Assembly (NCBI GenBank): GCA_003971905.1
Contig: RSEE01000045.1
Coordinates: 124,001 to 188,000, forward strand
Direction: 5' to 3'
Length of the DNA stretch: 64,000 nucleotides
Source of the DNA: Moniliella sp. 'wahieum'
Taxonomy: Eukaryota
Below the pieces are notes generated by a model. It saw nothing but the letters and a program-made list of their open reading frames with translations. It was not told the origin of the DNA and did not search any database. Shown here piece after piece: positions 1 through 64,000 of this stretch (positions within the stretch are counted from its first letter, which is position 1; every line of letters starts with the position of its first letter). A program made the translations under genes and the position numbers.

Positions 1-1341
1 CCTCCATCGCCTCGGGCGTAGTGGGCACAGTGGCCGGGTCGACGCCCTTAGCAAAGGCGCGGGTCTGGGGGTCCGTGCAGGAGGTGATCCAGTCGGCCGA
101 AGTGGACCGCGGGCGGTCGAGGAAGCCCATGTTGATAAAGTACTGCCGGGCCTCGTCCCGCGGGCCATAGTACATGCAACGGCCCTCGTCAATGACAAGC
201 ACCTTGTCACACTGGTTGAAGATGCCCTCGGAAGCCTGGTACACCGTCACAAACGACGTGGTTTGAGTCATGTCGGTCAAGATACGAATCGACTTGGCAT
301 AGTCCAACGCCGTCGAAGCGTCCAGACCACGGGTGGAGTTGTCCCAAGCCATGACAGAGGCGCCGGCCGTCAACACCTCCAGAATCGACACACGCTTCCG
401 CTCACCCCGACACACCGCGGACGGTGGCCGAACCGACAAGGGTATCCTTGGTGTGCGAAATGTTGACCATCTTGAGAAGTGTGTCGCGCATCATGGCGCG
501 GAACTCGGCCCTGGTGTACCCAGGCAGGGGGGTGCGGTGGCTCTTAAGGCGCAGCGCAAAGTCAAGCGTGCGGCCGACAGTAAGGGTGGCAAGATGGTTG
601 TCATCCTCCTCCGAATACAGGACTTCACCTTGGTAGCGCTTGCCCATTTCCTTGGCGGGAATGCCACCATAGGAAACCTCACCGTCCACGGCAATAAAGC
701 CTTCCCGACGGTTGGCAATCGACTGAAGGAATGGGAGCAGCCAGCACCGGGGCGACCAATGACCAGCACCATCTCACCAGGCCGAGCACAGCCTTGGAAG
801 TTCTGGAGAATGAAACGCTCCTTGGGAGCAAAAGGGTCGTAGCCAAACAGCTTGCACAGGTCGACAAGGGGGCCAATAACCTCAAACAGAGCCATCGAAG
901 GGATGGTGGGCACGTTCATGTCGGTACTGCTCGGAGCGGGACGGCAAGATCATGCCAACTGACACCAAGCGCCTTGCGCTTCCACCCGACCGACTCGGCT
1001 TCGGGCTGGATCGTGCCGATAAACTCGCGGAGGTCGAAGGGGACATACTCGTCCGCATCGGCAGTGCCCCCCGCCGCCTTCTCCACATCGGTCGCCTTGA
1101 CATTTTTCGCTCTCCTCGAGGGCAGTGGCATTACTGGAACGACGAGTGTGGGTGGTGCGGCCGCCGGCCGAGGTGACGCGGGTAAGCTCGGCCTTGGCAG
1201 CGTCAACGTCCACGTGGTGTTCGTCGGCGGGGGGCTGTGGTCAACGTAGGGGTGGGTGTGGCCATAGTCGCGGTCGCGGGCGGCCACGTTGGCCGACTCG
1301 GCGTGGATGCGCGACGAGACGGGCGCGAGATCGACACCCAT
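1..1341 (-). CDS. Pleiotropic drug resistance (PDR/SNQ2-type, ABCG) transporter, N-terminal part; continues off the left edge
   Basis: Fragments across frameshifts: MGVDLAPVSS start, ILQNFQGCARPGEMVLVIGRPGAGCS (degenerate Walker A with Cys, typical of PDR NBD1), YQGEVLYSEEDDNHLATLTVGRTLDFAL, VRGVSGGERKRVSI, WDNSTRGLDASTALDY, VYQASEGIFNQCDKVLVIDEGRCMYYGP. Confidence 0.93.
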
Positions 1342-2132
1342 CGTGGCGGGATGGGCGGGGAGGGGCAAGTGAGGCGGGGGTGGGGCGACGGGGAGGGAAT
1401 GGGATCGGCGAGGGCCGGAGTGCGGGCGAGGGCGTGGGATATATACGGGAGCGGGCGCGGGCAGAATGCACATTCGGCAGCCAAAGCACCGCCGGGGCGT
1501 CGTGCTGCGGGCTGCGCTGTGCTGCCTGCCGTGCCCTGCGTCGCCGCGGCCGCGCCATGGACCGCCCGGGGCGACCTGCGCGCGTCGGCGGCACAACACC
1601 TGCCCCCGTGCGGGCCCCGGCCAGGTCACGCGTCACGCGTCATGCAGGTGTGCCTCTGCGCTGCCACACCGCCGCCACAGCGCCCCGCCGCCGCCCCCCG
1701 CGCAGCCGCCGATTCGGTTGGGCAGCGGGCTGCCTCTATGCCGCCCGCCGACACCTGCCCGTGGCATGAAACCAACACGCAGCAGCTTCTACGTTCCATG
1801 CCTCTCACGCGTCACTTGCACGTCACACGCTGCTCTGCAACGCTGCCTCTGCGCTGCGCCTCCCCCGCCCGCGGGCATCCGCGGCCCGCCAATCCCGCGG
1901 CGCTGCGGATGCTTTGCTTGGCACTGCCCCACTGCCCCGCAGGTTTTTCTCGCTGGCTCACGCTCTCCCGCTGAGCAGCACCCATTCAGTTCATGCCTTC
2001 TTGCTCCCGCCGTACTCACTCAGTACTCAGGTACTCAGTAGCAGTGCTCTGTGTCCTCACCTCCTCGCGCGGCACGCGTCACGCCTTCCGCCTTCCGCCT
2101 CGGCCTCACCCGGCCTCATGCGCCTCACCAGC

Positions 2133-2167
2133 TCACTAGTCACTGGTCACTAGTCACTAGTCACTAG
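2133..2167. repeat. Heptamer array (TCACTAG)x5, one unit TCACTGG
   Basis: Direct reading. Confidence 0.95.
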
Positions 2168-2260
2168 CTAGTCTCTCCTCTCCGGGGCTCAGACGGAGGC
2201 CCCCCTTTTCACCCCGACTCACGCGTCAGACCCGCACGCGCCGCCTAATTTCAAACCTTA

Positions 2261-4787
2261 TGTTGACTGTGATCCTCTGGCTCCCAGTCGGTAGACCAGG
2301 TTCGCCTCGGTTCCATCGGCTTCCACGCTGACGTCCCTGCGTGTCACTGTCCCTGTGCCCTGCACTCTCTCCTGTGTGACTCACTGTCCCTGTGCCTAGT
2401 CCAGCCTCCTATATAGATGCCTCTGTACCCAGACCCAACTCTGGCTCCAATCCATCACTTCTCCTATCCTTCTGCCCGTCCGGCTCCCTAGGCCAACAGA
2501 GCTACAATCTGATCCCCCCGGAAGGGGAGCGCTCTTCAAGCAAGCCCACCCCCAAGCCTACAAGCCCAAGCTAAGCCGCCAAGCCCACAAGACACACCCG
2601 TCCTCCCGCCCAACAACACCACCGCCACAATCGGCACCTTACCGCCACAATCGGCATACTACCGCCACAATCGGCATACTACCGCCACAATCGGCACACT
2701 CGTCCCCCACAGATGGGGCAATGATTTTTAGGGACAACACACGACGGAACAAAACGTGTCGGGTATCGTCAACGAGACGAAATTCCTCCAACGACAAAAC
2801 GGCGCAGGCGAATCGCAGAAAGCGGGGGTGGCTGCTCATCAAGTGCCCCACCCACGGCTACACGCCCGGATTGCCAATTCATCCGGGGCACCTGGGGAAA
2901 GGATGGGGGGGGGTGGTCACCCAACTTCTTCCACTCCTCTTTTCAACAACAAAGAGAACCCAAACAGATCAAGACGGTTGACGCATAGCGCCCGTTCATT
3001 TCCCATGCCCAATGGACCCCACTGGCACCAGGCATGCGGAACCAAACAACTACCAAACGCATCCAATTTGATGCCAAACGACCTTGGACCGCATTTACTC
3101 CAAGTTTCCAATTTCTTCTTTCACTACACCTATAACTGGTGCTTTTACTTTTGCCCACCAAATCGCTTCGGGGCGCAACCCCTACTACTTTTACTTCTAA
3201 GACTTCTACAAGCATCTGGCGGTCGCACAATACACCAACCACAAGCGCTCGGCTCGTTCAGGTGTCATCCTGGACAGCGGGGGTGTAGGCCAGTCGTGTG
3301 GCCATGCACAACTCCAGGCCATTCGTCCCGGTTGCCACTCAAGTCCCCTCTCTACATCCACTGGCAGGAGCTCATCCCACAACCGATGTCTCCGGGTTCC
3401 CTGGCCAGCGGGGGTGTGACTGTGATCCTCTGGCTCCCAGTCGGTAGACCAGGTTCGCCTCGGTTCCATCGGCTTCCACGCTGACGTCCCTGCGTGTCAC
3501 TGTCCCTGTGCCCTGCACTCTCTCCTGTGTGACTCACTGTCCCTGTGCCTAGTCCAGCCTCCTATATAGATGCCTCTGTACCCAGACCAACTCTGCTCCA
3601 ATCCATCACCTTCTCCTCATCTTCTGCCCGTCCGGCTCCCTAGGCCACAGAGCTACAATCTGATCCCCCCGGAAGGGGAGCGCTCTTCAAGCAAGCCCAC
3701 CCCCAAGCCTACAAGCCCAAGCTAAGCCGCCAAGCCCACAAGAACACCCGTCCTCCCGCCCAACACACCACCGCCACAATCGGCACCTTACCGCCACAAT
3801 CGGCATACTACCGCCACAATCGGCATACCGCCACAATCGGCACATCCCCCACAGATGGGGCAATGATTTTTAGGGACAACACACGACGGAACAAAACGTG
3901 TCGGGTATCGCAACGAGACGAAATTCCTCCAACGACAAAACGGCGCAGGCGAATCGCAGAAAGGGGGGGGTGCTCAAGTGCCCCACCCACGGCTACACGC
4001 CCCGGATTGCCAATTCATCCGGGGACCTGGGGAAAGGATGGGGGGGGGGTGGTCACCCAATTCTTCCACTCCTCTTTCAACAACAAAGAGAACCCAAACA
4101 GATCAAGACGGTTGACGCATAGCGCCCGTTCATTTCCCATGCCCAATGGACCCCACTGGCACCAGGCATGCGGAACCAAACAACTACCAAACGCATCCAA
4201 TTTTGATGCCAAACGACCTTGGACCGCATTTACTCCAAGTTTCCAATTTCTTTCACTACACCTATAACTGGTGCTTTTACTTTTGCCCACCAAATCGCTT
4301 CGGGGCGCAACCCCTACTACTTTTACTTCTAAGACTTCTACAAGCATCTGGCGGTCGCACAATACACCAACCACAAGCGCTCGGCTCGTTCAGGTGTCAT
4401 CCTGGACAGCGGGGGTGTAGGCCAGTCGTGTGGCCATGCACAACTCCAGGCCATTCGTCCCGGTTGCCACTCAAGTCCTCCCTCTCTACATCCACTGGCA
4501 GGAGCTCATCCCACAACCGATGTCTCCGGGTTCCCTGGCCAGCGGGGTGTTGACTGTGATCCTCTGGCTCCCAGTCGGTAGACCAGGTTCGCCTCGGTTC
4601 CATCGGCTTCCACGCTGACGTCCCTGCGTGTCACTGTCCCTGTGCCCTGCACTCTCTCCTGTGTGACTCACTGTCCCTGTGCCTAGTCCAGCCTCCTATA
4701 TAGATGCCTCTGTACCCAGACCCAACTCTGGCTCCAATCCATCACCTTCTCCTCATCCTTCTGCCCGTCCGGCTCCCTAGGCCAACA
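2261..4787 (+). mobile_element. Non-autonomous LTR retrotransposon in tandem form (LTR-internal-LTR-internal-LTR), probably Ty3/gypsy-derived
   Basis: Three ~238-bp near-identical LTRs (2261-2498, 3415-3649, 4548-4787). Outer LTRs have TGTTG...CAACA termini; all have an internal TATATAG. Purine tract AGCGGGG(G) lies directly before LTR2 and LTR3. 5-bp TSD CCTTA at 2256-2260 and 4788-4792. Two ~900-bp internal copies with no pol. Confidence 0.9.
2621..2700 (+). repeat. 4 x 20-bp tandem repeat (ACCGCCACAATCGGCAYNYT) in the retroelement leader; degenerate second copy at ~3770-3843
   Basis: Read directly: accgccacaatcggcacctt, then ...catact twice, then ...cacact. Confidence 0.95.
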
Positions 4788-5850
4788 CCTTACACTTGTC
4801 GCCCTCCCGCTCGCCTATCCTGCCTCCTCGTGCCCCCCCCTACGGCCGGGGAGTAGGTTGCCGAGTGCGGTGTGGCAAGGTGTGGCAAAAGCTCCCAAGT
4901 TGCCCGTGGCCTGCCATACCGCTTGTCTCCGTCTTCACCTGTTCCCACCGGTTTTCCAGGTACTCTTCCGATGGTAGTATCACGGCAGTTGCAATCGCAA
5001 TCGACGCAATCCCCGCCGTTACGCATGGCCCTATCGGTCCACCATGAGCAGCGGGCGGTTTGGCTGCTCCATGGCACGGCAAGCCGCTCCTGAATCGGAC
5101 GAGGCAACGAGGAACAGCCTGGAGCAGCGAGAGGACTACGCAGGGCAAACCAAAACCGAACCAACGGAGGCTTTGGATGCTTCATCATGCACATCATGCA
5201 TCATGTTCTCCAAGCTTCACGAGTAGTGAGTCACTAGATTCACTCCCTTCGCCAACAGCAGGAAGAGTGCGTGGTGAGTAACTGAGTACTCAAATGAGTC
5301 GACTGAGTTCGATGACTCGATAAGGCCCAAGGCCGGGAGGGGAACGGGGAAGCGGTGGGAGTGTGACATGTGACGCCACACTGGTGTAGTGGCGCCGACA
5401 GCCCCAGCGGGAACCTTCTTCTTCCAGTTATTCCTTGCATTCCTCGCAGTATTCCTTCCTGGAGGGCAGAAATATTCTCTAGCCTCTGTAGCTCCTGCAT
5501 CACGTGCCATGCAATGCACCATCAACTGCCTGCTCCCTGGTCCTCTACAGGGAGCTGACGGTTACCTCTGCTTGCACCCTGAGGCCTGAGGACATCCTAC
5601 CCTGGCCGCGGGGTTAGGGGTTACCGGTTAGGCCTTAGGAAACCATGCAGGCGCTGTGCAAGCACACCTTATCACATGTTTACACCCCGAGGCCTGACAT
5701 CGTTACCTCGTTAGTTACCAAGTTACTGAGCGAGTTCCGGTTGCCCGTTGCCGGTTGCTGGTTACACGTTACGTGATACGGTTACAGGTTGCAGGGGCCT
5801 GTGAGGCAACCGGTGACAGTCCCCAGCCACTGGCTTCTACCTAGTTGCAG

Positions 5851-5896
5851 TCACTAGTCACTAGCTAGTCACTAGTCACTAGTCACTAGCTAGTCA
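5851..5896. repeat. Heptamer array (TCACTAG)n with two extra CTAG insertions
   Basis: tcactag tcactag ctag tcactag tcactag tcactag ctag tca. Confidence 0.95.
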
Positions 5897-5986
5897 AGTT
5901 AGTCAAACTAGAGCTTCAAGCTTTCAAGTTCCTACGTGGTTTGAAACCTCCGGAAGTTGCCGTTTAAATTTTAGCGTTATCCGGAA

Positions 5987-6015
5987 CGTGGGTTCGAATC
6001 CCACTCTCGTCACCA
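5987..6015 (+). other. Isolated tRNA 3' fragment (T-arm, acceptor 3' strand, discriminator A, CCA), Leu/Ser-like; not a complete tRNA gene
   Basis: C GTGGG TTCGAAT CCCAC TCTCGTC A CCA: perfect T-stem and loop. No matching 5' acceptor strand (GACGAGR) or D-arm found upstream. Confidence 0.8.
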
Positions 6016-7602
6016 TGTGGGGAGGCGAGCAAGGCAAAGGGGAGATCGTGTGATGCAATCAGGGGAAGGCAGCCCGGAGGGCAACAGGGAAGAGCGGAAC
6101 AGGGGCGGAACGGGCCGCCTCGCACACGCCAATGGCACTGGCATTGGGGTTACCGGTTACCGGTTACATGCATCACATGATCGCCATAGGTTCACCTTTC
6201 ATCTCAACGTCAATAACCAAACGTTGGATTGGTCTGTCTGATGGAAGTCGGACCAGACAAAAACGCCTTGGCTATTGTTAAAAGCTCATCAACGAAATGG
6301 GGAAGGAAAGAGAACCAAAAGAAGGCACAGACCGTGCCTGCTCTTCGTCTCATCGTCTGTTGTTCTCACCACACCACAGCTCTACTGTGGTGCATCAGCC
6401 AGAAGGTTGGCCATCCATCACCGCCTAATACTGTACCAGGCACCAATCGACCTGCAACACACGATAAGTAACCCAGAGGGTGTCGGAAGAGCGAAGACGG
6501 TCCATACTCGGGAGTGGGGTCTGCTTCTGATGAGAGCCCGATCTCGCACCCCTCTTTGGTCACCCGGTCGGCATCCGCTCGAAGATCTGAGATTGGAGAT
6601 CCTTGGGGACGGACATATAAAAGGGATAGGAAAAACGAGGTGTTGAGAACCCAGAGTTACTATTACTAGCGACGGGTCACACGCACATATCCACCGGCTG
6701 CGCGTATGACCCTGTTCTAAAGATCTTCCTTGACCCTTTGTTGTCTCTTTCCCTTATCACCGTCGTTTACCGTGTGATTGCATCTCCTTTGCCTCTGGTA
6801 TATAAGGCACCATTCCATATGCACCCTGAATGAATACCATGTGGGCATCCAAGGCAATCCCCTCCTACACGGAGCTTATTCCCCACGAATTTCTCGCCGT
6901 GTGCACTCTGTAGGGACCACGGACAAAAACGGCGGGTGGGCGAGCCTGCCCGCCAGCCTGTATTAAGCACCCTTTGTCTCTCGCGTGCTATAGGTTGTAT
7001 CCACGCCGGTCTGAACGATCAACTATACTCGTGTAATACTCTGTTGCGTAATGATGCGTCGAGAACGAAGGACCGCACCGTCGATTATGTGTGGTGCACT
7101 ATCTAGGCGGGATCCCGTTCGTACGGCTGAGGGCATATCCGTGTGTTTTTGCTTTCTTTAAATCCTGCTTGTATCCTGCTTTGAATTGCTTTGAAGTCGG
7201 ACTTGTACCCAAAAAGATGTCTGGGTCGGAGATGAACTTCCTAACACACATGCATCTCATTTTCCCTGCGTGTTCTTTCATCGTGTGTATATTTATCGTT
7301 TCCTGCGTGGCTCAGAGCGGAGAGCGCCTGCAATTATTCTTTAGGCTTTCCTCTGGCTTTTCTGATTCCTGCGGTGGTGGCGTGTGGGGAACAGTTTCTT
7401 TTTTCCTCTTTTGGTGTTCGCTATTCCTTAATTGCTGAGGCCTGCGGACGTCGTTTGCCCTATTACCTCTTTTCTTGATGGGTTGTCTATTTTTGTTTTC
7501 TATCCTGCCCCTGCGTATGGTCCTTGTTACGGGACGCTCCGGTTACCTCCGGACGCTGAGTCCCGGATGTCGTAGACATCTCAGCCCAACACGCGTCAGT
7601 CC

Positions 7603-8372
7603 TGTTAGATCTTAGACTAGCAAGAGAGAGCCATCAGTACTCAGTCGACACCTTATCGATCTTATCCATGCTGCGGATATCATCGATCATCGATCATCCG
7701 CGACCCGCGAGGGTCGCATGGGCTCATCGGTACGATGCTTCGTGCCCATTGCAGCCAGTCTTCTTTTAGGTAGAACCCTTCCAGCTGCGCCCGACTACGA
7801 AGCGTCAGCGCCTTTGAGAGCATAGGCTGTACATTATAGCTTTTACCTCGCTGGAAAGTGCCCCGCATTCTGTTTATATACCTGTCACATGTCACGCGGC
7901 ACTTGGGGCCTGGTTCCTTCTGTGGTATTATAAAAGGAGCCATGTCTAAGGCTTGCTGTGGTCCTGGCCGACCATCCTGTCTTTGGTCTCCCCGACTACC
8001 CGTTCCTCTCTCGTCCTTCCACCTTCTACTACCCTTATACGCTTACGAATTTACGACTTACGTCGAGTACGCTGCAAGCTGTGATTACTCTCATCCGTAG
8101 CGCTTGCTCTTCTTTAGGACTCTGTCTGTTCCCGCCTACTACAGTGTCCCGAGTGTGGTAACGCTGCGAGGAACAGAGTAACTTCGGAGCTCCTGGACTC
8201 CTTCAACTGGTCTAACGATCTACGTACACGGATCCTACCTCGGAGGGTCTGAGCTGCGACCTTTGCACGCAGGCAGCCACCCAAACTAGAGGGTCTGCCA
8301 CCCAAACTAGAGGGTCTCTCCCTCGCCTCTACACCCTCTCAGTTCAACCAGGATTTGAACCAGAACCTAACA
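7603..8372 (+). mobile_element. Possible solo LTR relic
   Basis: Ends TGTTAGAT...ACCTAACA (7/8 inverted match), internal TATAAAAG at ~7928, and a 21-bp tandem duplication GCCACCCAAACTAGAGGGTCT at 8276-8317. No TSD and no second copy in the window. Confidence 0.4.
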
Positions 8373-10730
8373 TACGAGACACCGATTGGCCTGTCCACAA
8401 GGGTTTATGCGTTTACACCCCTAAACTACAGGGTGGGGGGGGGCACCTCGGGTCCCCCCCATGATGCATGATGCATGACAGTCCTCTTCTTGGCCCCAAC
8501 AGTGCACTTTCCTGCCGAGCGCGTCATTTCGTCGTCGACACTTGGGTAAAAGATGAGTGTCATTTCTTCGTCAGAAGCCATAGCCGTTTGAGACCCACAG
8601 GCACCGCCCCGTTCGACCCTTTATTCTGTATACCTTATCAGCTGTCCCAGACCACATATATGTTCCAGTAACGACACAGCTCTGTTGGTCTTCCGCAGTT
8701 TTCTCTGCTGTGGTCTCCACACCCCCATTGCCGTCAAAGTCCAGTATCTACGATCCTCTCGGTACGGATCCCTCTACCATAATGCATAATCCGAGCATGC
8801 AAGAAGAGTTGAATTGTTCCGATGTCTGCCAGGCCAATGTGACCCTCTCTTCTCGTTGCCTGCCTCACCTTCCACTGAAGTCAACCTTTATAGGGGATAC
8901 CGATATATATATACTTAATTACACACTAATAGCAATCGCCTTCTTGCTTGACCGGGCGCGTACTACAAAGCTACGTTTTGTCACGCCAAGCGGCGCCCCC
9001 GTCTCAAGTGGGCATATTCTCGCCTGCAGGTCTGTTCCGATCCGACAATCCCGTTCTGGCTCAATAACCCGCTTGAGTGGTCTTCCCTCATACTATTTGT
9101 GTGGTTGGGCCTCATCCGTGGGTCCGCCCATGACAGTGGGTGCTCAAGGTGAATGGATTTAGGCCAGCAATGTTTTTTGTGATGATCTGTGGTGGTCACA
9201 GATAGCGATACAATCTCAATCGTGAATCCATCTTGTTTCTTCTGCGGTATAGAGATCAGATCTCAGAGGTGACCGCCGGATGAAAAGAAGCATTTTGCGG
9301 GGATATGCGATGCTGTCTTATATATACCTTGAGACACAATCTCCGTCAGTTTTGTCACAGGCGCCAACATCGCTACGTCCCACTGATGCAAACGACTTTC
9401 CTTTCCTCTTTACCTCACTTCAAGGCCTCCAACAAAAGCCCAACTTTCGTCTCCTCGTATCCAATTTGTCTCTCCGTACTGTATCTTCATCCTATACCTT
9501 AACGGATTCTTCTTGTTTCCGTATCCTCTATCTTTCCGTCGTAGGGCGTATCGTTCGTAGTCTCCGCATGTAACACCGTGGGGGGGATGGGGGGGGTAGC
9601 TTTCCCGACTGGAGACCGTTTTTGCCCATAAGAGCGTGAGTATAATAATGGCTGTGGCCAATCCATAAGCGGGGATTATACAAGACCAGATATCAGGCAG
9701 TTGGTGGTGTATTGCATTAATTGCATACTACGTTATGAGCTACAGAGGCTGGAGAATATTTTTGCCCTACAGGATTGAATATTGGAAGGAATGAGCCGGA
9801 AGGTTTCGGGCTTGGGCTACCGATTCCACTACACCAGTGTGGCACCGTAGGGATGCGTACGTCGGGAGCAGCCCAAAAGCTACCGTGAAGTCACAGTGTT
9901 GAAGTGACTTTTGCCAACGAGTAGCACCACCGACTCTCTCGTGGGCAAAAAGGGCAAAGGGCGGCGGAATAAGTAAGGGCTTTGCCGGAGTAGAGGCGGC
10001 AGAGATTTGTAGGTAGAGGGCGAGGAATAAGCCTGGATCAAAATGAATCTGCTAGAAGAGAAGGTTTGCTCACGGGCCGATGATGGGAATGGTTCGGCTT
10101 TTGGCCATCTCATCAATAGAATCAACTAACAGACAGTATTCACAGTGTGAACAGGAGCGGGGGGATTGGTCACAAGCGGCGAGGAGACAAAGAGAAAATA
10201 GAAAATACATAGTCTGTACTACGCATTGTCTTCCTCCAGACATGCCTCGTCCCATCCTCTTCCTCTACAGTCGGCTCTCGTTGTGGATATAATATGGGTG
10301 TCGGGAATGGAGCGCACGTGGACTGCAGAATGGACTCCCGTACCGCTTCGTGCAATGCGCCAGAGCGGAACTTGGTGCGAGTGTGAGCCATCATGGGCCA
10401 AGCGAGGACATGACACCACACTTGCATCATCCCATGTAGTGTGTGGAACGGCACAAGGTTGTGCGGATGAGCAGTGGACCAATCTGAACTTGCTTTCATT
10501 GTCGGCGAGCCGAAGGCAAACAGCTGTGTGATATAGGATTGAGGAAAGCCAGGTGTGGTTGAGCGCATTGCTGTGCTCGACTACATTGCGACCGCTGGCA
10601 TCATTGATCGTCGTGAACAGTCCCTGCAGGCTAGTTTCTCTCTCTCCCCTATACTCCTATTTCCGTTTCGCTCGACCTCCGCCCTTTTTCTCTAAAACAA
10701 AGAAATAGAAAAGGTCGACCATCGCACACA

Positions 10731-12714
10731 ATGGCTTCAGCGGTTAATATTATTTGGGAGTTCCCGATGGAGAAGAAGTGGAAGGGGATTTGGGCTCTGC
10801 TCTGCGCGCGGGAGGATATGATGGCCACAGAGATTGGAGCTCCCTAGTATACAGCACCCGCCTCGTCCGATTTTCTCGAGGTGAGCCTCACCGGCTGAGG
10901 CAATTTCGGAAATGTTGCATCCGGCCCGGCCCACCGGTCGACTGAACATTGAAACATTCACGTTGAACAGTGGACGCCCGGTTGTCCCCATACTGCGACT
11001 ACACCTGAATGTGAAAGGCCCCACATCCACCCCCCCATCTCGCCGTCCCCGTCGCGCCTGGCCCCACCCCGCCATGCGCTCCTGGCGCAACCCCGAACGT
11101 CGCGACAGCGATGCATCCGTAGCGTCTCTCACCCCCTCTTCCACCACCGCCTCCACCACCGCTTCCACTGCCTCCCCTGCACTCTCCCGCAAACTCCTCG
11201 GTTCGCTCGCGGCCATTCGGGCGGCCCCTGAAGCTCTGCCTGCGGCCGCTCACAAGGATCCTCTGAGCCTCATCATCACCACCAAGAACTTCCGCGCGTT
11301 TGTTCAGAAAGCCGGGCCTCTCTTCTGGTTCCAAGACCACGTTGAGGCGACGCTGCTGTGGGATGACTGGGCTTGGACGCTGATGTGGATGGCGCTCTGG
11401 GCTGCCATCGCGCTCCGGCCCAGCCTGTTGCTTGCGGCGCCCCCCGCCGTCTTGACCATCATCCTCTACAAGACGCATCGCTCTCGCTTCCCCAACGCCT
11501 ACCCGCATACCGGCTCCTGGCATCTCTCGCCCCCGGCCAACGCACTGGCCTCGCTGCTTGCCCAGCCGACTCACATGGACGACCCTAACCCCCTGCCCCC
11601 GCTCACGCCCACCCCTGCCGCAGAGGGAAGCATGCAGTTCCTACAGAACTTACGTGACATTCAGAACATGTACATATGTCTCCTTTCTTTTTCTCTGCTC
11701 CCTTCCCTTGGTTGACTGATGTTTCCTTGCGCCCAGGATGAAGATGATTCCGGACGGATACGATGCCATTTCGCTTTTGGTGCCTTACTTAAATTGGTCG
11801 GACCCCACGACGTCCATGTTGCTACTGAGGGTCAGCATTGTGGGGACGGTAGTGATGCTGATTTTCGGCCACCTGGTTCCGATCCGGATGTTGCTCCTTG
11901 TGGGCGGGGAGGTGGCATTGGCGGCGAACCATCCTTGGGTCAAGCCGTTCGTGCACGGCCTCGCCCACCCTGACCAGGAAAAGGGAGAGACGGCTCTGAC
12001 GCCCGCTGCGGCGCGCAAGGCTCGTGCTGCCCACCAAGTGTTGCGACAAAAGCGTTCGGAAGCCGCGCACGTGGCCCGGACCTGGCTCGAGTTGGACCAG
12101 CTTCCGGACCAAGCTTGGTCCCATGGCTGGCGTGACGTGGAGATCTATGAAAACGAGCGGTTTGTTGCGCGCACCCCACGCAAGGGCGCCCAGCAGCCCG
12201 AAGAACGAGAATGGAGCGGCGAGTACCTGCTGAAGTCCGACCGGCGCGCCTGGACCCGCTCCCAAGACGGTTGGTCCCCGCCGGGCCTCGATACGGTGGC
12301 TCCGGGGTCGGAGAGTATCAGCGCCTGGCACCTCGCTGCTGCCCTCCCCCATGGCTGGGCCTGGCTCCCCGGCGAGGACTGGAGGGTGGATGAGGCAGGT
12401 ACCTGGTCCCCCGTCGGGGCGGACGAGCATGGCTGGTGTACACCGACCGCGACTGGCACTGGCCTGCACCATATGCGTATCGCCATACCGACCAGCCCAA
12501 CGAAGCATTGGACCCCTCCGAGGCTCAGGCAACCTTGGACCTTGTCCAGGCCCAGGACCCGTCATTGGGTTCCGACGACGCAGCTACGTCCCCCTCTGCC
12601 TGGGGTCAGTCTGCTTCGCGGGTCGATGGCTCGGACTTTCCGCTGGCGGCGTTGGACAAACATGGCGCACACTCACTCGCCGACGGCGCTGGCTGCGCCG
12701 TTGCGTGCGGGTAG
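10731..12714 (+). CDS. Pex24/Pex23-family integral peroxisomal membrane peroxin with C-terminal dysferlin-like domain (start uncertain)
   Basis: NFRAFVQKAGPLFWFQDHVEATLLWDD, hydrophobic helices, FLQNLRDIQNM, EIYENERF, GWAWLPGEDWRVD...DEHGW(V)YTD. Introns ~10881-10970 (GTGAGC..CAG) and 11670-11736 (GTACAT..CAG). Confidence 0.8.
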
Positions 12715-14056
12715 AGAACGAATGAGGCTCCTTCGTGAGTGCCGAGTATGGAGTCTCGGAACGGAGGTTTCGTCCCTTGTATGATGCATGACTTCACTGG
12801 TGTGGGCTCATGACACTGCCTTTCCTTTACTCATCCATATCATTGTGCCGATGCACCGGACGAGACAGTAGGGTAAAGATGTGTGCCTAGTAGTGCGTCA
12901 TCCTGTGCTGGCATGGTTGCCCTCAGTCAGTTATGCTATTGGTGGAACAGAAGGGCAGTAGTTGGGCTTGGAATGTGCCTAGCCACCCAGCCCGGGAGGG
13001 AGGATTGGTGAAACGGGGGTGTAGAATAGAGGCATGGAAGGCGAGGGCCACGTCGAAGAAGACCAAACTTGATCGGTAGGGCAAGTGGGACTAGAGCCGG
13101 AGCTACTCTCGCACATCATTCATTTCTTCCCATATGGGGTGCATGAGGCGACTGCAATGCAATACTTCCACTCGCATTTGGAGCGAGGGTGGGTGGACTG
13201 CAGTGGAGGTGGTGGACGCACTGTTTGGTCGGGATGGGGCGAGGAGAAGAAGGCACCAAACGTTGTCCCCGACCGCATGCCTTCCTATTGTCCCCACCTG
13301 TTCCATTTGGCTTTGGATATGGATTTCGTGCGACAGCCTTCTCATTCTTCTCCTTTGCGACCCACCGCACACATAGACCGACCATGCTCATCTACTTCCC
13401 CCCTTTTCTCGCGTTCTGGGCCTGCTAAGTATACTTTTCCCCCTCCGACCCAACTCGGTAAGGATCCTCCTTAGGTGCGGCCAGCAGTTCTCTCACCCTG
13501 GTTTCCAACCTAGCCCTCCTACCTCCTGATTCAATCCCTTTTGTGCGAATGATTGATCTGACGTCTTGCCGCTTTGTATTGCTAGCATCAATGGTGGAAT
13601 GGGATTGGAGCAGATGCGGATCGGCCATGCCATGTTCCTTGTATATGCGGGGAAAAACAGGGCTATTGGAGGCTGAAGCACGTCTCTCACCATGGGCATT
13701 CACCAACCCTTCTTTCGGCTCGGGTCTCCTGGCACTGGCTTCTCTCCCGTCCTTGTCGCGGTTCAGCCTCCCGCCTGAGCCCACCTGATGAGAGATGAGA
13801 GAGGGTCTGCGGTCCATCGAATGGGGGATGCAATCCAACTATAACTCGTGCCATTGGTCGTGATGGCGGTGGTGGCGACCCAGGAGCAGCTTGCAGCAGC
13901 AGCATCCGGCCAGACACCGCCACGCCAGACGGGAGCAGGGCTACGAAAGGACGAAGAAAAGAAGGGGGAACAAGGTCCGAGCAATAGGGGGGGGGGGGGG
14001 CAGAGCGACGGGACCCCAGAGCGAGACGGGGCAGGGACCTAGCTAGTACTTAAAGC

Positions 14057-14512
14057 TTAATGCAAGGCGCCATAGTCCTGCGCCGTCTCGACATGCTGGC
14101 CCATAAAGGTATTGCCTTGGTTGTCGTGGCCGGCGGGAGCCTTGGGATCGGTGGATGCCATGGGCGCGGTAGTAGCTGGCACCACCACCACAGAAGACGG
14201 GGGATCGGAACATACAATGACCATCGCATGGATCATCGCAAAGACCACAACAGAATCTGTGCTCCAACCAAGCATTGCGCGCGCGGGGGTACAAAAAGGG
14301 GGGGTAAACATGGGATCAGTTCAACCAGCGCCGTCTTCGGTGTACGAGGGGAGGGGGGAAGAGGCGACGAACAAAGAGCACGAGGTTGATCCAAAAGTCG
14401 CGACCGCAGCCGCGGGCCAGACCGACAGCCAAGGGCGGCAAGAAGAAGGCCAGCACGCCGAGCAGGCAGCGTGAGTTACCGGTCGATACGACCATCGGCG
14501 TTGGGACGTCAT
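14057..14512 (-). CDS. Pmp3/UPF0057-family small membrane proteolipid
   Basis: LLGVLAFFLPPLAVGLARGCGRDFWINLVL, then a probable intron, then ...MIHAMVIVC...; two-helix Pmp3 pattern. Start approximate. Confidence 0.75.
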
Positions 14513-16470
14513 GGTGATGGGGTGTGGGTGGCGGGGGAGACAAAGACGGGGTTGGGTTCCACAACCACCGTTCTTGGTCCATGGCGATCATCAGATCACG
14601 TCCTTTATACTTAGTTTCAATAAGCTTTTTCGCACCCTCGACCTCTCCTCTGCCCCACTTTTTTTGTCACTTGGGAGCGCGAGCACTCGGTAAAGCGACG
14701 ACTCCGGCGCGAGCACTCGGAGGAGAGACGACCATGCGCCACGGCCTGCCACGGCCCCCGCACTTGCTCGCGCGTCATCGACGTCATCGAGCTGTCAAAC
14801 CCACAGCGCCCCCCGGCCACGTAAATCTTTGGCGCTGTGCCACCGTGGGTCGGATTATACGCCACAGGAGAGCTACACACCATAACCACTACGCGTGTTA
14901 GGACCAGCAGTCCCACCGTACATGGGCCAAGGCAGCGCCTTATCGATGATCATACATCACCATTTGCCCCCTTAAAACTTGACTGATTTGACCTCGGAAG
15001 CCTCTACGTGCACACTCCGGCTTGTTCCACCCCCGGAGTCTTCCAGGGTTGCCGGTTGTGGCAGAGAGCAGTATGTGGAGTCGCCACGCGCGCAACGTCT
15101 CGTGTGTTGGCCAACGTCCCTTCAGTCCCTCCGCAGGCTTAGGAGTTCCGTTGCTTTGTGTCGCATCTGCTTTCCTTGCTCCCCAGCCTTAGATATACTT
15201 TGTTGGCTGCGACTGTTGGCTGCTTGATGTTCATCATCTGTAAGTAGGCGGTACTGGCTTGCTTAGTCCACTACGGCACTATTGCGATTGTGTCATGCAT
15301 GTCATCCTCGAGGTCCATCGTGCCTGCATCAGGCCTCAGTATGTCCAGTTCTCAGGGTCTCATCGACCATCATGCATCAGGTTAAGACCGCAACCATCAC
15401 CACCGCGTTAGGCTTATACATTTCCAGAGGTTCAGTACAGTATGACCACACCAAATCGGTTGGGTTCCTCGGATATTACAAAACGCGGGGCGGGAGACAA
15501 AAAAGGGCATCGAGAGTTGTGTTGATGCATGATGAGCTAGGTGGCTCGTGCTTTGGCCAATGTCCCTTCAAGCTTCAGGTCCTCCTCAGGCCTAGGAGTT
15601 TTCCGCTGTTTTCCCCCTCCTGTTTCCTCCTTGTCCTTAGCCCCTGATGGCGACTCGCTGCTTGATGTTCCTATGTAGGCAAACACCACCACCATGAGTG
15701 CGATTGCATCACCCTCGAGGGCCGTCAGGACTCCAGGTCTCATCAAGTTGTACTATTCCAAGAGAGGAGCCCGTCAGGTGCGTCAGGACAGGGGCAGAAC
15801 ACAGGGGAGAGAGTCGGAGATAAGACCAGCGTCGAAGGTGGTGCGTGATCAGCTAGCTACGTGCGGGACGCGTGATGGCGCTGCCGGGGAAGACAAAAAT
15901 GAATGCATCCAGCTTTGGCTTGGCACAAACGCCGCGAACGACAACTCACGACGTCCAAACGAGCGAACAAGACAGAACAAACCGAGCAAGACGGGTAGGG
16001 CGCAACCCAAGCAGGCAGGAACAAAAACGCAAAAACGAGGGGGGAGCGGCAAACGGGGACCGGCAAACGTCAAACATCAAACGTCAAACGTCAAAAAGAA
16101 GAATGTTAATGAAGCTTGAAGAGAGACAAGCTCTAGAGGTACAATGCACGAGGAGATGGCGCAGTTACAGACCCAGGGCCAGTAGCATGCCTCTTCCGCA
16201 AAAAACGTGGGGGAGGTCTGGGACGCCCATCCGATGCGATGCACAAAGCAGCCGCATACGCGAGAACACAGCCAAGGCAACCAAGCGGAACGGCGGTCCA
16301 AAGAGGAGAAAAGGGACAACGGGACGACAGGGAATCAGAAGCGGGCAACGGACAGCAGCGGTACGTGTAGCCAGCTAGCTCACGGCATCCAAAGCCACTG
16401 ACAGGCAAACGAGCGCTCAGGGCTCAGAGCCCCGCCTGCTTGGCCTACTTGCGCGCCGCAAACAGCCCAC

Positions 16471-19400
16471 TCAGATCCGACACGGGCTCGTCCCTGGGCG
16501 CACCGCACGCGGGGGCGGGTACCCTCGAGCGTCGCGTGCCTCAGCGCCCCAGCCGGCGTCGCGCCAATCGCCGCGCCCCGGCGGCCCCGGTGGCGCGCGT
16601 CGCGCGTCGTCGCCGGGGTACCGACGCTCGCGAGGCGGCGGCAGGCGCCCCGCCCCTCCCCATGGGGAATCCGGGCGGACGCGCTCGGCCATCGTCCCGA
16701 CTCGGCGGGTCGTCGCGGTACGGGTACGGGTCCCGCAACCCGCCCATCCGAGGCGGGGGCACGCGGTACGCCTTGTCGCCTGGGTACGAAGGCGCCCGTC
16801 CCCGCTCTGACCCGCGCGCTCCGTCCCACCCATTTTCGCGCCGGGCCGAGTGGGTTGAATGGACCGAATGGGCCGACGAGGGGCCAACGAGAAGCTGCGT
16901 GCCAAAGACGACGTCCACTCGCCCCACTTCTTGCCTGGCTTGCTCGGGGCGTCCCGGTCCGTCGGAAGCGGATGCGCAAAGCTAGACCGATCCGGGGACA
17001 TCCAGGCGCTGCGCCCGGTGCCCATCCCTCTCCCATCCCCATTTTCTGACATGGGGCGACGCGGGGGGGGCAGGTAACGGTCTCCTGGGGCAGCCTCGCT
17101 GTGGGTCGACAGCGTCCGGGCCGTCTTGGGACGCGGGCCCGAGGGAGGGCCGAGGGGGTAAGGGGGCCGACCCGGGTCGGAGCGCGGATGATGCGGGCGG
17201 TAGGACTGGGACCGGGGACGATCATTGGCCTTGGCCACGTCTTCTTGTTCGCGACGCGGCACCGACCAGTCGGGGAGCACGTTGGTCAGTTGCTGTCGGA
17301 AGGCAGGGAGCAGCCGACGGGTGTGCAGCATGAACGGCGGCGGATAGTCGGTGCGCAAGGGCACGTAGCGCAACTCCTTCACCTGTTCCTCGGCCATCAT
17401 TTGTTGGCCCGTCGGGTCCAACTCGTCGTACCACAGGTTCGGGTAGACTTGCGCCTCGGTCCCGCGCGCTTCGCTCCGGCATAGACCGTCGTCAGCACGT
17501 ACCCCGTGCATACGCATCAAGCGATACAGAAGCCGGTCCACGTCGCTAGCCGCATTGGTAAACGCTGGATCGGGCGGTAGGTTCTCCACCCCCAATGCAG
17601 CCATTTCTTCGTCGGGGGAGTAGGCACGTTTTTTCCTTTGCCCCCCACGGCGCTCCGCCACCATTCTCCGCCTCCTCATCGGCGTCAGGCGCAAGGCCAA
17701 AGAGGTCCCGCCTCGCCTCCAACTCCTCGCGCACTTTTTGCCACATGGTCCAGGACGCAAGGGAGTCACTTCCTGGAGGATACGCTTGCGGTCCTCGGCT
17801 TGATCCGCTCGTCGGACAAGAGGGTGTCGACGTTGATCTCAATGTTGGTTCGGGTGCGATCGGCGGGGTGCATCGGGTCCGAAGTGGCGAGGGCAAGGTA
17901 ATCGGTGCCCAGCTGGACCCACTCCAACAACGGTTCGGCCACGGGAGCCAGGTCGTGCACGAATTCCAGCAAGTGGTCTTCGTGCCGCATCAGCAGCGCC
18001 ACCCATTCACCTGGCCCCGCCTCATCGGGATTGGAAACCGAACGTTGTCGGACCGCGAGCAAGTCGTCAATGAAGTCCTTCACATCCCCCACCGCACGGG
18101 AAAGATCCACCTTGGCCGACGTGGCAGCGCGCAAGCCATCATAAAAGACGTACTCTAGCAGGTCCTTCACCATCGTCGGCAGTAAAGGACCCAGCGCAAC
18201 ATCCAACAACTCTTCCCTGTCGCGCGCACGGCGCGCCTCGCGGAGCAACAGTTTCAGTTGGGCAAAGTCGTATGCCATATCCTCTTCCTCCGTCAGCGTC
18301 CAACTTTCGTCCTCTGCATCGTCCGCCGTAGCGGGCGGACGTGCCTCCCGGAACGCATCCTCCGCATCTTCCACGATCACCTCATCGTATCGGCTCGATT
18401 CGGGGGGGTATGCAGCATCCACATGACCACGCCAGGGGCTGAGCGAAAACGCGCGCTGCATATCCAGTACCAAGTCGCTGTCGACAGGCTTGAGCAGCGT
18501 GCGTGCTGCCTCCTCGTCGGCCCATGACCCAGCGGAGGCGAGTCGAGCAGAATGACAGTCACCACATCGTCACCCGACTCGAGCGTCTTGCGTTCTACCG
18601 CAGCCCGCTCCACACGATCGGCAAAGGTGACATAGTCCATCAATCGGTTGGCCAACGGGCCTTGACCGGCCTCGGCCAGGAAGTGCGAAGCGGACGAACC
18701 AGTGTGGTTTTGATTTGGTCCATCTCGCGCGTGAGCATGAAACCGAGGATGCGTTGCAGCAAGCTCTGGGCCTTGTCCCCTTCTTTCTTCTCGGATGCCG
18801 AGGGGCGCGCTAAGAGCAAGCTCAGCAGACTCTGCACCATCACATGGGGAGGGTGGACATTGGAACGAAGAAGCTGTTTCGCCCCAGTAGGGAAACAGGG
18901 CATGAACCGACTTGAGCTTTTTCACCACTTGGTCTGCCTCGGGTGAGAGAATGAAAAGTCGTATAGTGCCGTGGCCAAGGAGTGGCGAAAGTGCGCCCAG
19001 GCACGCTGGAGACGCGGTGGCAAATCCTGCACCCGCGTCACACCCAGAACACATCCCACATGGATTCCAGGCCATCCTCTTGCTCAATCAATTTCTCCTT
19101 TAGGGCGGCGGCGTCCTTGGCCTCTTGCCGCGCGCGCTCGCCTGCCAAGCGCCATTGCCGATCCACTGCGTCTTCCAGATCCGCATCGCCCGAAGAGTTG
19201 GACTTGGTGCCGGGCGCAAAGAGGGCATCTATGTCCTCCAGCAGTTCGGGGGAAAGAGCGATGGGTTTGGACAAGCCACGCTTCACCGTTCCCTGCCCCA
19301 TTGCTTTCCCACACCCCACTCTTCCGTACCCTTGAGTCCGGGCCCGGACCGCGCAATTCGCCTTCTCCGCGGATCCCAATCCCACGGGCAAAGAATTTGC

Positions 19401-21107
19401 CCAAACCATCTACCATCGTGAGAGCCCAGATACGGCGTTGTCAACTCGCTGCGTTCGAGCGACGTGCTCAAGTTGCGTGCGGCCAGCTCGTCCAGTAGCA
19501 CTTGAACGCGTTGTTGCCAAAACTTGCTAGGTGCCGTGTCAAGGCCGGGGAAGGTGCGCAGATGAGTGTGGAACAAATGACGGAGGATGACCGGCTGGGT
19601 CACCCGCTCCGTTCGACGCACCACCGCATCGTCGCCCCTGCTTCCCGCAGCCAGGCCATCGGTCGCATACGGGTCTTCGGCCGCAGGAACCCGGGGGAGA
19701 TCTTTCGTGTATTCGTTAATCAGGTCTTTGCCCACTTTGCCCAGTGCGGGCCGCAGGGAGCTAAAGGGGGGACCATATACAGTTAAGGCACTCAGCTTCT
19801 CCAATTGACTCGCTTCATGGCCCAGTTGGAGCGCGACCAGGGCGCGCACGAGATAATGCCGCTGCTGTGGAGTGAGTGTGATATCTTCGGGCTCCTCATC
19901 GAGAGCAAGCTCGTCCATCTGGCGAGTGGGCACTGCAGAAGAAATATCTTCTTGACTGAATCGATCGCCAGCGGGTAGCTGAGACCCACTGTTTTTTGAC
20001 GTAGGGGCTAATCGGGTAGTCGCGGGAGGGAATGGAAACTCATCGTCCAGCTGTGTGCTTGGAGTAGTTGATGTTTCATCGATCAAGTCCGGGTCTTGAT
20101 CTTCTTCGGCGCTTCGGCGACCTCTTTCACGAGATGCAGTGGGCACACCAGGCGAAGAGTCCTCTCCGAACGAGGGAGGAGATGGGCGGCGGATCTTTTG
20201 GTAGAGCCGGGAATAGGGGCGCGAAATCCTGCCACGGAAAAAACAAATAAACAAACAGACAAATATGATTAGCCCAATCCATACCAAGCGGAAACCATAC
20301 ATACATCCTCCTCCTCCTCCTCCTCCTCCTCCTCCTCCTCCTCCTCTTCCTCCTCCTCCTCGTCAGGGGCTCATCAGCGTAGTGAGGCATGGGCTCCCGC
20401 TCATGGTCGGGAGAGGGATCCCACCGGGGCGGGTTGGCGTCGCGCTCGTCATAGTCGTCATCGTCGAGGTACGCATCAGAGCGCATGTTGGACGCAGTAT
20501 GAACGGGCTCCGGCGAAGGGGAGCGGCGGCCAGGTGGAGAGGCTGTGAAGGAGGTGTCGTCATCGTAGGCGTCCTGGTGCCTGCCTGGGGCCGATGTGAT
20601 GGGCTGGGCGGCAAGAGCGAGGCGTGGCGGGCTGCGCGCCGGGCAATGACGGAGTTGGAGCGCGAGGGGGAGCGGGGGACGGGTGCACCGAGCCTGCTGT
20701 TGCTCATGCGGCGGGCAGTGCGGGACGGGAGAGTCTTGGTCGCCGTCGCGGCTGCTTGCGTTGGCGTTGGCATGCGGAGAGTAGGGGTCGAGGGGGCGGG
20801 GGCGGTGGTGGGAGAAGGAGCGGCGGGCGCGGGCGGATCGGATGGGTAACCCGAGGCGTCGACCATGTCGAGGGGAGCGAGGCGGCCTGGTAGGGGTTGG
20901 GGGCGCTGCTGGGAGCGCTGGGCGGAGGCGGTGCTGTCGTCGTCGCCAAAGTCGATGAGGCGGCGGAGTGGGCGGGGGACGGGCGGCGGCGGGCGGGCGG
21001 AGCGGACGAGGCGGGTGGGGATGTGGGCGGGGCTGTGGCTGTGGCTGGGGCCGTGGCCAGAGGCGCGGGGCGGCGCGGCGGTAGTACCCGTCGTGGCCGA
21101 TGGGCAT
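16471..21107 (-). CDS. PX-associated domain protein (PXB + DUF3818; YPR097W-like) with long low-complexity termini
   Basis: LTPQQRHYLVRALVALQLGHE..LTVYGPPFS (PXB-like), VKKLKSVHALFPYW, SLLQRILGFML, VGDVKDFIDDLL..LMRHEDHLLEFVH, PPPFMLHTRRLLPAFRQQL. Start MPIGHDGYY at 21107. Intron ~20230-20304 (GTATGT..GCTAAT..CAG). 3' end approximate. Confidence 0.75.
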
Positions 21108-21979
21108 GGCGGGCAGGAGGAGGTGGTGGGGGGCGAGGAGCGGGAAGGAAGAATGCCGGTCGCCTCCTGGCTGTGCTTCGCCCGCACGCGCTGCTGCGGC
21201 CGCCTGCCCACAGCCGCCCTCCCCACATGCCCCGCCCCACACAGGCCCCGTGCCGCCCCGGGCTGTCACGTGCGGGTGCTGCCGCTGATGCACGTGGGAT
21301 GCGTGATGGTCGCATGTCCCCGTCACGCGTCATGCAATCCAAACACCGCACGCTGTTCTTTCAATCCAGCATTCTGCCCGCCTGCGACGTGTTCATCTGC
21401 CGCCGCGCCCACGCAGGCCACGCAGCACAAATTACCCACTGTTTCTCCTTCGCTCGCCCCCCCTCCATTCCCGGTGGTCCTCCCCCTTGCCTCCTCTGGC
21501 CCCCCGACGCTCCTCACTCCATCGAGCCCCATTTCTTCTTCTGCCCATCCGCTGCAGCGACCGGCCGTGGCGAGCATGCTGTCTACTATTCCTTTTGCTT
21601 CACTGCTGTTTGGCTATCATGCCCCGCCTGGGGACATCGCTTTTGCAACGGGAGCCATTGATACAATAGCCTCCCAAGCAAGCTGCTGGCGTGCACGCAC
21701 ACAAAGCACCCTTTTATCATAGCTCACTGCTTCCTCTCAAATCCCCTCCCTCGTTTGTTCGACTTCATGACCCTTGTATCCATCCTCACCAAAGGAGTTG
21801 CTCTCGGCACTTGACACTGGCGAACACGTCCCACAGCACCAAAAAAACTGAGAAACCCGAGCGGTGCTCCATACTACTCCCAAGCACACGTGAGAATAAA
21901 AAAAAGTACATTGGACGGTTATGGAATCTGACGTCGACGTTACCAACAACTGATACGTCCCGCTTGAACAAAACATAGG

Positions 21980-23031
21980 TTAAAGAGTAGCCGTGTCAAC
22001 ACAAAGCGGTACTTGACGTCGCTCTTGTACAGCCGGTCCCACGTGGTTGATGTCCTTAAAGCTGACCAGCTCGTAGGTGGCCACAATGTTGTGCTCCCCG
22101 CAAAAGTCGAGCATTTCTTTTGCGTCTCCTTGATTCCGCCAATGGCCGAGCCGGCCAGGATGCGGTTGCCAAAGACGAGCGGGGCGGTGTTGAGGTTGGT
22201 AGGGCCAATGTGGCCCACCACGGCCATCACACCGTAAGGCTTCAGCAACGACAGGTACGGCCCAAAGTCGTGGTCGACACTGATCGTGTCAATCACAATG
22301 TCGTAGGAAGAGGCGGCGGCTTGGAATTGCGTGGCATCGGTGGTGATCAAAAACTTGTCCACACCCAGCTCCTTGGCCTCTTGCGCCTTGCTCATCGAAC
22401 GCGAGGACAGAGAAACTTCAGCACCCATGGCCTTAGCCAACTTGATCGCCATGTGGCCCAGGCCACCCAGCCCGGCCACCAACACCTTCTTGCCCGGACC
22501 GGCACCGAAGCGCTTCAAGGGCGAGTAGGTGGTGATACCAGCGCAAAGCAGAGGTGCTGCCCCAGCAGGGTCAAGGTTCTCGGGCACCTTGAGCACAAAC
22601 TTGCCGTCGACCACGATGCTCTTGGAGTACCCGCCATACGTCAGAGATCCATCAATCTTGTCGTGGCTAGCGTAGGTGAGCACGGGGCCCTTGACGCAAT
22701 GAATCTCGTCCCCTTCTTGGCAAAACGCACAGGGCTCGCTATCCGTTACACAGCCCGATTGGACCATGCATCCAACACCGACCAACTCGCCCGCCTTGAA
22801 CTTGGGGTCCTTCGACTCGGCCACCCGCCCAATAATCTCGTGCCCGGGCACCAGAGGGAACGGAGTAGGACCCCAGTCGCAGTCGCGCGAGTGCGTGTCC
22901 GACATGCAGTACCCACAGTGAGAAATGGCAATCGATACGTCCCCGTCCCGAAGGTCGCGGCGCTCAATCTTGCCGGGGCCAAGGGGACCCTTGGGCTCCA
23001 GTGCTTGATACACGTCGACAGTGGTAGGCAT
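21980..23031 (-). CDS. NADP-dependent zinc alcohol/aldehyde dehydrogenase (MDR superfamily, cinnamyl-ADH/Adh6/YahK type), copy 1; intronless
   Basis: [26 protein letters not shown], four structural Cys, [30 protein letters not shown] after the Rossmann strand, [13 protein letters not shown]-like element at 23162-23169. Confidence 0.95.
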
Positions 23032-25194
23032 AATAGAATCTGAAGATACGGGGGCCCCGGTCAGTCGCTGGAGCAAACAGGGGATGCGACCGTTGTGTAC
23101 GCACAGATAGAAAGAAGCGGTGGAGAGAGATGGGGAGCAAGGCTGTTGGTCCATGGAGGGCTATATAAAGGCGGCGCATTGGGGGGTGCCAGCAGGATTG
23201 ATTCAGATAGTATAGCAGCGAACCGAAGAGGATGGAAATATGGTTCAGATCGTCACAGCCTGGAAACGACCCACACACTCACCTCCCGCCGCAACGCCTC
23301 CAGCCAGGGCCTCAGCGACTGAGGGCCTCAGAGCTGAGTCTCGGCGCTCAGCCCACCCACCAATTGGCAACCCACATCACGCGCACGCGGGATGCATCAG
23401 TTGCATCAGGCATGGTGCACATGCATCGATCACCGAGCGGCCCCGCCATTCATCGATCAATCGATCATTCTGCTTTGCTCTTGCCCGGAAGGTCAAGCTC
23501 AAGGGCTTCGAAGCGGTTGTCACACAAACTTGAAGCGACTCGCCCCTGTAGGGCGTTCCAACGGGCCCCGCGCAACACCGCGGCACCAACTTTGTCTGAA
23601 CGCGCGAACCCTGCCAACCCCCTCCCACAGCGCACTGGCTCTTGCCATAGCAGGTCGTTAGTAGCTCTCGTCACGCGTTCGACGCCTCTGGCCTGAAGCC
23701 ACGGCTAGTAGCTGGCGTAGCTTGGCGTAGCAGCTGCTCGCCGTACTCCTCAGTACTGACTGTGAGGCCTGAGGCATACTGGGCCGAACGACGGACTCCA
23801 TGGAAAGGATGGCGTTTGGCGCTGACGCTGATGTTTGAGGTTGGAGGCGGCGCCTGTGGGACCTGAGGCCTGTCTGATGCCTGAGGTCAGGGCCTTGCGG
23901 CACACGACACCCCTCTCGACGATCAATTGTGGGCACATGCGACCCACGACACCACGGGGGCGAAGTATTGCAAGGTACGGTCTGATGCATGATGGATGAT
24001 GGGCTGATTCAGGGTCTATTTGTATATGAGCGCTGGCTGAGCCGCTGAGCGTATGTGCATGACGTGCATGACGCATGTGCATGACCGAGTACCCAGATTC
24101 AGTGCGGAGTGTATTCCTGTGCTGGCAAGGCGTCGTCATCCGCAAGGTTTTGCTTCGGCTTCCACAGCCGCCGAGGGCCTATCACACGTATCACGAGCCT
24201 CCCGAGAACACCCTTGACCTTCGCTCCGCCCTTTTCAAATACCTAGTGCATCTCTCGGCGTCATCGGTTCGATTCGTCCCTGCGCCAGCTTAGTGAGGCT
24301 CAGCGGTTGAGACGTTCCCAGTATCTCTACGCCCGCCGCCAGCGCGTCCGCCAGCACGAGGAGCGCTGAAGCGCCGACAGCTGGAAGCTTGCAAAGGACG
24401 CTAGAAGGACTCGCTCCAAGTCGCGGCCTCTTCCGCGCCCTACATACGCGCTAAGCATAAAACGTCCACAAAATCTAAGATCTGTTTTTCCGTCGGGGAT
24501 GGTTGGCCGGTGCACCGAGGGTGAGCCTCAGCCTGATCGCTGAGGTTGAGAACCCGGAACGGGGAACGTGTTGGGCAATAGATGATGTCCATGGTGGATG
24601 ATGCCTTGGTGGGCAGGTCCAAGAAGAACATGGGGATAACGGCGACATGGGCCCCGAATAACGGCGATAGCTGGGGATAAGCGATAAGCGCCGTAAGCCA
24701 GACGCTTATGGGTGGCCGAGCCAGGCTCAGCGGCTGACTTCCAAATCAGCGCTGACGCTGACGTGTGACGCTTCTGGCGCTGAGCTCAGCCAGCAACCAG
24801 AAACCCTCCGCGGCGCTGAAGCATATCACGTGACGCACTCGACATGTGACATGTGACATGCATGCGACACGATGACGATGACCGATGACCGATGACCGAT
24901 GATCAATGACTTAATGACCGAAGACAAGACCCGGGAGCACCATCTCGATCAAAGCTTCAAGCATCGAGAGGATCGATCAGGATCTGGATCGACCCTCTTG
25001 AGCGTAGCACACATTCATCGTCAACAACACGCTCAACGGTTCAGCAGCCGTCTTGACCAGCTTCAAGCGATCCTCTTCCCTCGTCAACGGCCTTGATCCC
25101 TCCATGGTGCATGGTACGCATGAGGGAGATGAGCACAAAAGCAATAATTCGAAGACGTGTGGCCCGTGCTGGCGAGGGAGCGGGGCTGGGTATA

Positions 25195-26262
25195 CTATAC
25201 GAATGTTAATAAGCGCTTAATCTCCAGGCAATATAAGTCCAAGCAGACGTTGGCAGGTCGGGCATGATGGCTATGCAGACGACTATATGGCACACCAGGC
25301 GAAGAGTCCTCTCCGAACGAGGGAGGGAGATGGGCGGCGGATCTTTTGGTAGAGCCGGGAATAGGGGCGCGAACATCCTGCCACGGAAAAAACAAATAAA
25401 CAAACAGACAAATATGATTAGCCCATCCATACCAAGCGGAAACCATACATACCTCCTCCTCCTCCTCCTCCTCCTCCTCCTCTCCTCCTCCTCCTCTCCT
25501 CTCCTCCTCGGTCAGGGGCTCATCAGCGTAGTGAGGCATGGGCTCCCGCTCATGGTCGGGAGAGGGATCCCACCGGGGCGGGTTGGCGTCGCGCTCGTCA
25601 TAGTCGTCATCGTCGAGGTACGCATCAGAGCGCATGTTGGACGCAGTATGAACGGGCTCCGGCGAAGGGGAGCGGCGGCCAGGTGGAGAGGCTGTGAAGG
25701 AGGTGTCGTCATCGTAGGCGTCCTGGTGCCTGCCTGGGGCCGATGTGATGGGCTGGGCGGCAAGAGCCGAGGCGTGGCGGGCTGCGCGCCGGGCAATGAC
25801 GGAGTTGGAGCGCGAGGGGGAGCGGGGGACGGGTGCACCGAGCCTGCTGTTGCTCATGCGGCGGGCAGTGCGGGACGGGAGAGAGTCTTGGTCGCCGTCG
25901 CGGCTGCTTGCGTTGGCGTTGGCATGCGGAGAGTAGGGGTCGAGGGGCGGGGGCGGTGGTGGAGAAGGAGCGGCGGGCGCGGCGGAGTCGATGGGTAACC
26001 CGAGGCGTCGACATGTCGAGAGGGAGCGAGGGCGGCTGGTAGGGGTTGGGGGCTGGGCTGGGAGCGCTGGGCGGAGGCGGTGCTGTGTCGCGTCGCCAAA
26101 GTCGATGAGGCGGGCGGAGTGGGCGGGGGGACGGGGGCTGGGCGGGCGGCGGGAGCGGACGAGGGGGGTGGGGATGTGGGCGGGGCTGTGGCTGTGGCTG
26201 GGGCCGTGGCCAGAGGCGCGCGGGGCGGCGCGGCGGTAGTACCCGTCGTGGCCGATGGGCAT
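25195..26262 (-). pseudogene. 5' fragment of the PX-associated gene fused across the amplification junction (copy 2)
   Basis: Same N-terminal exon and intron as 20140-21107, then runs into PYSRLHSHHARPANVCLDLYCLEIKRLLTFV* from the neighbouring unit. Confidence 0.75.
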
Positions 26263-27142
26263 GGCGGGCAGGGAGGAGGTGGTGGGGGGCGAGGAGCGGG
26301 AAGGAAGAATGCCGGTCGCCTCCTGGCTGTGCTTCGCCCCGCACGCGCTGCTGCGGCCGCCTGCCCACAGCCGCCCTCCCCACATGCCCCGCCCACACAG
26401 GCCCCGTGCCGCCCCCGGGCGTGTCACGTGCGGGTGCTGCCGCTGATGCACGTGGGATGCGTGATGGTCGCATGTCCCCGTCACGCGTCAATGCAATCCA
26501 AACACCGCACGCTGTTTCTTTCAATCCAGCATTCTGCCCGCCTCGCCGACGTGTTCATCTGCCGCCTGCGCCACGCAGGCCACGCAGCACAAATTACCCA
26601 CTGTTTCTCCTTCGCTCGCCCCCCCTCCATTCCCGGTGGTCCTCCCCCTTGCCTCCTCTGGCCCCCCGACGCTCCTCAGCTCCATCGAGCCCCATTTCTT
26701 CTGCCCATCCGCTGCAGCGACCGGCCGTGGGCGAGCAGTGCTGTCTACTATTCCTTTTGCTTCACTGCTGTTTGGCTATCATGCCCCGCCTGGGGACATC
26801 GCTTTTGCAACGGGAGCCATTGATACAATAGCCTCCCAAGCAAGCTGCTGGCGTGCACGCACACAAAGCACCCTTTTCATAGCTCACTGCTTCCTCTCAA
26901 ATCCCCTCCCTCGTTTGTTCGACTTCATGGACCCTTGTATCCATCCTCACCAAAGGAGTTGCTCTCGGCACTTGACACTGGCGAACGTCCCACAGCACCA
27001 AAAAAACTGAGAAACCCGAGCGGTGTTCCATACTACTCCCAAGCACACGTGAGAATAAAAAAAAAAGTACATTGGACGGTTATGGAATCTGACGGTCGAC
27101 GTTACCAACAACTGATACGTTCCCGCTTGAACAAAACATAGG

Positions 27143-28188
27143 TTAAAGAGTAGCCGTGTCAAACACAAAGCGGTACTTGACGTCGCTCTTGTACAGCCGG
27201 TCCCACGTGGTTGATGTCCTTAAAGCTGACCAGCTCGTAGGTGGCCACAATGTTGTGCTCCCCGCAAAAGTCGAGCATTTCTTGCGTCTCCTTGATTCCG
27301 CCAATGGCCGAGCCGGCCAGATGCGGTTGCCAAAGACGAGCGGGGCGGTGTTGAGGTTGGTAGGGCCAATGTGGCCCACCACGGCCATCACACCGTAAGG
27401 CTTCAGCAACGACAGGTACGGCCCAAAGTCGTGGTCGACACTGATCGTGTCAATCACAATGTCGTAGGAAGAGGCGGCGGCTTGGAATTGCGTGGCATCG
27501 GTGGTGATCAAAAACTTGTCCACACCCAGCTCCTTGGCCTCTTGCGCCTTGCTCATCGAACGCGAGGACAGAGAAACTTCAGCACCCATGGCCTTAGCCA
27601 ACTTGATCGCCATGTGCCCAGGCCACCCAGCCCGGCCACCAACACCTTCTTGCCCGGACCGGCACCGAAGCGCTTCAAGGGCGAGTAGGTGGTGATACCA
27701 GCGCAAAGCAGAGGTGCTGCCCCAGCAGGGTCAAGTTCTCGGGCACCTTGAGCACAAACTTGCCGTCGACCACGATGCTCTTGGAGTACCCGCCATACGT
27801 CAGAGATCCATCAATCTTGTCGTGGCTAGCGTAGGTGAGCACGGGGCCCTTGACGCAATGAATCTCGTCCCCTTCTTGGCAAAACGCACAGGGCTCGCTA
27901 TCCGTTACACAGCCCGATTGGACCATGCATCCAACACCGACCAACTCGCCCGCCTTGAACTTGGGGTCCTTCGACTCGGCCACGCCCCAATAATCTCGTG
28001 CCCGGGCACCAGAGGGAACGGAGTAGGACCCCAGTCGCAGTCGCGCGAGTGCGTGTCCGACATGCAGTACCCACAGTGAGAAATGGCAATCGATACGTCC
28101 CGTCCCGAAGGTCGCGGCGCTCAATCTTGCCGGGGCCAAGGGGACCCTTGGGCTCCAGTGCTTGATACACGTCGACAGTGGTAGGCAT
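27143..28188 (-). CDS. NADP-dependent zinc alcohol dehydrogenase, copy 2 (frameshifts are probably sequencing errors)
   Basis: Near-identical to 21980-23031; this copy shows the C-terminus [15 protein letters not shown]. Confidence 0.88.
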
Positions 28189-30345
28189 AATAGAATCTGA
28201 AGATACGGGGGCCCCCGGTCAGTCGCTGGAGCAAACAGGGGATGCGACCGTTGTGTACGCACAGATAGAAAGAAGCGGTGGAGAGAGATGGGGAGCAAGG
28301 CTGTTGGTCCATGGAGGGCTATATAAAGGCGGCGCATTGGGGGGTGCCAGCAGGATTGATTCAGATAGTATAGCAGCGAACCGAAGATGTGGAAATAGGT
28401 TCAGATCGTCACAGCCTGGAAACGACCCACACACTCACCTCCCGCCGCAACGCCTCCAGCCAGGGCCTCAGCGACTGAGGGCCTCAGAGCTGAGTCTCGG
28501 CGCTCAGCCCACCCACCAATTGGCAACCCACATCACGCGCACGCGGGATGCATCAGTTGCATCAGGCATGGTGCACATGCATCGATCACCGAGCGGCCCC
28601 GCCATTCATCGATCAATCGATCATTCTGCTTTGCTCTGCCCGGAAGGTCAAGCTCAAGGGCTTCGAAGCGGTTGTCACACAAACTTGAAGCGACTCGCCC
28701 CTGTAGGGCGTTCCAACGGGCCCCGCGCAACACCGCGGCACCAACTTGTCTGAACGCGCGAACCCTGCCAACCCCCTCCCACGCACTGGCTCTTGCCTAG
28801 CAGGTCGTTAGTAGCTCTCGTCACGCGTTCGACGCCTCTGGCCTGAAGCCACGGCTAGTAGCTGGCGTAGCTTGGCGTAGCAGCTGCTCGCCGTCTCCTC
28901 AGTACTGACTGTGAGGCCTGAGGCATACTGGGCCGAACGACGGACTCCATGGAAAGGATGGCGTTTGGCGCTGACGCTGATGTTTGAGGTTGGAGGCGGC
29001 GCCTGTGGGACCTGAGGCCTGTCTGATGCCTGAGGTCAGGGCCTTGCGGCACACGACAACCCCTCTCGACGATCAATTGTGGGCACATGCGACCCACGAC
29101 ACCACGGGGGCGAAGTATTGCAAGGTACGGTCTGATGCATGATGGATGATGGGCTGATTCAGGGTCTATTTGTATATGAGCGCTGGCTGAGCCGCTGAGC
29201 GTATGTGCATGACGTGCATGACGCATGTGCATGACCGAGTACCCAGATTCAGTGCGGAGTGTATTCCTGTGCTGGCAAGGCGTCGTCATCCGCAAGGTTT
29301 TGCTTCGGCTTCCACAGCCGCCGAGGGCCTATCACACGTATCACGAGCCTCCCGAGAACACCCTTGACCTTCGCTCCGCCCTTTTCAAATACCTAGTGCA
29401 TCTCGGCGTCATCGGTTCGATTCGTCCCTGCGCCAGTTAGTGAGGCTCAGCGGTTGAGACGTTCCCAGTATCTCTACGCCCGCCGCCAGCGCGTCCGCCA
29501 GCACGAGGAGCGTGAAGCGCCGACAGCTGGAAGCTTGCAAAGGACGCTAGAAGGACTCGCTCCAAGTCGCGGCCTCTTCCGCGCCCTACATACGCGCTAA
29601 GCATAAAACGTCCACAAAATCTAAGATCTGTTTTTCCGTCGGGATGGTTGGCCGGTGCACCGAGGGTGAGCCTCAGCCTGATCGCTGAGGTTGAGGTTGG
29701 AACCCGGAACGGGGAACGTGTTGGGCAATAGATGATGTCCATGGTGGATGATGCCTTGGTGGGCAGGTCCAAGAAGAACATGGGGATAACGGCGACATGG
29801 GCCCCGAATAACGGCGATAGCTGGGGATAAGCGATAAGCGCCGTAAGCCAGACGCTTATGGGTGGCCGAGCCAGGCTCAGCGGCTGACTTCCAAATCAGC
29901 GCTGACGCTGACGTGTGACGCTTCTGGCGCTGAGCTCAGCCAGCAACCAGAAACCCTCCGCGGCGCTGAAGCATATCACGTGACGCACTCGACATGTGAC
30001 ATGTGACATGCATGCGACACGATGACGATGACCGATGACCGATGACCGATGATCAATGACTTAATGACCGAAGAAGACAGACCCGGGAGCACCATCTCGA
30101 TCAAAGCTTCAAGCATCGAGAGGATCGATCAGGATCTGGATCGACCCTCTTGAGCGTAGCACACATTCATCGTCAACAACACGCTCAACGGTTCAGCAGC
30201 CGTCTTGACCAGCTTCAAGCGATCCTCTTCCCTCGTCAACGGCCTTGATCCCTCCATGGTGCATGGTACGCATGAGGGAGATGAGCACAAAAGCAATAAT
30301 TCGAAGACGTGTGGCCCGTGCTGGCGAGGGAGCGGGGCTGGGTAT

Positions 30346-31417
30346 ATATACGAATGTTAATAAGCGCTTAATCTCCAGGCAATATAAGTCCAAGCAGACG
30401 TTGGCAGGTCGGGCATGATGGCTATGCAGACGACTATATGGCACACCAGGCGAAGAGTCCTCTCCGAACGGGGAGGGAGATGGGCGGCGGATTTTTTTGG
30501 TAGAGCCGGGAATAGGGGCGCGAACATCTGCCACGGAAAAAACAAATAAACAAACAGACAAATGATGTTAGCCCAATCCATACCAAGCGGGAAACCATAC
30601 ATACCTCCTCTCCTCCTTCCCTCCTCATCCTCCTCCTCCTCTTCCTCCTCCTCCTCGGTCAGGGGCTCATCAGCGTAGTGAGGCATGGGCTCCCGCTCAT
30701 GGTCGGGAGAGGGATCCCACCGGGGCGGGTTGGCGTCGCGCTCGTCATAGTCGTCATCGTCGAGGTACGCATCAGAGCGCATGTTGGACGCAGTAGTATG
30801 AACGGGCTCCGGCGAAGGGGGAGCGGCGGCCAGGTGGAGAGGCTGTGAAGGAGGTGTCGTCATCGTAGGCGTCCTGGTGCCTGCCTGGGGCCGATGTGAT
30901 GGGCTGGGCGGCAAGAGCCGAGGCGTGGCGGCTGCGCGCCGGGCAATGACGGAGTTGGAGCGCGAGAGGGGAGGGGACGGACGGGTTGCACCGAGCTGCT
31001 GTTGCTCATGCGGCGGGCAGTGCGGGAGGGAGAGAGTCTTGGTCGCCGTCGCGGCTGCTTGCGTTGGGCGTTGGCATGCGGAGAGTAGGGGTCGAGGGGG
31101 CGGGGGCGGGTGGTGGGAGAAGGAGCGGGCGGGCGGGCGGAGTCGGATGGGTAACCGAGGCGTCGACATGTCGAGGGAGCGGGGCGGCCTGGTAGGGGTT
31201 GGGGGCGCTGGGTGGGAGCGCTGGGCGGAGGCGGTGCTGTCGTCGTCGCCAAAGTCGATGAGGCGGGCGGAGTGGAGGGGGGGGACGGGGGCTGGGCGGG
31301 CGGGCGGGAGCGGACGAGGCGGGTGGGGGATGTGGGCGGGGCTGTGGCTGTGCTGGGGCCGTGGCCAGAGGCGCGCGGGGCGGCGCGGCGGTAGTACCCG
31401 TCGTGGCCGATGGGCAT
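30346..31417 (-). pseudogene. 5' fragment of the PX-associated gene fused across the amplification junction (copy 3)
   Basis: As for 25195-26262, with more indels. Confidence 0.7.
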
Positions 31418-32294
31418 GGCGGGCAGGGAGGAGGGGTGGTGGGGGGCGAGGAGCGGGAAGAAGAAGAATGCGGTCGCCTCTGGCTGTGCTTCGCCCCGCA
31501 CGCGTGCTGCGGCCGCCTGCCCACAGACGCCCTCCCCACATCCCCCGCCCCACACAGGCCCGTGCCGCCCCCGGGCGTGTCACGTGCGGGTGCTGCCGCT
31601 GATGCACGTGGGATGCGTGATGGTCGCATGTCCCCGTCACGCGTCAATGCAATCCAAACACCGCACGCTGTTTCTTTCAATCCAGCATTCGCCCGCCTCG
31701 CCGACGTGTTCATCTGCCGCCTGCGCCACGCAGGCCACGCAGCACAAATTACCCACTGTTTCTCCTTCGCTCGCCCCCCCTCCATTCCCGGTGGTCCTCC
31801 CCCTTGCCTCCTCTGGGCCCCCCGACGCTCCTCAGCTCCATCGAGCCCATTTCTTCTGCCATCCGCTGCAGCGACCGGCCGTGGGCGAGCAGTGCTGTCT
31901 ACTATTCCTTTTGCTTCACTGCTGTTGGCTATCATGCCCCGCCTGGGGACATCGCTTTTGCAACGGGAGCCATTGATACAATAGCTCCCAAGCAAGCTGC
32001 TGGCGTGCACGCACACAAAGCACCCTTTATCATAGCTCACTGCTTCCTCTCAAATCCCCTCCCTCGTTTGTTCGACTTCATGGACCCTTGTATCCATCCT
32101 CACCAAAGGAGTTGCTCTCGGCACTTGACACTGGCGAACGTCCCACAGCACCAAAAAACTAAAGAAACGAGCGGTGTTCCATACTACTCCCAAGCACACG
32201 TGAGAATAAAAAAAAAAGTACATTGGACGGTTATGGAATCTGACGGTCGACGTTACCAACAATGATACGTTCCCGCTTGAACAAAAAACATAGG

Positions 32295-33331
32295 TTAAAG
32301 AGTAGCCGTGTCAAACACAAAGCGGTACTTGACGCGCTCTGTGTACAGCCGGCCCACACGTGGTTGATGTCCTTAAAGCTGACCAGCTCGTAGGTGGCCA
32401 CAATGTGTGCTCCCCGCAAAAGTCGAGCATTTCTTGCGTCTCCTTGATTCCGCCAATGGCCGAGCCGGCCAGGATGCGGTTGCCAAAGACGAGCGGGGCG
32501 GTGTTGAGGTGGTAGGGCCAATGTGGCCCACCACGGCCATCACACCGTAAGGCTTCAGCAACGACAGGTACGGCCCAAAGTCGTGGTCGACACTGATCGT
32601 GTCAATCACAATGTCGTAGGAAAGAGGCGGGCGGCTTGGAATTGCGTGGCATCGGTGGTGATCAAAAACTTGTCCACACCCAGTCCTTGGCCTCTTGCGC
32701 CTTGCTCATCGAACGCGAGGACAGAGAAACTTCAGCACCCAGGCCTTAGCCAACTTGATCGCCATGTGGCCCAGGCCACCCAGCCCGGCCACCAACACCT
32801 TCTGCCGGACCGGCACCGAAGCGCTTCAAGGGCGAGTAGGTGGTGATACCAGCGCAAAGCAGAGGTGCTGCCCAGCAGGGTCAAGGTTCTCGGGCACCTG
32901 AGCACAAACTTGCCGTCGACCACGATGCTTGAGACCCGCCATACGTCAGAGATCCATCAATTGTCGTGGCTAGCGTAGGTGAGCAGGGGCCTTGACGCAA
33001 TGAATCTCGTCCCCTTCTTGGCAAAACGCACAGGGCTCGCTATCCGTTACACAGCCCGATTGGACCATGCATCCAACACCGACCAACTCGCCCGCCTTGA
33101 AACTTGGGGTCCTTCGACTCGGCCACCCGCCAATAATCTCGTGCCCGGGCCACCAGAGGGAACGGTAGGACCAGTAGCCCCAGTCGAGCGCGAGTGCGTG
33201 CCGACATGCAGTACCCACAGTGAGAAATGGCAATCGATAGTCCCCGTCCCGAAGGTCGCGGCGCTCAATCTTGCCGGGGCCAAGGGGACCCTTGGGCTCC
33301 AGTGCTTGATACACGTCGACAGTGGTAGGCT
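32295..33331 (-). CDS. NADP-dependent zinc alcohol dehydrogenase, copy 3 (many indels; ATG missing one base)
   Basis: Colinear with copy 1 along its whole length. Confidence 0.8.
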
Positions 33332-35701
33332 AATAGAATCTGAAGATACGGGGGCCCCGGTCAGTCGCTGGAGCAAAACAGGGGATGCGACCGTTGTGTA
33401 CGCACAGATAGAAAGAAGCGGTGGAGGAGAGAGATGGGGAGCAAGGCTGTTGGTCCATGGAGGGCTATATAAAGGCGGCGCATTGGGGGTTGCCAGCAGG
33501 ATTGATTCAGATAGTATAGCAGCGAACGAAGAGGATGGAAATATGGTTCAGATCGTCACAGCTGAAACGACCCACACACTCACCTCCCCCGCAACGCCTC
33601 CAGCCAGGGCCTCAGCGACTGAGGGCCTCAGGCTGAGTCTCGGCGCTCAGCCCACCCACAATTGGCAACCCACATCACGCGCACGCGGGATGCATCAGTT
33701 GCATCAGGCATGGTGCACATGCATCGATCACGAGGGCCCCGCCATTCATCGATCAATCGATCATTCTGCTTTGCTCTTGCCCGGAAGGTCAAGCTCAAGG
33801 GCTTCGAAGCGGTTGTCACACAAACTTGAAGCGACTCGCCCCTGTAGGGCGTTCCAACGGGCCCCGCGCAACACCGCGGCACCAACTTTGTCTGAACGCG
33901 CGAACCCTGCCAACCCCCTCCCACAGCGCACTGGCTCTTGCCATAGCAGGTCGTTAGTAGCTCTCGTCACGCGTTCGACGCCTCTGGCCTGAAGCCACGG
34001 CTAGTAGCTGGCGTAGCTTGGCGTAGCAGCTGCTCGCCGTACTCCTCAGTACTGACTGTGAGGCCTGAGCATACTGGGCCGAACGACGGACTCCATGGAA
34101 AGGATGGCGTTTGGCGCTGACGCTGATGTTTGAGGTTGGAGGCGGCGCCTGTGGGACCTGAGGCCTGTCTGATGCCTGAGGTCAGGGCCTTGCGGCACAC
34201 GACACCCCTCTCGACGATCAATTGTGGGCACATGCGACCCACGACACCACGGGGGCGAAGTATTGCAAGGTACGGTCTGATGCATGATGGATGATGGGCT
34301 GATTCAGGGTCTATTTGTATATGAGCGCTGGCTGAGCCGCTGAGCGTATGTGCATGACGTGCATGACGCATGTGCATGACCGAGTACCCAGATTCAGTGC
34401 GGAGTGTATTCCTGTGCTGGCAAGGCGTCGTCATCCGCAAGGTTTTGCTTCGGCTTCTTCCACAGCCGCCGAGGGCCTATCACACGTATCACGAGCCTCC
34501 CGAGAACACCCTTGACCTTCGCTCCGCCCTTTTCAAATACCTAGTGCATCTCTCGGCGTCATCGGTTCGATTCGTCCCTGCGCCAGCTTAGTGAGGCTCA
34601 GCGGTTGAGACGTTCCCAGTATCTCTACGCCCGCCGCCAGCGCGTCCGCCAGCACGAGGAGCGCTGAAGCGCCGACAGCTGGAAGCTTGCAAAGGACGCT
34701 AGAAGGACTCGCTCCAAGTCGCGGCCTCTTCCGCGCCCTACATACGCGCTAAGCATAAAACGTCCACAAAATCTAAGATCTGTTTTTCCGTCGGGGATGG
34801 TTGGCCGGTGCACCGAGGGTGAGCCTCAGCCTGATCGCTGAGGTTGAGAACCCGGAACGGGGAACGTGTTGGGCAATAGATGATGTCCATGGTGGATGAT
34901 GCCTTGGTGGGCAGGTCCAAGAAGAACATGGGGATAACGGCGACATGGGCCCCGAATAACGGCGATAGCTGGGGATAAGCGATAAGCGCCGTAAGCCAGA
35001 CGCTTATGGGTGGCCGAGCCAGGCTCAGCGGCTGACTTCCAAATCAGCGCTGACGCTGACGTGTGACGCTTCTGGCGCTGAGCTCAGCCAGCAACCAGAA
35101 ACCCTCCGCGGCGCTGAAGCATATCACGTGACGCACTCGACATGTGACATGTGACATGCATGCGACACGATGACGATGACCGATGACCGATGACCGATGA
35201 TCAATGACTTAATGACCGAAGACAAGACCCGGGAGCACCATCTCGATCAAAGCTTCAAGCATCGAGAGGATCGATCAGGATCTGGATCGACCCTCTTGAG
35301 CGTAGCACACATTCATCGTCAACAACACGCTCAACGGTTCAGCAGCCGTCTTGACCAGCTTCAAGCGATCCTCTTCCCTCGTCAACGGCCTTGATCCCTC
35401 CATGGTGCATGGTACGCATGAGGGAGATGAGCACAAAAGCAATAATTCGAAGACGTGTGGCCCGTGCTGGCGAGGGAGCGGGGCTGGGTATACTATACGA
35501 ATGTTAATAAGCGCTTAATCTCCAGGCAATATAAGTCCAAGCAGACGTTGGCAGGTCGGGCATGATGGCTATGCAGACGACTATATGGGCGCGGGGCGAC
35601 CGGGTGGGAACCACGGACGCAGAGGCCCTCGAATCCGTGCACACACTCTTCGTGGCAAGCTTGGTAGCTAGACATCCATTGCAATGCAATCCTAGCTACT
35701 C

Positions 35702-38700
35702 TTAGCGGAACTGCTCAAAGGAAGCCTTGGCATCCAACAGCGCCTGCCGCTCCGACTCGTAGTTCTTCAAGCTGGTCTCCACCTGCTGCTTGATCTGGTC
35801 TGGAGTTTTTTCCCACTGGGCCGTGCGCTCCCGCTGCTTGGTGAGACGGTCAATGTTGCTCTCAGCGAGGGTGAGCTTCTTGTCCAGCTTGGCCACCTCG
35901 GCCGAAACGTTGATCCGGCCGCGCACGAGCACATGCGCGCGCAGCCCGGCCTGGATCGACGCTACGGCGCACCCGCCCGGGATCGCCTTCCCGTTTGCTC
36001 GGGCGGTCCAATCAGGACCTCGACGCCCTTGGCGCCCTTGATCAGCGTCTCAATTACCGATTTTTGCTCGTGCAGCACCGCGCCTAGGCTGGGCGATTCG
36101 GCCTCGAGGTACATTTCCAGCTGCTTGATCACCCCATACTGCATGCCACCCCACGCAGCGTCTTGACCGACTCGAACAGCAGGTCAAAGTCGCGCCTGCT
36201 CGCGTCGTCCTTCCATTCGGGGTGGGCGGCCTGGGTCGGGTAGGCCGTCAGCGCAATCGTCGCTGCCGTCTCGCCTTGACGGCGCGGCAGACGCTGCCAC
36301 ACTCCTCAGTCACAAACGGCATAAACGGGTGCAGCAACTTCAATCCCTGGTCCAGCACCGTGTACAACGTCTTTGCGCCGAAGCTTTCGCCTGGGCTTCG
36401 GCCGAGCCAGCCACCGTCGCACTCGGGTGGTCATGTGATAGGCTTGATGGCCTCAATGTACACATCGCAAAAGTCATACAGCCAGAACTGGTACGCGGCA
36501 TGGACCGCCTCCATAAATTGTCGCTGGGCCAACGCCTTGTTCAGTTTGCCAATCGTCTCGTGCAGCGAGGCCAGGATCCAGCGTTCGACCAGGCTCTGGG
36601 CGCTCTTGTTGCCCGGTTGCGCCGCGGCGGCGACCGAGGCAGGGGTAAACCCATCGAGCTTGAGCAGCGCAAACTTGGTTGCGTTCCACATCTTGTTGCA
36701 AAACTTGCGGTAGCCTTCAACGCGCAAAATGTCCAAGTTAATGTCCGCGTTGGGGTGGTGTAGGCGACCAGAGCCAGGCGGAGGGCATCGGTGCCACATT
36801 GAGGAATGCCCTTGGGGAAATCCTTGGTCTGCCCTGCCCGGGCCCTGGCCACCTCCTTGGGATCCAAATTCCCATTTTCCAACTTGGCATGCAACGCGGC
36901 CAGGTCAATGCCCTCAATCACGTCAATCGGATCAATCACGTTGCCGAGCGACTTGGACATTTTGCGGCCATGGGCGTCGCGCACCATACCGTGGCAGAAA
37001 ATCTCGTGAAAGGGCAACGTGTGGGTCAAGTGCGCTCCAAGCATCACCATTCGTGCCACCCAAAAGTAGATAATGTCCCGCCCCGTCTCGAGAAGCGAAT
37101 TGGGGGGTAAAAGTGGGCCAGATCGGGCGTCTGGTCCGGCCAACCCATCAAGCTAAACGGCCACAGACCCGAGGAGAACCACGTGTCCAGTACATCCTCG
37201 TCTTGTCGAAGCGTAAACTTCTTGCCGCCCGCACGTTTCTCTGCCTCGGCCTGGGCCTCTTCAGGCGAGCGGGCGACAATCCAGTTGGCACTGTCCAGTT
37301 CATCCATTCCTCGCCCTCCACCTCGAGAAAGTAGGCAGGAATCCGATGGCCCCACCACAGTTGGCGACTGATGCACCAGTCGAGAATGTGGTCGAGCCAT
37401 TGGTAAAACTCATTTTTGCTTGTGTCGGGGCGGATGGTCAGCCCTTGCTGGCGGGCTAGCGCCACCGCCTCGTCAGCCAGCACCTTGGACTTGACCCACC
37501 ACTGTGGTTTCAGCACCGGTTCCACCACGTCGCCCGAGCGAGAGCAGATGGGCACGCTCATGGGGTTGGGTTGCTCTTCAATGTACAACTTCTTTTCCTT
37601 GAGCGCTTCGACCACCGCCTTACGTGCCGACAGCCGTTTCATGCCTTGGAACGGACCCGCCTCTTCATTCAACGTACCATCGTCATTGAGAATGTTGACA
37701 AACGGCAGCTGGTGGCGCACGCCCACATTAAAATCGTTCGGGTCGTGCGCCGGGGTGATCTTGACGGCGCCCGTACCAAACTCCATATCGACCGCCTCGG
37801 CATCCAACACGATCGGTAACTTGCGGTCGGGGAAAAAGGGATGCTGGACAAACTTGCCGTGCAGATGCTTGTGGCGCGGATCGTCAGGATGGATGGCAAC
37901 GGCCGTGTCGCCCAGGATTGTCTCGGGACGCGTGGTGGCGATCGGGAGCAACCGCTGCTCCACCGGCGCGTCGGCGGGGGCATCGGCAATGGGATAGTAA
38001 AAGTGGAAGAGCACACCAAACTGAATCTTCTCATTGCCGTAGCCAGGTAGGGAGAGGAAGGTGGGGCCAGCCAGTTCCTTCTGGTCCACCTCGAGGTTGG
38101 ACAGGGACGTGGTGAGGTAGGAAGACCAATTGACGATGCGATTGGCGCGATAAATGATGCCGTCGTTAAACAGACGGACAAAGGCCTCAGTCACCGCACG
38201 CGAACGCGTGTTGTCCATGGTGAATGCCTCACGCGACCAGTCGTAGGAGGAGCCGAGGCGGCGCAGCTGCGTGCCGATCGTCGCCGCATACTCGTCCTTC
38301 CAGGCAAACACGCGCTCTAGGAACTTGGACCGCCCCAGGTCGTGCCGGGTAAGGTGCTCAAACTTGAGCAGCCGCTTCTCCACCACGGCCTGAGTTGCGA
38401 TCCCGGCATGGTCAAAGCCGGGAACATAGAGCACGCGTTTACCCTGCATGCGGTACCAGCGACAGAGCGTGTCCTGGATGCTCATGGTCAGCGCATGGCC
38501 AATGTGCAGACTGCCAGTGACGTTGGGCGGCGGGATGGGGATGACAAACGTCTCCTCCTTTTTGTACGGGTCCTGCTCGGTGATTGGGCGCGGAGCAAAG
38601 AAGCCGCTTCTCCCACCAGGCGTACCAATACGACTCGACCTTGAGGGGGTCGTACGCATTGTCCATCGGCGCCGACAAATCCTTCTTCTCCCCCGTGCCC

Positions 38701-39009
38701 TGTACCCAGACGGACTTTGGTCCGACGAGCTTGGGCTTGGGCTCCTTGCTGGGTTTCTTGGCGGATGCATTGGCCGGCGTGGGCTGGGCGGCGGCTGCCT
38801 TGGCGGCCTTTTTGGCAGCGAGCTGCTCGGCCTTGGCCGCCTTCTTGGCACCCTTTTTGGAGAGGGGGCAGCGGGAGCGGGGTCCGGAGGAGGGGGCGGT
38901 CGTGCTCAGGAGGGGGGGGGCCGGGGGGGTGGCGACGGCGAGGGGGCGGGGCAGGGGGGGGCAGGAGGCGGGGGGGCAGGAGACGCGGCAGGGGACGAGG
39001 CAGCCGCAT
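35702..39009 (-). CDS. VAS1: Valyl-tRNA synthetase
   Basis: [15 protein letters not shown] (HIGH motif), [85 protein letters not shown]-terminal coiled coil. Arg/Leu/Pro-rich presequence-like start at 39009. Confidence 0.97.
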
Positions 39010-39219
39010 CCCCTTGTTGGCTGGTCGCTCGTGCGAGGCCCAGATGGGGGCTCAGCCTGAGCACTTCCGATCGACTTGTGCTCTGTGACTCAACCAGGCT
39101 TCGCGCTGTGCCATATATGTTCCGGGCGGAATGATTACGAGGTTAAACGAGAGGAGCTGAATACGAGGCTAACGCCAGTACTATTATGGGTATCGTCGGA
39201 TCGGACCAATGGGCCACCC

Positions 39220-40220
39220 TCACAGCGCCACCTGCGCCAGCTGTACCCGCCGCACCTTGACCTCCACCGCCCCCGCCGCCTCCCAGCCGCCCAGACGCGC
39301 CGCGTAGCGCCCCCGCAGCCGCTCCGCCACCCCGCCTCCATCACCCCCAGCAATGCCTCGGGCACGCTGAACGCCATCACCTCCTGCGTCTGCCGCTGCG
39401 CCTGCTCCCCGCGCCCGACACCAGCCGCACCTCGTGCACCACCAGTACCTCGTCCCCGAGCGTGTTGCCCCGCCTGTCCGCCGCCCCCGGCGCACCGTCT
39501 GCGGCCGCCCGTGCAGGCGGGGCAGGGCCGGACAATGGGTGCAGCTGCCACGGCGTGGATTCGGTGGGTTGGCCCTTCTTCTTCCTTTTTTCTTCCGTGG
39601 CCTCTGGCGGCCCTGCTGCCCTACTTCGTCTTCTTGTGGAGACAGCGTAGAGCACCTCGTATTCCAGCAGCCATCCAGCCAAGGCCACCACGTCCGCCTG
39701 CCCCGTCAGCACCCAGTCGCCCCCCCTCTGCACGGCGAGCTGGACCTGCCGCACCAACTGCGCTAGGCGGTGCACCGCCCAATCCTCCGGCCCGGCGCAC
39801 AGCGGACGCGCGCCCCTGCCCACCAAAATCACCGCGGTAGCGCGCGTCGAGCGGGGGCAGCAGCTGCCGATTGACTATGATGACTTGTTCTTCCTGTTGC
39901 GTGTGCTGAATCCTGCCTGCCCTGCCCTGGGAGGAGGGAAGAGGAGAGGAGATGGATGTTGGTTGCGTGTTGGCCAAGGCGCGGGAGAGGCGTGCCTCGC
40001 TCCCCGGCTTCAAAGGGTAGTCGAGCAAATAACCTCGTCGTACGCCCGTCAGGACCAGCGCGAGCTGCATCAGAACCGAGCGGGGGTGCGCGCGGGACCG
40101 GCACGTCGGCCGTGTGCGATGGCGAGCAGCGGGGCGACTTCCCCTCCCAAACGGGTGAGCCAAGGCGCGTCGTGCATCGGCATCGGCCAGGCCAATTAAT
40201 GTGGTGGATTGAAGAGACAA
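39220..40220 (-). CDS. Hypothetical protein, possibly DUF4504/C1orf74-like
   Basis: Frameshifted fragments LALVLTGVRRGYLLDY, VVALAGWLLEYEVLY and EVMAFSVPEALL resemble that family. Assignment is from memory of motifs only. Confidence 0.5.
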
Positions 40221-40404
40221 TAAAAAAAATCGACGATTTGGATCGTGGTTCGGCCTCCCCCGCCCGGTCCCATCTATTCGGTGCGCGATTCCTCACCCCC
40301 CTTGGCCGACTTGATCCTCGATTCGTCGATTATCGATCGATTCACCTGGAACAACAAGTTCTATGGTGCGTGCAAGTCTGCCGCCTAAGCTCCAAGGGGG
40401 TCGC

Positions 40405-43400
40405 TCAGTGATATACAATACAGGTGCCAAGAGGCATGCAGGACACGGCCAACATATAGGAACAGAAAGCTATAGCTAGCCTAGGCTGCGACACATCCGG
40501 GAATGTGTCCACATAAGGGGAGAAATCTGAGGGTGAGGGGGGGGAGGGGTCAAACCTCAACCTCAGCGCGCATAAGGGTGGGTCACATCGCCAGTGACTA
40601 GTGACGAGTGACGGGACAGGCGACCACAAGCCCGTGCACATGGGGGTGCAGAGAGGAGCGGAAGGTTGCTCAGGGGTGGGGGCAGCGGTGGCTTGGTCGG
40701 AGCACACGGGAGCGGGAGCGGGAGCGGGAGCGTGCTCGGTGGGAAAAGGCGGGCTGGGCTCGTCGGGCGGGAGAGGGAGGAGGCTGGGTAAGGTCTCCAG
40801 GACCTGCTTGGACAGTGGCGACGCACCCGATTCCGCTTTTCGTCGTCGATTGCGGCTCAGCAGGGAGGGACGATGTAAGTTTCTGGCGCCGGGAAGCGCC
40901 TCTTCCCCACCTTCGTCATCGTCGTTGCCGTCTTCATCGTCTTCGTCTTCATCGTCGTCGTCATTGTCGTCGTCGTACGGGACAAGAGTCCGCTTGGACG
41001 ACTGTGATGGCGACCGCATGTGGCCTCGCTTAGCCAGCTGGGTGGGCGAACTGGTGGTCAACCGTTTTCTCTTACGCGGCGGTGGCGTCGCACTTTCGTC
41101 ATCAGACCAATCGTCGGCATCCTCCTCCCTCGCGCGAAGCGGGGCGAGGCCAAGACGCATAGGAACGTCCGGCATGCTGGGTGCGCTCCAGCGGGGCGCG
41201 GCCATCGTGAGCTCGGTCAGTTCGGCAAAGACACGACCCACTTTAGCATCGATGGCCAAGCGGCGCACCTTGCCTTCGTAGCGCGTTAGCACGCTGAGTG
41301 CCACGTAGCGCAACCGGTCTTCAGACACCAAGATACGGAACAAGCTCAGCGCCGTACTGGTCACCACGCCCGTGCGGCCCGAAGCGAGCTCAGTCTCGAC
41401 CAAGTTGAGCAACGGGTCCATCACATCGCACGTCAATAGGTACTCATGCAGCTGCCGATTGTCCCGTGTGGCACACACTTTGATGCATCGCATCGCTGCC
41501 GCGACCAAGGGCCGGTTTTTGGCCAAGAGCAGCGCACCCAGTTTCCCGCCCAGCTCGGCAGCGATAAAAAACTGCTCGGCTCGGTCGGGGTGCGACACGA
41601 GCAGATAGGTCAACAAGTCGCACAGGTGGGCCAGCAGGACACTGCGTTCCAGTCCCAGCGACGGCAAGGCGCGGTGGGGGGGCCGGCCGGACCGGACGCT
41701 CCCTCCGCCTCCATGCGACGCAACGACGAGAGCGAGGGTATCCCCTCCAGCGGGCCAAACAGGCCCCTGACATCATCCCGGTAAAAGAATGTGAGCAACG
41801 ACGCTTTCTCACCGTCGCTGCGCCCTCTGCAACGGGATCCAACAAGGAGCGCAGCACGTCCATCATTTGCGACTGAATTCCCATTCCCTCACCGGTACGC
41901 AGAAGGGTACAGATGACCTGGAGCAGATCATTGCCCCGAGGCAGCTCGACAGGTTCCTCTCTTGTTTGTGGGATCACCTTGCGAGGCTTGCCATATGTGG
42001 TGTTGGGCTGGGCTCGCACCCGCGTCTCGGTCGCGCAGCAGCGGCGGTGGCCTTGGTCGCTAAGGCCAAGGAAAGCAGGTGCCTTCGAAGCACAATGTAC
42101 TGCCGCACCGCGAGGGGGTCCAAGTCGAGAAGCATCAACAGCATGTCCGCCGCCGCGTTGCGCACTTTGGCCGCCATTTCTGGATCCACCTCGTTCCCTT
42201 GTTCCCCTTGTCCCGCATGGAGCTCCGTATGAGCCGCGGTAGGCGACACAGTAGGCGAGAAGGGTATCGAGGCACGAGCAGCGACCGATTCAGGCACAGT
42301 GGAGCTCGAGTCGCTTTCCGGGGCTGAGCAAGGGTCCGAGTCCGGGTCCGGATCGGAGTGAGAGGCCACGGGAGACGGAGAAAGAGAAAGAGGAAGGCCG
42401 GGTCGGTACGCTCCGATCCTGCTGCCCCGTACCCAGCTCCAACCCCACCCCGAGCCCAAACGCAATCACGTCCAGCAACCCGCGCTGGACCAGCTGAGAA
42501 CACATTTGTGCCCGATTGCCCAGCTGCATCGTCTTGCCAATCGCACAGAGCGCCTGGAGAAACAGAACCGCGTCGATCCGTTTCGTCTCACTCGTCTCGT
42601 CGGGCGATCGGGCCGAGGCGGACGGGGCAAAGAGCCCAAACAGGTCCGGTAGGAAGGAAGGATGGTTCAAGCACCAAGACACAATGTCCAGTTGCCAGAT
42701 AAAGGTGATGGACTGAAGCAGGCTGAGAAGCGGGTCGGGCAAAATACGATTCAAGACCACGTCGCGCAAAAAGGTGAGGCGGTACGTGTGCTGAATTTTG
42801 GCCCGGACCACGGGATTGGAAATGGGCACCACCTCTTTAAACTCGGTCGAGTGGGCCATGTACGCTCGATAGGAAGCCTTGCTCGAGGGAAGGCCGGGTC
42901 GTACTCCAGCATGCCTACCAGGGTCGAAAGATCTCGTCCTGCACCACATGCTCATAGAGATGTGCGTCCCCGAGAAGTAAAATGTGCTGAGAAATGGTAC
43001 AGATCGAATGGAGACCAGACAGGTCTTCTTGCTTTTCGGCCAGGGCAAAGTGGGTCCCAACGAGGTAAGATACCCAGACTGCACCATCGCATCGGAAAAC
43101 CGTTCGCGAAACACGGATGCGATCCGTGCGCCTTGGCTCGGACCCAAGATCGCCCCATGCCACCAGGGGCGAGCTCATTCACTTGCCCCAGCTCTCGTTG
43201 TACACACACCGCGATCCGATCGGCAACAGTCTTGATCGTCTGTTCAATGCTCGCCAGGTTCTCCAATGTGGTTCGGGGAGCAACTGGTGGTTCGTCAGAT
43301 CCGCTAGACCCGGAAGGCCCGCCACCCGCTCCACGAGCGTCAGCAGTTTGTGCGTCTCGAAAATCCTGTCTTCGTCCACGGCGGCCACCAAGGGGGGAAG

Positions 43401-44588
43401 AGGACGAGTCGATGGATGACATCGGGATCTGCAACATGGACAGCACGCTCAGCACAGTGCTCAAAGATAAGAAGGAGAACGTACCTGACGACCGCATCTG
43501 TCTCTGCACCTCGGCAAGAAAGTCCCAGATTTCATGGCAGCCCGACCGCTCCTGAAACGAAAGAGCCATTTCCGCTCCCGATGACTCGGTCCAAACAATC
43601 AGCGTATCTGGCAGGCAGGTCAGCAGGTCCGTGGTCAACGCATTCAGCAAAGGGGCGTAGAGACATACCCTGCTGTTGTCGGTACACATCCTCCTTGAGC
43701 AATGTAGAAAAGAGCAGCATATCGTTCTGGTCAAACTCGGGAGAGACAACAATGATGTACTGGTTTTCCCAGTCCTCCGGACTGCCCGGCTCGACAGGCG
43801 CAGGATGCGGCAGGGGCTGACAGCGGGCCTGACCTGGCCGTTCTGTCTGATCCCCCTTGTCGGCTAGGTTGTCTTGGAAACCATTGATCCGAGTGCATGA
43901 TAGGAGGGTGGAACAGGCAGCCTCATGCTTGGCAACCAACAGTGCACGGTCCGATGCTTCGTCATAGACTCCGGCGCAGTACCCGGTACCCAAATCGACC
44001 CATGCGCCGGCCACCATTTCGTACACCTTGACCCGCCGAGCTGAACCACACTGGTGGAATGAGCCGCAGCTAAAGGTCGTTTGGTGGCTCAGGCGATTGG
44101 GGGGTTGTCCCCGCCGACCTCTGCCCCGTCCGGTTCGCGGTCCGGCAGCGGGGGTTCGGCCAAGGTAGGAACGAGGTCCGAGGTATTGGGTACGGCTTGG
44201 CTATCCGTGAAAATCAAAGATGTAGGGACCCGTGGGAGGGCACGTCGGAGCAAGATAGCTCCGAGGCGGAAGGCGCGTCGAGCGAGGGACCACCCGAATC
44301 CGAAGCAGCACTCGGCTCGGGCTCGGGCCCCGCAGGGTGCCCCACGTGTTTCGAGGGCCCCGCAGTCTCACAAGACCCAGGCGGCGGATTGGACTGCAAG
44401 AGAGCAGCAGCAGGCAAGGCAGGCTCGGGGTGGGCGAGCACTCGTCGGGTGCGTCGAGTCCAGGGGGGCCCGGCCCGCCTTCGGCCGGCTCGGCAGCGGG
44501 GCCCACGAGCAACTGCGGCTCCGAATGAGGGGGGGAGTGCGATTGGTGGGGCAACGGCGAGAGGGGGTGGCGATGACGGCTTGAGCAT
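40405..44588 (-). CDS. PSY2: Protein phosphatase 4 regulatory subunit 3 (Psy2/SMK-1 family)
   Basis: RVKVYE..WVDLGTGYC, YRQQQ|DTLIVWTE..MALSFQERSGCHEIWDFL (EVH1-like), FKEVVPISNPVVRAKIQHTYRLTFLRDVVL, acidic/basic tail. Introns ~43427-43484 and ~43608-43668. Ends approximate. Confidence 0.9.
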
Positions 44589-45898
44589 AGAGGGAGCGCG
44601 CCAGGCGAGAGCAACAGAGCGGGGCGAGGGGCTGGAGGGCATCAAGACGACGCGCACCCACTTCCAGCACGCGTGGGGACAGGGGGGGGGTAAGGAGAGG
44701 GGGTTGGGCGGGACGCGGGCGCGGCGCACTGCTGGTGCTCAGGCTGAGCACACGGCAGGAAACGGGGAAGGCAGGAAGGGAGGAAGGAGAGGAGGGGCGA
44801 AGGAGGAGAGGGGGAGGAAGAAACAGAAGAAAAGGCGGCGGTGGTGGTGAAGAGACGGGTGACGGTGTCCGTCGTAGGCTTGCTCCCAACGCGTCTGCTG
44901 GGCTCCTGCGCCTTCAAGCTTCTTCAACTGCAAGCGTCAACGGGCCGGCAGCGTCACTTGTTGGTCACGAGCCATCACGCTGTCGGCATCACCCGTCGCC
45001 CTAATCACACCATCATGCATCACACTCCCCCGACACTGCGCCGCGCCGGGGCTCCAGCTGCCCCAGCCACAGTCGCCCCGTGCGGACACGAGGCAACCCT
45101 ACCCCGCCCCCATCCAAGGGATCCCCCATCCAGCGGGGCCAGTGTGTGCGTCGCCTCGCCTCCGCCCTCTGCCCGCGTGCGCGTGCCTGGCATGCAGGCT
45201 GACGTCACGCCCCCGCCTGCAGCCAGCACCCCCTGGCAGTGGCCCAGTGTGCGGCGCCCCCTGCAGCTCGGGCGGACGCATGACGTGTGACATGACGTAG
45301 CGCCCGCATGGCGCCACCCACGCCCAGCCCAGCCCCAGTGCTCAGGCCCCAGGCTGAGCTGTCAGGCTGACACCTACGTAAGCCGCGTCATTAAATGGCC
45401 GCCGTGTCATTAGCCTTTTCCCTATTACCGGTTACCGGTTACCGGTTAATACCCCCCCGACGGCTGACCTGCCAGCCACACCAGGCCCACCGACGCGCAA
45501 CGCCTTCAATGTGGTTTTCGGCGATGATCTCACTCAGCCTCCGACCTATACGCCCTGTCTGCCTCCTTCGCTTCCTTCCCCGCCGCCCCCACACTCAGAT
45601 TCTACATCCCAAGACGAGCAGGGGGTCGCACTGGTAAAGCGGTACGAATGGAATCGAATCGGTGTGAATAGCTAGCTCGCTTCGATCGCTTCGCACGTCT
45701 CGGAAAGGAGAAGGATATACGGATACGGGTGCGGACGGTATGGACAGCGTCCCAGTCCCAGTCCTAGTCCCAGTCCCAAGTCGAAATGGATGTAGGCGCG
45801 TGGATATGGTACAGTTCACAAGGCGGAGGATAGTCACAGAACAAAAACAAAACAAAGGCAAAACTCAGAGCGTCGATCACAGGAGCAGGGAGACGCGA

Positions 45899-47596
45899 TC
45901 AAGAAACGTGGCCGTTCTCACGCCCCACCGCGCTGTATACTACAACGGAGGGGGGGGGAGGCGCAGGGAGGCGCATGGGCGAATGGATGAATGGGTGAAT
46001 GGGTGAATGGGTGAATGGGCGAATGGGCGAATGGGGAATGGGGTCCGTCGAGTCGAGGACCAAGTACCCAGTAAGAACAAACCCACCAACAAGGGGCCAG
46101 GACAAAGTCCCACGGGGGAGAGGAGAACGTCTACTTGCCTCGGTCACCCTCGTCTCCGACTCAGTGTCCGAGACGAACGTGTGCCGCAACACGGCGTACC
46201 CGCCCTCGAGCGCGGAAGAGTCGGCCGATTCCGGCACCTCCACCTCCTCGACCTCGGCCTGCGCGTCCATCTCGGCCTCGGACGCTGCGGATGACGCGGG
46301 CGCTGGCGATGGCTCAAAACCGTCTCCTCCGCATCGGGGGAGAGAGAGAACCACCGGGACAAAAGGGAAGCCCGTCGGGGCTGGGATTGGGGCTGGGGGT
46401 GGGGGGGGGTGGGGAATGGCTTGCGGGTCCGAGGGGGGCGCATCCATGGGAACGGAAGGGGGCTGCGTCTCTTGGGTCAACTGGGCATCCAGCTCAGCCA
46501 ATTCGCGCTGCAGCGCCCCACGACGTTCTTGAGCGGCGGAGCGAGTGAGCGGGGTGAGGGGTGCCGAACCGGAGCTCTCGCCCGAAGGGGCGGTGGGTGG
46601 AGCGGGAGCAGCGGCAAGGATGCTAGGCAAGGAAGCCGATGTCGTAGCTGCTGGGCTCGGTCCTGCACGTGCCGCCGGTGCGGTGGGGGCCGCCATGCCA
46701 CCGAGCGCGGAGCGGGCTTGTTCGGCCATCGAGCTGACCCCGGCCGCGCCGAGCATCGTGCTGGCCTTGTCCATGGCCGAGGGCGCGTAGGCCCGGACAG
46801 CATTCATGAGGGAGGAACTGGTACCCAAGAAAGAAGGCTGGGGTGTTTCCTGCGCAGGCGGGGGGGGCTACAAGACAGGTCAGTCGTTCGTGCCGTTGGT
46901 TCGAGGTCAGGTTCGGGTTCTGGTTCGGGTTCGGGTCCCAAGGAGACGTACAATGTTCCACAGTGCCTCGCGCGCCTTGTAATACGCTCCCTGCCCGGCA
47001 GTGAGGACCGACTGCTTCAGAGTGGTTCGGGCCTCGACCACAGCTGCGTCAATTTCGCGCTCGTGGTCCGCCAGGAAGGGACCGAGGTAGGTGGTGTACA
47101 GGTAGGCCGCACCCTGGTACGGTACGCAGGCGTCGTCAGCACTTGACACAGAACAGCATGGCACATGGCATCGCCAGGAGGGTGCAGATACGTACCTGCG
47201 TCTGGGGCAATATAAGCCAAAGGGTGAATGCAAGCTTGCTCTCCTCGTAAAAGGGCATCCTAACCTGTGGTCAGTGCCTAGAGTCGGATGGGGCTGCGCG
47301 CCGGGGGGGGGGGACGGCAGAGGGGGGACATACCAGCTCCACGACCAACCGAGGAACATCTCACATGTCTGCACCACTGCGATGACAGACCAGTACATGA
47401 GCCACGTCTCGAGCTCAGCTACCTCGGTGGGGGCCTTGCTGGCCTGGACAGGGGTGCGGGGAATGCGCCAGGAGTACTGGGTGGCGGTGGATCCGGGGCG
47501 GGAGGGGGCAGTGATGGCCTTGTAGGAGGCATAGAGCGGGTAGACGTAGGCCGCCACCGAGGTTGCGACCACAATGGGGAGGCGGAGCAGTAGCAT
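45899..47596 (-). CDS. TB2/DP1/HVA22 (REEP) family ER-shaping protein with long low-complexity tail
   Basis: AAYVYPLYASYKAI, WLMYWSV, spliced MPFYEESKLAFTLWLILPQTQ|GAAYLYTTYLGPFLADHEREID. At least three introns; 3' end approximate. Confidence 0.85.
45981..46043. repeat. Octamer microsatellite (GAATGGGY) x ~8
   Basis: Direct reading. Confidence 0.9.
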
Positions 47597-48326
47597 CGTC
47601 GGGCAGATCAGCGGCTAGGAGGGGGGGGGGATGTGGTGGGTCAGAGGGGAGAGGGAGAGGAGGGGGGATGGGAGGTGGCAGCGATGCATTATTGACGAGC
47701 ACTGACTGCGTCTTGCCATCGCATCGCAGCAGGCGCAAGGGTGAGGCATGATGCATGATGCATGATGGCCAGCGCTGATGCTGATGCAGCGCTGCTATCT
47801 TTTTTGGGGGGGAGACGCTGGCCAGCCCCCTGTGGTCGAAATATTTCAACCCCGCCTGCCCGCCAGCCCAGAGAAGCACGGGGCCAGTGGTTGTGTGCCC
47901 CCCTAAGGCCCAACCCCCCATCCCGCCCTGTACCATTATGCCGAGGCCCACCGCATGACCCCAATCCGATGACCATCACCTACAAGCATCATACACAGAT
48001 GGGCGGCATTATCATCATTCCCCAGAAGGGCAAGTCCCATCGGCAGGGCGGCTGTTTACAGCGCATGAGTCAGGGGACTGTCATGCGGGGGGGTACGCAC
48101 CGCCCTGGATCCTTCCAGTGGGTCTCCAGGTCACCGCAGCGTCGGCCAACCCCTCTTCCCCACCAATGCGGGACCTCGGGTTTCCAAACCAACACACACA
48201 CACAACACACACCCAGGAGAGAAATTACGGTGCAGGCAGAGGGGGAGAAAGGGTCTGCTACGCACCAAGCAATTGAAGAAAAAAACCGACGAACCACACG
48301 CTGGAAACGCATATGTTCTAGGGAGT

Positions 48327-49653
<1,327 letters not shown>

Positions 49654-50100
49654 GAGGAGGGTAGGGGTGGTGGCAGGTGCACAGACGGTGGGTCCTCAGC
49701 CGAGGGAAGGAGGTGCGGCTGGTGGCAAAAAAACCCCGGGGGTGGTGCGAGTGCTGAGAGGGAGTATATAATTGGGGCGCAGCACATGCAGCCCAGAGGG
49801 GCAGTGGGCCACCGCCTGCCCCAGCCACCCGACGCACTTGGTCGGGTGGCCCTCCGCTGGCGGGGCTAGGGTTGCGTGCACGTCCCCTTGGCCGGGAGCA
49901 TGGTGGTAGCGCCTAGTCTAGCTGGCTGGTCGGTAGGCTGTGGTTCTGTTGGTTTCAAAAAAGGAGGCCATCGCCAATCTCGTGACCAATGACCGGTGAC
50001 CATGACCGATGACTGCATCGACCAACGGGGTTAATGAGGATGACCATCCCTAGCTACGGAGCGTCGCCCCTCCTTTTCTCCGCTCCTCCCCCCTCTGCCC

Positions 50101-50896
50101 ATGTCGTCCACCCACACGCCCGACTCGGTGCGCGGCCAAGTGTGGCGTCCATCGGCGCCCGCACCCAAGTCGGTGTTGGTAGTCAACCCCAACTCGTCGA
50201 CGCTCATGACCGAGGGCATGCGAGCCCTCGCCCCGCCCGGGCAGAGTTTTGTGTACTACACTGCTCCCCCGACGTGCCGCCGTCGATTGACAATGAGGCA
50301 AGAGCAGTCGGCCCAAGTGTGCTTTGCCGATCTCACGTCCCAGCCGGGAGCCGGTCTGCTGGCCGAGTCCCAAGCGGTCTTGGTCGCGTGCTTTTCGAAT
50401 CACCCCCTGGCGCCCATGCTGCAGGGCGAGGGCCACAGGGCGATCACCATCCTTGACGCCGCTGTCTTGGATGCACTGGAACGCCACGCGCCCTTTGCTG
50501 TCATCACTACCACCCCCGACTTGGTCGAAGACATTGATGCGGGTGTGAACACGATCCTGAAAAAGTATACCGATACGGCATCGGCTCCGTTTGTCGGCAC
50601 CCTGCCTACGGGGCTACGGGCGATTGAACTCAAGACCTTCCCCCGCGACCAGGTTCAGGCCAAGATCAAGCAGGCCGCACACGAGTTGTTGGATCGCGGA
50701 GCCAGGTCCTTGATCCTCGGTGCAGTGGTACGTCTTCGCGTTCGTGCTGCACATTAGGGAAGTGCGAACTGACCTCTCCTCCGTACAGGCATGTCGGGTG
50801 CCGACGAGGGCAGGGGCGGCGGCGCGCGAGGCAGGGGTGGATAATGTTGCGGTGGTGGATGGGGTGCGGGCGGGGATGGAGAGGTTGTCCAAGTAA
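50101..50896 (+). CDS. DCG1: Asp/Glu/hydantoin racemase family protein (Dcg1-like)
   Basis: VLVVNPNSSTLMT, AVLVACFSNHPL, FAVITT, LILG(C)SGM across an intron at ~50728-50788, AVVDGVRAG. Confidence 0.85.
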
Positions 50897-51705
50897 TAAA
50901 GACGGTGATGCGGTGCTTTCATGTGGCTCCTTCGTATGATGTCAGATCCTGGCCTAGCAGCTGAGGAGTAGAGCTATTATCCAGGGTGGATGCTGCGCTT
51001 CGCATGTATGTGGTTTGCATGGCCCTCTGCTATCCCATTCCGTTGTAGGTTAATAAGAGCAGATGCAAGCAAGGGTGTATCGAGATCCGTTTTGGTAGGA
51101 TCCACTACGTGAGCCATGCGACCCACACTGAACATGACCGGGGCCCAAAGCGGAGGCACTGGTAGGAGGCGAGGATACAAACAAATGTAAGGGAAGTCTG
51201 ACGATGGTTAGGATGCCGATCTAGCCGTCCTGGTGCCAGGCAATCTGGTCCGCAACCCCTTCGGACTCCTCGACCAGTAACTGATTAGGTCGATTGCGGT
51301 TGGACGGCACCCTTCTCTGGCACTTGCCCACTTTGCCTCTCCCGCGTCATCTTGCGCTATCCCCCCCAATGTTGACCCGCTGCGGCTTGCAGCTGTGAGG
51401 TTGCCCGTATGGAGCCTGGAGACTTGTGTTGGGCAGGGTTGCGTACTGGCGCTGATGGCCGAGGAGGCTCACTTGTGTGGGAGTACGTAGCGTGTTCAAA
51501 CCCAACGTACCCAGCGTTGGAGCTGAAGTTGAACGTTCAGACTGGCCATTTGCGTTTATTCAGGCGCCCATTCAAGCTCCGCCCGCTTTCACGCAGCCCT
51601 TTTTTCATGTATCGCTCCATCCATCAGCTCGCGCGCGGGGCACACACTCTCCACTGCGGCGCACACACTCTCGACTTGCCCCCCTCCCACCAACACCTCC
51701 CCAGC

Positions 51706-54669
51706 ATGTCCAGCACGGACTTTTTCACCCCTCTCTCAATCCCATCGCCGCCTCCACCACACCGCCTCCACCGCCACCTCCTATCCCGACTCGTCCACCA
51801 CCACCTCCGACTCGCTCTTGCGCGCTGACCCTCCCGAAGATGAGAGTGTGCCTGCGGCAGCCAACGCAGTCGTCGTAAGGGATGCAGGTGAAGCTGAAAC
51901 TGCAAATGAGAATACGGTTGCGCTGGCTCCGCGCCAAGGATGGACCATCGAGCGCGCGCATGGGTGGGCCGACAAGGCGTCCAAAGGCCTGACCGCCGCT
52001 ACACTTACCCACCAAGCTGGGTTTATCGCTGCCAAGGCCGGGACGAGACTGGGCTGGGCATTGCGCGCTTTGCGACCAAGGCGTCGCTTACGCTGCCTGC
52101 CATGGCTGTTGATGCGGCCATGGGGACCGTTCCTGCCAATCCTTGGTCCAGCGATCCCTCCAGTCGTGGGCGGGTCTCCGTGTCGGGCGCTGCAGGGGCC
52201 AGTGTCGACGCTCTGTTCAACTTTGTGGATGCCATTACCCATGGCTCGATTGGCCTGGGGAAAGCGTGTCCGATATGGGTCTGGCGGCGACCCAACGCGG
52301 TGTGGAACAGATCAAAACCGCCTTGTCGAGCGATGTGGTGCGCTCCCTAGTCACCTTTACGCGATTGCTCAAGTGGGTACCCCCTCGCACCGCCCTGCCG
52401 CTTGTTCCCATACTCACTCTCTCCCCTACCTTGCAGATCCGAATGGAACGACACGACCGATGAGCGTCTCCCTCCTGGTGGGCTTCCCGCGTTTGACAAT
52501 GTGACCATTGCGCGGGCGCTGCTCTGTTGGATCTCTATCCAGACCGTCAACCGACCGCAAGTGGAACGTGACATTCTAGCCGAAATGACGTTGGTGCGGC
52601 AAAGCGATTTTAGCCGCTCCTCCAGCTCTAAGTCAGCGAGGAGGTGGAAACCGACATATCGGAACACGACGTGCGGGCTCTCAGTGCGGCGCACCGGGTC
52701 CAGCGGCTGGTCACGCATGCGCGCCTCATGTTAGCAGTGTACGGAGGCGCATTTATGCTCCTTCTCGACCAACATCCCGATGGGATCCGTACCCTTCCCG
52801 AACAAACCAACGAGGCCGTGTTGTTTGTTCGAGACTGCCTTACCCGTGGAAATGCAGTGTTGGGCCGGACCTACGAATTGCCACGGTTGCCCGCCGCTGC
52901 AGCCGAGGGAGAAAGCTACTACACTGACGATCCCCACCGCGACTTTTCTCACCCTTCTTCCTGGAATATGGACGGCATCCCGTACGCGCAACTCCTCCGT
53001 GGCGATTTGGACGACAGTCTGCTGCATGTAGCGGCGGGCGTGGAGGCGTCAAATGCGTACGAGGGTCGTACGATACCTTGGACAACCCCATGGTGGAAAT
53101 TGCTCCGGAAGACTTGGACCAAGAAGCTGAGCTGGATGCAACGATGGGCGCCGATGGTGTGCCGACGACAACCAGTCGTCCACGGTACTATGTTATCACC
53201 AGCGACCATAGCCGCAAGATCACCCTTGTTCTTCGTGGCACCGTCACCGCGGGCGACGTGGCGACCGACTTGACCTGTTGTGCGGTACCGGCCTCCCGCT
53301 TGGGCTCTCACCTCCCGCCCAACTCGAAAGCGCACGAGGGCGTGCTCAATACAACTTTGGCGCGTCTGCCCGGACGGCCATTGCATGCAGCGGTGTGGAA
53401 ACAGCTCCAAGCCCATCCCGACTACGACATTGAGTTGGTGGGTCACTCGCTCGGGGCAGCGGTGGTGGCGGCCCTGAGTGTTCTCTGGGGAGATCCAAGC
53501 ACGGGCAAGACGCTGCTCTCGATCGAGCGGGCAGGGCGGCACGTGGTTGCTCCCATTCCCGGCGCAACCGAGGTGGCGATCCGTACGCGCTCGATCCATG
53601 CGTTCGCCTACGCTTGCCCACCTACTTTTGATTCCGTCTTGGCCGAGTACTGCAAACCGATTGTTACGGCGTTTGTGTGCAACCACGACCTTGTGCCGCG
53701 CCTGAGCCACGAATCGGTTCTGAGCATTCGCAACGCCATTGCCTGGATCAGTTATTGGGACACGGAGGCTAACCGCCCGGCCCAACCGACATCTGTCCCT
53801 CTCACCCCGGAACCCATCGTCACTGAGCCCGACGATGCCCAGTCGTTCGATGGTTCCATTGCATCGACAGTCTCCCCTCGGTGGATAGCAAGACGGAGGA
53901 TGCTCCCACCTCGACGAGCGGAGCGACCCTGCGCTTGCCACCTGCCCCGTGGCCAACTTTAGCACCCTGACCCTCCTGCGCCAAACGTTGGAGCACCAAA
54001 GCGGCCGTCTTGGTGGCCCCCTTACCAAGGCACGAGTGGAATTTGAAAAGTCAACACGCGCCCTCTACAATGCGCTGCGCACCAAGGCCCCCGTTCCTCA
54101 ACTCGTCATTCCCGGCCGCGTGTTTGCCGCGTACGATCGAAACGCGCTGCTTATCCCGCCCGACAGCTTTGCTGCCTCGCCCGCCGAAACCGTGCCGGCC
54201 ACATCCGCCACCTCGGCCGCGTCCGCCACCCCGCCCCCTTCGGTGCAGGCTCGCATCTACGAAGTGACAGGCAATCGTTCCAACGCGTTTGGTCAAATCC
54301 TCTTTGGCTCGGGCATGCTCGAAGCCCACTTTCCTCGGGTGTATGCACGTGTGCTGACGCAGCTGTTGGACGTGACGCGTCCTGCTTCCCCTCCCCTTCC
54401 GCCTCCGCTTCCGCCTCAGCTTCGGCTGCGGCTCTTCATCCCCCTCCTTGGACCCTGCCCACGCCACGACGACACCGGCCTCTGCCGCTGCTACAGCGCC
54501 AGAGCCCGACCTCTCCTCGGCCCTGGAAACCGCGACGGCACTGGCTGCTGCCGGTGCCGCCCAGGCCGATTTGGAAAGGGAACGGGAACGGGACGCGAGT
54601 CCCGAGGACCAGTTCCATGATGCTGTGGCCGTGCTGGATTCCGAGGTGACGGTAAGCGGACTGGCGTGA
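51706..54669 (+). CDS. Class-3 lipase (diacylglycerol-lipase-like alpha/beta hydrolase)
   Basis: YYVITSDHSRKITLVLRGT..DVATDL, AHEGV, LVGHSLGAAV (GxSxG), FVCNHDLVPRLS, MLEAHFP. Intron ~52377-52436. Confidence 0.85.
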
Positions 54670-55715
54670 AGAGTGAAGGTTCAAGGTTTATGTTCATGGT
54701 TGAACCAACGTTGAACGGTTTGATTGTCCTTTGAAGTTGAAGCTTGGCTAGGGGCTTGGCTCCCATTTTGCTTGTTTGTTGTTGTTTGTTTTATTGGGGA
54801 CAGAATCGCACGCCATTGCCCTGTTCCCCATGCTGCTCTGCTGGTTTGATACCTCCCTTTTTTGATCCAATACCTCACCCTCTTTTTGTGACGTGTGACG
54901 ATGGAAATGATGTGCATGATGCACTGGCTGGCGACGACCTGTTGGCTCGAGTCTGATCCTTATAAGACTCCATAGGGTACAGGGTACAGAAGAAAGCTGG
55001 GACAAAAACAGAAGTACACTTTGCGCGCGTTCAACAGAAAGGTGAGACGTACGGGGCAAGGCCACTCATATAATCGTCGCAGTCTTGGCCTGGGGAGAGG
55101 CTGGACGGCGTTGTGGAGGTTGTCGCTGCTCAGGTTGGCCTCGGCATAGTGCTTGAGCACACAGAGGCTGTTTTATTGAGCGGCGGCGCCAGCACGTGGC
55201 TCGTCTTTTTCTGTGGGAGGGGGGGAAAGCACTTCTGCTTGGCGTTGGCGGCGAGGTTGGGCTTGAGATCGAAGGTCTGGTTGCGCTGGATGACAACCAA
55301 ATAAGCCACGATGATGGGGATGGTGATGGGCATGGTTAGAATGGGGCGCTCAATGAACGTATTCTCAAGAGGGATATTCGGACGCGATCGACTTGCACAG
55401 CCCGAAGATCTCAAGACCAGCAACACAACCAACACCTGGTCCTGAAATGTTCAACGGTGCGTTGCTATAACTCCCCTGTGGCAACCAGCAACCACGCAAC
55501 CCCCCCTAGAGACACCCCTTCACTCCATGCTGGCATCTACGGCTGTCTAACCTTCGTCCCATAGTCCTACCTTTGCCTGGTCTACAGCAAAAGTCGATGT
55601 CGAGGCAGAGAAGAACGGGCGTGATTGGGGGGTGGCGTAAGATGCAAGTGCGAATGAAAGGTCGTAAGACAGGGACTGGTCCAAACAAAAACACCAACCA
55701 GGAGGCGCAGGCAAG

Positions 55716-58603
55716 TCAAAGGCCGTAGCGAGAAGCGAGCCGCTCGGCAATCAGGGGTGGGTACTGCTGCTTGCTGGCCTCCCAGTCAGCGGGACCAATC
55801 ATCTGTTTGAATCCGTTGAGTATCTGGAGAGAGGCAAGACAAGCAAAGTCAGTCGTCCGATCCTAGTACGCATCACTCAGGAAGACCAAAAACAAAACAA
55901 CCGCGCGGGAAGGAGAAATACGCACCTGATGAAGTGGTCGTTAAGTTCCGTGCTGGGCGTTTGCCAACGCACAACGGCCATGCAAAAGTAGCCAAAAGAC
56001 TTGGAGATGGCATTGGGATTGAGCTCGACCATACGGCAAAAGCCACGGAAGGCCGAGTCCTTCTCTTCATTGTCCCGAATATCCCATAACGAGGTGCACC
56101 ATGCTTGGGCAAACATCTCGAGATGTGGCGCCACCACTTGGGGCGCCACTAAGCCCAACCGACCCAGCGTGACCGCCGCATTCTCTGTGAGAGACTTGCT
56201 GGTCCGGCCGAGCAGAAGCGGGACAAGTCGCTGGACCAGAGGTAGGATCCACGGCTTCAGCTTGTCCTCGCCCAGTTGAAGTGCGATTTCGCCTACGGCC
56301 CAGACGGCATTGTTGCACACTTGAACCGTCTCTTCTTGCGACGCCAGCTCGATTTGCCGCACCATCTCGGGCAAAATGTAGGGGAGGAAGGGCGCCAGCT
56401 GGGGGAAGGCAAAGATGGCCAGGTCACCCAACAGCGCATATGCAGATTGACGAACATTGCTTTCAGCCACCTGGAGACACTGCACTAGCAGCGGCATCAG
56501 GTTGTGTGATGGGTCTCCTACCAAGGGCTGCGCTTGCGCCTGCAGGCCTTGCAACAGACCCGACAACAGGTCGAGCGACGTGACGACCAAGTCGCGCTCA
56601 TCCCATTCCAGCTCCAGCTCCGCTCCCTCGTACCTCTGCAGCACGTCCGCCACCATTCACACAGCGAGCGTAGACGGTAGGAGCGTACTGGCCAAAGCCC
56701 GTGCCGGACGCGATCGCCACCGACGACAAGCATTCCAGCAGGGGGATCAAGTCCAAGTCGTCGTCATCCAGTTGGGAATAGCGGTCCATCAAGACAGGCA
56801 AGAATGTCTGCAGATGCTCGGCACGGTTCATCTCGGCACCGACCGCATCGGCCAGGACGCAGATGGCGTCATATAGGACCAACAGGTTCTTCTGTTGGTA
56901 CGTGCGAAAGGCTTGGGCCAAGGTGTGCAGGACGGGTTCGAGGTAAGGGACGATGGCTTGGCCTGCTTCCTCCACAAGGGTGGCAAAGGCACTGCAGCCA
57001 GCTTCTTGCACCCTCTTGACATTGTCCAGAGTCCGGCCCAGTAAGCCTTCCAACACGGGCGCAAAATACGCGGCTAAATGCTCGGGCGAAGCATCGATGA
57101 CATACCACCGCGAGTACCGGCCAAGGGTCCAACAGGTAATGGAGCGGACCAACGACTTGCTGTCAGAAAGGGTAGTGAGGAGGAGTGGGACGAGGGCAGC
57201 AAGGTGCGGGACCATCCCGCCGAAAGCGCCTTCGGCCACCGCGCCCAGTGCCAGCAACGCCACTTCCCTCTGCAGCCAGTCTTCACTAAACAGGCGTTCT
57301 TTCAACAGTGGTAAAAGCGGTTCCAACAACGATTCTCCAAATCGGCCCGCCAAAACGTCCAAGGTGGCCGCGCTGCATTTGCGCAGGTTCCACCGCTGGG
57401 CTTCTTCTTCGTCGAGATCCTCCAGATCATCTTCGTCCCATTCGTCGTCGTCGTCGTCGTCATCGTCATCGGCGTCATTAGCAAAGCGCGCATCGATGGC
57501 TGCGCGAGAGCGCGCTTGCGTTGTCGTGGTTGGCTCCACATGCTCGTTCGTGTGGGCCGTACTACGAAGAAGTCGGGGAGCAATGTCCTCTGGACGATCG
57601 GGGACCGTCGCGTCGTCCTCGGCGGATCCGAGCAGTTGCTGGTCTTCTTCCGAATAGACCATGCCATCCAACATGCTCCGTACCAGCTTGCCCAGGTAAG
57701 GTTGCAGGCGGGGCACGAGCGTTTCCTCTTCGGCAAACTCGAGCCAAAACTCGGCCGCTTCCAGGCTCACCGCCTCGTCCTTCTCCCGCATCGAGTACAT
57801 CATATAGTCTACCACACCATCCAGATGCGGTTCGAGCTTGTCGAATCGGGTACGCAAGAGAATGGAGAAGGCCTTGCACACTTCCTTGCGGACAAAGGGG
57901 TCTTCGTCGGTGGCCAAGACAAAGAGCGCGCTGATAAAGGGGTCCAAATGGGATTGAAACGTCAAGGAGGGTAGGTCGGCCATGCGATTGAGCGAGGTGA
58001 GCGCAGGGACACGCACCCTCTTCTCGGTGTAGGTGGCGGACTGGATCCATCCGGGAATAAGCACTTCAATGGGCTTGTTGCCATTGATGACCAAGCTTTC
58101 GAGGGCGGGAGCAATGTCTTCGGTCAGGCTGGCAAACACCTTGAACGCAGCTTCCATCTGGTCTGGGTTGTCGCTGTTCATGAGCTGGATGAGCTGGGCA
58201 ATGCCGTCGGGCCAGGTATCGAGGCCAAGTTCGAGGAGCGAGGTGAGGACCGCGCGGCTGAACGGCGGGCCATGTCAGAGGGGGAGGCGAGGAGGGGAAA
58301 GACGGCGGCACGGACATAGCTCAGGACAGGGTCGGGGATGGCGTCGTAGTGTTGGTTGAGGTGGTTCTTGAGCATGATGCCGGCGATCGCCGAGGCGGCC
58401 GAGCCGGCGGGCTGGGCATTGGCAAAGGCGTACATGAGGTAGGCGGCATAGTCGGGCACGTTGGCCTGGAGACGGGCCACGTCGGCGTGGACACGCTGCT
58501 GCGCCTCACTGTCGGGAGAGAGGGTGGCGTCGAGGAGACGGACGAAGCCGCTGTAGACGGCAGCGTCGGGCACCCATCCAGCGTCGGCAGCGGGTGCAGC
58601 CAT
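55716..58603 (-). CDS. KAP104: Transportin-1 / importin beta-2
   Basis: HEAT repeats, AAEFWL, acidic H8 loop then WNLRKCSAATLDVLA, KRVQEAGCSAFATL, YQQKNLLVLYDAI, NNAVWAVGEIA, ENAAVTLGRLG, DNEEKDSAFRGFC. Terminal intron ~55824-55925. Confidence 0.96.
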
Positions 58604-59009
58604 CGGCGGGGGAGAGGATGGGGGTGGGGTGGTGTGGGGGGGGGGGGGGGGTGCGCGGCTTGGCGTTTCAAGCGGCGGCGGCCTTCTCGGGGCGGAGGTG
58701 TGCTGTGTGGGAGCGGCAACCCTACCTGAGCGTTGGGGTTGATGTTGCGAGCGAGGAGGCGTTTGATTAGACGCTGGATGGATGCTCGCAGATGCGACAC
58801 CCGCTGCATTTCAATTTCAACTGCGGCGCCATGTCTTACCTCAGCCGCTGCTCCACCCGCCGGCAGTGCGAACTGCCTCAGCAGCACACGTGACGCATGG
58901 GCGCTGCTCTGGGTCTGGGACAATAGGGCCATTGCATCCCCCCAAACCACGGGTGCCCCTGCATGCTGGCGCTTCCGCTGCGCACTCTTCCCCTTGCAGC
59001 CCACCCACC

Positions 59010-60233
59010 ATGCCCCCTCCCAGCAGCACCTCCGCAGCGCCTCGTCCCCCCCACTGCCGACACCGCCGACACCACCGCCGCCTCCGTGCCAGAGCCCTCC
59101 ACAAACCCCCTCCTCTGCTCCTTCGCCCAGCTGCCCGCCCGGCCCAAGAAAACGCCTTCATCCGCCGCGGCCACCGCCGCCCTGGCCCCGACCCAGGCAA
59201 GGCTCCTCCCAGCCCGACGACCACGGCTCGGTTGCCAAGTGTGTTCGCTCCATCTATGCCTACTGGCACAATGAGACGGTCAACATCCACACCATCTCTG
59301 GGGCGCCGTCGTCATCATCACCCTCGTCCTCCTCCACTTCTGCGGCTTCCATCACCACATCCTCTCTGAGGCTTTCGACATGGGGCCAGATGCCGATGCG
59401 GCCCGTCTGGCAGCCGTGGCAGCCGCCATGAGCCAGACCGAAGTTCGTCTGCCCCTCCGCGTCCTGCTCCGCGCCCCCAGCCCCACACGCGACATGCCCC
59501 CGCGCCCCCCTCGCTGAGCGACAAGCTTGCCTTCACCTCCTTTTACGTCGGCGCCTTCATTTGTCTTGGCTTTAGCGCTACCTTCCATACACTCACCGCA
59601 CACTCGCACCGCGTCTCTAAACTCAGCAACCGCCTCGACTACATCGGCATTGTCTGCATGATTGTAGGCTCTTACCTGCCTGCATTGCACTACGGCTTCC
59701 ACTGCCACCCCAACCTGGAACTGCTCTATGGCGGCAGCGTCTCCCTCCTGGGCGCTGTCGCAATCTACCTCGTTGCCCAAGAACGTTACACCACTTTGGA
59801 GTACCGCACCTTGCGCACCAACATTTTCCTTGCGCTCGGCCTCAGCGCGGTGGTGCCCACTGCCCACCTCATGTCCATGTACGGCGTAGCGACGGTGTCA
59901 CATACGATGGGCATGTACCACATCATGCTTTCCGGCGCGCTCTACGTCGTGGGCGCCTTGACGTACCTTGTGCGCTTCCCCGAACGTGTCTGGCCAGGCC
60001 GGTTCGATTACATTGGTGCATCCCACCAGCTCTTTCACATTGCCATCCTGCTCGCCGCCTTGGCCCATTACGTTGCTCTCCGCCGTGGCTACACGTTTTG
60101 GCATACCGTTCAAGTCGGCCTCTTGGGCGACGGGCCCAAGCACTCGACTTGCCCATCAAAGAGGGCGATGAGGCCACAGTGCACGCCGTCTGTCAGACGT
60201 TGGAACGGTGGCGGCGCATGTGACCTGGACTGA
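59010..60233 (+). CDS. PAQR / hemolysin-III family membrane protein (Izh/adiponectin-receptor-like)
   Basis: WHNETVNIHT, FSATFHT..HS, RLDYIGI, RFPERVWPGRFDYIGASHQLFH. Confidence 0.93.
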
Positions 60234-60680
60234 ACCTGGACATGGACCTGGACATGGACCTGGACGTGCGAAGCAAGCTGCGCTCCCTTCCTGTTCCATC
60301 GAAATTGAACTGCTTCATTGCTCCCCTCCATCTCATTGCAGCGCAGCAATGTAAGGTAGTAGGGGGGATGAGTGGGGATGAGTGTGATAAAAAAAAGTGG
60401 GAAAGAGGGAAGGGGGGGGAGAGGGGTAGATGGTAGAAGCAGAAAAAAAGAATGGACGGGTAGATGAGAAGTTCAAGCAGGGGTATCACGGTGCCCATGC
60501 ACCAAGACATCCTCTGGCGACAGGGGTTGCACACTGGGCAGTTGATCCAACTGGGGCGGGTGCTGGTGCCGTGCCTGTGCTTGTGCCGGCACGGCGCCCA
60601 CTAAAGCCAAGGCCAGCAGACCCACCTTGCACCCGTCGTCCCCTCGGCTTGCCCGACGGCACAACAACGAGCCAGCCAAG

Positions 60681-62226
60681 TCAGACCCCGTCGTACCAAA
60701 GTCCACCAGCCCCCAAATTCCAAGTCCCGGCATCAACGACCGAGGGCAGCGACCTGGTCGCCCCGCACTCCTCGTGCTTTCGCCCGACGATGTCATTCTC
60801 CGTTGCCCCCCTGGCGGCACGGGACTGCCCCCATCAAGTGGCTCAATCGGTATGGTATCTTCCTCCTTCACCTGACCCGAGAAGGGAGCCGCGGGCTCGA
60901 CCACCTGAGCAGGCGGCGGAGGTTGAGGTTGCTCCGTAGCACCCGTGGAAGCCGCTGCTTTGTCCTCGGGAGAAGGCGAGTCGTGGACCGATGGGGTACG
61001 TGTCGCCTCGGCCCCCACCGACACGCCCGCCTCCGTCTCCTGTTCCTCTGTTTTCGAAGGTGAGTCAGGCAGGGAAGCGGATGGCCCCGAGGCGTTGGAA
61101 GCGGGGGCGGTAGCTGGCTTCAAGCTGGCTGGCACCAAGGACGCCCGAGGTTGTGGGACGCGGGGAGGGGTAGGGTGGTAGTTGGCATCGGGCCGGATGG
61201 GGTGCAGGTGGATCAGGGGTGGTGGCAGGTGTGGATGCCGGGATGGAAGGCGAGGAAGCCAACGGCGCGCGAGACAACGCGAGCGACGACCTTCCATGCC
61301 ACGCTTTGCCCGGGTGCAACACCGAGTACAAGTGGTGGAGCGCCTTCGGGCGTAGGGATCGGCCGCCGTCGCCGTCGCCGTCGCCGTCGTCGACGACGCT
61401 GAGGTGGGCGACGGTCGGGAACGATGACGCAGTTGGTCAACCAGCCCATCGAAGAGATTGCAGACGGTGCCAGAACACGCACCGAGCCAAGGACAGGTGG
61501 TGGTGAGGCCTGAGCCTGAGGAAAGGTTGGCTGTTAACATGTCAACCACGCCTCGGACTGAGCACGCACATCTACTGACTAACTCCATTGCAACTCTCCC
61601 CACCCGAGTAACCCTGTAACACAGTCCTGACGCGCCTGACGTGACGGCTGACGCTCCGGCCTACGCTGAGTGCTCACGCTGAGGCTGAGCCAAGCAAGCG
61701 TGCGCGATTGGCCAATGGGGGGCAGAAGGGGGGCAGATCCGAGCAAATCCCACAGCACGCTCCGCACAGCCCACCTCTGTCGGCCCCACGAGAGGCCCCA
61801 GACCAGGGCCCCCAAGTGGAGCTGTTGCGGTGGGTCCAGCATGGGGTCCGTGGAGTGGCCCAACCCTACTGCCCGTGTCACGTCGTTGTGACAGTACCCA
61901 GGCCCAAGAAGAGGAGGCCTTGAAGCTTGAGCTTCTTAGCGCCCCTGCAACACCTGGTCATATGTAGCGTAACCGGTAAGGTCTAAGGTGGCTTGTTTCG
62001 GCAAGCGCGGGTGTGGCCTGTGTGCATGTGGGCGCTGGGGTGGGAGGCATTGGATTGATATGGATATGTGACGGGGTACTGCTCGCGATCCTGACGGCTC
62101 CGCAGGCCACACCACCAGTAATATACTGATGCTGCTGGCGCTGTTGATGATCAGCCCAGTGGTTTGTGTTGGAGGGGGGATGGGCAGCGGGAACTGACCT
62201 GAGGCAACTGTGGTAAATGAGTCCAT
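60681..62226 (-). CDS. Uncharacterised multi-exon gene
   Basis: Two canonical minus-strand introns (~62141-62198 GTCAGT..GCTGAT..CAG; ~61531-61583 GTTAGT..TTGAC..CAG) and protein-like fragments (KALHHLYSVLHPGKAWHG; ENDIVGRKHEECGATRSLPSVVDAGTWNLGAGGLWYDGV*). Family not recognised. Confidence 0.45.
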
Positions 62227-63261
62227 GGGGTGAATGATTCACGCGCCACGGTGTACCTGGCATTGGGACGGTTGTGTGGGCCGGATGATCGATTGTCTCG
62301 ATCATCTGTCAGCAGAAGCCGATGCACTATGGCTCGCGCCTCCTTCTCCTTGCGGCGGATATAGTGGAGAGCCCAAAATGGTTGAACGAAATGCTGGTGG
62401 GGTTGTTGGATGGCTAGCCACTGGTCACTCCAGAGCGACAAGCAGACGACAGGCCTCTCCCATCTTCCCCTTCGAAGTTGAGGCGTTCGAGTGCGAGTAG
62501 GTGCCGGGGGCCGGTCCGTACTGAGTGTGGTCTGATTTCTGTCTGATTCGGCTGGCATGCTGACATGCATTTGACAGTCACTAGTCAGGTGACAGGCGGT
62601 GACATGTGACACACGTGTGGCACATGTGATATCAAGTAAGTAGCCACTAGTAGTAACCGGCTACCGTAACCATCAACATTAGCGTCCCGTGTGGCAATAC
62701 GTGGCCGGTATAACCGGTAGCCATTAAACGTTACGCGCTAACCCAGCAGCCCCGAGCAGCTCCAATCGCTTGTTCCCCGCTTCTTCCGAAGTTCACATCG
62801 TTCAGAGGAGACGGCAGCGACGGAGCTCAATGTGGCCACACTGGTTCTTTGTTTGGTGTCCCTCGGTTGGACCGGGCAAGCGGAGTTGGGCATGGCGGCC
62901 CCCTGGCACATGAATCATTTCGAAACAGGCCTGGTTGCCCCGCCTACCAACGGAAACAGATGAGGGCTAGAGATAACTCGAACCCTCCGCCCTGTCCCGG
63001 ATAAGGACCGAGGGCATGCTTGCCCCCATCGTTTCGCTCGACAGCGTGTGGCAGGGTGTGGCCTGAGCGAGGGCCCGGGCAGGGAAGAGGAGGGGCGAGG
63101 CTCGGTCCCGAGGAGCAGCCAACGGAGCAAGCAAATCGCCGGGCGGAATGGATGGTTCCGCCGCCTTCAACGTTCAATGTTCAACGTTCAACCCATCCGG
63201 CCGGCCTTTTGTTCCAACCGAATTGTTCTGTTTCCCAACGACCCAGTCGCTTGCCCCCACC

Positions 63262-64000
63262 ATGATGGGACCTGCTGGATTTACGCGTCTCTTTGTCGGC
63301 CATCTCGCCCGACGTGCGCGTTCGCGATCTCGAGGACGAGCGGGCGCTATGGGGTACGTCGATCGCTTGCTCGCTTCTGTACTGCACTAACACGTCCCCT
63401 CGTCCTAATCAGCGCCTGGTTGATGTGCGCATCATGGGCCACGGCAACTTTGCCTTTGTCGAGTTTGACGACCCTCGCGACGCTGACGATGCCTCCCGCG
63501 TACGTCCCCTCCCCCCTTGTGCTGCAGCAGGAGCTCTTCGTAACCTACTCCTAACCACTGCCTCGTCCCCCTTCCCAGGACTTGCACGGCCGCATGTTTA
63601 TGGGCGACCGTCTGATTGTCGAGCCCGCCAAGCGCCCGCCTGGCCCGGCCGGGCCCGGCCGTGGGCCGCGCGGTGGCCCCCGTCGCCCCAGGTTCCGTCT
63701 GTTCGTGAGCAACCTGCCCCCCGGCACGTCATGGCAGGACGTCAAGGATCTGGGACGCAAGTACGGCCATGTTCAGTTTGCCGACATTGATCCCTACCGC
63801 CGTGACGAGGGAATGTTGGAGTTTGAAACTCCGAAGACCTAGAGGCAGCGTTGCGCATCGACGGCATGGTGCTCCGCGGTAACACGCTCCGTGCCGAGCC
63901 GGAAGACCCCTCGTTCCTGCCGCCTCCCACGCGCCGCTCGCACTCGCCACGCCGCTCGAGGTCCCCCCTGCCACGAGATGGCAGGGAGCCTTCCCCCCAC
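63262..64000 (+). CDS. SR-family splicing factor with RRM + pseudo-RRM (Srp2/SRSF4-6-like); runs off the right edge
   Basis: TRLFVGHL, NFAFVEFDDPRDADDA, RLIVEPAK, RLFVSNLPPGTSWQDVKD (SWQDLKD-type motif), RS-rich tail. Introns ~63354-63412 and ~63500-63578. Confidence 0.92.

Follow-up and report, generated by a model that had tools for sequence, protein, structure and literature searches.

In hairpin-prone CAG/CTG triplet repeats, the looped-out strand can pair with itself with regular mismatches, which is thought to stabilise slipped intermediates. Heptameric repeats are over-represented in bacteria, and the available part of PMC4692102, which cites a 2007 survey and the Calothrix heptanucleotides for bacterial and cyanobacterial heptamer repeats, ties a slippage explanation to the polymerase active site. 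Among transposons, the canonical Sleeping Beauty footprint consists of TA, three terminal bases and TA (TA-CAG/CTG-TA; available part of PMC6943129), and Harbinger elements duplicate TAA/TTA (PMC4423477, Table 1).

The DNA examined here, from a basidiomycete fungus, is a single 64-kb window, by which we mean the whole stretch that was analysed. Between its genes it carries a 10-base pattern of T-N-A, a four-base palindrome and the same T-N-A again, which frequently extends into short repeats of seven bases and is real and far above chance. Bacterial and cyanobacterial heptamers are, in the available text of PMC4692102, likewise intergenic, of period 7, present in many units per genome and of no known function; the window also contains period-7 intergenic arrays with many units. 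The heptamers described there are prokaryotic and form long arrays, however, whereas the window is fungal nuclear DNA and its arrays are short. The encoded proteins are eukaryotic (Pex24-like, PP4R3, transportin and others), which sets the repeats outside the prokaryotic class; the closest protein match is 55% identical, from Tilletiaria anomala, and the source fungus resembles the Ustilaginomycotina.

The pattern resembles transposon footprints in its fixed-length direct repeat around two-fold-symmetric bases, its T-A-rich trinucleotide target and its non-coding setting. Unlike them, it has 13 fillers that are related to the flanks and lacks length heterogeneity, and the window showed neither an element nor a transposase (150 of 177 ORFs covered). 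With CAG/CTG repeats it would share a self-pairing looped-out strand, but the unit is 7 bases rather than 3, the arrays are very short, and many units share nothing except symmetry. The palindromic elements of fungal and algal mitochondria are also palindrome-based, non-coding and linked to indels; as presented in the available part of PMC7218506, they differ in being organellar and proposed to be mobile, with much longer hairpins and no period-7 TNA.

Two duplications occur in the window, a 5.1-kb unit in three tandem copies (20142-35588) and a 1.15-kb unit in 2.2 copies (2264-4787). Once the surplus copies of both had been taken out, 52,330 bases remained for counting, and dinucleotide shuffles served as the control. 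The sites are as follows, in window coordinates and with no strand given.

1626..1642, TCA-CGCG, 3 TNA
1805..1814, 10-mer TCA-CGCG-TCA
2012..2040, imperfect GTAC/TCA array; exact 10-mer at 2020-2029
2133..2167, TCA-CTAG array, 5 TNA, CTGG in one unit
2219..2228, 10-mer TCA-CGCG-TCA
5192..5205, CATCATG twice (TCA-TGCA)
5283..5292, TGA-GTAC-TCA, perfect 10-base palindrome
5364..5373, 10-mer TGA-CATG-TGA
5578..5591, CCTGAGG twice (TGA-GGCC)
5610..5637, mixed chain: GGGG-TTA twice, CCGG-TTA, GGCC-TTA
5849..5896, TCA-CTAG compound arrays and two additional CTAG
5964..5973, 10-mer TTA-AATT-TTA
6148..6167, TTA-CCGG, 3 TNA
7605..7614, 10-mer TTA-GATC-TTA
7634..7643, 10-mer TCA-GTAC-TCA
7679..7698, TCA-TCGA, 3 TNA
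7885..7894, 10-mer TCA-CATG-TCA
8460..8478, TGA-TGCA, 3 TNA
8780..8789, 10-mer TAA-TGCA-TAA
9256..9265, 10-mer TCA-GATC-TCA
12782..12791, 10-mer TGA-TGCA-TGA; the Pex24-like ORF has the first of the two TGA as its stop
14051..14060, 10-mer TAA-AGCT-TAA
14940..14949, TTA-TCGA-TGA, N unequal
15329..15338, 10-mer TCA-GGCC-TCA
15370..15379, 10-mer TCA-TGCA-TCA
15523..15532, 10-mer TGA-TGCA-TGA
15568..15577, 10-mer TCA-AGCT-TCA
16064..16095, TCA-AACG array, non-palindromic filler
16110..16119, 10-mer TGA-AGCT-TGA
20076..20085, 10-mer TCA-TCGA-TCA, within the PXB ORF (stop-to-stop span)
21323..21332, 10-mer TCA-CGCG-TCA; paralogous copies at 26481, 31637
23450..23459, 10-mer TCA-TCGA-TCA; copies at 28606, 33746
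23750..23772, TCA-GTAC-TGA and TGA-GGCC-TGA; copies at 28899-28921, 34046-34068
23983..24002, TGA-TGCA-TGA-TGGA-TGA; copies at 29133, 34278
24746..24755, TCA-GCGC-TGA, perfect palindrome; copies at 29896, 35044
24841..24860, TGA-CATG array; copies at 29991-30010, 35139-35158
24870..24910, TGA-CCGA array, near-palindromic filler; copies at 30020-30060, 35168-35208
25210..25219, TAA-GCGC-TTA, perfect palindrome; copies at 30361, 35508
40593..40613, TGA-CTAG-TGA-CGAG-TGA
45013..45022, 10-mer TCA-TGCA-TCA
45425..45448, TTA-CCGG, 4 TNA, exactly 24 bases
47742..47767, TGA-GGCA, then TGA-TGCA twice; 4 TNA
49983..49999, TGA-CCAA-TGA-CCGG-TGA
51530..51539, TGA-ACGT-TCA, perfect palindrome
54667..54690, chain TGA-AGAG, TGA-AGGT, TCA-AGGT, TTA; non-palindromic fillers
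61504..61513, 10-mer TGA-GGCC-TGA
61535..61544, TAA-CATG-TCA, N unequal
61921..61930, 10-mer TGA-AGCT-TGA
61970..61979, 10-mer TAA-CCGG-TAA
62578..62587, 10-mer TCA-CTAG-TCA
62600..62609, 10-mer TGA-CATG-TGA
63167..63192, chain TCA-ACGT, TCA-ATGT, TCA-ACGT, TCA

An initial annotation of the window had named many of these sites. The exact ones carry the filler it gave between two TNA, except at 5912, where AGCT-TCA-AGCT is present but the following TCA is shifted by one base, and at a site placed at 51531, whose true start is 51530. The near-palindromic arrays that it put at about 16070, about 24879 and 54674 are present. A candidate inverted-repeat element at 24038-24737 begins with GC; the GCGC filler predicted from it is seen only with complementary N.

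TNA-N4-TNA was observed 131 times in the 52,330 bases, against 82 in shuffled sequence. The whole excess lies in self-complementary fillers (63 against about 4.7-4.95, with a maximum of 10 in 100 shuffles), while the remaining fillers number 68 against 78. These counts confirm the heptamer grammar of TNA plus a 4-bp palindrome that the annotation had proposed, and its wording that the filler is "usually" self-complementary understated the case. Palindromic fillers flanked by the same N on both sides occur 56 times against about 1.5-1.6. The TNA pair is a direct repeat, since both TNA are identical in 56 of the 63 motifs; N is complementary in 5 of the 63. As the annotation's preferred spacing implied, the excess is found at a spacer of 4 alone, no excess of palindromic fillers being found at any other spacer from 0 to 12 in the window. 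The flanking word is TCA/TGA in 44 cases against 1.3 and TAA/TTA in 12 against 0.17; the remaining flanking trinucleotides are near baseline, without comparable excess. Of the 16 palindromic tetramers that can exist, 13 serve as fillers, each at 1-9 loci, and none dominates. Only 2 fillers are mirror-symmetric, and most of the direct (8) and complement-direct (15) fillers, CGCG, CCGG and GGCC among them, double as reverse-complement palindromes. In DNA outside Pfam-supported ORFs (34,862 bases) there are 54 motifs, against 0.6-3.1 in Markov simulations of order 3-5. The 10-mer stands out as a discrete core, with perfect copies at 35 times expectation and each class of one-off variants at only 1.6-2.8 times (about 2 times overall).

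Identical 5-mers recur at lag 7 in 338 cases against 66, and this is the sole outstanding lag among those that are not multiples of 3. Among 32 trinucleotide pairs, recurrence at lag 7 is highest for TCA/TGA (76 against 23) and TAA/TTA (20 against 2), both of which are at baseline at other lags. Chains with at least three TNA number 19 at period 7, against 3.2 in shuffles, and 2-7 against about 3 at the remaining periods from 4 to 11. Perfect period-7 arrays of at least two copies (at least 14 bases) number 31 against 3.0 in 50 shuffles; those of at least two copies plus 3 bases number 12 against 0.08 shuffled, whereas period 8 yields 2 such arrays and period 9 none. The 31 arrays are thus head-to-tail copies like those of a microsatellite, although most chains of the 10-mer (44 of 53) are single 10-mers with 2 TNA, 8 having 3 and 1 having 4, so that 9 of 53 hold at least three. 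Array size is mostly 1.4 to about 5 units, and the longest compound tract is 48 bases. Longer chains have the form (TNA-filler)n-TNA, and arrays start and stop with TNA. In the 44 isolated 10-mers, the direct repetition comprises TNA alone or TNA plus exactly 2 bases (3-5 bases), and for this reason plain slippage fails to account for the pattern. The annotation's view that ordinary slippage is insufficient therefore holds: most 10-mers are not 7-base tandem duplications, and period 7 is the only one with an excess of palindromic units, periods 4, 5, 6, 8 and 9 having none.

The symmetry extends beyond the 10-mer. The two bases outside it mirror the filler on the left in 18 of 44 cases and on the right in 16 of 44 (about 40% per side), against about 6% by chance. 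A TNA with a partner 7 bases away is the centre of an odd palindrome in 72 of 233 cases (31%, against 6.6% shuffled), and an isolated non-coding TNA is the centre of a 7-base odd palindrome in 104 of 1026 (10.1% against 6.6%, sd 0.7); palindromy is bound to the repeat rather than genome-wide. The predicted DNA folds of palindromic arrays with at least three TNA are mostly a 5-base-pair stem with a TNA triloop, three arrays having a larger loop. Predicted energies are -2.4 to -5.0 kcal/mol for 18-26-mers, -3.8 for a 35-mer and -10.7 for a 48-mer, against about -0.2 to -2.4 kcal/mol for shuffled controls.

The loci largely avoid coding DNA, as the annotation had judged by eye: 2 of 47 fall inside ORF spans with Pfam support, and these spans occupy 33.4% of the bases. 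Its statement that most intergenic regions carry arrays agrees with our reading of an incomplete gene map, in which a perfect motif is present, once or more, in 9 of the 13 gaps separating genes with Pfam support. On this partial map the loci are not spaced one to a promoter but concentrate in large gaps with few genes, with 19 of 47 in a single gene-poor stretch (1.6-9.3 kb) and some intergenic gaps without any, and we found no consistent orientation toward adjacent genes. All 8 motifs, and the arrays as well, are unchanged across the three 5.1-kb paralogous copies, where 1 variable column in about 157 motif and array columns, against a local divergence of 1.5%, is uninformative on conservation.

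Most likely these repeats are neutral, self-propagating, non-coding sequences rather than binding sites. Our leading explanation, held tentatively, is a neutral family of quasi-palindromic heptamer microsatellites driven by hairpin-assisted slippage together with a short inverted-copy step. The unit would be an odd palindrome of 7 bases with T-N-A at its centre (xy-TNA-y'x'), and the 10-mer TNA-(y'x'xy)-TNA, of about 1.4 units, is the smallest state that is common. A short inverted copy, by fold-back or template switch, would make the two bases to the left of a TNA complementary to the two on its right; slippage in replication or repair could then gain or lose whole 7-base units, favoured because a three-TNA chain lets the looped-out strand form a 5-base-pair stem with a T-N-A triloop. 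Repeated gain and loss of whole units would keep copies uniform and most loci minimal. That any palindrome serves, 13 of 16 tetramers being used, points to structure rather than sequence. The steep fall-off of chain size (44, 8 and 1), the direct rather than inverted repeat, the fact that all extra regularities are symmetry relations, and the uniformity of copies (56 perfect motifs against 1.6, with one-off classes at 1.6-2.8 times expectation) are consistent with this model. So are the predicted stem-and-triloop folds, the related odd-palindromic heptamer arrays of unrelated metagenome contigs described below, and the bacterial heptamer excess with its slippage explanation (PMC4692102). The fold-back or hairpin writing that the annotation had suggested likewise fits the repeat-tied palindromy, the flank mirroring and the isolated-TNA centres, which do not in themselves prove the mechanism. 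Slippage is unable to create isolated 10-mers, in which 3 or 5 bases are repeated, so the inverted-copy step is an assumption, and a lone 10-mer is unable to fold by itself. Hairpin-assisted slippage should also help at periods 4, 5, 6, 8 and 9, where palindromic enrichment is absent, and the model leaves unexplained the T-N-A centre in this fungus and the seven-base step. More than 100 small indels separate the 5.1-kb copies, none of them of 7 bases, and the motifs and arrays are identical in all of the copies; this speaks against the model, but the comparison spans only about 157 motif and array columns at a local divergence of 1.5%.

It is possible, though rather unlikely, that the 10-mers were left as scars by an enzyme making 3-base staggered cuts at T-N-A. 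A cut-and-paste transposase of a type duplicating TNA or TWA would be one candidate, and a domesticated relative another. On fill-in, TNA would be duplicated, with just four self-complementary bases remaining between its copies, and revisits or later slippage would build the arrays. A direct repeat of target-duplication length does stand on both sides of an exact 4-base spacer, and the self-complementary filler has the symmetry expected of two inverted element ends. The specific flanking word, arrays that begin and end at TNA, and clustered non-coding loci fit as well, and precedents exist in Sleeping Beauty and Harbinger (PMC6943129 and PMC4423477, in the parts available). Yet 13 fillers without a dominant one would require many element families, and a filler related to the flanking bases is unexpected for foreign element ends. 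No transposase domain was found in 150 of the window's 177 ORFs of at least 130 aa, a scan that omitted 24 ORFs in duplicated copies and 3 others, and TNA-flanked inverted-repeat elements show no excess (4 against 1.5 shuffled, maximum 5). Real footprints are moreover heterogeneous, being perfect in 8 of 94 in rice according to the available part of PMC4423477.

A wider pattern, a 6-base palindrome plus one base, occurs in metagenome contigs L004/L005, L034 and L017, the last of which resembles a Symbiodiniaceae dinoflagellate. As in the window, the central base recurs in successive units (same N in 57 against 7 complementary, and in 53 against 2), with many palindromes per contig and a strong lag-7 peak. 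Unlike the window, these contigs have centres beyond T-N-A (A-N-T, C-N-G and G-N-C), denser arrays (58 in 8.7 kb in L034) and tracts that end at any phase. Their TNA and CTAG counts are biased, since the contigs were chosen for holding a TCACTAG array. A DNA-writing activity at T-N-A in this fungal lineage, with a broader version in Symbiodiniaceae, is a speculative reading that we regard as doubtful. Such an activity would duplicate TNA and insert a self-complementary tetramer partly copied from the neighbouring two bases, in hairpin or fold-back style; thousands of 10-mers per genome would then seed 7-base repeats, and in Symbiodiniaceae the activity would accept any odd-palindromic centre.

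A role as functional cis-elements is in our view improbable. On that reading, 10-mers located in promoters, terminators or untranslated regions would be recognised by a protein or would shape chromatin, selection would keep them perfect, and the arrays would be multimerised sites. The steep drop from perfect copies to one-off variants would suit such sites, as would the array at 47742-47767, about 130 bases from a TB2/DP1-like ORF, the motif at 49990, which precedes a racemase ORF span by 54 bases, and, on our reading, the 9 of 13 occupied gaps. Only T.A....T.A is fixed, however, rather than a defined recognition sequence, and a symmetric dimer would prefer the complementary N seen in 5 of 63 motifs. 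The crowding of loci in one gene-poor stretch, the several empty gaps and the lack of consistent orientation as we read it count against it too; the paralogous copies are uninformative here, and the reader protein or chromatin system offered by the annotation gained no positive support. Very unlikely, finally, is a polymerase-dependent 7-base slip of the kind invoked for the bacterial excess (available part of PMC4692102), with palindromy and TNA secondary and perhaps reflecting which seeds survive. In its favour, 7 is the only lag to stand out once multiples of three are set aside, and prokaryote-like, heptamer-rich metagenome contigs share the TCACTAG unit and have T-N-A in 68% of their 430 other units. 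Their arrays are longer, however, and odd palindromes make up 70 of the 430 units (16%) against 14 of 31 (45%) in the window, where the excess is wholly palindromic and the majority of loci lack a true tandem duplication.

No published description of the TNA-N4-TNA pattern was found in the literature searched, and it is apparently undescribed; nor did that literature yield anything on the TCACGAT-type arrays of smut fungi that the annotation had mentioned. If the window is typical, a genome of about 20 Mb would hold roughly ten to twenty thousand 10-mers, which would place them among its commonest non-coding features. The rules are strict (a direct T-N-A repeat, exactly four bases, any palindrome), which makes their origin testable, whether in structure-driven mutation, an enzyme scar or a reader protein. 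In practice the loci might be used as strain markers; searches for motifs and analyses of promoters in genomes of this kind will be confused by them. The unexplained bacterial excess of 7-base repeats is now tied to eukaryotes, with the dinoflagellate-like contigs as a second system for comparison. Should the DNA-writing reading be true, "palindrome plus one" heptamers would be a general, overlooked class of eukaryotic repeats of a defined enzymatic origin.

The window contains 31 perfect tandem repeats with a 7-base period, against 3.0 in 50 dinucleotide-preserving shuffles of the 52,330 bases analysed, and those reaching at least two copies plus three bases number 12 against 0.08, compared with two at period 8 and none at period 9. 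Identical 5-mers recur at a lag of 7 bases 338 times versus 66, while lags 5, 8 and 10 give 164, 182 and 155; similar values are reached only at multiples of three, because of coding DNA. Among the 32 trinucleotide pairs, the strongest lag-7 recurrence belongs to TCA/TGA (76 vs 23) and TAA/TTA (20 vs 2), and none was found at other lags. Chains of at least three TNA at period 7 occur 19 times (3.2 expected), and the other periods from 4 to 11 never rise above their own shuffles. The initial annotation had described intergenic arrays of TNA plus a 4-bp palindrome, and the coordinates it listed are correct except at 5912, where the second TCA is shifted by one base.

The window has a G+C content of 60% and encodes eukaryotic proteins: a Pex24-like peroxin, a PX-domain protein, a zinc alcohol dehydrogenase, leucyl-tRNA synthetase, PP4R3, an aspartyl protease, a class 3 lipase, a transportin and an HlyIII-like protein. 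No named protein shares more than 55% identity with the transportin ORF; its closest matches come from Tilletiaria, Thecaphora, Malassezia and Violaceomyces, and they place the organism near or within Ustilaginomycotina, as a basidiomycete without a close sequenced relative in the collection compared. A 5.1-kb unit is present in three tandem copies (20142-35588) and a 1.15-kb unit in 2.2 copies (2264-4787); positions 25290-35588 and 3417-4787 were removed before all statistics, leaving the 52,330 bases. Gene calling based on GC3 failed to discriminate, and Pfam-supported ORFs were used as the gene map instead.

Several features of the window are recorded in their own right. The 5.15-kb unit at 20142-35588 bears the zinc alcohol dehydrogenase gene, whose 404-aa ORF is intact in copy 1 only (21940-23154). 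The three copies are separated by over 100 indels, single-base ones for the most part, and by 108 mismatch columns; they are either decaying paralogues or the product of uncorrected long-read assembly errors. The repeat at 2264-4787 has a unit of 1153 bases, present 2.2 times, that contains 18-base and 20-base minisatellites and ORFs without a Pfam family. The leucyl-tRNA synthetase gene is split across three overlapping reading frames at 36434-38905, through either introns or frameshifts. An ARAGORN tRNA scan and an Rfam scan of the window gave no matches; the stretch 5975-6015, called by neither, resembles a tRNA's 3' half, with a T-arm (GGTTCGAATCC), an acceptor and CCA.

The arrangement TNA-N4-TNA occurs 131 times against 82.9 in shuffles. 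Fillers that are reverse-complement palindromes account for 63 of these, where shuffles give 4.95 (maximum 10 in 100), while non-palindromic fillers number 68 against about 78, and the excess is wholly one of self-complementary fillers. When spacers of 0 to 12 bases were compared with shuffles, only a spacer of 4 was enriched; spacers of 0-3 and 5-12 showed no excess, nor did 2-base or 6-base palindromic fillers. Both the preferred spacer and the preference for palindromes that the initial annotation had proposed are thus borne out, and its estimate of at least 11 fillers rises to 13 of the 16 palindromic tetramers. All-A/T fillers are nearly missing, represented by AATT alone, once. As an internal control, mirror fillers (xyyx) occur twice; direct (xyxy) fillers occur 8 times and complement-direct ones 15 times, most of them being reverse-complement palindromes as well, such as CGCG, CCGG and GGCC. 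When any trinucleotide was allowed around a palindromic tetramer, TCA/TGA gave 44 cases against 1.3 and TAA/TTA gave 12 against 0.17, with every other pair at 8 or fewer. A general scan for direct repeats combined with palindromes of other sizes revealed no further clean class.

When Markov models (order 3, 4 and 5) were fitted to the 34,862 bases lying beyond Pfam-supported ORF spans, they yielded 0.6, 1.6 and 3.1 cases against 54 observed. Chance and base composition are ruled out, since shuffles and Markov simulations give at most 10 against the 54-63 observed. No general palindrome excess was found in the window, where lengths 4 to 12 stand at 0.85-1.25 times shuffles. Hexamers of the form AxxxxT with T.N and N.A on both sides number 63 against 5.0, those flanked on one side 53 against 40, and those flanked on neither side 74 against 83.5; these last, with the lengths 4-12, rule out a general surplus of palindromes as the cause.

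The two N of the motif are identical in 56 of 63 cases and complementary in 5; the TNA pair is therefore a direct repeat, though T-N-A would satisfy a dyad too. Perfect 10-mers are 35 times as frequent as expected (56 vs 1.6), while sequences breaking exactly one of the seven constraints reach only 1.6-2.8 times expectation. By our estimate this ratio, if neutral, would correspond to roughly 6% divergence per site. Most instances are minimal: the de-duplicated window holds 44 single 10-mers, 8 chains of three TNA and 1 of four, and the compound or imperfect arrays at 2133-2167, 5849-5896 and 24870-24910 are up to five or six units long. Outward from the isolated 10-mers (44 cases), matching at period 7 extends leftwards by 0 bases in 19, 1 in 6 and 2 in 18, and rightwards by 0 in 19, 1 in 9 and 2 in 13; extensions of 3-5 bases are almost never seen, and the two sides are independent. 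Because the filler is palindromic, a two-base extension means that the TNA centres a 7-base odd palindrome, xy-TNA-y'x'. Such centres make up 72 of the 233 TNA with a partner 7 bases away, against 6.6% in shuffles, and 104 of 1026 isolated non-coding TNA (10.1% against 6.6%, sd 0.7); in ORF spans the isolated TNA give 21 of 474. A 6-base palindrome lies in the unit of 14 of the 31 period-7 arrays (11% expected), 13 of the 14 having the form A....T, and no such bias was found at periods 4, 5, 6, 8 and 9.

Some individual tracts deserve mention. An identical 14-mer (TCA-CGCG-TCA-TGCA) lies at two unrelated loci, 1634-1647 and 21323-21336. At 5610-5637 a telomere-like GGGGTTA, present twice, continues into CCGG-TTA and then GGCC-TTA, so that a dinucleotide changes into its own reverse complement (GG to CC) between successive fillers; this may be a snapshot of the proposed inverted-copy step, or mere chance. 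At 5700-5800 a second local period-7 pattern, GTTAC/GTTGC plus two variable bases, lies beside the TNA-palindrome one.

Motifs clustered within 30 bases were taken as one locus, giving 47 loci. The avoidance of coding exons that had been noted by eye holds in the count: 2 of the 47 lie inside Pfam-supported ORF spans, which make up 33.4% of the sequence. Neither falls within the domain that was matched: one is close to the upstream end of its span, the other towards the C-terminal end. A stretch without a Pfam-supported gene, at 1.6-9.3 kb, holds 19 of the 47, and further clusters lie at 14.0-16.1, 23.4-25.2 and 61.5-63.2 kb; a number of the short intervals separating conserved genes contain no locus. 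In TGA-TGCA-TGA at 12782-12791, the Pex24-like ORF (11738-12784) uses the first TGA as its stop codon.

We scanned metagenome contigs for three TCACTAG units and obtained at least 123 loci, with G+C contents of 34-69% among the matches listed; counts from these contigs are biased, as they were chosen for holding the query. Most of the matches listed are contigs rich in heptamers, whose units include ACCAGTC, AATCCCT and AACCCTG and neighbouring variants such as TCACCAG; judged by the look of their arrays, we take these contigs to be of a bacterial or cyanobacterial kind. In 545 kb of them, among the matches listed, there are 405 period-7 arrays, 2-59 at each of the other periods from 4 to 10, and none at period 11. 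Their other units, in this query-selected set, include odd palindromes in 70 of 430 cases and bear TNA in 68%. The records L004/L005, L034 and L017 stand apart from the other matches listed:

L034:1-8664, palindrome-plus-one contig packed with heptamer arrays
L004:1-12107, palindrome-plus-one contig packed with heptamer arrays
L017:1-12021, palindrome-plus-one contig packed with heptamer arrays

A 6-base palindrome plus one base makes up the unit in 19 of 27 cases in L004, 17 of 21 in L005 and 7 of 26 in L017. The 8.7 kb of L034 contain 58 arrays; among its 55 non-query units, 26 are of this kind, with palindromes including CCTAGG, TCTAGA, ACTAGT, CATATG, ACATGT and GCTAGC. L017 carries a CCCTAAA array, and its 1214-aa ORF, whose sole named relatives are Symbiodinium kawagutii gene models, gives it a resemblance to Symbiodiniaceae; five long ORFs of L004 and L017 matched no Pfam family. 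The 'palindrome plus one' heptamer thus occurs beyond Moniliella sp. 'wahieum'. In these contigs the N is the same rather than complementary (57 vs 7 and 53 vs 2), tracts end in any phase, and the flanking word may be T-N-A, A-N-T, C-N-G or G-N-C, whereas restriction to T-N-A and abundant isolated 10-mers are features of the fungal window without a counterpart there.

How the 10-mers arise can be considered in the light of this anatomy. Ordinary slippage, judged inadequate from the outset, is indeed so, as only 3 or 5 bases are repeated in most 10-mers. A simple tandem duplication of 7 bases was rejected for most loci, as was target duplication of that length, because only 5 of the 44 isolated 10-mers extend by at least two bases on both sides. 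P-nucleotides from the TNA itself were rejected by reasoning: they predict T-N'-N'-A fillers, and none is among those observed.

The 10-mers might instead be footprints of a cut-and-paste element, which would account well for their 3+4+3 architecture. According to the excerpts consulted of two papers, the Sleeping Beauty footprint consists of TA, three terminal bases and TA (PMC6943129), and Harbinger duplicates TAA/TTA (PMC4423477). However, many element families would be needed for 13 fillers, and a filler that mirrors its flanks is not predicted; real footprints are also heterogeneous, with 8 of 94 perfect in the excerpt of PMC4423477. The window lends the footprint reading no support: no transposase was found in the 150 of its 177 ORFs scanned, and miniature inverted-repeat elements flanked by TNA show no excess (4 against 1.5). 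One candidate element, 694 bases long, bounded by 10-base terminal inverted repeats (GCCGCTGAGC) and with TGA on either flank, lies at 24038-24737 and in two paralogous copies; it is the sole such case, in a class not above chance. An arbitrary palindromic core, and an N that is identical instead of complementary, fit poorly with a protein-binding site.

The regularities beyond the TNA repeat are all symmetry relations that any palindrome serves, which points to DNA structure or strand copying over sequence recognition. With DNA parameters, three-TNA arrays are mostly predicted to fold into a 5-base-pair stem, (A + filler) pairing with (filler + T) and the middle TNA forming a triloop; three arrays are predicted to fold with a larger loop. 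Predicted energies for 18-26-mers range from -2.4 to -5.0 kcal/mol; a 35-mer has -3.8 and the tract at 5849-5896 (48 bases) has -10.7, compared with -0.2 to -2.4 kcal/mol for shuffled controls. Tentatively, and with somewhat less than even confidence, we regard the 10-mers and arrays as a neutral family of quasi-palindromic heptamer microsatellites. Given the anatomy and the predicted folds, we infer a short inverted-copy step that would create complementary flanks around a TNA, with fold-assisted slippage in seven-base steps then adding or removing units; frequent gain and loss, presumed neutral, would preserve perfect copies and hold most loci at the minimum. Among the weak points of the microsatellite model are that no 7-base difference exists among the three paralogous copies, which are uninformative on constraint, and that the T-N-A requirement lies outside what it explains.

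Heptameric repeats are reported to be over-represented in many bacterial genomes, an excess tentatively tied to the stretch of DNA lying within the active site of the polymerase (excerpt of PMC4692102), and palindromic repeat elements have been described from fungal mitochondria (excerpt of PMC7218506). In the literature searched, which left out most subscription journals, no account of such a pattern turned up for the nuclear DNA of fungi or dinoflagellates. The generality of the 10-mer result is that of one window. Within it the original observation is confirmed and sharpened into a strict-rule 10-mer that seeds 7-base arrays, one that is abundant, non-coding and apparently undescribed.
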